This document shows, piece by piece, positions 1-41,352 of a DNA stretch of 41,352 bases (positions are counted from its first letter, which is position 1; each line of letters opens with the position of its first letter). Origin of the DNA: a virus. Taxonomy: Duplodnaviria > Caudoviricetes. The DNA is taken from positions 1 to 41,352 of the IMG/VR virus record IMGVR_UViG_3300037423_000767; one strand, 5' to 3'. The position numbers and the translations under genes were made by a program. A model generated the notes under the pieces. The model saw only the letters and a program-made list of their open reading frames with translations, was not told where the DNA came from and ran no database searches.

Positions 1-223
1 CGCTACCATCCCAATGCACCAGCGCTTCCTCTGGATAGGCATCAATGTTCATGCCTTTGTGGTCGTCATACCAAGCGACCTCAACGCAACCGTGCTCGCA
101 TACAGATAGAACTGTCATAAGCGGCGAGCCGGTAAGCAGGGTAACTACGTCGCCGGGATAGAAGGCGTCGTCGGTAACGACCGGCTCGGCGCTGAACCAA
201 GGGCTGTTAAGGTGTGCGTTCAT
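1..223 (-). CDS. DUF2158/YodC-like small protein (3' end outside window)
   Basis: Manual translation MNAHLNSPWF...FYPGDVVTLLTGSPLMTVLSV...VEVAWY...AYPEEAL fits the FxxGDVVxLxxGxPxMTV pattern; GAGGAG RBS. Confidence 0.7.
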   Translation of the reverse strand, partial: MNAHLNSPWFSAEPVVTDDAFYPGDVVTLLTGSPLMTVLSVCEHGCVEVAWYDDHKGMNIDAYPEEALVHWDGS

Positions 224-249
224 GTGTGTTCTCCTCTAATGAACGTTGA

Positions 250-360
250 CTATTCGGCGTCTGTAGTGCTGGCAGTGTGAGTCTTAACGAATGCGGTAAT
301 CTGCGGCCAGAAGTACCAAGCGGCGCCAGCAATAGCGGCTAGGGCGATGAGATCGAACAT
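250..360 (-). CDS. Small single-TM protein (36 aa)
   Basis: MFDLIALAAIAGAAWYFWPQITAFVKTHTASTTDAE; GAGGA RBS. Confidence 0.6.
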   Translation of the reverse strand: MFDLIALAAIAGAAWYFWPQITAFVKTHTASTTDAE

Positions 361-390
361 GTGCGTAACATCCTCATATTTTGTTGAACA

Positions 391-465
391 TGGAGCCAGC
401 GTCAGGACTTGAACCTGCAACCCGACGCCTACAAGGCGCCAGCGCTACCATTGCGCCACACTGGC
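391..465 (-). tRNA. tRNA-Thr(UGU)
   Basis: Reverse complement folds: acceptor GCCAGTG/CGCTGGC + TCCA, D arm GCGC-AATGGTA-GCGC, anticodon loop CT-TGT-AG, T loop TTCAAGT; one G-A mismatch in the T stem. Confidence 0.88.
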
Positions 466-469
466 AAAT

Positions 470-852
470 ACTCACACCACGTTTTGCGCCAATGTGCGCT
501 GGTCCGGTGCCGACCTTTCACGAAGGCGCAATTGTGCTGCCCCGGAAATTGCCGCCGCAAGAATACGACAGCGTTGAATTGAGCGCTGCCGGGAGGCGCT
601 CGCTTTATCGATGCGAACCTCAACCGGCAGCGAAACCGCCACAAGTCGCCGAGAGGAGGCGGCGCCAAGCGGCGATGCATATGAGCCGGTCCCCATGCGG
701 TGAACCTATTATCTGATAGGTGCGCAAGCACCACGCCAGGGCCACATAGTTACCCGACACTCAGCGGCTGCACCTGCCGTAAGGCTCTGCAGCATGGCGT
801 CGGGTCCGTCGCAAAGCGCACGGAAGTGTTTGGGGTCGCTAAGCGACCCCTT
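470..852. ncRNA. Candidate structured RNA / late-operon leader
   Basis: No convincing ORF; stems 484-490/525-531, 584-592/624-632, 704-709/716-721, 752-758/799-805 enclosing 767-772/788-793, 805-809/820-824, 832-840/842-850. Confidence 0.4.
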
Positions 853-886
853 CACTATACTCCGTGCTCAAATCGAAAATCGGAAC

Positions 887-1759
887 TCAAGCGGCAAGGT
901 TCCTTGCCTCGCGCAAATTGTCGTTGGCTTCCACCAACCTGCGAACGCCGCGCTTTCTAGCACCTCTGTTTGTGCCGCCAGGCGCTATGTCGGCCAATGT
1001 CCTCGCTTCCATAGCATTGTCCAGAGTCTCGATATCCTGTTCGGACAGGTAGCGCATGGTCGCATCCCAAACCTCGCGATGCACCTTGGACATGGCGATA
1101 TCTTCCCAAGCGATCGCGCCGCTTTCGCCTTTCTTGCCCTTGTGCATGCCTACGAAGTTTTCTGCTACACGCTCACCGCCAGACGGCAATGCTGGTGGAC
1201 AAACGGTTATCTCTGGCCACGGGTGAGTAGCCAAAACATCCAACTGCTCTTCCTTTGTCATGAGCGCGCGTCGCTTGTTCGGCTTTCCAGCCTTCACATG
1301 CACAGGATAATCGACGTCGAACATTTCGGCGAAATAGCTGTTGCTAGCCACGACGCTGCGCTCTGTATGGCCGGATCCGCCAAGCGTCGCCTCCGGCTTG
1401 TCGCGCGTTTCGAGCATAGCGCCAGTCGGCATACGCTCATCATACTGTACAATCTTGCCTTCAGGTCCGTAGCAATAAGCACGCTCGGTCTGCGAGCCGT
1501 CGCTGAACCGAAGCTTGCCGATACGCACTATCTGGCCGGCATCGTTGCGCTCGACATCGTGCGTAAAGACGTTGGCCATTATCTCGCCAACGCTTGGCGT
1601 CATGCGCCACGAACGCTCAACGCCAAGCTCTGCAACTTCCTCCGGATTATTGTCGTTGGCCGGAATGACGCTCCAGTTCGTCTTCACCGGCTCAATCGGT
1701 CCTTCCGGCTTATTGCGCCAGGCCATAAGCTGCTGAGCTAGATCGCCGTGGCGAGCCAT
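887..1759 (-). CDS. Hypothetical protein, putative late-transcription regulator, with SsrA-tag-like C-terminus
   Basis: Lies just upstream of the late operon; C-terminal LSEQDIETLDNAMEARTLADIA is sigma4/HTH-like; ends EANDNLREARNLAA; ATG 1759 has GGGG RBS. Confidence 0.6.
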   Translation of the reverse strand: MARHGDLAQQLMAWRNKPEGPIEPVKTNWSVIPANDNNPEEVAELGVERSWRMTPSVGEIMANVFTHDVERNDAGQIVRIGKLRFSDGSQTERAYCYGPEGKIVQYDERMPTGAMLETRDKPEATLGGSGHTERSVVASNSYFAEMFDVDYPVHVKAGKPNKRRALMTKEEQLDVLATHPWPEITVCPPALPSGGERVAENFVGMHKGKKGESGAIAWEDIAMSKVHREVWDATMRYLSEQDIETLDNAMEARTLADIAPGGTNRGARKRGVRRLVEANDNLREARNLAA

Positions 1760-1800
1760 GTTGTCCCCATATGTTGTGATTTGGAATCGGCTTGACACGA

Positions 1801-1829
1801 CATATAGGCGATTTCGCCTATAATGTCAA
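1801..1829 (-). promoter_or_regulatory. Sigma70-type promoter with repressor operator
   Basis: Minus strand TTGACA-17-TATATG; operator TAGGCGATTTCGCCTA at 1805-1820. Confidence 0.8.
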
Positions 1830-1833
1830 GCGG

Positions 1834-2022
1834 CTAGGCTGGCCGCCAGCCGCTATCTAGCGCCTGCATGACTAGCGCAAGCAGGCGCGGCACTGGTCGC
1901 GGATTGGTTGCGCGCTCGAATTCGCTAATACGCATCGGCGAGCCGTAGTCTAGAAAAGACGCAAGCTCCGCTTGGGTCATTCCCAAACGGAGCCTGATTT
2001 CGCGGAATTCTTGGTTGGTCAC
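1834..2022 (-). CDS. Small XRE/Cro-like HTH regulator (Aca-like position)
   Basis: MTNQEFREIRLRLGMTQAELASFLDYGSPMRISEFE; GTG start overlaps upstream stop. Confidence 0.8.
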   Translation of the reverse strand: MTNQEFREIRLRLGMTQAELASFLDYGSPMRISEFERATNPRPVPRLLALVMQALDSGWRPA

Positions 2023-2231
2023 GGCAGTTCGGTGCGCGCTTTCCACGACTTGCCGCGCCCTTCAACGACAATCGAAGTGTCGTCATCGAATGTGTAGGTC
2101 ATGCCGCCATCGAATGGCGTCTCAACGTCCGCGCCCATGCGCTTGGCAATCTTCGCCAGCGCAACGGTTTTGTCGGACGAATTGAATTCGGCGAGAGCCT
2201 TCTCGGCCATAGTCGGGAATTGCAAGGTCAT
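2019..2231 (-). CDS. Hypothetical protein (70 aa)
   Basis: ORF with GAGGAG RBS, coupled to the HTH gene. Confidence 0.75.
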   Translation of the reverse strand: MTLQFPTMAEKALAEFNSSDKTVALAKIAKRMGADVETPFDGGMTYTFDDDTSIVVEGRGKSWKARTELP

Positions 2232-2243
2232 TGGTTTCTCCTC

Positions 2244-2396
2244 TTAAGCGAAAGTGACTTCTGCATCGCGGCGGGCAAGCTCGACCTTGGCGTGATAACG
2301 ATGCCAAGCCCACTTCTTGGAATTCGATGCAACGATTTCGCGCAGGAGTTCGTTGCTGGCCATCGAAACGAAGCGAGTGATTTGGTCGGTCGTCAT
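2244..2396 (-). CDS. Hypothetical protein (50 aa)
   Basis: MTTDQITRFVSMASNELLREIVASNSKKWAWHRYHAKVELARRDAEVTFA; AAGGAG RBS. Confidence 0.7.
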   Translation of the reverse strand: MTTDQITRFVSMASNELLREIVASNSKKWAWHRYHAKVELARRDAEVTFA

Positions 2397-2422
2397 TGCC
2401 TTGCTCCTTGTTGATGACCACC

Positions 2423-2458
2423 ACTATAACGCATTTTCGCTATAACGCAATAGCGTTA
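2423..2458 (-). promoter_or_regulatory. Promoter with two TARCGC-N4-GCGYTA-type palindromic operators
   Basis: TTGCGT-16-TATAGT; sites 2427-2442 (one mismatch) and 2443-2458. Confidence 0.65.
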
Positions 2459-2466
2459 CGTGAAAA

Positions 2467-2715
2467 TTATGCAGAAAACTGGATGCTGCAGAAGTCGATG
2501 CAGTCGTTTGCCTTGCCGCGCTTCACGAACAGTGAGCCAGACTTACCGAGCCATACGAGATCGCGGCAGTTCGGCTTATAATCGCTGTAGCGTGTCGCGG
2601 TGCCGATACGCACAAAGCCACCGTTATTCCAGCAAGCGTTCATGCGGGCGAAGAGGCGCTTACCGCGCTGCATCTTGAGGTAGCGGCCCGCCTTCATCTG
2701 GTCGTTGGTGAGCAT
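2467..2715 (-). CDS. Hypothetical protein (82 aa)
   Basis: ATG 2715 with AAGGAG RBS, directly below the promoter at 2743-2779. Confidence 0.72.
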   Translation of the reverse strand: MLTNDQMKAGRYLKMQRGKRLFARMNACWNNGGFVRIGTATRYSDYKPNCRDLVWLGKSGSLFVKRGKANDCIDFCSIQFSA

Positions 2716-2742
2716 TTCCGTATCTCCTTCGTTGTTGAGATA

Positions 2743-2779
2743 CCTATAGCGCATCTGCGTTAGTAGCGCAATAGCGTTA
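2743..2779 (-). promoter_or_regulatory. Promoter with two TARCGC-N4-GCGYTA palindromic operators
   Basis: TTGCGC-17-TATAGG; sites 2747-2762 and 2764-2779; near-duplicate of 2423-2458. Confidence 0.65.
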
Positions 2780-3250
2780 TGCAGCTTTTTGCAGATTATT
2801 TTCAGCCAACCATCCGCGCACCAAGCTAACAGCCTGCGCAGCCGCATCCTCTTTTGTAGTGGCGCGCACAACAGTTACCGGATGCCCTATCGCGGCCAAG
2901 GCCGGATGCCTGCGCTCCTGGCTTGCTGTGAGCGCCGCGTTGCCGACCTTGTTTTCGATAAGCAGCAGTCGCCCGCCAACGCCGTAGATGCGCATGTCTG
3001 GCTCGCCGGCCGCCATGCCGGTCTTTAGTGCTTTGGTGCGCGCCTTGTGTCCGCGGCGCTCGGCATTCATGTCACCAGCGAACAAGAACTGCTTGCCATA
3101 CTCAGGCATCTTGCGCAGCGCTTCCACCATAGCCGCTTGCATGTCCTCCTCGAGCATTGCTGCCGGCTTCATGGTGACTTTGCCATCCTTCGTGACGAGC
3201 CGCACGCGGGCGCCATTGATGCGCACCGTCTGACTTGTTGCTTTTGTCAT
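2777..3250 (-). CDS. VRR-NUC domain nuclease
   Basis: EEDMQ...GMAAGEPDM...IENKVG...LTASQ PD-(D/E)xK pattern. Confidence 0.8.
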   Translation of the reverse strand: MTKATSQTVRINGARVRLVTKDGKVTMKPAAMLEEDMQAAMVEALRKMPEYGKQFLFAGDMNAERRGHKARTKALKTGMAAGEPDMRIYGVGGRLLLIENKVGNAALTASQERRHPALAAIGHPVTVVRATTKEDAAAQAVSLVRGWLAENNLQKAA

Positions 3251-3966
3251 ATCCTGCTCCAAAAATTGTTCGGCATTTCCGATAGCATAGCTGCATGCGC
3301 CGCATTCTCTGCCGCCGTTATCCGCGCTGGCAGCGGTACAGCCCGCGCCACAAGCTCGCCAACCTCAATAGCCTCCTGCGCAACAACAAGATCCAAGCCG
3401 GTCTGCCTGCCGATCAGTTCGACGTACACAGAGGCAAGCAATTCAGCGTCAAGCAATGCGCCGTGCTTCGTTCTGGCTGCGGTGGATATGCCATAGCGCT
3501 TGCACAGCGCGTCAAGGCTAGCCGAGGCGCCAGGATGCTTTGCGCGGGCCATGGCAAGCGTATCAACGACGGTGTTGGCCAGAATGGGCATACCGCAGCG
3601 GACGAGCTCGGCATTCAGGATGCCAATGTCAAAAGACGCATTGTGCGCTACCAACGGTGCGTCGCCGATGAATTGCAACAGTTCGTGCGCTGTGGCGGCG
3701 AAAGTGTTGCAACCGGCCAGGACCGCGTCGGTCAGCCCGTGAACCGCGGTAGCATCGGCCGGCATCGGCATACCGGGATTGACGTAGGCATGGAACGTTC
3801 TAGCGGGCCGAAGGTCGATAAGCTCCACGGCGCCAATCTCGGCAACGCGGTCGGTGCGGATGTCGACGCCAGTGGTTTCGGTGTCGATGACGATTTGGCG
3901 GTGCGCGAGGTGGGTTGCCTGGCTGGCTGCAGAAGCGGTGGCAGGCGACACTAGCGGCAGGGACAT
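3247..3966 (-). CDS. dnaQ: DNA polymerase III epsilon subunit (3'-5' exonuclease)
   Basis: IDTETTG, AHNASFD, HGALLDAELL DEDDh motifs; QTGLDL clamp motif; C-terminal alpha-binding-like segment. Confidence 0.9.
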   Translation of the reverse strand: MSLPLVSPATASAASQATHLAHRQIVIDTETTGVDIRTDRVAEIGAVELIDLRPARTFHAYVNPGMPMPADATAVHGLTDAVLAGCNTFAATAHELLQFIGDAPLVAHNASFDIGILNAELVRCGMPILANTVVDTLAMARAKHPGASASLDALCKRYGISTAARTKHGALLDAELLASVYVELIGRQTGLDLVVAQEAIEVGELVARAVPLPARITAAENAAHAAMLSEMPNNFWSRI

Positions 3967-4219
3967 TTTCTATTCTTTTCTTCCGGGACAAACTATCGGG
4001 ACAAATCCCCTTTCTAAAGAAAGGGGGGATTTTGTCCCAAGTGGTGTTCGGGTGTATAAAAATCGGGACAAAATCGGGACAAGCGGGACAAGACTAGGTT
4101 AAGTTATTGAAAACAATTGTCTTTTTTTGTCCCGATTTTGTCCCTCTTTGTCCCGATCGTTTGTATACAAACGGGACAAAAGCCGGGACAAAGCCATTTT
4201 TCGTTGTCCCGTTTGTCCC
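3960..4219. repeat. Iteron cluster, probable replication origin
   Basis: 14 copies of GGGACA/TGTCCC in alternating-orientation blocks with an AT-rich core, downstream of the primase-helicase. Confidence 0.75.
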
Positions 4220-4225
4220 TGCGTG

Positions 4226-4258
4226 TAGCGCATAGCTAGCGTATTTAGCTATGCGCTA
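4226..4258. repeat. Perfect 13-bp inverted repeat
   Basis: TAGCGCATAGCTA-N7-TAGCTATGCGCTA just past the primase stop. Confidence 0.8.
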
Positions 4259-4267
4259 TGTGCATAG

Positions 4268-6358
4268 CTAAGCCGCCCAATACCACAGCCCAATTTGGTT
4301 GACGTGACCCGCCTTCACCAGGTCATCCGGTGCGCGCTGGAACTGCTTTTTCGTGGTCGCAGCCACCGAAACCGACTCCATATCGCGGGCAGCATAGAAG
4401 TGCTTTTTCCACGTCTCTAGGTCGACCACGTTTATCTCTTCGGGAAACGCGTCGCCTTCCGGTTCGATGCCATCCCGCTCGATAGCGGTATGCAGTGCGG
4501 CAAGAACCTCGCCCTTGTAGCCCTTCAGCGTGCCGCTCGTTGGCACCGTGTCAGGCTCAAGCTGCACCACCACAGGTGCGCTTGTAGGCTCGCCATCCTC
4601 GTCGCGACTGAGCTCTATCGATTCCATCTTGAAGGCCAGGATGTCGCCCTCGTCGCCGTCGTTGGTGCCGTCGCATACCAGCTTGTATTTGCCATGCTCT
4701 TTCTTGACCATGTAGCTGGCGTCCACCGCGCCATCCAAGTCGATGGCACCCTTACCGCGTTCGCCTGACCATGCGCTGTGATGGATGGCCGTGACGTGCG
4801 CCTGTGTGGCTATCAGGATCTCGTCGCATGACTGCACAAACTTGGTCATGTCCTTTGATGCATTCTGGTCGCCGGCACCGAACACACGCGTTAGCGTGTC
4901 GATAATGACCCACACGCACGGCAGGTCGGTTTCGGTTTCGGCCTCCTTGATAAGCGCAATCAGCGCCCGCGCGTCGTCAAGATTGCGCGTGAAGTCCAGT
5001 CTGCCGCCTACCACAAGCAGCGGCACGTCCTTAACGCCGTGGTGCTTGCGGAAGGCCATCATGCGACGCTCGGTAAGCTTCTTTCGCTCGGCCGCCACAT
5101 AGATAACCAAGCCGCGCTTTTTGAGCTTGCGTCCGTGCCAATCCATGCCCGCCGCAACGTGGCAGGCAAGGTCGGTCACAATCACGCTTTTGCCCGTGCC
5201 CGGCAGACCGCTCACCGTGGTGTATTCGCCCACGCCAAGCAGTCCTTTGATTAGCGTTTCCTTCGGCGCGCCTTCCTCGATTTCATCGAACCATGTCTTT
5301 TCGAATCGCTCTTTGCTGCGCGGCTTTGGCTGTGGCTGTGTTGCTGCGGGTTGCTCTGGCTCGGCGTCTGCGGTTGGCTGTGGCGCCGCCTTCTTGGCAT
5401 CATACGCCGCAACCATGTCGGTCGGGTCAATAGATGGCGCTGTTTCGATGACGGGTATCTGTCGCGGACTATTGGCCGTCTTATCCAAGCCGCGCTTGAT
5501 CTTGTCGCGGCAGGATTTGGTGCCATCCTTCTTGACCAGACCAGAAGCCTCGGCCGCCGCATATAAACGGTCCTCGGCATCGGCTCGCGTCAAGGCGCCG
5601 GCCGCGACGATCTCGCCCAATGCGCACGCGCTCGAGAACAGTTGCGCACCGCGATTACCCACCGCGGCAGACGCCATCTTGGCGCACTCGTCCTCAACGG
5701 CGCGACTTACATAGCGTTCGTTGACGGACTCGATCGGACGATACACATACTCGCTGCGCTGCTCTGGTGCGGCCAGCTTGCCGACCACCATGTCAAGCAA
5801 CCATTGCGGCGCCTCGGCAAATGTCGGCATGCCGTGGCCGTCGTGGTTCGTCCATTTGTAGGCGCGGCCATCGGCCATCTTGCTTCCTGGTGCCAGGATA
5901 TAGCCGCCGTCACCCCTAGTATCCACGCCTGGAGCGATAGCCGCACGATTGCGCACGCCATCGACGTGGCGGAAGAATATGTGCGTTCCGCCATTGGCCG
6001 TGCTGGCGCGTGCCGTATCAGGAAGCGGACCATGCTTGGCCTCCATTTCGGCCAGCCATTCGTGGCCGTCGCGATCGCCGTGCTTGTCGAGGTCAAGCAC
6101 CCATGCGCCTAACGGCTCACCGGTAGGCACGCCGACCGCCGCGGCAGGAAATTTGTCGCCAAAGAAGATGTCGACAATGCGCGTCGAGCGCGTGGCGCCT
6201 TTCAGGCCATTCGAATTGTAAGGGGATTTTTCCGGCCGCAATGTGAATTCGCCGGTTGCCGGATCCATCTCGTCGGATTCGACTTCTCGGCACGGAAACA
6301 CGGATACGCCGTGGCTGGTGTACCAGCGAGCGGTTTCCAACGAACTAGGCTGCTGCAA
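4268..6358 (-). CDS. Bifunctional primase/polymerase (PrimPol) fused to AAA (RepA-like) helicase
   Basis: VLDLDKH, STANGGTHIFF, DTRGDGGYILAPGS; Walker A GLPGTGKS, Walker B VIIDT, IHH. Confidence 0.9.
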   Translation of the reverse strand: MQQPSSLETARWYTSHGVSVFPCREVESDEMDPATGEFTLRPEKSPYNSNGLKGATRSTRIVDIFFGDKFPAAAVGVPTGEPLGAWVLDLDKHGDRDGHEWLAEMEAKHGPLPDTARASTANGGTHIFFRHVDGVRNRAAIAPGVDTRGDGGYILAPGSKMADGRAYKWTNHDGHGMPTFAEAPQWLLDMVVGKLAAPEQRSEYVYRPIESVNERYVSRAVEDECAKMASAAVGNRGAQLFSSACALGEIVAAGALTRADAEDRLYAAAEASGLVKKDGTKSCRDKIKRGLDKTANSPRQIPVIETAPSIDPTDMVAAYDAKKAAPQPTADAEPEQPAATQPQPKPRSKERFEKTWFDEIEEGAPKETLIKGLLGVGEYTTVSGLPGTGKSVIVTDLACHVAAGMDWHGRKLKKRGLVIYVAAERKKLTERRMMAFRKHHGVKDVPLLVVGGRLDFTRNLDDARALIALIKEAETETDLPCVWVIIDTLTRVFGAGDQNASKDMTKFVQSCDEILIATQAHVTAIHHSAWSGERGKGAIDLDGAVDASYMVKKEHGKYKLVCDGTNDGDEGDILAFKMESIELSRDEDGEPTSAPVVVQLEPDTVPTSGTLKGYKGEVLAALHTAIERDGIEPEGDAFPEEINVVDLETWKKHFYAARDMESVSVAATTKKQFQRAPDDLVKAGHVNQIGLWYWAA

Positions 6359-7493
6359 TTGCTTGGTCCTGATTGGCGTTATTGTCGTTGGCGGCGGTGG
6401 GCTTAGCGGTGATGGCAGCCAAAGCCCGCTCTACGCGCAGGATTGCGCGGCCGATTGCTTCGGGGATTTGCGGGAGGACCGCATCGCCAAATGCTTCGAC
6501 GATAAGACTGGCTGCAATAGTCCCTCTTGGACTGCCGACTGCAATGCGCGACTTAGCCACCCAGGCGGATAGCCCATCATCCACCCGTAGGTGATGGGCA
6601 AGGCCGCCGTTCCAGTCAGACCATGGCTCTGCAATAGCGCCGCTAGCGCCCTCGCTCCCGCCCACTTGGCCATTGATGGCGCTGTCAAGTTGCCCTTGGC
6701 CGTTGGTGTCAGCGAAAGTTGATGCCGCACCGTCCCCATGCGCCCAGTGTCTCCGTGGCCGCCTGCCTTCATATCCGACGCCCGTGGCGTTGGCATCCCC
6801 GCATGCTTCGACGGATAGCCCCTCAATTGACTCAACACGTCGCCACGTCCGCCCCTGTCCGCATCCGTCTTTCGAGGCGTTGCGAGCAACGCCTCTTTCC
6901 CTGTCAGCAGAGAATTCAGCGACGGCCTCACCGGTCCAGTCCGGCCTGCCGCTCCGCCCTGATTGCTCCCGTACGAAGTTGCGGTTGGCGTCGGCAATTG
7001 AGTATCCGATAAGCCAGCTTCGCTTGCGCTCATGGTTGGCTCCGATGTCTCCAGCACTAACCACGAATGGCCAGCAGGTGTAGCCGATTGCCGCCAGCGC
7101 ATCGATGATCCGGTCTGCTCCTCGAGTTCTGAGATTAGCGCTATTTTCAAGAGCGAACCAACGAGGTCGGCATTCGTCAATGAGGCGGACGGCTTCGAAG
7201 TAGAGGCCGCTCCGCTCGCCGTCGACGCCTTTGCCTTTGGTGTTTGCGCTTGAGATGTCCTGGCATGGCGGCGAGCCGACGATGATGTCGGGAAGTCCAA
7301 CACCATCCCGAACAAGTCTGTCTGCGGTGAGGGTGGTAACGTCGTCATAGACAGGAACTCCGGGATTGTTTTGCGAGTAGAGCGCGCGCCGCCAATCAAT
7401 GACTTCGCAGGCTGCAATTGTGCGATAGCCGGCGCGATGCATCCCAAGGGACCAGCCGCCAGCCGCAGCGCTGAATAGGTCTAGGGCTCTCAT
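6345..7493 (-). CDS. C5-cytosine DNA methyltransferase, alpha polypeptide
   Basis: Motif I LDLFS, IV GSPPCQ, VI EN, VIII HERKR, X FGDAVLPQ; motif IX absent from this frame. Confidence 0.88.
   Translation of the reverse strand: MRALDLFSAAAGGWSLGMHRAGYRTIAACEVIDWRRALYSQNNPGVPVYDDVTTLTADRLVRDGVGLPDIIVGSPPCQDISSANTKGKGVDGERSGLYFEAVRLIDECRPRWFALENSANLRTRGADRIIDALAAIGYTCWPFVVSAGDIGANHERKRSWLIGYSIADANRNFVREQSGRSGRPDWTGEAVAEFSADRERGVARNASKDGCGQGRTWRRVESIEGLSVEACGDANATGVGYEGRRPRRHWAHGDGAASTFADTNGQGQLDSAINGQVGGSEGASGAIAEPWSDWNGGLAHHLRVDDGLSAWVAKSRIAVGSPRGTIAASLIVEAFGDAVLPQIPEAIGRAILRVERALAAITAKPTAANDNNANQDQAIAAA
6431..7348 (-). CDS. C5 methyltransferase beta polypeptide in nested alternative frame (M.EcoHK31I-like)
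   Basis: 305-aa overlapping ORF, GGAG RBS before ATG 7348; LPTP/ATP/MPTP repeats; WMMGYPPGW motif-IX-like end. Confidence 0.75.
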   Translation of the reverse strand: MTTLPPSPQTDLFGMVLDFPTSSSARRHARTSQAQTPKAKASTASGAASTSKPSASLTNADLVGSLLKIALISELEEQTGSSMRWRQSATPAGHSWLVLETSEPTMSASEAGLSDTQLPTPTATSYGSNQGGAAGRTGPVRPSLNSLLTGKEALLATPRKTDADRGGRGDVLSQLRGYPSKHAGMPTPRASDMKAGGHGDTGRMGTVRHQLSLTPTAKGNLTAPSMAKWAGARALAALLQSHGLTGTAALPITYGWMMGYPPGWLSRALQSAVQEGLLQPVLSSKHLAMRSSRKSPKQSAAQSCA

Positions 7494-7831
7494 CAGAAAG
7501 GAGCCTCTTGGTTGCGGACTAATCGGCGCAGTTCATTCGCACACCCATCCCAAACGGCCTTCCACAGCATCCGCCGCTCTAGGTCGTCCATGTCCGCCAT
7601 GTCCGTCTTCCCAATGTCCGCGCAATAGTTCTCAGCGCTGGCATCGCCACCATCAAGGGCGCGGATTTCGTAGGCATCGGCGCGCTTGATCTTCTTGAAG
7701 TCCTCAAGGATCAGGCTGCACTCGGCGCACAGCCAGCGGGGGTCTTTAGGGTTTGGGCCAATGCCTAGGCCGATGGCGTGCTTGCCGCAGAAGTGGCAGT
7801 CGGCGGGAATGTGTTCGGGTGGTATAGTCAT
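7493..7831 (-). CDS. Zn-finger-like phage protein (DUF6511-like)
   Basis: CHFC...CAEC, IGKTDMADM segment, ends EAPF. Confidence 0.6.
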   Translation of the reverse strand: MTIPPEHIPADCHFCGKHAIGLGIGPNPKDPRWLCAECSLILEDFKKIKRADAYEIRALDGGDASAENYCADIGKTDMADMDDLERRMLWKAVWDGCANELRRLVRNQEAPF

Positions 7832-8652
7832 GCGGACTCCTTATTATCATTCGCCGCTTCGCATGCCACGGCGGCACGCTTGCCGTCGCCTTTGCAGAAC
7901 ACCAAAACATTTTGATGCGTCTTGCCGACCTTGCGGCTTGTTCTGAATTGCTTCCCGGTACGGATCGGCAGGCTACCCGCAGCAGTGACGAGAATCGCCT
8001 CGTTGTAATAGCTTAGGCCCGCGTCGCGGAAAGCATTGATGGTATCAGGCACAAAACCGTAATAGTTGCCTCGCTTGTCGCGAACCTCGCCGACAACAAA
8101 GACGGCAAAGCGGTTCTCTTTCAGCATGGCGCACGTTGACGCGATAATGTCACGATACGCGGCAAGAAAGGCGCCGTAATCAAGCGTCGATAGATCGGCT
8201 GGATTGTCGCTGTAAACCTCAAGGTCGGCATACGGAGGACAACTAAACACCATGTCGTAATCGCCCGGAGCTATGTCTTTAATTCCGCGACTATCGCCAA
8301 TATGCCATTGCGGCACAGGACCAGTTCCGATGTGTGCCTGCGCCCGGTTGGCAGCTACCTGCTCGGCACGCAATTCAACCCCGGTATAGGCAAAGCCAAG
8401 CGAGCTTGCGACGATTCCGCGAACGCTACCACCGGCAAACGGATCCAGTATCTTGCCACCAGGCGGGCAGAACCAGCGGTAAGAAAGCTCACAAAGAACC
8501 GGGTCGAAGATGGAGGTGCCGGATTGCGGCACGGACAAATCTTCGTTAAAGCCGCCGAAGGTCAGCCCTTCGGCGGCTCCCCCGGTTTTACCAACAACAT
8601 GTTCACCGCGCATAAGGTCTTGTCCGAAGGTCCGTGCAAAGTTTTTTGCCAT
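7828..8652 (-). CDS. Amino (N4C/N6A-type) DNA methyltransferase-like protein, catalytic part
   Basis: GTSIFDPVLCE, ILDPFAGG SAM motif, FSCPPY catalytic motif; ends AANDNKESA. Confidence 0.85.
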   Translation of the reverse strand: MAKNFARTFGQDLMRGEHVVGKTGGAAEGLTFGGFNEDLSVPQSGTSIFDPVLCELSYRWFCPPGGKILDPFAGGSVRGIVASSLGFAYTGVELRAEQVAANRAQAHIGTGPVPQWHIGDSRGIKDIAPGDYDMVFSCPPYADLEVYSDNPADLSTLDYGAFLAAYRDIIASTCAMLKENRFAVFVVGEVRDKRGNYYGFVPDTINAFRDAGLSYYNEAILVTAAGSLPIRTGKQFRTSRKVGKTHQNVLVFCKGDGKRAAVACEAANDNKESA

Positions 8653-8722
8653 GGTTTGATTTTTCCTGTTGCTCTCTTTGCGAGTATGAGGCTCTCTCCG
8701 ACCACAACCGGAGCGAGAATCG

Positions 8723-8968
8723 ATGCATAAGAATTCACATGAAGCCGACGCCGCTATGTTGTCGGAATTGCCGCGCGCCACGTCTTTCGTGACGTCAATA
8801 TTTCTAGGGCGCGGCCAATATGCCAGGCACGAAAGTGGCAGCCTTGCGGCTGCTCGCACCGTTGGCGATCAAATGGCAGCACATTATCACAATGGCCGTA
8901 AGGCCCTTGTTTACGCGCAACTGCCTAGCGGCAGGCAGTTCCTTGTTCCTGAAACCTATAACGCTTAA
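8723..8968 (+). CDS. Hypothetical protein (81 aa), opposite orientation
   Basis: ORF preceded by CCACAACCGGAG RBS leader. Confidence 0.6.
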   Translation: MHKNSHEADAAMLSELPRATSFVTSIFLGRGQYARHESGSLAAARTVGDQMAAHYHNGRKALVYAQLPSGRQFLVPETYNA

Positions 8969-9004
8969 CCGAACGCAACCGAAGAACTCACAAGGAGATA
9001 CGGC

Positions 9005-9430
9005 ATGACCAAGACTTTCGCAAAACGCTTCAATGCACAACGCGCTGCCAAAGCGGCGCTCGGAAAAGATGCATCCGAGGGCAAGGAATTCGAGACGACC
9101 AAGTGCGACAATGGAAACTGGACGTGGCGCGCTATCGTCAATATCGAAAATCTCAAACCTGAAAGCCATCCGACCGCTGCCGCTAACGCTGAAAGTTGGA
9201 GTGCCATTCCGAGCGTTCGCAAGGCGCGCAAGAAGCAGATCGGCCTTACGCCGCCAGATTTTAGCGCCAAGACGCACGAACGCTATCGCGGAAAACTGGC
9301 TGCCGTCGTGGCCATGGTAGAGGCGCGCGACGTCGATGGTTTGCGAAGTTTCCATATCAATCCAGTGTCGACAAGCCCGAAGGCAATCATGCGTTATCGC
9401 GACAAGGCTTTAGCAGAGCTTACGCAATAG
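9005..9430 (+). CDS. Hypothetical basic protein (141 aa), opposite orientation
   Basis: AAGGAG RBS; PPDFSAKTHERYR and INPVSTSPKAIMRYRD segments. Confidence 0.7.
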   Translation: MTKTFAKRFNAQRAAKAALGKDASEGKEFETTKCDNGNWTWRAIVNIENLKPESHPTAAANAESWSAIPSVRKARKKQIGLTPPDFSAKTHERYRGKLAAVVAMVEARDVDGLRSFHINPVSTSPKAIMRYRDKALAELTQ

Positions 9431-10115
9431 CTGGACCAGTCACATTCCAAAACAGCACTAGCCCGCCGCCATGGCGGGCTTTGCATTCTGCCCACGCCTT
9501 GGCGTCGTAGTGCGGATCTGACGGAAAAGGCGGTTGTTGCTTGTGTGGTTTTCCGAATGGCAACGACTGCTTGACAATAATGGCGTTATCGACGTCGCGA
9601 TAGGTCAGTTCTCGCCCAACCTCGACTGAATACCGGCTCGCCCAAGGCCACGCCCTTGCCAATCCGCGCGCAAGTGTACCGCTGCCCGATGCGCACCATA
9701 CCTCGTCAGGAACCATCCCGGTAGCCAATGCCGCCTGCACTATTGCATCGACAGCACCAGGCATCCCGAATCTTGCTAACCTGGCTCCTGTTCGGTCGCA
9801 GTATTCTTCCGCTCTTGCCTGCACGACAGAAAGGTAGCCAGGCGCTACGAAATGGTATGATGCGCCTAAGCGCTGCCCCATCGCAACGCGAGGATGCTGT
9901 TCCTTGCGTGCGGCGCAGAATAGCGTTGCTCGCTTGCCCAATTGTGCCGCCACATGCGCTAGCGCCGTCTGCGCACCGCCTTCGCATGGCGTGGCGTAGA
10001 CGATCTCGTCGGCGTCATCGAACAGCGCTGGAATGAAGCGCGCCTTTGTGCCGCCAGGATATAGGTCATCGCGTATGACGTGTATCCCGTCGTGAACTTC
10101 AACTATCGGCTTCAC
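9420..10115 (-). CDS. PLP-dependent enzyme, fold type II (ACC deaminase/TrpB-like)
   Basis: RDDLYPGGTKARF (Schiff-base Lys), CASGSGTLARGL phosphate loop, DPHYDAKAW, FWNV. Confidence 0.8.
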   Translation of the reverse strand: MKPIVEVHDGIHVIRDDLYPGGTKARFIPALFDDADEIVYATPCEGGAQTALAHVAAQLGKRATLFCAARKEQHPRVAMGQRLGASYHFVAPGYLSVVQARAEEYCDRTGARLARFGMPGAVDAIVQAALATGMVPDEVWCASGSGTLARGLARAWPWASRYSVEVGRELTYRDVDNAIIVKQSLPFGKPHKQQPPFPSDPHYDAKAWAECKARHGGGLVLFWNVTGPAIA

Positions 10116-10149
10116 TTTGCGTATTTTCCTATTCCAGTAAGTCCACGCA

Positions 10150-10431
10150 TCACGCTATTTGGTCCTCCGCCGCCCGACATTCTGCCTTTCTTGTGCCGGA
10201 TTTCTTGATTGCTTCACGTCGCTCGATTGCCCCCCCCATGGCCGTTAGGTCCTCACCGCGGCCCAATTCACTCTGAATCCCCATCGCCAACCAGGCGCGC
10301 TTGCGTTCCTGCCACCATCCCTCGCGCGCCGAAAGGACGCTAAATGGCGGGATTAAGAACGTGTCCCCAAGCTTACTTGTGTGTTTCTTTTCGACGGCTT
10401 CGCCGAAAAGGTCTGTGCCGTGCAGGTTCAT
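10150..10431 (-). CDS. Probable N-terminal fragment of the amino-methyltransferase family protein
   Basis: FLIPPFSVLSAREGWWQERKRAWLAMGIQSELGR, which I recall preceding GTSIFDP in single-chain phage homologs. Confidence 0.6.
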   Translation of the reverse strand: MNLHGTDLFGEAVEKKHTSKLGDTFLIPPFSVLSAREGWWQERKRAWLAMGIQSELGRGEDLTAMGGAIERREAIKKSGTRKAECRAAEDQIA

Positions 10432-10994
10432 GCTACCTCCTTAAACAGCGGCAAGCCGTTATCATTCGCCGCAAACTTGTCGGTCTGATTTCCCCACGCT
10501 CGCCAATTCGGCCAGGCTTGGCGCGCGAATAGCTCTAGATACGGCCCGTCAACCAATCGCTCTATCCTCTCATATTGCTCATCCGGCTTGCGGCTATGCT
10601 CGCGGCGCGGTGCGCGGATTACCTGGCGCACACCTTTGCCTAGGCGCCGTGGCTTACCGCGCTTAAAAAGATGGCAAATCTCCACCTCCTGTCGCGTCCA
10701 GTAGCCCATTCCCATCTTGCCCTTGTCCCAAACAAAGGCGACGCTCACAGGCTCAAATCCCCACGCGCGGCCGACGTCGAATGCCTGCGATTGCAGATGG
10801 CTTACCGTCCACATGAACAGAAGGCAGTCCTTGGCAGCAACCGCTGCGACGGGTAGCGCCTTGATGGCGTCAAGCGACATCACCGGATACGGCTGCTCGC
10901 CGCGTGCAGGTGCCACGTTGTCGTTTGCATAGGTACGGAACGACCACGGAGGATCCGCAAGGATGCAGCCGAACGGGCCTTCAGGAAGCGTCAT
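10428..10994 (-). CDS. MT-A70 family adenine methyltransferase
   Basis: ILADPPW, LFMW, GMGYWTR, HSRKP, ELFAR, WGNQ. Confidence 0.9.
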   Translation of the reverse strand: MTLPEGPFGCILADPPWSFRTYANDNVAPARGEQPYPVMSLDAIKALPVAAVAAKDCLLFMWTVSHLQSQAFDVGRAWGFEPVSVAFVWDKGKMGMGYWTRQEVEICHLFKRGKPRRLGKGVRQVIRAPRREHSRKPDEQYERIERLVDGPYLELFARQAWPNWRAWGNQTDKFAANDNGLPLFKEVA

Positions 10995-11127
10995 ATTCAA
11001 CAAACCAATCCTCGTAAGCAGCGACGTTGGCCATTGCTTCTTCAAGCGATTCCAGATCGCGCCAATAGGCTTCGTAATCCGGCTCGTATTCGTGTGGTGC
11101 GGATAGCCAAGCGATGGAGTAGGTCAT
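10981..11127 (-). CDS. Small acidic hypothetical protein (48 aa)
   Basis: ATGA-coupled; MTYSIAWLSAPHEYEPDYEAYW. Confidence 0.55.
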   Translation of the reverse strand: MTYSIAWLSAPHEYEPDYEAYWRDLESLEEAMANVAAYEDWFVEYDAS

Positions 11128-11300
11128 GCGAAACCCAACAGCGCAGCGGTGAAAGCATAGGCAAAGACGGGCGGCAGAATGAGCGGCCATGCGGCAACTA
11201 CTGCGGCCTTCTTGTACGGTCGGCCATCGGCTACAGAGTTGACAAAGCCAACCGCAAGCGGAAGGCCGCCGACGTACAGATAAAATGCAAGCCAGAACAT
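11124..11300 (-). CDS. Small membrane protein (58 aa)
   Basis: Manual translation MFWLAFYLYVGGLPLAVGF...AAWPLILPPVFAYAF; coupled at both ends. Confidence 0.6.
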   Translation of the reverse strand: MFWLAFYLYVGGLPLAVGFVNSVADGRPYKKAAVVAAWPLILPPVFAYAFTAALLGFA

Positions 11301-12016
11301 CAAACCACCTTCTCCTCAAACACCCGAAACCCTGGCACCGACCGCATACCGGCACGCACAACGCCTTCGGCCATTGTCTGCACCATCTGCCGGAATTGCT
11401 CCGGCGCGCGCCCATACGCCCAATCCAGCGCCGCGGCCTCGTCCTTCAGTTCCGCCCGCCAAATAGTGCGCAGACCAAGTCCGCTGGCTGCCGCCTTGTC
11501 GTCGCGCCTGGCCTGCTTCTCCGCCTGCTTAGCCTCGACAAGCAGCGCCTCCGCTTCCTCGCGTGCCGCAAGGTTGCCAGCGCTAGCGCGGATAGCGTCC
11601 TGCGCCTCCTTGGCGATGCGCTCGGCCTCAAGGCGTGCAGCCGCGGCAATGGCTGCCTTCTCGTCCGCAATGCGCTTGCGCCACGCGGCAAGCAGTTCGC
11701 CTAGAGACGCCTTAGCCTGGTCGACCTTACCTTTCTTCGGCTGAATAAACGGATTGAACCGCTCCTGAATGGCGGCAATCTGCTCGTCCAGCGGCTTCTT
11801 GGCTTCCACACGAAGTGCGTCGGCAGCCTTGCCGGCCTCATGGATTGCATCGCGCAGCGCCGTTACGGTGTCATGCATTGCCTCTGAGTCTATGGCTTGA
11901 CCATCGGCAAAATGGCGCGCCTCGTCGTAAAGGTCAGCGATTGCTTGGAGGGAATCGTCAATCGGGTCTGTCGGGTGGTTGTGGCCGATAACGGCGGCGG
12001 GGTTTAGTAGGGTCAT
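11300..12016 (-). CDS. Coiled-coil phage protein
   Basis: IGHNHP N-terminus, Ala/Glu/Lys helical body, VPGFRVFEE C-terminus. Confidence 0.7.
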   Translation of the reverse strand: MTLLNPAAVIGHNHPTDPIDDSLQAIADLYDEARHFADGQAIDSEAMHDTVTALRDAIHEAGKAADALRVEAKKPLDEQIAAIQERFNPFIQPKKGKVDQAKASLGELLAAWRKRIADEKAAIAAAARLEAERIAKEAQDAIRASAGNLAAREEAEALLVEAKQAEKQARRDDKAAASGLGLRTIWRAELKDEAAALDWAYGRAPEQFRQMVQTMAEGVVRAGMRSVPGFRVFEEKVV

Positions 12017-12099
12017 TTTGTAACCTTCACGCTTCATATCTGGCGAATATGTATCGCCAACGTTTCATTAGGTTATACGGTTGTGCGTATATTCGGTAT

Positions 12100-12309
12100 T
12101 TATGCGGCTTCGCGTATTTCCCACCCGTCGCGAGCGTGTGCTTGAGCGAGCCTAATGGCGTCCTCGCGCACAATGATGTAGCCAGCCGCACGCAACGCGC
12201 TAACGCACTGCACCGCTAGTGCCGGTGCGCCAACGTAGCTATTGCAGCAGCCGCGCAGTTCGGCGGTGAGGACTTCTGCGGGTGTCCTGCTAAAATGGGA
12301 TCGAGTCAT
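12100..12309 (-). CDS. Hypothetical protein
   Basis: ORF overlapping the helicase end, GGAG RBS; ends EAA. Confidence 0.55.
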   Translation of the reverse strand: MTRSHFSRTPAEVLTAELRGCCNSYVGAPALAVQCVSALRAAGYIIVREDAIRLAQAHARDGWEIREAA

Positions 12310-13993
12310 CAAGTTCACTCCACCTTACGTTTCCAATTCCATTGTCGTTAGCTGCGGTCGGCTCGTTGTCGTTGTCGTGCGCCTTCTCGGTTCCTGCGCG
12401 CACGTCCTTCACCGTCCAATATTTCCCGTCAGGGGCCACCGCTATTTCGGCGGTCACATTCAATTCGCGTTGCCGCTCAAGCCAGGCCATCACACTGTCA
12501 GGGAACGGCCGGCCGCCCGAATGTTGCGCCCACCAACGGTTAGCCTTGTTCTTGGCAAAGCCCTGATGCTGTGGGCAAAGCCATTCGCGGATTGCCGTCA
12601 TGCCGCATGTGTAAGTCACCTTCACGCTAGGCGGCTTGTCGCCCTTGCCTTCATGGAAGTCGAATCGCCGCTCGGTGACTGGACGCCACGTTGCCTCGCC
12701 GCGAGACAGCATCGGTACGTCTTCGGCTTGGCCTGTAATCTTCGGCGCGTCGTCAATCGGGAAGTCGTATCCGCAATCCGGGCAGCAGCGTGCGGACGCA
12801 TGCACCAGAGAGCCGCAGCCACTCTGACCTTTGGCGTCTGGCCGGTCCTGCGGACACTGCTTGACCGGCGCCTCGCCGCTACCGCTGCGCATGTGCGGCG
12901 GTACAACGGCATCGATCGGCCCGTGCTTGCGCACCACGCCAGCGAAGTCGAGAAACAAACAGTTCTCCTTGCCGGGATAAAGACGCAAGCCGCGCCCAGC
13001 CATCTGCACATAGAGCCCAGCGGACAGAGTCGGGCGGCAGAACGCAACCAAGTCGATGATCGGCAGATTTGTGCCTGTGGTCAGCACCGAATTGTTGCTC
13101 ACCGCCTTAATCTTACCAGCCTTGAAATCGGCCAGGATACGGTCGCGCTCTGCGGTTGGTGTCTCGCCGGAAATCGCCTCACAGGTAATGCCCCTGCTGC
13201 GTATCTCGTCGCGCATGTGAAAGGCATGTTCGACACCGCTGCAGAACAACAGCCACGCGCGCCGGACGCGACCATATGTCAGGATTTCATCGACCACCGC
13301 TGCGTTGACGTCATCTTTGTCGACGGCGGCCTGCAACTTGCCTTGATTATAATCGCCGCCAACCTTGCCGACGCCAGTCAGGTCGAACGCCGTAGCCATG
13401 CCCTTGCTGATCGGACGGCAGAGGTAGCCGCCGTCGATCATGTCGCCGATGGGCTGTTCAAAGCATACGTCATCGAACATGGCGCCTTCGCCTTCGGTGA
13501 GGCGGCCCTCGCCAAGGCGGTAGTCCGTAGCGGTCAGCCCAATGCGCTTGACGTCGGGGTTGATAGCCTCGAGGCCTGCAAACAGCTTGCCGTACTGCGT
13601 GTCGGCCTTGCGCGGGATGAGGTGCGCCTCATCGATCGCCACAAGGTCGAAGTGGCCAAGCTCCTCGGTCTTGTTGTAGATCGTTTGAACGCCGCCAAAG
13701 ACGATTTGCGCATGCGAGTCGCGGCGGCCAACGCCAGCCGAATAGATGCCTGCCGGCGCAAACGGCCAGATAGTCAGCAACTCCTTGTAGTTGCCAAGGA
13801 TGAGCTCGCGGACATGCGTGACGATCAGGATCCGCATTTCTGGATAGCCGGCAAGCAGTTCCTTGCAGATGGTGGCAAGCACTAGGCTTTTTCCTGCTCC
13901 GGTCGGCAAGACGATAAGCGGCGAGCCTGCCTTATCCTGCCAATAGGCGAATAGCGCATCGACAGCGGCTCTCTGATAATCGCGGAGTTGCAT
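12290..13993 (-). CDS. SF2 (DEAH) helicase, RadD/YejH-like with Zn finger
   Basis: LRDYQ, PTGAGKS, DEAH, TAT, QMAGRGLR, CPxC motifs; ends LDDSIPF. Confidence 0.92.
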   Translation of the reverse strand: MQLRDYQRAAVDALFAYWQDKAGSPLIVLPTGAGKSLVLATICKELLAGYPEMRILIVTHVRELILGNYKELLTIWPFAPAGIYSAGVGRRDSHAQIVFGGVQTIYNKTEELGHFDLVAIDEAHLIPRKADTQYGKLFAGLEAINPDVKRIGLTATDYRLGEGRLTEGEGAMFDDVCFEQPIGDMIDGGYLCRPISKGMATAFDLTGVGKVGGDYNQGKLQAAVDKDDVNAAVVDEILTYGRVRRAWLLFCSGVEHAFHMRDEIRSRGITCEAISGETPTAERDRILADFKAGKIKAVSNNSVLTTGTNLPIIDLVAFCRPTLSAGLYVQMAGRGLRLYPGKENCLFLDFAGVVRKHGPIDAVVPPHMRSGSGEAPVKQCPQDRPDAKGQSGCGSLVHASARCCPDCGYDFPIDDAPKITGQAEDVPMLSRGEATWRPVTERRFDFHEGKGDKPPSVKVTYTCGMTAIREWLCPQHQGFAKNKANRWWAQHSGGRPFPDSVMAWLERQRELNVTAEIAVAPDGKYWTVKDVRAGTEKAHDNDNEPTAANDNGIGNVRWSELDDSIPF

Positions 13994-14505
13994 CAAGCCG
14001 CCACCCTACGCACCAACTCTTCACGTGCTCGCTCGGTAAGCTGCCGCACGCGCTCGACGCCAATGCCGCGGCGGGCGGCAACATCCTTAAGCATCTCGCC
14101 GCCACCGATGCGCACAAGCATGCGGCCTTCACGGCTACGCGATAGGCGCCGCACGATCTGGTTGGCGTAAACGATGTCCTCTTGGTTGGCAGGCGTCGAA
14201 ACACCCACAAGCGCTGCCAACGTTTCTTTCGGCATGTTCTTGCGCGCGTTAGCCGCGACATGGCGCTTGCCCTGCGCGATAGAGCGCATATTGAGCGTCA
14301 GCCAATTGTACATGCCATTGCGTGGTGCGGACGGGTCGTTGCGGAAGTTCGTCCAATGGTTGAACACATAAGCCATAGTGTCCTGCACGAGCTCGTCGCG
14401 CTCGTCCATTGTTTTGGTAAGTTTGCGTGCTAGTTTCTTGAGGCCGGGAAGATAGGCCATTACGGCTTTGTCGAACTCTTTAGGCCGCCGCTGCAATGTC
14501 GTCAC
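13993..14505 (-). CDS. ECF-type sigma-70 family factor
   Basis: Region 2 LPGLKKLARKLT...DELVQDT; region 4 LKDVAARRGIGVERVRQL. Confidence 0.78.
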   Translation of the reverse strand: MTTLQRRPKEFDKAVMAYLPGLKKLARKLTKTMDERDELVQDTMAYVFNHWTNFRNDPSAPRNGMYNWLTLNMRSIAQGKRHVAANARKNMPKETLAALVGVSTPANQEDIVYANQIVRRLSRSREGRMLVRIGGGEMLKDVAARRGIGVERVRQLTERAREELVRRVAA

Positions 14506-15457
14506 TCACGCCTCCATCAATCCATTCAGACCCATCCGCCATGCGATAACGGATCCGCTCATTTTCCTCATCCACGTCCAGAAGTTCGCCCGGCACTAGC
14601 GCCGGGATGAATAGGTGCGCTGGACACGAATCCTTTTGCTCTTGCACGGCGAGCGGCTTGCTCCACCTGGCGCACGACCACGCCGCATCGCCTCCCATTT
14701 CAGGAGTCGAATGCAAGCAAGAGCGGCAAGTCACTCGCGGCAGTTTCGCCTCGTGGCAAACCTCACGGTGCCGGCAGAAGCGGCAACCGAAGAAGTCCTG
14801 CTTTTCGCTTATGCGGCTTGGCGGCTCTGCAGAGTTGATAATGCGCTCGGCTCGAGCCAACTGGCGCAGCGTCCATTCAACGTCGTACTCAACGCGCTCG
14901 GAATAGAGCGTATCGGTGTTCTTGCATGCCGCCAGGTACAGCGCGCGTGATAAACCGAATTGGTGCATTCCAAGCTGGCACTGGCCAAAGTGCAACGGCT
15001 TGCTTACGCGGATGCCCTTGCCGCCATGGCGCGGGTCGTGCTTGTGAAGATCCTTCATCCCCTTTTCGTTGGATGACTTGAATTCCAGAAGGTGCTCGGT
15101 CTGCGGCGCCTCTGGTATGTTCATGCCCTTGCCGTCGCACTTGCCGCGGACATGCGAGCCGACAAGCCGAATGCGGTCCTGCTGGCCGTACACTTCGACG
15201 CCAATGCGTTGCAGGTCAGCAACCAGTCGGTCTTCCTCAAGATTGCCGGTCTGAAACAGACGCAGTTGGCGGCCCGCTAGTTGTTCAGGCTCGCTCGCCC
15301 ACCGGAAGGTGTACCATAGCGCGCGATCGCATTCCGTAGCCGCCTCGCCTACCGATATGCCAAGGCTATCGTAATGCTCATGCTCGGCCTCATAAGCGGC
15401 ATAAATCGCCACTACGGTTGGCGTCTCACCTGGCGTTTCTGTGGGGATTTTTGCCAC
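14480..15457 (-). CDS. Cas4-like PD-(D/E)xK exonuclease with Fe-S cysteines
   Basis: CDRALW, GKCDG, LLEFKS, QCQLGM, CRFCRHREVC. Confidence 0.82.
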   Translation of the reverse strand: MAKIPTETPGETPTVVAIYAAYEAEHEHYDSLGISVGEAATECDRALWYTFRWASEPEQLAGRQLRLFQTGNLEEDRLVADLQRIGVEVYGQQDRIRLVGSHVRGKCDGKGMNIPEAPQTEHLLEFKSSNEKGMKDLHKHDPRHGGKGIRVSKPLHFGQCQLGMHQFGLSRALYLAACKNTDTLYSERVEYDVEWTLRQLARAERIINSAEPPSRISEKQDFFGCRFCRHREVCHEAKLPRVTCRSCLHSTPEMGGDAAWSCARWSKPLAVQEQKDSCPAHLFIPALVPGELLDVDEENERIRYRMADGSEWIDGGVSDDIAAAA

Positions 15458-15958
15458 TCAACACACCTCAATGTGAAACGGCGCCCTTACAGCACCGCAA
15501 TGCGCTTCAGCGGCGGCTAGCGCGGCCACCACGCGTTGTTCTGGCGCGCCCAACGAGCCGTGTAGCCTGCCGAGCGCATACGGCTCGCCCTGGCCCGCCG
15601 CGGTGTAAGCCGGATATTCGGCAACGCTGTAGTCGCTGCTGATTTTGAATAGGCGGCCTTTGTCGCCAACGGCGGCAACGCAGATTAGGATTTCGTCGGT
15701 CTCCTTGCCGGCGAAACCGCGCAAGATGGGCACGACTTCATTGACGATGTGCGCCATGGCGTCGCCTTCTACGGCAGGCAGCGTTGCATACTGCAACAAC
15801 TGCCCAACGCGGAACGAGCCGGTGAAGCCAATCACATAGTCGCCATTTCGGAAGACCTTGCGATTGAGCTTGGTTTCGACGGCGTCACCAGCTACGGCGG
15901 CACTGTCGCCACAGATAAACACGCGGTCGTTATCAATGAGGCCGACTAGGCAAGTCAT
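15458..15958 (-). CDS. HslV/proteasome-beta-like Ntn peptidase
   Basis: Begins M-T-C-L-V-G, GDS, RKVF, GFTGS, AAGQGEPYALG. Confidence 0.7.
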   Translation of the reverse strand: MTCLVGLIDNDRVFICGDSAAVAGDAVETKLNRKVFRNGDYVIGFTGSFRVGQLLQYATLPAVEGDAMAHIVNEVVPILRGFAGKETDEILICVAAVGDKGRLFKISSDYSVAEYPAYTAAGQGEPYALGRLHGSLGAPEQRVVAALAAAEAHCGAVRAPFHIEVC

Positions 15959-16134
15959 CAGCGGGCACCAACGACTTCGACGCCGTGGTCTTCCTCGTCA
16001 ATGACGTCCTCATAGTCCTCGTCATGGAAGAGATCTATTGCCTCTGCCCTTGTGACAGGCTCGGCAAACACAACCTTAAGGCACGACATGCGGTTGACGT
16101 CGATGCTCCAAACTTCTTTCTTGGTATCGCTCAC
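15958..16134 (-). CDS. Small acidic hypothetical protein (58 aa)
   Basis: Manual translation; GTGA/TGATG coupling. Confidence 0.55.
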   Translation of the reverse strand: MSDTKKEVWSIDVNRMSCLKVVFAEPVTRAEAIDLFHDEDYEDVIDEEDHGVEVVGAR

Positions 16135-16292
16135 TTACTCTTCTCCACCTCTGCCGCAGCCACCTTCTCGCAATCAAAGGCCACGCGCTCGAGGTCGTAG
16201 CTTTCCTGCCGATAGCTCTTGCCGCGCACGATAAGCGCGGCTTCTCTTAGGTGCTGCGCGGCCACCTCAAGTTGGGTTGCTGCGGCGGTCAT
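16131..16292 (-). CDS. Small hypothetical protein (53 aa)
   Basis: Manual translation MTAAATQLEVAAQHLREAA; ATGA coupling. Confidence 0.5.
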   Translation of the reverse strand: MTAAATQLEVAAQHLREAALIVRGKSYRQESYDLERVAFDCEKVAAAEVEKSK

Positions 16293-16465
16293 GCGCGTTT
16301 CTTCTTCGATAGGAGCCGATGGTCCAGCATCGCAATTGACGCGTCGCCGATTGATTCAAATTTCGGATCGACGGTGCGTTCCAAAATCAGAAGCGCCTCA
16401 TCTGCGTTTCCGCTGCGTAGTTCGGCAATCGCCTTGCGCAACAACTTCTCGACTTCCGCCTCCAT
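16289..16465 (-). CDS. Small hypothetical protein (58 aa)
   Basis: Manual translation MEAEVEKLLRKAIAELRSG. Confidence 0.55.
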   Translation of the reverse strand: MEAEVEKLLRKAIAELRSGNADEALLILERTVDPKFESIGDASIAMLDHRLLSKKKRA

Positions 16466-16468
16466 CGC

Positions 16469-17500
16469 TCACACCCTCATCGGCATGCCAACGATGCGCA
16501 GAGACGCATCGGCCGGCGAGGTGAACAGAACCGGCGAGCCACCATCGGCGATCGCAACGTTGGTGGCACCGTCAGGCATGGCGGTGAGGATGTCGGCTAG
16601 GTATTGCGCGTTCATGCCGACCTCGACCTGCTCGCCTTCGTACTCTGCCTCGACAGAGTCCTCAGCCTCGCCGCTACCGCGTGCCCACAAACCGATGCCA
16701 TCAGTGTTGACGACGAGTTTGACGCCCTTGCCGCGTTCATTGGAGATCAGCGCCACACGGCCGGCAGCCTGGCGCAGAGCGTCGGCGTCGACCGCGGCAA
16801 TCTTGTCGTTGTTGGCCGGAATGACTCGCTCGTAGTCGGGGAACGATCCCTCAACTAAGCGTGAGGTGATGGTGGCGGTCGGGTATTCAATCTGGATCTT
16901 GCCGCTGGACAGCCGCACCTTCGCATTGCCGGCAGGAAGCATCGCAACCAGGTTCCGCGGCACGATGACCGGTGCGAACTTGCCGAGCTTGTCGATCTTG
17001 CGCGTGGCGAGGCGGTGGCCATCTGTGGCCGTCACGGCATCAGGCTGCAGGAACACACCGCACAGATAGAAGCGCGTCGTCTCCTGCGACATGGCGAACG
17101 CCACGCGGCCAAAGATGGCAGCCAGGTCGGCTTCGAACTCAGCGGTGAACTTGCCGTGTTCAAGCGTCGGGAAATCCGCAACCGGCAGCGTCTCGAGTTT
17201 GAACTTGGAACGACCAGCCTTGAGCGTGGCGTTGCGGTCGTCTTCTTCGATTTCGATGGTGTCGCCGCTAACCTTTGCAACGATGCCAGCGAGCAGCTTG
17301 GCATCGATACAGGCGGCGAAATCCCCCTCTGCATCAATGGTGCCGGTGATCTCGACGTCAAGGTCGGTCGCTGTTGCGGTAAGCTTGCCATCCTTGGCGA
17401 CAAGGCGCACCGTGTTCAACGAAGGAATGGTATTGCGCGCCGGTACTGCCTTCGTAACGCTGGCGAGTAGGCGCGTGAGTTCGTGGCGCGAAGCGCGCAT
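16469..17500 (-). CDS. dnaN: DNA polymerase III beta sliding clamp
   Basis: TATDLD, ATDGHRL, SRLVEGSFPDYERVIP, VGMPMRV terminus. Confidence 0.93.
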   Translation of the reverse strand: MRASRHELTRLLASVTKAVPARNTIPSLNTVRLVAKDGKLTATATDLDVEITGTIDAEGDFAACIDAKLLAGIVAKVSGDTIEIEEDDRNATLKAGRSKFKLETLPVADFPTLEHGKFTAEFEADLAAIFGRVAFAMSQETTRFYLCGVFLQPDAVTATDGHRLATRKIDKLGKFAPVIVPRNLVAMLPAGNAKVRLSSGKIQIEYPTATITSRLVEGSFPDYERVIPANNDKIAAVDADALRQAAGRVALISNERGKGVKLVVNTDGIGLWARGSGEAEDSVEAEYEGEQVEVGMNAQYLADILTAMPDGATNVAIADGGSPVLFTSPADASLRIVGMPMRV

Positions 17501-17523
17501 GTGTTGCTCCTCTTGTGGAAGGT

Positions 17524-17541
17524 GGCGGGCCGAAGCCCGCC
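17524..17541 (-). terminator. GC hairpin with cUUCGg loop (no U tract)
   Basis: GGCGGGC-TTCG-GCCCGCC on the minus strand between the SSB and dnaN genes. Confidence 0.45.
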
Positions 17542-17550
17542 GTTAGTGGG

Positions 17551-18156
17551 TTAGGCCGCCTTCTTCGCTCCCCACGGAGTCTTCTTGGCCGCAGCCGGAG
17601 CTGCCGTTTCGGTCTTAGCCGGCGCCTTATTGTCGTTGCTGGCCGCGGGCTTGGCAGGCATCGTGCCGTCGCCAATCACGCCGAGTTCCGGCACGGGCTC
17701 TTTTGCCTGGTCGTCTTCGTAGTAGAAGCGCTCGATTTGGTTCTTGTCCTTATACGGCTGGCCGGTTTTGGGATTGGTGCCGTTTCCAGGCTGAATGCCG
17801 ATCTCGACAACGAACGATTTGAACAAGAGATCGTCGCTATCCGTGCCTTTCTCGACAAGCACCTGCACGGCACGGCAGAAGCGATCGAACATCGGCTTGC
17901 CATACTTGTACGCGCCGTGCTTGAACTCATCTGCGTGCAACATGGTCCAATAGGACCAAAACTTGCGGCCCTTGAACTCCTCTGGCTCTTGCACTTCGAA
18001 GGTAAGCGCGGCCTGACGTCCCTTGCCGTCTGTGGTTGCGGGGAAGTCGATCGCCTCGGCCCAAATGCGCGCGTACATGTGCGGCAGGATGCCTCCGCCG
18101 CCCTGTTTGTCGGTGGCTTCAACGTCAACGGAATAGTCAAAATCAATCGCGGCCAA
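17551..18156 (-). CDS. Phage single-stranded DNA-binding protein (DUF669-like)
   Basis: LTFEV..EEFKGRKFW, YKDKNQI, Ala/Pro tail ending PW; follows Sak4. Confidence 0.75.
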   Translation of the reverse strand: MAAIDFDYSVDVEATDKQGGGGILPHMYARIWAEAIDFPATTDGKGRQAALTFEVQEPEEFKGRKFWSYWTMLHADEFKHGAYKYGKPMFDRFCRAVQVLVEKGTDSDDLLFKSFVVEIGIQPGNGTNPKTGQPYKDKNQIERFYYEDDQAKEPVPELGVIGDGTMPAKPAASNDNKAPAKTETAAPAAAKKTPWGAKKAA

Positions 18157-18194
18157 TGTCTATGCTCCTAGTGGGTGTGCTTGGTGGTGGGTGG

Positions 18195-18959
18195 TTAGGC
18201 TGCTTCGGGCAGCCAATACTTGCTCAGCGATGTGAAGCCGTTGCCCTTCTTGTAGACAATGCTGTCAGGCATGGAGAACCTGTTCTTGGCGACGAAACCA
18301 GCGCCTTCGACCAAGTGAATTTGCCGCTCCTTGCCGCCCTCGGCATGCGCCACCATCTTCTTTGGCGCAACCTCCTTCTCCTTGAGCGAAACGCGATAGT
18401 TCATGAAGGCGACAATGTCGGCCTGCTCGCGCACAAGCGCATTGCCTCGCTTGTGAAGCTTCGGCGTGTAGCGGCTGTAAGGATCCGTGGTCGGGCTATC
18501 GAAGCGCACGATTTCTGGATGTGCCAGCATCACGACATTGATGCCAGCCTGCGCCAAGGCAGACACACCACCAAGGAAATCGCGCCATTCGACGTCGGCC
18601 TCCACGTAGCCCTTGCCGTATCCTGGCTCCTCGATAGACGAGACGCCAAGGCGGGCCGCAGTTGCCGACCAAACAAGATGCTCGAGGCCGTCAAGGCTGT
18701 CGATGATGACGGTCTTGAACTCGTGTTCCGTCTCGAGCAGTTCGACAAACACGTTGCGGATGTCGTCAAACGACTCGATAACGCCAGGCGTTGCCATTTC
18801 GACATCTGACGGCGGGCGCTCACCCTCTGTCGGCAGGTATAGCGGCGACGGCCACTCTGCGGCCAGGCTTGTCTTGCCGATGCCATCGACGCCGTACAAC
18901 ACGACAATCGGCGGATTGGTCGACTTGCTGGATTTCAGGGATGAAAGGCTAATAGCCAA
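18195..18959 (-). CDS. Sak4-like ssDNA-annealing AAA ATPase
   Basis: YGVDGIGKTS, VIIDSLD, GYGKGY, AKNRF. Confidence 0.85.
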   Translation of the reverse strand: MAISLSSLKSSKSTNPPIVVLYGVDGIGKTSLAAEWPSPLYLPTEGERPPSDVEMATPGVIESFDDIRNVFVELLETEHEFKTVIIDSLDGLEHLVWSATAARLGVSSIEEPGYGKGYVEADVEWRDFLGGVSALAQAGINVVMLAHPEIVRFDSPTTDPYSRYTPKLHKRGNALVREQADIVAFMNYRVSLKEKEVAPKKMVAHAEGGKERQIHLVEGAGFVAKNRFSMPDSIVYKKGNGFTSLSKYWLPEAA

Positions 18960-19053
18960 CGGTAAGCCTCCAAGCGATTAGGATTGCTGCGGTGAAGAGG
19001 ACGCATGTGAAAAACAGCGCCCAAGGATCCGGCTCGAACTCGTCTGCCGTCAT
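18949..19053 (-). CDS. Small TM protein (34 aa)
   Basis: MTADEFEPDPWALFFTCVLFTAAILIAW; coupled. Confidence 0.5.
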   Translation of the reverse strand: MTADEFEPDPWALFFTCVLFTAAILIAWRLTVGY

Positions 19054-19190
19054 TTGACGAGCCACCACGAAATGAGCGGCAAGGCGACAACGGCAAGCGT
19101 GATCCATACCGCCATGTAGCGCTGCGCGGCGGGCGGCAGTTGTTCTGGTGCACCGTGCAAGTCGGGATCGTAGGCGTCGGTGTAGGTCAT
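19050..19190 (-). CDS. Small TM protein (46 aa)
   Basis: MTYTDAYD...VWITLAVVALPLISWW. Confidence 0.55.
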   Translation of the reverse strand: MTYTDAYDPDLHGAPEQLPPAAQRYMAVWITLAVVALPLISWWLVK

Positions 19191-19378
19191 CACCAGACTC
19201 CGAGCCAAATGCCCCAACCATGAACCACCGCAATGGGTGCGGCGATTGCGCCGGCAATGAGGAAGCCCCATGCGCCAGTGGTGAAGCATACATAAACGTG
19301 AGTGAGCCATGCCGGGATAGTCGACAAGGCAATGATGAACGCCCAAAAGGCGCATCCAAGTCCAACAAACGGGTTCAT
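19190..19378 (-). CDS. Small membrane protein (62 aa)
   Basis: AWLTHV...PIAVVHGWGIW; AAGGAGG RBS. Confidence 0.7.
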   Translation of the reverse strand: MNPFVGLGCAFWAFIIALSTIPAWLTHVYVCFTTGAWGFLIAGAIAAPIAVVHGWGIWLGVW

Positions 19379-19436
19379 AGTCCCTCCTTACTGCTGCGCG
19401 CATGCGCAGCAGTGTGGTGGTTGCGGTGCTGGTTGG

Positions 19437-19631
19437 TTAGGCGGCTTTTCCGCCTGTCGATATCCAGGCTAGCAGGGCCTCGCCGAAGGCGGCTGCATCG
19501 GATTTCGGAACTAGAATTGTGTCCTCGCCCTGTTGAAGGGCGAGCGAGTCTTCGCTCCACTCAGATGCTTTGACGTTCGAGTGGCCGCCTTCATCGAATT
19601 CTATCTCGATTGATTGAAGAACCCGCATCAC
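19437..19631 (-). CDS. Hypothetical protein
   Basis: Coupled ORF; ends KAA. Confidence 0.6.
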   Translation of the reverse strand: MMRVLQSIEIEFDEGGHSNVKASEWSEDSLALQQGEDTILVPKSDAAAFGEALLAWISTGGKAA

Positions 19632-20434
19632 GCAGCCTCCCGCTTAAGCCAGTCTTCGACTGCGTCCTTCGCGGTCGCCAGGAAAAGACCAGTCTTGCCG
19701 CGCAGTTCGCGAATGGCCTCGATCTTGCGCCCTGCATAAGCCAACCGCTGCCACTCATGGGCAAACGTGCGCTCGACCTTCTTGACTTCGCCGAGCGTGT
19801 AGACGCCGAATTCCTTGCCCTTGTGGACGTTGGCAAGGCGGCTAGCCTCGGTGCTCGCCGCTTTGGCGTCGCCATGCACAAACGGAGCGATCGACGGCTT
19901 CGGCTTGCCGTTCTCAAGCAGGCAGACGATAGCCGTGCCGGTCTGGCTGTGGCGCGCTACGATGTCGGCGATGGAGGTGGGTTTGGTTTCGAAGTCGCGA
20001 AGGTTGTCGTACTCGCCGGTGAAGCCATTGTCGTCACGAATGGTAAGCGTCACGCCATCGAAACCGGTTACGGTGCTCCAGTCCTTGTCAGCCCAATGCT
20101 TCTGCTTCACACGATCATCAACCTTGAACTTGGCGCCGCCAGTTGCGGCAGGCTCGTCGGTCCATTCGGCGACTATCTGCGACGAAAATTCGCCTCCGGA
20201 ATTGCTCCAGCAAGCCTTTCCGCTTTCGGTCCAGAAATCTTTAAGGCCGACCGTGAACGGCCACGACGAGTTTCCCGAACCGTTGGCATAGCGCGTAACG
20301 GCAATCGGCCCGACCTTACGCCCATCACGAGTCTTATAGACTCCACCAGCGACAAGCTTCAACGCGGCCCGTCCTCCGCCGTATTCTTCACGGAGATTGT
20401 CCACGTAGGCTGCTGCATTGCGATTGTAGTTCAT
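19628..20434 (-). CDS. Multidomain protein with C-terminal ribosomal bL12-CTD-like motif
   Basis: GRKIEAIRELRGKTGLFLATAKDAVE. Confidence 0.65.
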   Translation of the reverse strand: MNYNRNAAAYVDNLREEYGGGRAALKLVAGGVYKTRDGRKVGPIAVTRYANGSGNSSWPFTVGLKDFWTESGKACWSNSGGEFSSQIVAEWTDEPAATGGAKFKVDDRVKQKHWADKDWSTVTGFDGVTLTIRDDNGFTGEYDNLRDFETKPTSIADIVARHSQTGTAIVCLLENGKPKPSIAPFVHGDAKAASTEASRLANVHKGKEFGVYTLGEVKKVERTFAHEWQRLAYAGRKIEAIRELRGKTGLFLATAKDAVEDWLKREAA

Positions 20435-20949
20435 TATGATGCCCTCGCGAATTCGCCAAAATTCTGGTTTGCCGCCTCCATGTATGCCTCATGGGCAGCC
20501 AAGGCAGACGGAAATCGGCCCAAGTATTTTTCCTTTCCATCTATCCAAATCACCGACACCCACACATCTGTGCCATCTCGGTTCTTTCTCTTGCGCGCAC
20601 CCTTAAGACCTGATGCGTTGTCCGATCTCACTTTGCGGTTCATGCAGTTCTGAGAGCGTGTTGCCAAGCGAAGGTTGTCTATACGATTGTTAAGTCCGTC
20701 ACCGTCTTTATGGTCAACGTCGACATCTGCCCATTGACCATTGTGCAGCGCCCACACAATAAGATGGGCAAAAATCTTTTTGCCGCCGACGTGGATTATT
20801 TTGTATTTCTTTTTCTTTCCTATTGTCGTACCGGCAACGGAACCCACAACAATAGGACTGACTGCGGATAGTTTGGCTTTCCACACCAACTCGCCATCTT
20901 CACGATAGGCGAATAGACTGCGAAGCACATCAATAGATAGCCTACTCAT
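20434..20949 (-). CDS. HNH endonuclease with AP2-like domain
   Basis: VDHKDGDGLNNRIDNLRLATRSQN; KYLGRF..AHEAY; lower GC than neighbours. Confidence 0.9.
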   Translation of the reverse strand: MSRLSIDVLRSLFAYREDGELVWKAKLSAVSPIVVGSVAGTTIGKKKKYKIIHVGGKKIFAHLIVWALHNGQWADVDVDHKDGDGLNNRIDNLRLATRSQNCMNRKVRSDNASGLKGARKRKNRDGTDVWVSVIWIDGKEKYLGRFPSALAAHEAYMEAANQNFGEFARAS

Positions 20950-21156
20950 TTATCGATGCACCCGCAGCGCAACCACATTGCCCTCTGCCTCTCGGCCTTC
21001 GAAACTCACTTCACCGGACTGAAACCAGCGCTCCTGCGGCCCGCTGCCGTCACGATAGCGGACGGCAAACCGGTCAAGTTCCCCGAGGTACGTGCGCCTG
21101 CCGACGACAACGCCGTCCAGTTCAGTACCGACAATCCTGCAGCGCGCGCCGATCAA
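20950..21156 (-). CDS. Small SH3-like hypothetical protein
   Basis: GVVVGRRTY...FAVRY...ERWF. Confidence 0.6.
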   Translation of the reverse strand: MIGARCRIVGTELDGVVVGRRTYLGELDRFAVRYRDGSGPQERWFQSGEVSFEGREAEGNVVALRVHR

Positions 21157-21359
21157 ATGCCGCCTCCATCTTCTTCCGTTTCAGTGATGAGATCGCCGCG
21201 ATTGAACCAATCGCTTACGGTGCGGCCCTTGCGCTCGTATTCGATAAGGTAGGTGATTTGGCCATCATCAAACTTAGTGTGCGCCTTTACTCGCCCCTCG
21301 ATAGTGACGATTTCGCCGAGACCAAGCTGCGGCTCGCTGTTGCCATCATCTCCGCTCAT
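21153..21359 (-). CDS. Small SH3-like hypothetical protein (possible paralog of neighbour)
   Basis: GRVKAHTKF...YLIEY...DWF; coupled. Confidence 0.6.
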   Translation of the reverse strand: MSGDDGNSEPQLGLGEIVTIEGRVKAHTKFDDGQITYLIEYERKGRTVSDWFNRGDLITETEEDGGGI

Positions 21360-21601
21360 TGCGCCGCTCCATGCAAAGCGGCAATACGAGGCATTGAGAT
21401 TGCCAGCGGTCCGCTCATAGTGGAGCAACCGCCATTCAGGCTGTGGTGGCGCACCACCGTGTTGGCCGTTTCGCGCACCGAGCGCTCGACATCGCCGGCA
21501 CACTTGTACGCCCATTGCTTTCCGATATTGAGAGCTTCCGCTATGCGGTCAAAGCTATCCCCTTCCGCTCGCATTGCGCGAGCGCGACCCCTTGCATCCA
21601 T
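21356..21601 (-). CDS. HTH protein, first gene of the leftward early operon (cro position)
   Basis: RAEGDSFDRIAEALNIGKQWAY HTH; GAGG RBS. Confidence 0.65.
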   Translation of the reverse strand: MDARGRARAMRAEGDSFDRIAEALNIGKQWAYKCAGDVERSVRETANTVVRHHSLNGGCSTMSGPLAISMPRIAALHGAAQ

Positions 21602-21676
21602 TTTGTGATTTCCTCGATTTGTATTTGTGGAGCCTGCCGAAACCGCTTCGGGCCGACTCGTTAACTACAGCCACGA

Positions 21677-21870
21677 GTTATAGGCGTTTTCGCCTTGCGT
21701 GTCAAGTTGCAATATGCGAAACCGCCTACGCTTCGCCGCGGCGTGGCAAAATCGTGTCAAGTGCTAGTTGCAGAAGCACACAGGCGGCAACCATCTTAGT
21801 TAACCATTAGCTAATATTAAAGCCGTTTTCGCCTTTCCGTCTTGCCAAAATAGGCGTTTTCGCATATATG
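21677..21870. promoter_or_regulatory. Immunity control region: divergent promoters and four operators
   Basis: Minus TTGACA-17-TATAAC (21705-21677); plus TTGCCA-17-TATATG (21842-21870); operators at 21681, 21713, 21820, 21851. Confidence 0.8.
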
Positions 21871-21936
21871 GCGATTCGTTGGGGAATGCCGGATGCCGTG
21901 AATTCGGGCCGGAAACAAAAGAGAATGAGGATGTCC

Positions 21937-22599
21937 ATGGAAACCATGGCCGAGAAGATCAAAGCGCTACGCGCGCGGCTTGGTATCGATCAGAAGGAAT
22001 TAAGCGCCAGGATTGGCGTCGACCAATCCACCGTGTCTAAATATGAGCGCGGCGTGCAGGAGCCAAAGCGCGAGCCGAGCATGAAGCTGGCCGAGCTTGC
22101 TGGCGTGCCGTTCGGTGAGTGGGTTGGCGTCGAGCCGGTCACCGCGAAAGATGTGCGTTCCAAGATGGTGCCGGTTGTCGGCGAGCTCTGCGCCGGTCAG
22201 TGGCGGGAAGCCATCGAATGGGAGCACGATGACCAGTATTCGGTGCCGGTTCTGCTGGATCCGGACATGCCGGGCTATCAGTTGCGCGGCTATATCGTGC
22301 GTGGCACGTCGATGAATCGGTATTACCCGGATGGCTCGGTGGTGTTTGCCGCCGCCACGATCTCGAATGGCCTGCAGCCCTCGAGCGGCGACCACGTGCT
22401 TGTCAGCCGCCGCAATCGCAAAGGGCAGTATGAGGCGTCCTTAAAAGAGTACGTAGTTGAGGCTGACGGCTCGAAATGGCTCTGGCCGCGGTCCTCCGAT
22501 CCCGCGCACCAGGCACCGCTGCAGTATGACGGCGCAGAGGAAGTCACGATTACCGGCATCGTGCGCGCCAGCTTCGTTAGTGGACCGCGCAAGGCGTGA
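21937..22599 (+). CDS. cI: CI/LexA-type repressor (HTH + S24 autopeptidase)
   Basis: QKELSARIGVDQSTVSKYERG; A-G cleavage site LCAG; GTSM Ser, SLKEY Lys; start could be 21931-21946. Confidence 0.9.
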   Translation: METMAEKIKALRARLGIDQKELSARIGVDQSTVSKYERGVQEPKREPSMKLAELAGVPFGEWVGVEPVTAKDVRSKMVPVVGELCAGQWREAIEWEHDDQYSVPVLLDPDMPGYQLRGYIVRGTSMNRYYPDGSVVFAAATISNGLQPSSGDHVLVSRRNRKGQYEASLKEYVVEADGSKWLWPRSSDPAHQAPLQYDGAEEVTITGIVRASFVSGPRKA

Positions 22600-22624
22600 G
22601 CGAAGCGATGGCGCCGATATTAGA

Positions 22625-22675
22625 TAGGCGCTTTCGCATAATGTTGTTGACTTTGTAGGCGAAAGCGCCTATGTT
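22625..22675 (+). promoter_or_regulatory. Rightward early promoter with two operators
   Basis: TTGACT-17-TATGTT; operators 22625-22640 and 22656-22671. Confidence 0.8.
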
Positions 22676-22724
22676 GTTCTTGTAGCCCGCGAGTCGGGCC
22701 TTGCTCCAAGGTGGAGTTACGGGA

Positions 22725-22910
22725 ATGTCAACAGCATCGACTTATGCGCGCGACCCGCGCCGCGCAATCCTTGTCAACAGTGCGGCCTACGCGCGGCAAC
22801 AAAACCGAAAGCCTGAGCCCGACATCACGCTTACGCAGTCGTTGATTGCTGGCGTGGTCGTGGCGGCTTTCTCGCTGGCCGTGCTTGCCATTGCGGTAGG
22901 TGTGTCGTGA
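22725..22910 (+). CDS. Small protein with C-terminal TM
   Basis: GGAG RBS; hydrophobic C-terminus. Confidence 0.6.
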   Translation: MSTASTYARDPRRAILVNSAAYARQQNRKPEPDITLTQSLIAGVVVAAFSLAVLAIAVGVS

Positions 22911-23065
22911 GCGACGCAATCGCAAAAGAGCTTACCGCTCTGCTGGCATTGTGCCGTGGCACGGCAAGTGTCTACCGCAAATTGCCGGAAGCCAACCCGC
23001 AGAATGTTGCGCTGATTTTCGACGCGCTTGGCGAGCGTATCGCCATGATCTTGGAGCGCCGCTAA
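22907..23065 (+). CDS. Small hypothetical protein (52 aa)
   Basis: Manual translation MSDAIAKELTALLALC; coupled at both ends. Confidence 0.55.
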   Translation: MSDAIAKELTALLALCRGTASVYRKLPEANPQNVALIFDALGERIAMILERR

Positions 23066-23259
23066 TGGCCGCCCTCATCGACACCATTAACAGCGCCGAC
23101 CGTATCGCCAAGTTCTGGCGGTGCGGCAACATACCGGCCATCAACGCGCAAGAGCGCCTTATCGATTTGGGCTTCTATGCGGTCGTTGTCGGCGAGCGCA
23201 GCATAGTGGGATACCTGCGCGGGTGCAGGTTTGAGATGCCTGGAACCATAGACGCATAA
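23065..23259 (+). CDS. Hypothetical protein (64 aa)
   Basis: TAATG coupling, GGAG RBS. Confidence 0.6.
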   Translation: MAALIDTINSADRIAKFWRCGNIPAINAQERLIDLGFYAVVVGERSIVGYLRGCRFEMPGTIDA

Positions 23260-23309
23260 CCGTTGCCGCTTATTGCCCCGCAATAACCCGCAACCAGAGG
23301 AGAACCACT

Positions 23310-23555
23310 ATGACCGTTAATATGCTCACAGCCACCGAAGCACTCGCGCAGGGCTCAACGCCGTCGACATTCTTTAGCATCGCGCGCTTTAACGAGCGGC
23401 TTGGCGACAACGCTACCGGACAGGCTGCGCGCCGCGTAGGCCGCGAGCTCGCGCGCCTTATGGGTATTGACTTGGGCGGCCGCAGGCGGACGGCAGTCAA
23501 CAACAACCGCGGTACGGAGTACGGCAAGCCGCGCAGCGAGAGGCGGGCGGCGTGA
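23310..23555 (+). CDS. Hypothetical protein (81 aa)
   Basis: GAGGAG RBS; ends RAA. Confidence 0.65.
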   Translation: MTVNMLTATEALAQGSTPSTFFSIARFNERLGDNATGQAARRVGRELARLMGIDLGGRRRTAVNNNRGTEYGKPRSERRAA

Positions 23556-24493
23556 TGAAACTGGATACAAAAGCGCTTGAAGAAGCCGCGTATGCCTATG
23601 CGGCTAGCAGTGTTGACGGCAATCCGCACGGGCTTTGCCTCGATGCAGCAATCCGCGCATACCTCGCCGTGCCGGTGGGGGTGAAGGCGAAATGGATGGG
23701 CGATAGCTCCATCTTGGCCAGCGCCGCAGAGGTGACCATTCTGGCCGTCGATAATGATGACCCTTCGCATCGCAAGGCATGCTGGATAAGACACTGGCCG
23801 AGCAAACGAGATTACCCGGTCTATCGTTCATGCGATTTGACCGATCTCGAATATGACGAAGCCGCCCTCCAATCCTCCCCTCCAGTTAAGACCGAGAAGG
23901 ACGCTTGGCCTGACGACGGGTCATGCATCAGGTGTGGTGCTGTGCCGCGCAACGCATCGGGACTATGCGCAACGTGTATTGACGAGGACGCAGAACGAGC
24001 CGGAGAAGTATCACAATCCCTGTGGCGACAAGCATTAGACGCAGAGCGCGCTCCGCCAGTTAAGGCAGCGACCGACCGCGCGATGCTTGAGCGCGCTCGC
24101 GACTGGATGGCAGACAACATCCGCGAAGCCGACATCGAAGGCGCTACCGTTCTTGGCTACTTGGCGAACTACCTACACGACGCGCCAGTTAAGGCAGCGG
24201 CGGTGGATGGGGAGGTGCAAGTCAGCATCAAGCCCATGAAGCTGATCGAGCGGCTCGACAACTATTCGATGGATTGGCGTGACCGGGCAAAGGACGAAAA
24301 GCCCGTGCGAGACGCCATCGCAGGCATCCGCGCTCTTCTCGACCGCATAGCCAGCCTGGAGGCGGCGCTGGCGGCGATACGAGATGAAGCCGAGATCCAC
24401 ACCAAGCTCAACCAAGAGCGGCTGTGCTGCAAGTTTCAGGACATCGCTGCCCGTGCGCTCGCCCCCGCCAACACAGGGGAGAAGCCGTCGTGA
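23555..24493 (+). CDS. Mosaic early protein (Ea22-like architecture)
   Basis: Modules joined by repeated PVK linkers; CxxC...CxxC; C-terminal coiled coil. Confidence 0.65.
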   Translation: MKLDTKALEEAAYAYAASSVDGNPHGLCLDAAIRAYLAVPVGVKAKWMGDSSILASAAEVTILAVDNDDPSHRKACWIRHWPSKRDYPVYRSCDLTDLEYDEAALQSSPPVKTEKDAWPDDGSCIRCGAVPRNASGLCATCIDEDAERAGEVSQSLWRQALDAERAPPVKAATDRAMLERARDWMADNIREADIEGATVLGYLANYLHDAPVKAAAVDGEVQVSIKPMKLIERLDNYSMDWRDRAKDEKPVRDAIAGIRALLDRIASLEAALAAIRDEAEIHTKLNQERLCCKFQDIAARALAPANTGEKPS

Positions 24494-24720
24494 GCGAACC
24501 CGCACAACCCATAGCCATCGGCCGCGTTGCCGAGTTCATCATCATGTCGGGATGGATCCTGCTCGTCGTTGTGTGCTTCTGCACCATCCTCGAGATTTGT
24601 TACCTGGCGCTTAGCGGCCACGAAATCAGCGACCCACTGCAGAAGCTTGCCTTCACGTCGGCGGGCTTCCTTTTTGGCTCGTTCCCCACAATGGTGAAGG
24701 ATCTCATCAATGCGCGGTAG
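24490..24720 (+). CDS. Two-TM membrane protein
   Basis: GTGA coupling; two hydrophobic segments. Confidence 0.6.
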   Translation: MSEPAQPIAIGRVAEFIIMSGWILLVVVCFCTILEICYLALSGHEISDPLQKLAFTSAGFLFGSFPTMVKDLINAR

Positions 24721-24874
24721 GCTTATAGTGCCTGGCGGGTGGCAAGCTCTGGCCGTAATTGCGCTAGTCCTGCTTGCCGCCTTGCTATTGGTGGCATGCA
24801 CCACAACAGACATGCCGCGCGATACGGCGCTTGGGATTACGGAGATGCTTAGGCATGACATTGGCGGCGAATGA
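24710..24874 (+). CDS. Small lipoprotein (54 aa)
   Basis: Manual translation MRGRLIV...LLAALLLVA-CTTTD with lipobox; AAGGA RBS. Confidence 0.55.
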   Translation: MRGRLIVPGGWQALAVIALVLLAALLLVACTTTDMPRDTALGITEMLRHDIGGE

Positions 24875-25190
24875 TAATGTGGCGATTGCACCTGGCCAGG
24901 TCTACACGCTGGACGAGGCCGCGGCACATTTGCGACTGACTAACCGCGGCGTTGCCAAGCTGGCGCGCCGTCATGGGCTGTGCCTGGTGCGCGGCCGCGA
25001 TATTCTGCTTACCGCAAAAGACATCGAAGCAATCAAGGACGTCCTACGATGCCCCTCAAACTCTACAAGCGTGGCAAGGTCTACTGGATCAGTGGCACCG
25101 TCCATGGACAAACTGTCCGCGAGTCTGCTGGCACTCAGCAAAAAGAAGTCGCCGAAGCGATCCGCGCAAAACGCGAAGCTGGCCTCGTAA
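24855..25190 (+). CDS. xis: Excisionase-like HTH DNA-binding protein
   Basis: YTLDEAAAHLRLTNRGVAKLAR; immediately upstream of and overlapping int; starts MTLAANDN. Confidence 0.72.
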   Translation: MTLAANDNVAIAPGQVYTLDEAAAHLRLTNRGVAKLARRHGLCLVRGRDILLTAKDIEAIKDVLRCPSNSTSVARSTGSVAPSMDKLSASLLALSKKKSPKRSAQNAKLAS

Positions 25191-26200
25191 GCGACCACGT
25201 ATTCGGGCCGAAGGCGACGCGCACGTTTGCGCAGGCTGTCGAGTCGTATTGGAAGGCTGGCGGCGATAACCGCTTTACCGGCGCCATATATGATGACGGT
25301 ACGCGCGACGGCTTGCTCAATCACTTCTATGACAAGCCGTTGAAGGACATCACGCAGAACGATTTGGACGACGCGGCGCGCACGCTCTACCCGACCGCGC
25401 AGCCGGAGACGCGCAATCGTCAGTGCTACACGCCGTTTATCGCGGTGTGGAACCATGCCGTAAAGAACGGTTGGGCAGACGTGCGGCTATGGTCGCGGCC
25501 GAAAAAGCCGAAGGGCACGAATGTCGTTCGGCTCAAGAGCGAGCGCAGCGGGCAGAAGCCGGTCGATTACGACCGCGCCGCCAAGTTCGTGGCGGCCATG
25601 AGTCCGGCGCCTGCAATGCTGATGACGTTTTTGTTTTACACCGGCCTGCGGCCTATAGAGGCCTTCGCACTCGATGCCGCGGACGTCGACTTGGCTGGCC
25701 GCTGGTTTGTGGTACGCGCGTCCAAGACTGGTGAGCCTCGAGGCGTGCCGCTGCATTCGTTCCTGTGCGAGTGGCTGGCGCCGTTGGTGGAGCGCGGATT
25801 GGCCGATAGCAAGCCGCTGTTTCGCGGGCCGCGTGGCGAGCCGTACACAGCGGTGCAGGAAGGCGGCGGCGGACTTAAGAGTGCCATCAATGGCGCGCGG
25901 CGCCGGTCGGGCATTCGCGACGTTAGCCCGTACACAGGACGCCATACCGTCTCAACTGGCTTGGTGGTTGCTGGCGTGCATTCGCACATCAAGGACCAGA
26001 TCCTCGGCCACGCCGTCACCGACATGAGCCGGCACTACACCAACGTGCCACAGGCTAGTTTGGTGGAAGCGATTGATCTCTTGCCAGTTCCGGCATTGTG
26101 GCGCGCGCTGCCGTGGGTGGCCGATCCGCAGGAGTGGTGGTCGCGGCTGGCCGAGGGGACTGGAAAGAGGACGGATTTGGAGAGGAAGAAAGAGGCATGA
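25049..26200 (+). CDS. int: Tyrosine integrase
   Basis: TGLRPIE (R), SKTG (K), PYTGRHT (H-x-x-R variant), LGH, SRHY (Y). Confidence 0.93.
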   Translation: MPLKLYKRGKVYWISGTVHGQTVRESAGTQQKEVAEAIRAKREAGLVSDHVFGPKATRTFAQAVESYWKAGGDNRFTGAIYDDGTRDGLLNHFYDKPLKDITQNDLDDAARTLYPTAQPETRNRQCYTPFIAVWNHAVKNGWADVRLWSRPKKPKGTNVVRLKSERSGQKPVDYDRAAKFVAAMSPAPAMLMTFLFYTGLRPIEAFALDAADVDLAGRWFVVRASKTGEPRGVPLHSFLCEWLAPLVERGLADSKPLFRGPRGEPYTAVQEGGGGLKSAINGARRRSGIRDVSPYTGRHTVSTGLVVAGVHSHIKDQILGHAVTDMSRHYTNVPQASLVEAIDLLPVPALWRALPWVADPQEWWSRLAEGTGKRTDLERKKEA

Positions 26201-26604
26201 CACCAAGCGAGATTCTAGAGATCGTCAGCGCGATCACCTACAAGCCAGGATGGACGATTCATTCGTCTATTGAGGACGACATGGTAACCATCCAAATCGG
26301 TGTTGATGAGACAACTGAGGCTGCGCTTGATGCATCCAATCCGCACTCGCCGCGGATTCCGTGGCGCGGCGGCAAAAAGTTTCTCACTAGGCACATGTGC
26401 CGCCAGGAGATTGTTGGTGCCTGCTTCGGCATGATTCAGGACGCCGAGAGCCACGAAATGCGAGAGTGGTTCCGATATCGCGGTGCGTCAATCTACAATC
26501 CGCACTTGGATCCGGACGCGCTCGTTCCAGTAGCCCAAAAGAAGGCTTCCTTTAATGTGCGCGACAATGCCATGACGATGATCGAATCCGCGAGCGCAGC
26601 GTGA
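26197..26604 (+). CDS. Hypothetical phage protein
   Basis: ATGA-coupled; HEMREWFRYRGASIYNPH; ends SAA. Confidence 0.7.
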   Translation: MTPSEILEIVSAITYKPGWTIHSSIEDDMVTIQIGVDETTEAALDASNPHSPRIPWRGGKKFLTRHMCRQEIVGACFGMIQDAESHEMREWFRYRGASIYNPHLDPDALVPVAQKKASFNVRDNAMTMIESASAA

Positions 26605-26610
26605 ACCAGC

Positions 26611-26857
26611 CTGTACAGATTTTGTACGCTTTCGAGCGTTTTCACGTACAGTTTCGCTCTTTGTTCTGCACAGCCAAGCAGCCTTACGCTAGACCGTAGA
26701 GCCAAAAAGAGTAACAAAATCAATGGGAAAACTGGTGCTGCGAGAGAGGATTGAACTCTCGACCTCTCCCTTACCAAGGGTATGGTTTAGTTTCTCAAAT
26801 CCTTATGGCGCAAGGGTTTGAGGGGTCATCTTTTCGGAACTGTACGGATTTTGTACG
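26611..26857. other. attP: 48-bp core (26733-26780) matching the 3' part of tRNA-Thr(GGU), with arm-type repeats
   Basis: Minus strand CCCTTGGTAAGGGAGAGGTCGAGAGTTCAATCCTCTCTCGCAGCACCA, 5' half absent; repeats CTGTACRGATTTTGTACG at 26611-26628 and 26840-26857. Confidence 0.88.
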
Positions 26858-27018
26858 AATACTGTATTTGACCTCTCACAATCCTGGCGTCAACGTGTTT
26901 CACGCGTTGTTAGCGAACGAAACCGATTTGACGAATAATATCAATGGTAGCGTTATGGCGCGTTACCGGTGGCGTTATGTGGTGTCCGGCATTATTCACT
27001 GTGCAGTGAAAATACCGC

Positions 27019-27047
27019 TTGCTAACTAGGACAAAGTGTCCTACATA
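27019..27047 (+). promoter_or_regulatory. Promoter with palindromic operator
   Basis: TTGCTA-17-TACATA; TAGGACA-AAG-TGTCCTA at 27027-27043. Confidence 0.65.
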
Positions 27048-27072
27048 AGAAGGACGGAAACGGAGCAAGCAA

Positions 27073-27267
27073 ATGACCTTCACGACCTATCAGGAGGCAG
27101 CCGACTACGTAGCTAGCCGCGAAGCCGAGGTTGGCGCGATGAAGTTCCGCAGCACGGACGAGTACCGCAACCTCTACCCGCAGATGGCTACAATGTACCA
27201 GGCCGAAGGCCGCAAGCGCGCACCTCGTCGCAAGAAGATTCACGGCTTCGGCATCTGCAGGTTCTAA
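27073..27267 (+). CDS. Hypothetical protein (64 aa)
   Basis: GGAG RBS; first gene below the promoter. Confidence 0.7.
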   Translation: MTFTTYQEAADYVASREAEVGAMKFRSTDEYRNLYPQMATMYQAEGRKRAPRRKKIHGFGICRF

Positions 27268-27277
27268 GGGATTTGAT

Positions 27278-27481
27278 ATGACCGATTTTGTTGACCGATT
27301 GCGCGACGCCTCAGAATATGCCGAGGGCGCTGAGAAGTTAATTGCCAATGCAGCAGACAAACTTGATGCCGTCATCTCCATGCGCAATGGCTACGCCAGC
27401 CAAGCCAAATTTGCCGACATTGACAGCGCCGTGCATTTTCGTGAGTTCGTTCGGCGAATTGATGCCGCGTTAGCCGCATGA
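27278..27481 (+). CDS. Hypothetical protein (67 aa)
   Basis: AAGGGG RBS; ends LAA. Confidence 0.7.
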   Translation: MTDFVDRLRDASEYAEGAEKLIANAADKLDAVISMRNGYASQAKFADIDSAVHFREFVRRIDAALAA

Positions 27482-27687
27482 CACCCGCAGACTACCGGGC
27501 CGCAATCAAGCGGCTCGGCTTCAATCAGGTGACGGTCGCGCCTGTCCTTGGCATCACGGACAGGACAAGCCGCCGTTACGCCAAGCAAGGCCCGCCACCA
27601 CCCCTAGCCCGCCTGCTCGCCTACATCGAGCGCTACGGGGTTGGGTTGGCGAAAGAGATGATGGAGGAACGTGATGGCGAACGATAA
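27478..27687 (+). CDS. Small XRE/Cro-like HTH regulator (Aca-like position)
   Basis: MTPADYRAAIKRLGFNQVTVAPVLGITDRTSRRY. Confidence 0.78.
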   Translation: MTPADYRAAIKRLGFNQVTVAPVLGITDRTSRRYAKQGPPPPLARLLAYIERYGVGLAKEMMEERDGER

Positions 27688-27937
27688 AGGACACAGGATG
27701 CGCTACCGGCGCGCGTTTGCGGAGAACGACGAACTAGTGGCTGCTTTGAAGATGGCTGGTTCAACGAGCGGGGAGATGATGTTCAATGCAGGCGTCGACG
27801 CCTGTGCGGCCGGCAAGCAGGTCACCATAGACGCGCTCGTGGCTGCGTTGGGGCGGGTGCAATTCTGCTGCAGCCTTGATACGGTAACCGCATATCAGGT
27901 CGACGCCGCCCTGGCGCTGGCGCGTGGAGGGAGGTGA
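27674..27937 (+). CDS. Hypothetical protein
   Basis: GGAGG RBS, coupled. Confidence 0.6.
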   Translation: MANDKGHRMRYRRAFAENDELVAALKMAGSTSGEMMFNAGVDACAAGKQVTIDALVAALGRVQFCCSLDTVTAYQVDAALALARGGR

Positions 27938-28116
27938 TGGAAACGCTATACGCAAAAAGGGAAGCGACGCACCCATGGTTTTGGGTGGTTAAGGACAAGC
28001 TAGGAAATTTCATCGCGCGTGATCGCTATAGCAATGATCTTCGCGACAGATTCCGCCAGCCGAAATTCAATCTGATTTTTCAGGACGACAGCGATTACGC
28101 AACATCATCCTCCTAA
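27937..28116 (+). CDS. Hypothetical protein (59 aa)
   Basis: GGAGG RBS, TGATG coupling. Confidence 0.55.
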   Translation: METLYAKREATHPWFWVVKDKLGNFIARDRYSNDLRDRFRQPKFNLIFQDDSDYATSSS

Positions 28117-28338
28117 TCCCCCATCAACACCCCTTCTTCGCGAGCCGCGTCCACAAACGCGGCTCTTGCTTTATCTGGCGTAGCGCGACCGTACAGCGCC
28201 TCAGAGATCACGTCGGCAGCCTTCCGCCATTTGGAGCCGCGGCCTGGCCATCCAAGCATGACGTCGCTCGCGGCTTGCACGTTGCGCACCTCTCTTGTCA
28301 GGCCGCCCTTCGCGGATCCGCACCAACTCGAACGTCAT
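28113..28338 (-). pseudogene. DUF982-family gene, apparently frameshifted
   Basis: MTFELVRIREGRPDK in one frame; REVRNVQAASDVMLGWP...ARAAFVDAAREEGVL in the +1 frame; 226 nt span. Confidence 0.6.
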
Positions 28339-28400
28339 TTTCCTGCCGTCGTGCATCCCGACCACTAGGAATTTCCTCCTACATATGCAATAGTCAGCAT

Positions 28401-28646
28401 ATGGAACTCACAGAGATCGTATACAACAAAAGTTATTGGGAAATCCGCTTTGATGACATACCAGATTGGTGGATTCTCGGCGTTCGCTGCGGCTGTTGCG
28501 GCCATGAGGCGCCTACCGACCGCAACAAGCTACGCCGTAGATCGGGTGCTGCTTATATTAGATTTTCGACATATTGCACGGTCTGCACAAAGTGCGGCAA
28601 TCGAGAACTGAATAGAGTGTATGTCGCCGGCAAGTTGCCGCGATGA
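28401..28646 (+). CDS. Zn-ribbon protein
   Basis: CGCCGH...CTKCGNR. Confidence 0.65.
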   Translation: MELTEIVYNKSYWEIRFDDIPDWWILGVRCGCCGHEAPTDRNKLRRRSGAAYIRFSTYCTVCTKCGNRELNRVYVAGKLPR

Positions 28647-28763
28647 CACGCACTGCGGGAACTTTGTAACGCGTCGTTTACCACCAGAAATGTTCCGTGA
28701 AAAATAGCGTGGTCCGACCAATCTCCGCTTGCGCACGTTAAGCAAATATAACAGTGTGCAGAT

Positions 28764-28917
28764 GGGCTTCATAACCCGGATTGGAATAGGTGCGACAGCA
28801 CCGAAGAGTGCGCCCTGCCTGGCGGCACCGCACAACCTGGCTTAGGCCGGGAGCGGTGCGCTATGTCCAGGCTTCGGCTAAAAGCCTCCGGCTCGTTTCC
28901 AACGGGTTATGAACTCC
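28764..28917. ncRNA. Candidate multibranch structured RNA
   Basis: Closing stem 28768-28786/28897-28913 enclosing four hairpins. Confidence 0.45.
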
Positions 28918-29028
28918 CGGCTTGCCGCGAGGTATGACGGCATGTTGACTAAGCATTGAGATTGAGACTGGCGCGCTGCGCCACCAAAGAAAGGGACCGT
29001 CACAACTTAAGGAAAGTGGGTTTGGGAA

Positions 29029-29358
29029 ATGAACATGATGCGGCCGGCCGCTACCGGCAACGTAGCGGTAGTTTTGGAGTGCGGATTAGGTGAAGCCATT
29101 CATTCGGGGGAAGAATGGCAATTTGAGTTAGGGCAGTGCATAACGCATAAAGACCAATCGATGCCATCGCTGGTGCTAACGAGGGTGCGCACAAGCCGCG
29201 GCGACGAGATATACGGATTACGGTCGTTTGCGCAGGAGGATCCCAACCGGGATAGACTCATCTTTGGCTCGTCGCTTGTCAGCGTCGTGCCAGGCAGCGA
29301 GCCGTGTCACGACTGTCTGCTATTCCGTACGGGTATGTGTCCCGGCGACTTGCGGTAA
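29029..29358 (+). CDS. Hypothetical protein
   Basis: 109-aa ORF; FELGQCITHK, Cys-rich end. Confidence 0.55.
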   Translation: MNMMRPAATGNVAVVLECGLGEAIHSGEEWQFELGQCITHKDQSMPSLVLTRVRTSRGDEIYGLRSFAQEDPNRDRLIFGSSLVSVVPGSEPCHDCLLFRTGMCPGDLR

Positions 29359-29417
29359 GCGCCTTGCGGCCCGCCAGCCGCTAGCGTATAGGCCATGCAT
29401 TAATCGAGGGACAATGC

Positions 29418-29813
29418 ATGGCCGTTACCGACGTCAAGAAACTGCGCCCTGAGCTTCTTAGCAAGAGCAAGGCCGAACTCGAGCGGCAGGCCGCAGAGAT
29501 CGCAATGGCGATCGCCGAGCTAGAACACCAAGAGGAAATCAAAGCCAAGGAAGCGCTGGCCACGGAAGCAGGCGAGCGCGTTGAGCGCGTCGTGGCTGAC
29601 GTCAAATGGCTGCACGACAACGGCTTGCTGCCAGAACGCGTTGCTACGGGCTTTAGCCGCAACGACGGCACGTTCGCGCCAGGCATGATACTGAGGGCAC
29701 CGACCGCGGAGTCGCTTGTTCCGAAGGTGGCTGGCGAAAAGAAGCGGCGCCGTAGACGTGGGCCGGATGGCGAGTGGCTGCCAAGCAAGGCGTCGCTGGC
29801 GGCAAAAAAATAA
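29418..29813 (+). CDS. Coiled-coil protein with basic C-terminus
   Basis: GAGGG RBS; heptad N-terminus; KKRRRRR tract. Confidence 0.7.
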   Translation: MAVTDVKKLRPELLSKSKAELERQAAEIAMAIAELEHQEEIKAKEALATEAGERVERVVADVKWLHDNGLLPERVATGFSRNDGTFAPGMILRAPTAESLVPKVAGEKKRRRRRGPDGEWLPSKASLAAKK

Positions 29814-29832
29814 AGCCCGCACGAGGCGGGCT
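29804..29832 (-). terminator. Rho-independent terminator of the leftward 36.7-29.8 kb operon
   Basis: AGCCCGC-N5-GCGGGCT stem followed by a T tract on the minus strand. Confidence 0.75.
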
Positions 29833-29837
29833 GTGAG

Positions 29838-30098
29838 TTACCAGAGGTCTTCCGAATAAAGCAGTGGTGGCCATTTGGGTTGCCAGACCTGCAGCGCTCT
29901 TTGGGCAACGCCGACAGCTTCTTCGCGCTCGACAAAGCGGCCAGAGTCCGTAACGAAGCCCTGATTGATCGGATGCACAAATGGCGAGATGCCCTGCGCA
30001 TCCATCTCTTGCAAAACAGTATGGTGGCGTGCCGGCTGCGGCATGGATATCACCAAGCCACCAACTCGCATCGCCACCGCTATAATGCGCTCGGTCAA
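29838..30098 (-). CDS. Hypothetical phage protein
   Basis: RHH...QGFVTDSGRFVEREEA...LYSEDLW. Confidence 0.7.
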   Translation of the reverse strand: MTERIIAVAMRVGGLVISMPQPARHHTVLQEMDAQGISPFVHPINQGFVTDSGRFVEREEAVGVAQRALQVWQPKWPPLLYSEDLW

Positions 30099-30724
30099 TG
30101 CCCACCCACCATCTGCTGCACCATGCTTCTGGCTTGCCGTTCCAAGTCGGCTACGGTCGCGGCCGAGATGGTCACGTCTGCAGTCACGGCTGCCTGCACA
30201 GCGTCGCTTTCGACTCCGGTCGGCCCATCATGCCCCGGGCGCTCCAAACGCACCACGCGCCCTCCCTGAGCCTGAAACCACCCCGACTCGTACACGACAG
30301 ACTCGACCACGATCGGAGCGCGCGGATTGCGCTTACGGGTTAGCGCAATCTCCATACCAAGCGTCCAGTCAACGCCCATCGTTGCGCCCATGAAGTGGCC
30401 AAACTTTTCCATAAAGAAGCGCGGCGACTGACCATGCGGCAGCAATGGCGAAGGCTTGTCCTTAAGCGCACCGTAGACCATGTGCTCGGCAATGACCGGG
30501 TTGCCAGTGACGTATTGGAACCACGCGCGGGAAGCCTCCTTGCCGCCTTCGAAAGCATGGATTCTGGCAAAGCCAAATTCCTGCTCTAGCAGGTTGGCAA
30601 CGGTCGACTTGCCGACGTTCCGCTTGCCTGTCAGACCAAGCATTATTGGTCTGCCGTGTAGCGGCCGGTTGTCGTTGGCTGCGAGCTCGTGGCCGCCCCA
30701 AGGATCGAAAGCGGTGGCGGTCAT
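30095..30724 (-). CDS. Deoxynucleoside monophosphate kinase
   Basis: GLTGKRNVGKSTVA P-loop, SPRFFMEKFG, GGRVVRLERPG. Confidence 0.8.
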   Translation of the reverse strand: MTATAFDPWGGHELAANDNRPLHGRPIMLGLTGKRNVGKSTVANLLEQEFGFARIHAFEGGKEASRAWFQYVTGNPVIAEHMVYGALKDKPSPLLPHGQSPRFFMEKFGHFMGATMGVDWTLGMEIALTRKRNPRAPIVVESVVYESGWFQAQGGRVVRLERPGHDGPTGVESDAVQAAVTADVTISAATVADLERQARSMVQQMVGGH

Positions 30725-30903
30725 TGATCCAAAACCTGTATTGGATTAAAGATGCTGATAACCGCGCTAGCGCGCTTTATTGCCTCTTCAGCGCTTGTCG
30801 TTCTGTTCATGTACAAGTCCTCTTCTCGCCAAAACGACCACGGCCATTTCTTATACTCAACCGCCCAATGGTCCATCGGAAGTCGCCGGATTCGTATTCT
30901 CAC
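30721..30903 (-). CDS. Hypothetical protein (60 aa)
   Basis: Coupled ORF. Confidence 0.55.
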   Translation of the reverse strand: MRIRIRRLPMDHWAVEYKKWPWSFWREEDLYMNRTTSAEEAIKRASAVISIFNPIQVLDQ

Positions 30904-31307
30904 TCCACTTCCTCCTTAACCTTGCGCCTCGGCGCGCCTTCACGCACTGGTTTGCCGCGCATCGGACCATCCGGCGCGGCTGGCTTGTAGCCGTCAGGAT
31001 CCGCGGCAATGTTCTTGAGCGATGCCAGCGGGTCATTCACGACTGGCCGAAAGCGCGAAGCCCTGAACGGCATGTCGTGATAGCCAAATTCAGGATCCTC
31101 GCCGCGGTCCAATCCCTCGACCTTGATGCCGAGATATTCGCCGTCGAGGTAGTGAATGAACACGCCTAGCCAGCGGATTTTGTAGACGGCGCCAAGAACC
31201 AGCTCGCACGGAACGCTCACGCGCTGCTCTGGCCTATAGCCGCTGTCGACGCAGACAACCCATTGGCCGACGAAAAACTTGTGCGTTGGGTCGAAGTTGT
31301 CTGTCAT
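30900..31307 (-). CDS. Hypothetical phage protein
   Basis: FFVGQWVVCVD...FRASRFRPV; AGGAG RBS. Confidence 0.7.
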   Translation of the reverse strand: MTDNFDPTHKFFVGQWVVCVDSGYRPEQRVSVPCELVLGAVYKIRWLGVFIHYLDGEYLGIKVEGLDRGEDPEFGYHDMPFRASRFRPVVNDPLASLKNIAADPDGYKPAAPDGPMRGKPVREGAPRRKVKEEVE

Positions 31308-31432
31308 ACCGTTCTCCTACCAGCCTTGACGCGATAGCGCGGCTTGCTGAACCAGACGAAACCAATTGGCTGAACAAAGTGCACGTCATCGACATTCATT
31401 GACGGCACGGTCAGTCGCTCAATCCACCACAC
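31304..31432 (-). CDS. Small hypothetical protein (42 aa)
   Basis: Manual translation MWWIERL...KPRYRVKAGRRTV; coupled at both ends. Confidence 0.5.
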   Translation of the reverse strand: MWWIERLTVPSMNVDDVHFVQPIGFVWFSKPRYRVKAGRRTV

Positions 31433-32310
31433 TAGGCCACCTCCTTCGCCATCTGATAAGCGCGGTCAGCCGCAGACGCCGCGCGGTCACGTTCGAGATA
31501 ATGGTCGTCGCCAGTAAAGGACGCGGCCCGCCACAACTCTCTAAACGTACCCAAGAACGCGGCCTCTGCCTCTGCTGGCGACCAGAATTGCAGTTCGACG
31601 CCAAGGTAGTCACGGTGTTTTTCGTGCCATGCCATCGGCGCCATGTTGACGAGTTCGTCGGCAATGATGCGATTGTCAGCCTCGTGCACGACGTCTGGCA
31701 TGATTTCTGGCAAGCCGTAGCGCTCGGCAATTACCTTCCACAGCGCCGCCTCGTGCAGCCTATATTCGTGCATGCTGCGCTTTACGGGTCGCGGCATGTC
31801 GACCAAGTAGGCTTCTGTGGCGTCGTGCAGCAGTCCGCAGAGCGCGTCAGCAGCCGAGCCGTGCCACCAGATCCAGTTGGCGATCAGGACGGAATGCTCG
31901 GCAACGCTGTAGAAGCGCTTACAGTGACCGGCGTAGCGGCATTGCAGGCTGAGGCTATGGGCGACGTCCTCGATATGCACCTCGTCTGGCCGAGCGTCCA
32001 ACGGCCAGAACTGGCGGGCCGTGTACGTTTGCATGAAGTCACCGCGACGCGCGCTGTTGTCGTTGGCAGGAAACGGCGCCAACCCTTCCGCGCGCCGCAT
32101 ATCGTTTATCGTCATGCGCCCTTCACGGACTTTCTGAGCCAGCGCCTCACGCGTCATCGGCCACACAGCGAACGTCTCGACCGCATCCTGCGCATCGTCG
32201 CTGCGCTCGACGTAGCGGCGGGCGATGGAATCCCAATTAAGCGGCACGCGCTTTCCAAATGGACGAGCGCTGCGGTAGTCTGGCGCGAATTCAATCTTGC
32301 CGACGTTCAT
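31432..32310 (-). CDS. HD-domain 5'-deoxynucleotidase-like (YfbR/YfdR) protein with N-terminal extension
   Basis: IEDVAHSLSLQCRYAGH, YSVAEHS, LLHDATEAY, AD. Confidence 0.85.
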   Translation of the reverse strand: MNVGKIEFAPDYRSARPFGKRVPLNWDSIARRYVERSDDAQDAVETFAVWPMTREALAQKVREGRMTINDMRRAEGLAPFPANDNSARRGDFMQTYTARQFWPLDARPDEVHIEDVAHSLSLQCRYAGHCKRFYSVAEHSVLIANWIWWHGSAADALCGLLHDATEAYLVDMPRPVKRSMHEYRLHEAALWKVIAERYGLPEIMPDVVHEADNRIIADELVNMAPMAWHEKHRDYLGVELQFWSPAEAEAAFLGTFRELWRAASFTGDDHYLERDRAASAADRAYQMAKEVA

Positions 32311-33584
32311 GCCACCTTCTCCTCTCGCTCGAAATTGTCGTTGGCCGCAGTGCGCTTCGCGGCGCCGGCCACCATGCCAGGGCTCAGCGTCAACCGCGCC
32401 ACCTCGCCATGCTCCTTGTGGTAGGTGATGACCTTGGCTGATCGGCCGGATAGCCATCCGCCGTTGGCAGCGTAGGCGTCAGGCGCGGCGAGTGTTTCGT
32501 GCCGCTCGACCTTCATCAGGTTCGTCGACTTGAGCTCGTCGCTATGCAGATGCCCAAGGTGCGCGTAGCTGTGCTTGGTGTTGCCGTAGATTTCGCGATA
32601 GCGGCCAGCGAATACGGAATCCACGTTGTCGATTTTGCGGCGATGACCGTGATGATAGAAGAGCGAGACATTGCCGTGCTGATAGGCGTAATACGTGCCT
32701 GACGTGCGGTCGACGGTGACGCGCGGCTCATCTTCGTAGAACGCCGCGAACATCTCGCGCAGCCAAACCTCGCTGGCCGGATCGTGGTTCGCGTCGCACA
32801 TGATAATGTGCACGTGCTTGTGCTTTGCGAGCAGCCGCGCCGTCGTGCGCCGCAGGAGCCGTATGCTTGTCCGAACCATCTTCGGAAAGCGGCTATCGCC
32901 GTCCAGAACGTGCTTGCTCGTCGGCGTGACGGATTCGAAGCCGTCCCAATGCTGCCAGTCGCCCATCTGCGCGAAGATTGCGGTTTCGGCAGGCGGAGCT
33001 AGGTCGATCGCAGAGGCAAACCAGTCGTCGACCAGCCTCTCGCCAATGGCCAGATCGTAATCGTCCTGGCCCGTTTCCTCAGCCCATGCCAAAGCGCCAA
33101 GGTGCACGTCGGTGACAGTGTACTGATTGAGCAGCGTGTCAATCGTGTAGTCGGGAGCGCGCACCGGCTCTATGCGCGGCACTTCATCTTTGAGCGCATC
33201 GATAACGGCGCGCATAGCCGCTTGCTGCGCCACCTTGTCAGGCTCTACGCGAAGCCAGTCTTGAATAATCCGACCATCCGCATCGCGGTTGACGGTGATC
33301 TTTCCTGTCACATGCGTCGGCGGGATCTCGAATACTTCACCCGGAGCCTTGACCTGCTTAACGTATGTGTTGCCGACCTTCTTCGACAGGCTCGAGATCA
33401 CGTAGCCAGGCAGCGTTTCGGCTGGTCCTAGCAACCCCCGTTCCGCCGCTTGCCTCAGGTGCCGCTGCACGGTCTCACGCGACACGCCGAGAGCCTTGGC
33501 TGTTGCCGTCTGGTTGCTGTCGTTGGCGATGTACGCGGCGTGCGTAGCAAGCAGCGTCTCGTTGTCTGTGGGAGGTGTTGGCAA
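32307..33584 (-). CDS. HTH + calcineurin-like metallophosphoesterase
   Basis: N-terminal HTH; TDVHLG, GD, NHD, HHGH, GHLH motifs; ends AANDNFEREEKVA. Confidence 0.82.
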   Translation of the reverse strand: MPTPPTDNETLLATHAAYIANDSNQTATAKALGVSRETVQRHLRQAAERGLLGPAETLPGYVISSLSKKVGNTYVKQVKAPGEVFEIPPTHVTGKITVNRDADGRIIQDWLRVEPDKVAQQAAMRAVIDALKDEVPRIEPVRAPDYTIDTLLNQYTVTDVHLGALAWAEETGQDDYDLAIGERLVDDWFASAIDLAPPAETAIFAQMGDWQHWDGFESVTPTSKHVLDGDSRFPKMVRTSIRLLRRTTARLLAKHKHVHIIMCDANHDPASEVWLREMFAAFYEDEPRVTVDRTSGTYYAYQHGNVSLFYHHGHRRKIDNVDSVFAGRYREIYGNTKHSYAHLGHLHSDELKSTNLMKVERHETLAAPDAYAANGGWLSGRSAKVITYHKEHGEVARLTLSPGMVAGAAKRTAANDNFEREEKVA

Positions 33585-33595
33585 TATGCGGCTCC

Positions 33596-33946
33596 TTATG
33601 CGATGCCGACTAGGCTTGCTTCATCTTCGTCAAGCGTGACGAGGCCATCGCCAGATGCGGCGGCTAAATCCATGATTGCGGTTATCCGCGTCTTGCGCCT
33701 TTTGAAGGGGAGTTCAGCCCACCATTTGGCCGTATGGAATATGTCCTCATCCATGCAGTAAGACCGCTCGCACTCTTGGCGCGAGCGAAGGCGCGGTTTG
33801 CTGAACGGCCAAAAACCTCCATATGGCACGTTCATCATATCGGTGATGTTTTTCTCGTGCACGGCGACGAGCTTCGCCGCGTCCTGCTCAATCTTTGCTG
33901 AGCACTTCTTGACAACATCCATCGCACGGAATTCTGCTGTAGCCAT
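33596..33946 (-). CDS. Hypothetical protein
   Basis: 116-aa ORF in operon. Confidence 0.65.
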   Translation of the reverse strand: MATAEFRAMDVVKKCSAKIEQDAAKLVAVHEKNITDMMNVPYGGFWPFSKPRLRSRQECERSYCMDEDIFHTAKWWAELPFKRRKTRITAIMDLAAASGDGLVTLDEDEASLVGIA

Positions 33947-33949
33947 CTC

Positions 33950-34378
33950 TCACCCCCCAACGTTCAGTTGCGGCTGTTCAGCCTGCTTATGTTCGCTGTC
34001 CGAAACGGGCGGATCGCCGTCATAAGCAACGCCGCCTTCCGTACCGACTTCGGCGCGCACGCCATTGCCGCCGTCCATTGCCGCCTGCAGCGCATTGGCT
34101 TGCTGCGTCGAGTACGGCAAGCGGTAGAGCATTGCCAGTTGGCCTTCCGGCTTAAGCAGCGCGTCGATGTACTGGTCCACAACGATATCGGCGCCAAGAA
34201 CCTGATACTTGCCAGGCGGTGGCGTCGTAAGGCGCGGCGTGCCGGTTGGCACCCACAGTGCTGCGGCGGTTGCTAGCGCAACAGCGGGCAGCACGTAAGG
34301 CGTGCGGTAGGCGAACCATGCGTAGGCGCTAAGCGCTAACATGAGTGCGAGCCAGGTGGAGGCTAGGGTTAGGGTCAT
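33950..34378 (-). CDS. Membrane protein, putative third component of the MotA/MotB-like module
   Basis: Two N-terminal TM segments, GTP..TPP, LYRLPYS. Confidence 0.7.
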   Translation of the reverse strand: MTLTLASTWLALMLALSAYAWFAYRTPYVLPAVALATAAALWVPTGTPRLTTPPPGKYQVLGADIVVDQYIDALLKPEGQLAMLYRLPYSTQQANALQAAMDGGNGVRAEVGTEGGVAYDGDPPVSDSEHKQAEQPQLNVGG

Positions 34379-34527
34379 ATGCCTTCCCCAAGAATGAGCG
34401 AGAAGAAGGTCGTTATGCCTGCGACCACGTATGCGGTTTCCATAACCGGCCCTGACGGATCTAGTCCCCATATGTACATGAGCGACAGGATCGCCGCCCA
34501 AGCAGGCGCTACTAATATTGCTAGCAT
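34375..34527 (-). CDS. Small two-TM protein (50 aa)
   Basis: GAGGAGG RBS; hydrophobic. Confidence 0.6.
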   Translation of the reverse strand: MLAILVAPAWAAILSLMYIWGLDPSGPVMETAYVVAGITTFFSLILGEGI

Positions 34528-34634
34528 CCCAAGTCCTCCTCTGGCCCCATCCACCACAAGCCGAATGCGCTCATACCTACCGTGCCGGCAACTATCGCAG
34601 CGAAGGCGATGCCGAGCCATGCGTATTGGGTCAT
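34521..34634 (-). CDS. Small TM protein (37 aa)
   Basis: MTQYAWLGIAFAAIVAGTVGMSAFGLWW; ATGA coupling. Confidence 0.55.
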   Translation of the reverse strand: MTQYAWLGIAFAAIVAGTVGMSAFGLWWMGPEEDLGC

Positions 34635-34822
34635 GGCCCATACTCCTTCTTGACGCATTCGTAGTGGATGCTGGCTACACCAGGGATTTTGGAAAGAATG
34701 TCCCGCGCCAATTCGGCGCCCTGTAGTTGGCAGCGATACTCACTAGCCACCTCGTAGCGCATCACATCAAAGGAGTATCCTGGCGCGGCCTGCGTCAGCG
34801 TCATGATGAGCAGAAACTTCAT
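34631..34822 (-). CDS. Small possibly exported protein
   Basis: MKFLLIMTL N-terminus, two Cys. Confidence 0.6.
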   Translation of the reverse strand: MKFLLIMTLTQAAPGYSFDVMRYEVASEYRCQLQGAELARDILSKIPGVASIHYECVKKEYGP

Positions 34823-34831
34823 GCCTTCCTC

Positions 34832-35404
34832 CTACTTGTTCGCCGAACGCAGCGGCGCATAAACCTCATTGCTACCCGTCACCTGGCCGTCCGCGTCGAG
34901 CGTGAACCGCGCAACGGTGCGCTCCTGCTTGGGCTTAAGATCCATGTTGCGCGACACCAGCAACCTGCCGTTAAGCGTGACGTCGACATGCACCTTCACG
35001 CTATCGGCTGGCACGGAGAATCCGTGCACGTTCACGATGTACTCGCCTGGCGGTAGCGCGCGGCAGAGCGTCGTTTCTGAGTTGACAGGACTGCCGTCGC
35101 TGGTTGTGCCGAGGTCGTCCCGCACCAGCGCGCAGTACTTTCTCGACTTCAGCCCTTCCGGGTATCCTGTCGGCTTGTCGTCATCCGGCGACTTAACCCA
35201 CAGGTCTACATCGATGCTACCTTCCGGCCAGCCTGCAACAACAACCAAAGCGCCTGGCGGCGGTACGTCCTGCTCGGCCTTGGCTGGCGGGTTGATGCTT
35301 TGCATCGCCACGAACGCATAGGCGCACACCGCGAAGAACGAAAGCAGCAAGACGTCCGCGTATGTCCAGAGCCAATCGTCGCTATCTCTCGTGCGCGCCG
35401 ACAT
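34832..35404 (-). CDS. MotB/ExbD-like TM segment fused to a YfaP-like periplasmic domain
   Basis: WLWTYADVLLLSF resembles the MotB WxxTYAD motif with the channel Asp; DVDLWV...RDDLG...PGEYIVNVH. Confidence 0.72.
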   Translation of the reverse strand: MSARTRDSDDWLWTYADVLLLSFFAVCAYAFVAMQSINPPAKAEQDVPPPGALVVVAGWPEGSIDVDLWVKSPDDDKPTGYPEGLKSRKYCALVRDDLGTTSDGSPVNSETTLCRALPPGEYIVNVHGFSVPADSVKVHVDVTLNGRLLVSRNMDLKPKQERTVARFTLDADGQVTGSNEVYAPLRSANK

Positions 35405-35880
35405 CAGAGTTGGCTCGCGCGGATAGCCTCGGCGGTACGCACCAAGCGAACGTTCACCATCGACCAGAGCGCAAGAGACAAGCCGACAACAGATGATCCG
35501 TAGGCAATGCTGGCTCCTGATAGCATTGAGCCACCAGCCACTCGCGCACCTTCTGGCGTGGCCATGGCCTCTGCGGTGACCGCACCAAACGCCGATTTGA
35601 TGCCGTAACCCGTGCCGATAACGGCCAGGATGAAGAGCGCCTTGACGACAAGGTCCAAGTGCTCGGAGCGGATCAGAACGACGTCGATGCTCTCTCGCGT
35701 TGCGCCGGTTAGACGGCGCGCTGCAAGGAATGATGCGGCTACGCCATAAGCAAACACGGAAACAAGCGCCAGGACGACAGCATGCGCGAAGAAGTCATGC
35801 AGCGAGCCATTCCACCAAGCCCACACGGCAAGGCAGGCGCCAGCGAAGTTGACGATGAATAGGCGTTTGGTGAGGGTCAT
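35404..35880 (-). CDS. MotA/TolQ/ExbB proton-channel family protein
   Basis: LAVIGTGYGI and GASIAYGSSVVGL TM hairpin; ATG 35880 coupled to the upstream ORF. Confidence 0.72.
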   Translation of the reverse strand: MTLTKRLFIVNFAGACLAVWAWWNGSLHDFFAHAVVLALVSVFAYGVAASFLAARRLTGATRESIDVVLIRSEHLDLVVKALFILAVIGTGYGIKSAFGAVTAEAMATPEGARVAGGSMLSGASIAYGSSVVGLSLALWSMVNVRLVRTAEAIRASQL

Positions 35881-36029
35881 ATCAATGCACCTATGAGCGC
35901 GAGAAGAGCCAAGGCATACAAGGTCGCCATAGATGACCATTGTCCGCGAAGCGCGAAGCCGATACCGAGGGACGCATAGAGAGCCGAAGTGATGAACAGC
36001 GCAGATGTGCTTATGTCTGCGAGGGTCAT
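35877..36029 (-). CDS. Small two-TM protein (50 aa)
   Basis: Manual translation MTLADISTSALFITSALYASLGIGFAL; ATGA coupling at both ends. Confidence 0.6.
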   Translation of the reverse strand: MTLADISTSALFITSALYASLGIGFALRGQWSSMATLYALALLALIGALI

Positions 36030-36727
36030 GCGGCCCTCCCAAGCAGTCCGCACACAACACTGCTAGGCACCGTAAAGCCCATGCCTCCGCTTGCGGCCTT
36101 GCCTTGCTCGCCGTGCACGTCAGCCACGCCAACGTTGATGCCGATGACCTCGCCATTGGCGTCATAGCTTGGGCCGCCGCTCATCCCGCTCGTGATGGTC
36201 ACGTCGATGACATAGGCCGATTTCCAGTTGGGCAGGTACGGCTGTGCCTTGCCCGAAACCATGCCCTTGAAGCGCAGGAACTCCATTCCGACAGGATTGC
36301 CCTCAGCAACGATTGGCTCATCGGCGGCGACATCGCGACAAGCCAGGTTGGCCGCTGTAAACCGGCGCGCATTGGTCGCTCGCACGGCCGCGATGTCATA
36401 GTCCTTGTTGATCCAAAGGACTTCGCCGTCCTGCTTGTCGCCGAGGTCGGAAACCAGCTTGACGGTCGGCGCGCCGTACAGATTGCTTCCGTCTGGAGCC
36501 TGCCCGGTTACAGACCGGGCAGCGCTCTCAACGACATGCGCCGCCGTGATAATGACGCCGTTGCCGATGTAGACACCAGAGCCAAGACCGGTAGCGAGTT
36601 CAATGCGAACGGCGGAGCCGGCAGGCTTGGCATTGGATTGAATGCCGCTAGTGACGGCGCCATCGACGGCGCACGCGCTTAGGGCGCTACCGGCGAGCAA
36701 AAGGGTTGCGGCAAGCGTGCGGCGCAT
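36026..36727 (-). CDS. Trypsin-like serine protease, lipoprotein
   Basis: Lipobox LSAC; GSG, TAAHVV, YDIA, GMSGGP catalytic triad. Confidence 0.88.
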   Translation of the reverse strand: MRRTLAATLLLAGSALSACAVDGAVTSGIQSNAKPAGSAVRIELATGLGSGVYIGNGVIITAAHVVESAARSVTGQAPDGSNLYGAPTVKLVSDLGDKQDGEVLWINKDYDIAAVRATNARRFTAANLACRDVAADEPIVAEGNPVGMEFLRFKGMVSGKAQPYLPNWKSAYVIDVTITSGMSGGPSYDANGEVIGINVGVADVHGEQGKAASGGMGFTVPSSVVCGLLGRAA

Positions 36728-36787
36728 TGATGGTCCTCCGGTTGTGGTGGTGTTGTTGCGAATGCCGGTATGCGATTCTCAATATGC

Positions 36788-36838
36788 ACTTTAGGCGTTT
36801 TCGCCTTTTATGTCAAGCAATATATGCTAAACCGCCTA
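36788..36838 (-). promoter_or_regulatory. Promoter with two repressor operators
   Basis: TTGACA-17-TAAAGT; operators 36792-36807 and 36823-36838. Confidence 0.8.
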
Positions 36839-36856
36839 TTCGTTGCCGCTAAACGC

Positions 36857-36891
36857 AAAAAAGCCCCGCTGCCGGTTAGGGCAACGGGGCT
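36857..36891 (-). terminator. Rho-independent terminator ending the late/lysis transcript
   Basis: AGCCCCGTTGCC...GGCAGCGGGGCTTTTTT on the minus strand. Confidence 0.8.
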
Positions 36892-36907
36892 GAAAACCAT
36901 GCTTTTT

Positions 36908-37192
36908 CTAAGCGGCGCGCTTGGTGGCTGGCATCCGGTCAACGAGCCGGTCGATGCGGTCGCCAAGACCTTCAATTGATGCAATCATGCGCGCCTCACT
37001 GGCGAGAAGTCGCTCCTCGAGCTTCTGCAAATTCTCAGCGCGGATGTATTTCTCTGAAACGTAAAGCTTGTATTCGTCCAGCGCCTTGACGCCGGCCGTG
37101 ATCTGTTTCTGTAAGAACCACCACATGCCGCCGACAGAGCCGGCGAGCGTAGCCAGGCCGATTACCTGGTCCCATGTAATCGCGCCGTTCAC
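36908..37192 (-). CDS. Single-TM coiled-coil protein of the lysis cassette
   Basis: N-terminal TM, IEGLGDRIDRL; ends RAA. Confidence 0.7.
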   Translation of the reverse strand: MNGAITWDQVIGLATLAGSVGGMWWFLQKQITAGVKALDEYKLYVSEKYIRAENLQKLEERLLASEARMIASIEGLGDRIDRLVDRMPATKRAA

Positions 37193-37491
37193 TTCGCCAC
37201 TCCCGCGCCGCGCAGGGCAGCATCACGCTCGGCATAGAATTCTTTCAGGCCGCGCAAGCGCCGGCCGCAGTCAATCAGCGCCTTGCGATCGGAAATCCAC
37301 AGCCTCTCGACGTCGCCCTGCTTCAGTTCGCCTTTCGGCAAGCGCACAGGCCCTAGACACGCCCGCACAAGCGCGCGGTCAGGCTCGCTCAGCGTAGGCG
37401 GCGGCAAGACCTTAATGGACTGAGTCGATGCGCATCCCGCTGCCGTCAGACAGGCAAACGCGATCGCGGTCAGGGTCAGCGTTCGCTGCAT
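37189..37491 (-). CDS. Outer-membrane spanin (Rz1-like lipoprotein)
   Basis: Lipobox AAGC, Pro-rich, two further Cys; overlaps the i-spanin gene. Confidence 0.78.
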   Translation of the reverse strand: MQRTLTLTAIAFACLTAAGCASTQSIKVLPPPTLSEPDRALVRACLGPVRLPKGELKQGDVERLWISDRKALIDCGRRLRGLKEFYAERDAALRGAGVAK

Positions 37492-37783
37492 CTGAGAGTT
37501 CCTTGATTTTCTGTTCCATAGCGGCGTTAGCCGCATCCATTTCTGCGAGCCGCCGCGCTTCCGCAGCCTTTGCTAGCGCGTTGGCCTGCGCCTGGCGGCT
37601 AGCCTCTGCCGCCGTAGCCTTGGCAATGTCGGCCTCGCGCTTGTCGTACTTGGCCGACCATGTGCTGGCCGCGTGGCTGTAGCCCGCGTGATAGGTGTAC
37701 CCGAATGCTCCAACGATAAGCGCGGCAAGCAAGCCGTACTTGATGAGCGACGCGTAGCCGCCCGTAAGCGTATCTAGGTTCAT
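37412..37783 (-). CDS. Inner-membrane spanin (Rz-like)
   Basis: N-terminal TM, Ala-rich coiled coil, C-terminal Cys. Confidence 0.78.
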   Translation of the reverse strand: MNLDTLTGGYASLIKYGLLAALIVGAFGYTYHAGYSHAASTWSAKYDKREADIAKATAAEASRQAQANALAKAAEARRLAEMDAANAAMEQKIKELSDAANADPDRDRVCLSDGSGMRIDSVH

Positions 37784-37884
37784 GATTTCGGCATTCCATT
37801 CACATAGCCGGACAGCGCCTTGGCAGTGATGGCGGCGCCGAGCGCGCCGCCAGCCAAGAGGCAGGCGTAGCCAAGCCACATCAT
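37780..37884 (-). CDS. Small TM protein (34 aa)
   Basis: MMWLGYACLLAGGALGAAITAK; coupled at both ends. Confidence 0.5.
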   Translation of the reverse strand: MMWLGYACLLAGGALGAAITAKALSGYVNGMPKS

Positions 37885-38453
37885 TGCAGGCCCGAAACGC
37901 ACAGTTCCGCCTCCCCGATGCGCTGCGCGTCGCCCATCTCGCGGCGCTTCACGAGGCCGGCCACCATCTTGCCGCCAGCTTTGTTGAACGCGGTCGCCGC
38001 GATGCAGCTGTCGTGATACTTGCCCTGCCGACCGAACTCCGCGGCCCGCGATTTGCAGGCTGCGTGCGTGCCGACGTTGTAGGAAAGCGAAATCATCATC
38101 GCGCGCCACGACAGCGGCTTGGCGTCGTAGTTCGCGATGCACCGCTCAAGGCCGGGCTTGAAGTCTTTGGTGAGGCGCTTCTGCAGGCGAGCGTCGCAGC
38201 CTGCCGGTGTCTCGACCATGCCCATGTGGACATTTTCGGTGTCGCCATCGCATATCGTGACGACGCCAACGATGTCGCGGTAGGCGCGAAGCTCGCGACC
38301 TTCCCACGGACGCACCAGCGCGGTGGATGCCAGGAGCACGTCATCGGCAATGGCGCCGCCAGGCAACATGGCATAACCGCCAACGCAAGCCGCCACAACC
38401 GCGGCAATAGCCGCCTTCGCCCGCCTACTCGGCAGGATCCCATTTATCGGCAT
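37881..38453 (-). CDS. Endolysin, GH24 lysozyme, probable SAR type
   Basis: WEG...YRDIVGVVTICDG, YNVG, GLVKRR; Ala/Gly-rich N-terminal TM. Confidence 0.9.
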   Translation of the reverse strand: MPINGILPSRRAKAAIAAVVAACVGGYAMLPGGAIADDVLLASTALVRPWEGRELRAYRDIVGVVTICDGDTENVHMGMVETPAGCDARLQKRLTKDFKPGLERCIANYDAKPLSWRAMMISLSYNVGTHAACKSRAAEFGRQGKYHDSCIAATAFNKAGGKMVAGLVKRREMGDAQRIGEAELCVSGLQ

Positions 38454-38464
38454 TGCTGCCTCCG

Positions 38465-38689
38465 CTATTGTCTAATTTTAGGCTGAGGTATGAAGCGGCC
38501 AACGAGTCCGGCTAAGCCGAACACGATGCCGAGGACGGCGAACCAGCCGCGCGAAATGGGCAGCAGCCCATCGAACAGCGTCCAGAAATTGGCTATGACG
38601 TCGAACGCCCCGAAGAAGATCGACACCGCCACGAAATGGACGCTGTAGGCATGGCAAAGCACGCGCCTTGCGTCGGGGATTAGGCGCAT
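38465..38689 (-). CDS. Putative holin
   Basis: Two TM segments, RFIPQ end; directly upstream of the endolysin. Confidence 0.7.
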   Translation of the reverse strand: MRLIPDARRVLCHAYSVHFVAVSIFFGAFDVIANFWTLFDGLLPISRGWFAVLGIVFGLAGLVGRFIPQPKIRQ

Positions 38690-38740
38690 AGGGGCGATTT
38701 TCCTATTGAGTTTTGCTGCTGTCAGTGGTTTAGCGGAACA

Positions 38741-39379
38741 ATGCTAGACCAACTGCAAAACAGCGGCATTGTTGTTCTGAACGACAGGCCGGCGCCACAA
38801 CAAAGCACCATCATTGCGGTGGGCGTCCCGCGCTCTGGCACAACTATGGTTGCAAAAGCGCTTGCTAATCTTGGCGTTTTTCTTGGTGCTGAACTTGACC
38901 ATTCGATTTATGAAGACACCCGACTGGCATATGCGCTAGAAAATGCGCCCGCCGTGTTGCCTAACATTATCGAAGCCTATAACGCGTCGCATGACGTATG
39001 GGCGTTTAAGCGGCCTACCGCATACCAGACGATATATCCGGCGCTGTTTCGCAACCCACGTTTCGTCGTCACTTTCCGTGACCCCGTAGCGATCGCCAGG
39101 CGGGAGGAGCTTTCGATGATGTTCGACTTTCGCGAACAACTGATACGAGCGACCCGCTGGTCTGCAGACCTAGCTGAGTTCGCCCTGCGCCAGGACGTTC
39201 CGGTGATGCTCGTTTCCTACGAAAAGGCGATGGCTGAGCCTAAGCGATTTGTCTCCGGCCTTGCCAGATTCGCCGGCATCTCACCAACGTGGCTGCAGAG
39301 GCGCGCGGCTCGCGCATCCATCCGTCCAAGCCCGGCTGATTACGTAGCAAACTCGCAAATCAGGTTTCCCAAGCCATGA
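38741..39379 (+). CDS. Sulfotransferase family protein
   Basis: GVPRSGTT 5'-PSB loop, FRDP, SYE. Confidence 0.8.
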   Translation: MLDQLQNSGIVVLNDRPAPQQSTIIAVGVPRSGTTMVAKALANLGVFLGAELDHSIYEDTRLAYALENAPAVLPNIIEAYNASHDVWAFKRPTAYQTIYPALFRNPRFVVTFRDPVAIARREELSMMFDFREQLIRATRWSADLAEFALRQDVPVMLVSYEKAMAEPKRFVSGLARFAGISPTWLQRRAARASIRPSPADYVANSQIRFPKP

Positions 39380-40389
39380 AAGATGTCGCCGTCGTCATAC
39401 CCTATTACAACGGCTCGAAATACATTCGTCGTGCTGTCGACAGCGCACTAAAACAGACGGTCGCGCCTGCCGAATTCTTGGTCGTCAACGATGGCTCCAA
39501 TCCGGAGGAATCTGCGTTCCTGCATGTTTTGGCTGATGATCTTGGCTTCAGCGTCCTTGATAAGGAGAACGGTGGCCAAGGTTCCGCGAGGAATGCCGGC
39601 GTGGCAGCCACCAAGTCGCCTTACATTTGCCTGCTGGATCAGGACGATTTCTTCCTTCCCAACCACATTGAGATTCTGCGAAAGGCCGTCAAGAACGATG
39701 ACCGCTTCGGGTGGGCCTATGCCGATCTCATGGAGGCGGACGGAGAAGGCCGGATCATCCGCAGTTCCATGATCAAGGCCCACACCACCCACCCGAAGGC
39801 GGATATCTTCAAGATGCTCTCCGAGGACATGTTCGTCCTACCCTCGGCATCCATCATCAGCCGAACGGCATTCGAAAAGGTAGACGGTTTCGATCCTCAG
39901 TTCATGGGCTATGAGGACGACGATCTTTTCCTTCGCATGTTCCGAGCCGGCTTCACAAACATCTTCATCGACAGGCCTGTGACAGTATGGTGCATTAACC
40001 CGGAAAGCACATCCTACAGCATACGCATGAGCCGCAGCCGATGGCGCTTTCTGAAAAAGGTCTACGCCGAATTCCCGAGTGACCCGATCCGCAGCCGCTA
40101 TGTGATGCGCGACCTGCTCATCCCTCGCTTTAATCGAGCGATCGTCGGCGAGGCTTTCCAGGCGGTTGTCAGACCGGCCAGCTACCGGGGTAAGACATTG
40201 GCGCCCCATGCCGAGGAATTGCTGTCGATCCTTCAGGAATACAAAGAACTGGTCAACTCCGAGGAGTGGGTGGGATGGCGGACCAAGTTCAGGATCTCGA
40301 CGCAGGCCGCGCTAATCTCAACTAGGTCTCGACTTCTGAACGAAGCGGCCCTATTGTGCGCGACCATTTATAGGAAGGTAAAACGATGA
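39376..40389 (+). CDS. GT2 glycosyltransferase
   Basis: VVIPYYN, VNDGS, NGGQGSARNAG, LDQDD, EDDDL. Confidence 0.9.
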   Translation: MKDVAVVIPYYNGSKYIRRAVDSALKQTVAPAEFLVVNDGSNPEESAFLHVLADDLGFSVLDKENGGQGSARNAGVAATKSPYICLLDQDDFFLPNHIEILRKAVKNDDRFGWAYADLMEADGEGRIIRSSMIKAHTTHPKADIFKMLSEDMFVLPSASIISRTAFEKVDGFDPQFMGYEDDDLFLRMFRAGFTNIFIDRPVTVWCINPESTSYSIRMSRSRWRFLKKVYAEFPSDPIRSRYVMRDLLIPRFNRAIVGEAFQAVVRPASYRGKTLAPHAEELLSILQEYKELVNSEEWVGWRTKFRISTQAALISTRSRLLNEAALLCATIYRKVKR

Positions 40390-40488
40390 CGTGGATTGCC
40401 GTAGCATTTGCAGTTGGCGCCCTTGTCGGATCAATGTTCCCTGCCTTTAGGTGGAGGCCAGACGTATTGGCGAAGGTTTTCACGAAGG

Positions 40489-40524
40489 AAAAGCGCGAGT
40501 CCGATCCGTGGGACTCGCGCTTTT
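40489..40524. terminator. Bidirectional terminator
   Basis: AAAAGCGCGAGTCC-N8-GGACTCGCGCTTTT between convergent genes. Confidence 0.8.
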
Positions 40525-40531
40525 GGTAGGC

Positions 40532-41352
40532 TTACGCGCTCACACCCTTGATCACGTTGAAGTTTATCACCGGAGTGTCAGACGCCGTTCCGCCCGTCGT
40601 CCAGAACGTGATGACGAAGCTGCCAGCGGCGACCGCTGTGACGAAATAGAAGTAGGTGTTGGTCGCGCCAGACTTGATGCCGAGCGAGATCGTATCCGTG
40701 GCAGCCACTGACGAGTTCGTCACAGTGAAAGACGCCGGAGTGGCCGACCCAGCCGCTGTGAACATCGTAATCGCGCCGCTCGGCTTATTGAGCGTCACAC
40801 CAGTCGTGCGACTCGTCGCCTGCGTTACTGCGCCGCCCGCGCCGGTAGCATAGCCGATGCCGCCAGTCCCGGAAGACAGAACCGCGCCGCTAAACGTCAG
40901 CGTACCAGAGCTATGCGTGACGGTGTAGTTGCCATTCGCCCAATTGATGACGCCGCCAGATGCCAAGAACAAGTCCGACCACTGAAGCGCAGTCGTGCCG
41001 AGTGCTGCACCATCATTCGTTTGCGGCACCGCGACCTTGCCGGTCGGAACGGTGATGCCGGTCGAATTCACGACCGCTATGCCCTGCCAGTAATAGCCAA
41101 CGTCAACGTTAAGCGTCCCGACGCCCTGATCTGCTGCAGTCGACCCAATACTCAGGCCGCCCCAAAGGATTGCCCTGTTGGCGAGCGTCCCGCCGAACAT
41201 GGTATCGAACAGGATGCGGCAATTTTCATTGCCTGCCGCGACGGTCGGCGCGTCCATGCGAATGCGCCAGTTCTGTATCTTGGAACCGGACCCGTTCTGG
41301 AATGCACCTACAAACCCCACCAATCCATCGTTGTTGGCCGGGCTTGCCGAGT
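40532..41352 (-). CDS. Tail fibre/receptor-binding protein, C-terminal part (5' end outside window)
   Basis: Gly/Thr/Ser-rich beta repeats, ALGTTALQWSDLFL; frame open to the window edge; upstream of lysis genes. Confidence 0.75.
   Translation of the reverse strand, partial: SASPANNDGLVGFVGAFQNGSGSKIQNWRIRMDAPTVAAGNENCRILFDTMFGGTLANRAILWGGLSIGSTAADQGVGTLNVDVGYYWQGIAVVNSTGITVPTGKVAVPQTNDGAALGTTALQWSDLFLASGGVINWANGNYTVTHSSGTLTFSGAVLSSGTGGIGYATGAGGAVTQATSRTTGVTLNKPSGAITMFTAAGSATPASFTVTNSSVAATDTISLGIKSGATNTYFYFVTAVAAGSFVITFWTTGGTASDTPVINFNVIKGVSA

What the first reader, a model, noticed from the sequence alone, without database searches (positions are those of the whole stretch)
887..32348. Genome-wide hard-coded tmRNA (SsrA)-tag mimics: ANDN motifs in many phage proteins
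Seen: ANDN occurs 11 times in 9 proteins (917, 1649, 6381, 7843, 10458, 10917, 12341, 24864, 30668, 32056, 32334), plus AASNDN at 17629. Codons vary (GCC/GCG/GCT/GCA, AAC/AAT, GAC/GAT), which points to selection on the peptide rather than the DNA; a rough composition estimate predicts well under one occurrence. Several are near-complete C-terminal tags: EANDNLREARNLAA, AANDNNANQDQAIAAA, AANDNFEREEKVA, AANDNGLPLFKEVA, AANDNKESA. Known: alphaproteobacterial SsrA tags begin AANDN (Caulobacter AANDNFAEEFAVAA; the rhizobial tag as I recall is ANDNYAEARLAA); that part binds the SspB adaptor and the terminal AA binds ClpX. Inference: the phage wires MTases, helicase, SSB, Xis, nucleotide enzymes and the late regulator to host SspB-ClpXP, as a timer, to clear leaky toxic products in lysogens, or to titrate the adaptor. 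Internal and N-terminal copies may be SspB tethers only.
Basis: partly seen in the sequence, partly recalled or inferred. Interest (0 to 1): 0.88.

Follow-up and report, generated by a model that had tools for sequence, protein, structure and literature searches.

The report
Phage proteins copy host tmRNA tag
A temperate phage related to Rhizobium phage 16-3 carries the four residues (Ala-Asn-Asp-Asn) that begin the alphaproteobacterial tmRNA "destroy-me" tag 11 times in 9 of its non-virion proteins, which likely lets the host SspB adaptor hand these proteins to the ClpXP protease, though no binding or degradation has been measured.

Summary
Observation confirmed: ANDN occurs 11 times in 9 proteins, always in a coding frame, against 0.08 expected. 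The window is part of a 16-3-like temperate phage, probably of Mesorhizobium. Relatives carry 7-22 copies per genome; a Sinorhizobium chromosome has about 90-fold fewer per base. ANDN begins 30 of 32 alphaproteobacterial tmRNA tags. The phage copies the finished tag, not its gene: codons are free, Ala precedes the motif, the distance to the C-terminus peaks at 11-13 residues (tags 10-13), and the exonuclease tail is an add-on absent from distant homologs. Xis and replication proteins carry it; integrase and repressor do not. Best reading (0.6): SspB docking sites that feed early lytic proteins to ClpXP. Caveats: VA/SA ends largely coincide with ribosome-binding-site overlaps; one showcase copy lies in a predicted helix; a syntenic relative has no copy at all; the SspB-tail complex could not be predicted. 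Not found in nine literature searches. This scan already noted the same motif in eight other windows, so this is a further case of that finding.

The parts
917..928 (-). ANDN, 13 residues from the C-terminus (ends LAA) of the 290-aa unknown protein 887-1759; lies inside a predicted helix
   Evidence: present near the C-terminus in 109 of 120 homologs; helix 264-289, pLDDT 93-95
1649..1660 (-). ANDN at residue 34 of the same protein, in a low-confidence, probably flexible stretch
   Evidence: in the first 90 residues of 83 of 120 homologs; pLDDT about 50
6381..6392 (-). AANDN tail, 15 residues from the end (ends AAA) of the C5 cytosine methyltransferase 6345-7493
7843..7854 (-). AANDN tail, 8 residues from the end (ends SA, overlapping ATGA) of an N6/N4-type methyltransferase-like protein 7828-8859 (true start uncertain)
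10458..10469 (-). AANDN tail, 13 residues from the end (ends VA, overlapping ATGA) of the MT-A70 methyltransferase 10428-10994
   Evidence: same tail in homologs from G472 and G469
10917..10928 (-). internal ANDN just after the DPPW motif of the MT-A70 methyltransferase; not kept in the three homologs seen, so possibly incidental
12341..12352 (-). AANDN in the C-terminal linker of the SF2 helicase 12290-13993, 20 residues from an acidic DDxIPF end; doubled in several relatives
   Evidence: 10 of 15 cluster members carry it
17629..17640 (-). variant SNDN in the Ala/Pro-rich tail of the SSB-like protein 17551-18156 (ends AA); homologs have ANDN here
   Evidence: 11 of 14 cluster members carry ANDN
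24867..24878 (+). AANDN at residues 4-8 of the excisionase-like protein 24855-25190, upstream of the integrase
   Evidence: same N-terminal motif upstream of 6 of 8 integrases of motif-rich phages
30668..30679 (-). AANDN in the N-terminal extension of the dNMP kinase 30095-30724
32056..32067 (-). PANDN in the linker before the HD domain of the 5'-deoxynucleotidase 31432-32310
32334..32345 (-). AANDN tail, 12 residues from the end (ends VA, overlapping ATGA) of the metallophosphoesterase-type exonuclease 32307-33584; an add-on beyond the shared domain
25049..26200 (+). tyrosine integrase; no ANDN (context: temperate lifestyle)
21937..22599 (+). phage repressor; no ANDN in any of 19 cluster members (context)
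26733..26780 (-). 3' half of a tRNA-Thr(GGT), likely the attP core (context)
   Evidence: read from the sequence; near matches in alphaproteobacterial records

Best explanation
The phage has written ANDN, the head of the host tmRNA tag, into the ends and linkers of many early proteins, where it likely serves as a docking site for the host adaptor SspB, which would deliver these proteins to ClpXP. Shown: the motif is selected as a peptide, matches the constant part of alphaproteobacterial tags, is usually preceded by Ala as in the finished tag, sits at tag-like distance from the C-terminus, and goes with C-terminal AA. Inferred: SspB binds it; short tails act as whole degrons; N-terminal and linker copies act as tethers that work with a distant AA end; the result is short-lived Xis, replication, methylation and nucleotide enzymes while integrase and repressor stay untagged, which would clear leaky lytic products in a lysogen and end early functions on time.
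For: Enrichment: 11 vs 0.085 in the window; 157 vs 1.8 in called genes of 12 motif-rich genomes (genomes chosen for being motif-rich); 266 per Mb against 3.0 per Mb in a Sinorhizobium meliloti chromosome, whose 11 matches include the tmRNA itself and a prophage terminase. Peptide-level: 27 of 32 possible 12-base spellings used; 157 of 168 six-frame matches in a called gene frame, 9 of the other 11 look like genes my caller missed. Host match: 30 of 32 tags begin ANDN with everything after it variable except the final AA; S. meliloti tag ANDNYAEARLAA with sspB next door; SspB found in 143 of 151 alphaproteobacterial genomes. Copy of the product, not the gene: residue before ANDN is Ala 80, Pro 46, Val 7 of 157, whereas the S. 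meliloti and Shinella ssrA DNA reads Val there. Spacing: 41 of 70 copies in the last 20 residues lie 11-13 from the end; one vote per family, 14 of 33 lie at 10-14 (p 1e-5); tags measure 10-13. Add-on: 147 of 150 diverse exonuclease homologs have no ANDN, and 17 of 22 close ones end in an ANDN tail. Link with AA ends, one vote per family: 11 of 28 (tail copies) and 14 of 28 (other copies) vs 42 of 427; among stop-start-overlapping genes 25 of 47 vs 93 of 441. Pattern: integrase 0 of 8, upstream Xis-like gene 6 of 8; repressor cluster 0 of 19, capsid 0 of 10, large terminase 0 of 10. Established biology: SspB binds the tag and carries it to ClpX, LVA is a used tag variant, and a tag with a weakened end depends on SspB (PMC9382460 passages); SspB is the adaptor for ssrA-tagged proteins in Caulobacter (PMC9393093 passages).
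Against: No binding or half-life data exist here. The C-terminal copy of protein 887-1759 lies in a confident helix, a poor shape for a peptide that SspB is recalled to bind extended. 10 of 11 VA ends of tails overlap a stop-start junction, and among non-overlapping genes the AA excess is weak (5 of 22 vs 41 of 420, p 0.066). Helicase tails end in PF, not AA. Tyr never follows ANDN (0 of 156). G470, a complete syntenic provirus sharing 14 genes with the window, has no ANDN at all though it keeps some AA ends, so the motif is dispensable for this phage type, and since SspB is near-universal in the class a host lacking it is not the obvious reason. The portal (8 of 10) and tape measure (5 of 10) also carry it, which a pure 'early protein timer' does not explain. 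Lambda, P22, HK022 and D3 show no matching excess of their hosts' tag head (1-2 each).
Confidence: 0.6

Rival explanations
1. Decoy: the copies bind SspB, but the point is to occupy the adaptor (and through it ClpX) during infection, slowing turnover of tmRNA-tagged or stress-response substrates, not to destroy the phage proteins.
For: Many copies sit in probably abundant proteins (SSB-like, portal) or are doubled (helicase), and 87 of 157 are not in the last 20 residues. A phage-encoded SspB homolog has been proposed as a competitive inhibitor in Pseudomonas phage pf16, from modelling only (PMC5587285 passages).
Against: A decoy needs one abundant peptide, not 45 protein families; motif-bearing families are enriched for AA ends and tag-like spacing, which would favour their degradation.
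Confidence: 0.15
2. Another reader: ANDN is a docking motif for a different host or phage protein (another protease, chaperone or scaffold), and the likeness to the tag is partly incidental.
For: All-or-none presence across whole genomes, with G470's exonuclease nested among motif-rich phages (SH-aLRT 100, quick tree, one gene), fits loss of one trans-acting factor. Pro before the motif (46 of 157) is not a tag feature.
Against: No gene cluster is present in all 11 motif-rich genomes and absent from G470 (BLAST clusters, some genomes partial). The HslV-like peptidase is in only 2 motif-rich genomes and also in motif-free G468. Spacing to the C-terminus and the AA link fit the tag.
Confidence: 0.15
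3. Structural or compositional: ANDN is a favoured helix-cap or linker filler that spread by descent, and the AA/VA ends come from ribosome-binding-site and stop-start overlaps.
For: One copy is helical and as conserved as neighbouring core residues; VA/SA ends overlap ATGA junctions; G470 has 10 AA ends without ANDN.
Against: 45 unrelated families carry it; single-residue variants at positions 2-4 are near background while ANDN is about 90-fold over; distant homologs fold without the tail.
Confidence: 0.07
4. DNA or RNA element: a 12-base site, or pieces copied from the ssrA gene, that happens to read ANDN.
For: GAC is favoured at the Asp codon (124 of 157 vs 62% background, p 4e-6), unexplained.
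Against: Other wobble positions follow genome usage, 27 spellings, essentially always in the sense frame; the codon before the motif is not the Val codon of the ssrA frame.
Confidence: 0.03

Closest known systems
Alphaproteobacterial tmRNA (SsrA) tag read by SspB and ClpXP (Caulobacter tag in PMC9393093; SspB structures 2QAS, 2QAZ, 2NYS)
   Same: Head AANDN, length 10-13 from ANDN to the end, frequent terminal AA.
   Different: Encoded in ordinary phage genes instead of added by trans-translation; middle residues free, no Tyr/Phe after the head as a rule; over half the copies are N-terminal or internal.
RseA(1-108) and other gene-encoded ssrA-like C-degrons of E. coli (table in PMC8138137)
   Same: A normal protein is delivered by SspB to ClpXP and ends in VAA.
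   Different: RseA does not copy the tag head and needs cleavage first; single host substrate, not a genome-wide viral motif.
Phage proteins with ClpXP degrons: MuA C-terminus, lambda O N-terminus (PMC8138137)
   Same: Phage replication or recombination proteins handed to host ClpXP.
   Different: Single proteins, direct ClpX motifs, no adaptor site, no likeness to the tag head.
Engineered DAS+4 tags (PMC9382460; 10.1101/2023.11.08.566101)
   Same: Adaptor site kept, ClpX end weakened or spaced away, so degradation depends on SspB.
   Different: Synthetic and E. coli-type; the phage tails would be a natural counterpart.
Pseudomonas phage pf16 gp18, a phage-encoded SspB homolog (PMC5587285)
   Same: A phage touching the SspB pathway.
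   Different: Encodes the adaptor, not its ligand; no such gene was seen in this window (PHROG scan of 80 ORFs and Pfam scan of 24; the window is about two thirds of the genome).

Membership tests
tmRNA (SsrA) tag | Added by tmRNA during trans-translation | tested here: not met
   Motifs are in ordinary reading frames; no tmRNA gene in the window.
tmRNA (SsrA) tag | Head (A)ANDN of the alphaproteobacterial form | tested here: met
   11 of 11 exact ANDN, 7 preceded by Ala; 30 of 32 host-class tags begin ANDN.
tmRNA (SsrA) tag | C-terminal position with free AA end 10-13 residues after the head | tested here: inconclusive
   Window: 5 of 11 copies within 15 residues of the end, ending AA (2), VA (2), SA (1). 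Pooled peak at 11-13, but VA/SA ends are confounded by stop-start overlaps.
SspB-ClpXP substrate | Binds SspB | not tested
   Complex prediction could not be run; needs a bench assay.
SspB-ClpXP substrate | Degraded by ClpXP, faster with SspB | not testable with these tools
   Needs half-life or in vitro degradation assays.
SspB-ClpXP substrate | Motif in an accessible, unfolded stretch | tested here: inconclusive
   Exonuclease tail lies beyond the shared domain; residue-34 copy is low-confidence, but the C-terminal copy of the same protein is helical. The exonuclease model without alignment was too poor to use (pLDDT 39).
SspB-ClpXP substrate | Host encodes SspB and an ANDN tag | tested here: inconclusive
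   Met for S. meliloti and Shinella tags and sspB. The window's own host is inferred as Mesorhizobium from the closest named homologs; no Mesorhizobium genome was read.
16-3-like temperate phages | Shared gene set and order: Sak4, clamp, Cas4-type nuclease, sigma-like factor, SF2 helicase, primase-polymerase, central int-xis-repressor block | tested here: met
   20 of 73 window genes have a BLAST homolog in 16-3, in like order; head and most tail genes are missing from the window.

The most novel reading that the evidence does not exclude
A whole phage lineage runs a genome-wide proteolysis programme by mimicking its host's ribosome-rescue tag: dozens of unrelated protein families gained an SspB docking site, tuned by tail length and end residues, so that the state of host trans-translation (how busy SspB-ClpXP is with real tagged proteins) sets the lifetime of Xis, Cro-like and replication proteins and thereby biases the lysis-lysogeny switch; the programme can be dropped genome-wide in one lineage (G470).
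Probability: 0.3. Interest if true: 0.88.

Novelty: new variant of a known kind. Interest (0 to 1): 0.7.

Why it matters
Phage use of host ClpXP is known for single proteins. A short adaptor-binding motif spread over 45 protein families of one phage group would be a viral short-linear-motif mimicry of a kind mostly described for eukaryotic viruses (own knowledge), and it offers many natural variants for learning what alphaproteobacterial SspB reads. It is directly testable, because phage 16-3, a classical laboratory phage of Sinorhizobium meliloti, carries 18 copies.

Tried and rejected
SspB-tail complex prediction: never ran, the queue was full; no verdict. Exonuclease fold without alignment: unusable. 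Fold search of the 887-1759 model against PDB: no match with E <= 0.001, so 'late regulator' rests on position only. Helicase scan of genome contigs gave no rhizobial prophage; searches of sampled alphaproteobacterial genomes found no relative (0 of 401; 0 of 1; 0 of 11), so I could not pair prophage tails with each host's own tag. Trees for helicase, terminase, portal and Cas4 did not finish. Host of G470: nearest named relatives of its integrase and endolysin are rhizobial, of a moron gene Sulfitobacter; not settled. A phage-encoded reader: no candidate. Tag-head mimicry in four gammaproteobacterial temperate phages: not seen. A collection-wide count of the pattern was not possible. The two Chien 2007 papers on Caulobacter SspB were not held: which tag residues that SspB contacts, and that 2QAS holds a bound tag peptide, are recalled, not read.
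Full report
What the window is. PHROG and Pfam scans show the early, immunity, lysis and moron regions of a temperate phage: primase-polymerase, three methyltransferases, SF2 helicase, sigma-like factor, Cas4-type nuclease, clamp, Sak4, repressor, Xis, tyrosine integrase, dNMP kinase, HD phosphatase, exonuclease, endolysin. Head genes are missing; the record is a linear virus contig, 66% complete. The best named matches of the exonuclease are Sinorhizobium phage NV1.1.1 and Rhizobium phage 16-3 (54%); 20 of 73 genes have a 16-3 homolog. The closest named homologs of protein 887-1759 are from Mesorhizobium (67-76%), so the host is probably a Mesorhizobium (inference). The 3' half of a tRNA-Thr(GGT) beyond the integrase is the likely attP core.

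The observation. ANDN occurs 11 times in six frames, each time in a gene frame, in 9 proteins. Expected from composition: 0.085; 2,000 shuffles gave at most 2; it is the top 4-mer by 12 orders of magnitude over its own overlap AAND and 14 over any unrelated word. As host background, the ANDN-coding pattern occurs 11 times in a 3.72-Mb S. meliloti chromosome, 8 times in 4.6 Mb of Shinella, and 7, 16 and 11 times in three unnamed 4.6-4.8-Mb alphaproteobacterial genomes, about 90-fold below the window per base. Of the 11 S. meliloti matches one is the tmRNA and one lies in a prophage terminase; I checked annotation for that one region only.

Distribution. Among 46 records scanned whole, 16 near-complete 16-3-like genomes have 7-22 copies (16-3 and RHph_TM3_3_14B 18 each), six fragments 2-8, G004 three, RHph_TM3_3_9 one, three exonuclease-related records (G468, G470, G475) none, and 19 more distant records 0-1. 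A looser pattern, AND followed by N, K, D or E, gave 22 each for NV1.1.1 and RHph_X2_25, 0-4 for five other alphaproteobacterial phages and one plasmid record, and 1-2 for lambda, P22, HK022 and D3. The motif is thus a trait of this phage group, not of rhizobial phages or temperate phages in general.

Peptide, not DNA. In 12 motif-rich genomes (11 plus a 20-kb piece of G469; three were read only to 60 kb and TM3_3_14B to 50 kb; genes called by my own script) there are 157 ANDN in called genes against 1.8 expected. They use 27 of 32 possible spellings; Ala and Asn codons follow genome usage, GAC is favoured for Asp (unexplained); 157 of 168 six-frame matches are in a called frame, 9 of the other 11 look like missed genes, 2 are unclear. 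Single-residue variants at positions 2-4 are near background; position 1 tolerates D, E, S, T, F.

Match to the host tag. Of 32 alphaproteobacterial tmRNA loci read (the best-scoring of 149 matches plus two, so a biased sample), 30 encode a tag beginning ANDN and two ANNN; the rest varies except the final AA, and length from ANDN is 10-13. S. meliloti and Shinella have ANDNYAEARLAA with sspB close by. SspB was found in 143 of 151 sampled genomes. The tallies include unpublished genome G045; no other claim rests on it. Three features point to a copy of the finished tag. The residue before ANDN is Ala in 80 and Val in 7 of 157, while the ssrA DNA frame has Val there and the Ala is supplied by the charged tmRNA (established knowledge). 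Of 70 copies in the last 20 residues, 41 lie 11-13 from the end; with one vote per family 14 of 33 lie at 10-14. And motif-bearing families end in AA more often than others, also when the motif is not in the tail (14 of 28 vs 42 of 427), as a tether plus distant degron would need.

The tails are add-ons. Among 150 diverse exonuclease representatives 3 have ANDN, all as C-terminal tails; among 22 close loci 17 end in an ANDN tail, 2 in a variant and 3 in none; 6 more distant loci have none (one duplicate locus, L228, left out). Which proteins carry it is orderly: helicase 10 of 15, SSB-like 11 of 14, exonuclease 10 of 14, portal 8 of 10, tape measure 5 of 10, gene upstream of the integrase 6 of 8; but integrase 0 of 8 (three motif-rich genomes' integrases were not retrieved), repressor cluster 0 of 19, capsid 0 of 10, large terminase 0 of 10. 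Cluster counts include members from motif-poor genomes.

What speaks against a simple reading. First, three of the window's five short tails end in VA or SA over a Shine-Dalgarno-like run and an ATGA stop-start; pooled, 10 of 11 VA tails are such junctions (the overlap test is crude and also flags the gene ending at 887, which has no evident neighbour). The AA excess survives among overlapping genes (25 of 47 vs 93 of 441) but is weak among the others (5 of 22 vs 41 of 420, p 0.066). Second, the C-terminal copy in protein 887-1759, kept in 109 of 120 homologs, is inside a predicted helix with pLDDT 93-95 and may be structural. Third, Tyr never follows the motif (0 of 156). Fourth, G470, a complete provirus with the same layout, lacks ANDN in every protein; its exonuclease groups with two motif-rich phages (SH-aLRT 100, quick tree of one gene with tails removed), suggesting genome-wide loss, though mosaic exchange could give the same tree. 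No phage gene tracks the motif and G470's host is unknown. Fifth, nothing here measures binding: the complex prediction never ran because the queue was full.

Mechanism. Most likely (0.6): ANDN docks on host SspB, which passes the protein to ClpXP through an AA/VA end nearby or at the far end, shortening the life of Xis, Cro-like, replication, methylation and nucleotide proteins and limiting spare portal, while repressor and integrase are spared. Steps shown: selection on the peptide, identity with the tag head, spacing, AA link, protein pattern. Steps inferred: binding, degradation, purpose. Rivals: SspB decoy (0.15), another reader (0.15), structure or drift plus junction effects (0.07), nucleic-acid element (0.03).

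What is known. Nine searches of the held library (terms such as ANDN with tmRNA and phage, AANDN, SspB with phage and mimic, phage 16-3 with ClpXP, 'ANDN motif') listed no paper describing this motif in phages; the library lacks most subscription journals, and no supplements were read. A term search of the AP-16-3 genome paper (PMC10460002) found no ANDN, tmRNA, ssrA, SspB, Clp or degron in its main text. I read passages only of PMC9393093, PMC8138137, PMC9382460, PMC5587285 and 10.1101/2023.11.08.566101. The contact residues of Caulobacter SspB are recalled from papers not held. This scan has eight earlier notes of the same motif in other windows; they are not independent evidence, and my reading of the motif as a tag mimic was formed before I saw them. 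Verdict: real, strongly non-random, a new variant of a known kind (gene-encoded ssrA-like degrons), mechanism plausible but untested; interest 0.7.

Noticed in passing
G470 (L243-L246): Complete 65.7-kb provirus with 16-3-like layout but no ANDN in any frame, while keeping 10 AA-ending genes; a natural motif-free control.
   Followed up: partly
window 26733-26780 (-) and 391-465 (-): A 3' half tRNA-Thr(GGT) at the likely attP, and a separate complete tRNA-Thr(TGT) gene near the left end.
   Followed up: partly
window 15458-15958 (-): HslV/proteasome-subunit-like peptidase inside the replication operon; homologs only in G003 and motif-free G468 among the genomes compared.
   Followed up: partly
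window 12290-12340 (-): Helicase ends in an acidic DDxIPF tail like the C-terminus of bacterial SSB (recalled), conserved in nearly all relatives including motif-free G470.
   Followed up: no
window 38741-40389 (+): Moron-like pair on the opposite strand: sulfotransferase plus family-2 glycosyltransferase, a candidate surface-polysaccharide conversion module.
   Followed up: no
window 6345-10994 (-): Three different DNA methyltransferase types (C5, N6/N4-like, MT-A70) with a PLP-dependent enzyme-like gene (9420-10115) and a ParB-like fragment between them.
   Followed up: no
CP090106.1 1444852-1461760 (L210): Small phage-like or satellite element in an S. meliloti chromosome (record labelled pSymB) whose terminase carries AANDN 26 residues from its end.
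   Followed up: partly
L141, L142: Two Oceaniglobus tmRNA tags begin ANNN instead of ANDN; phages of such hosts would be a test of motif-host covariation.
   Followed up: no
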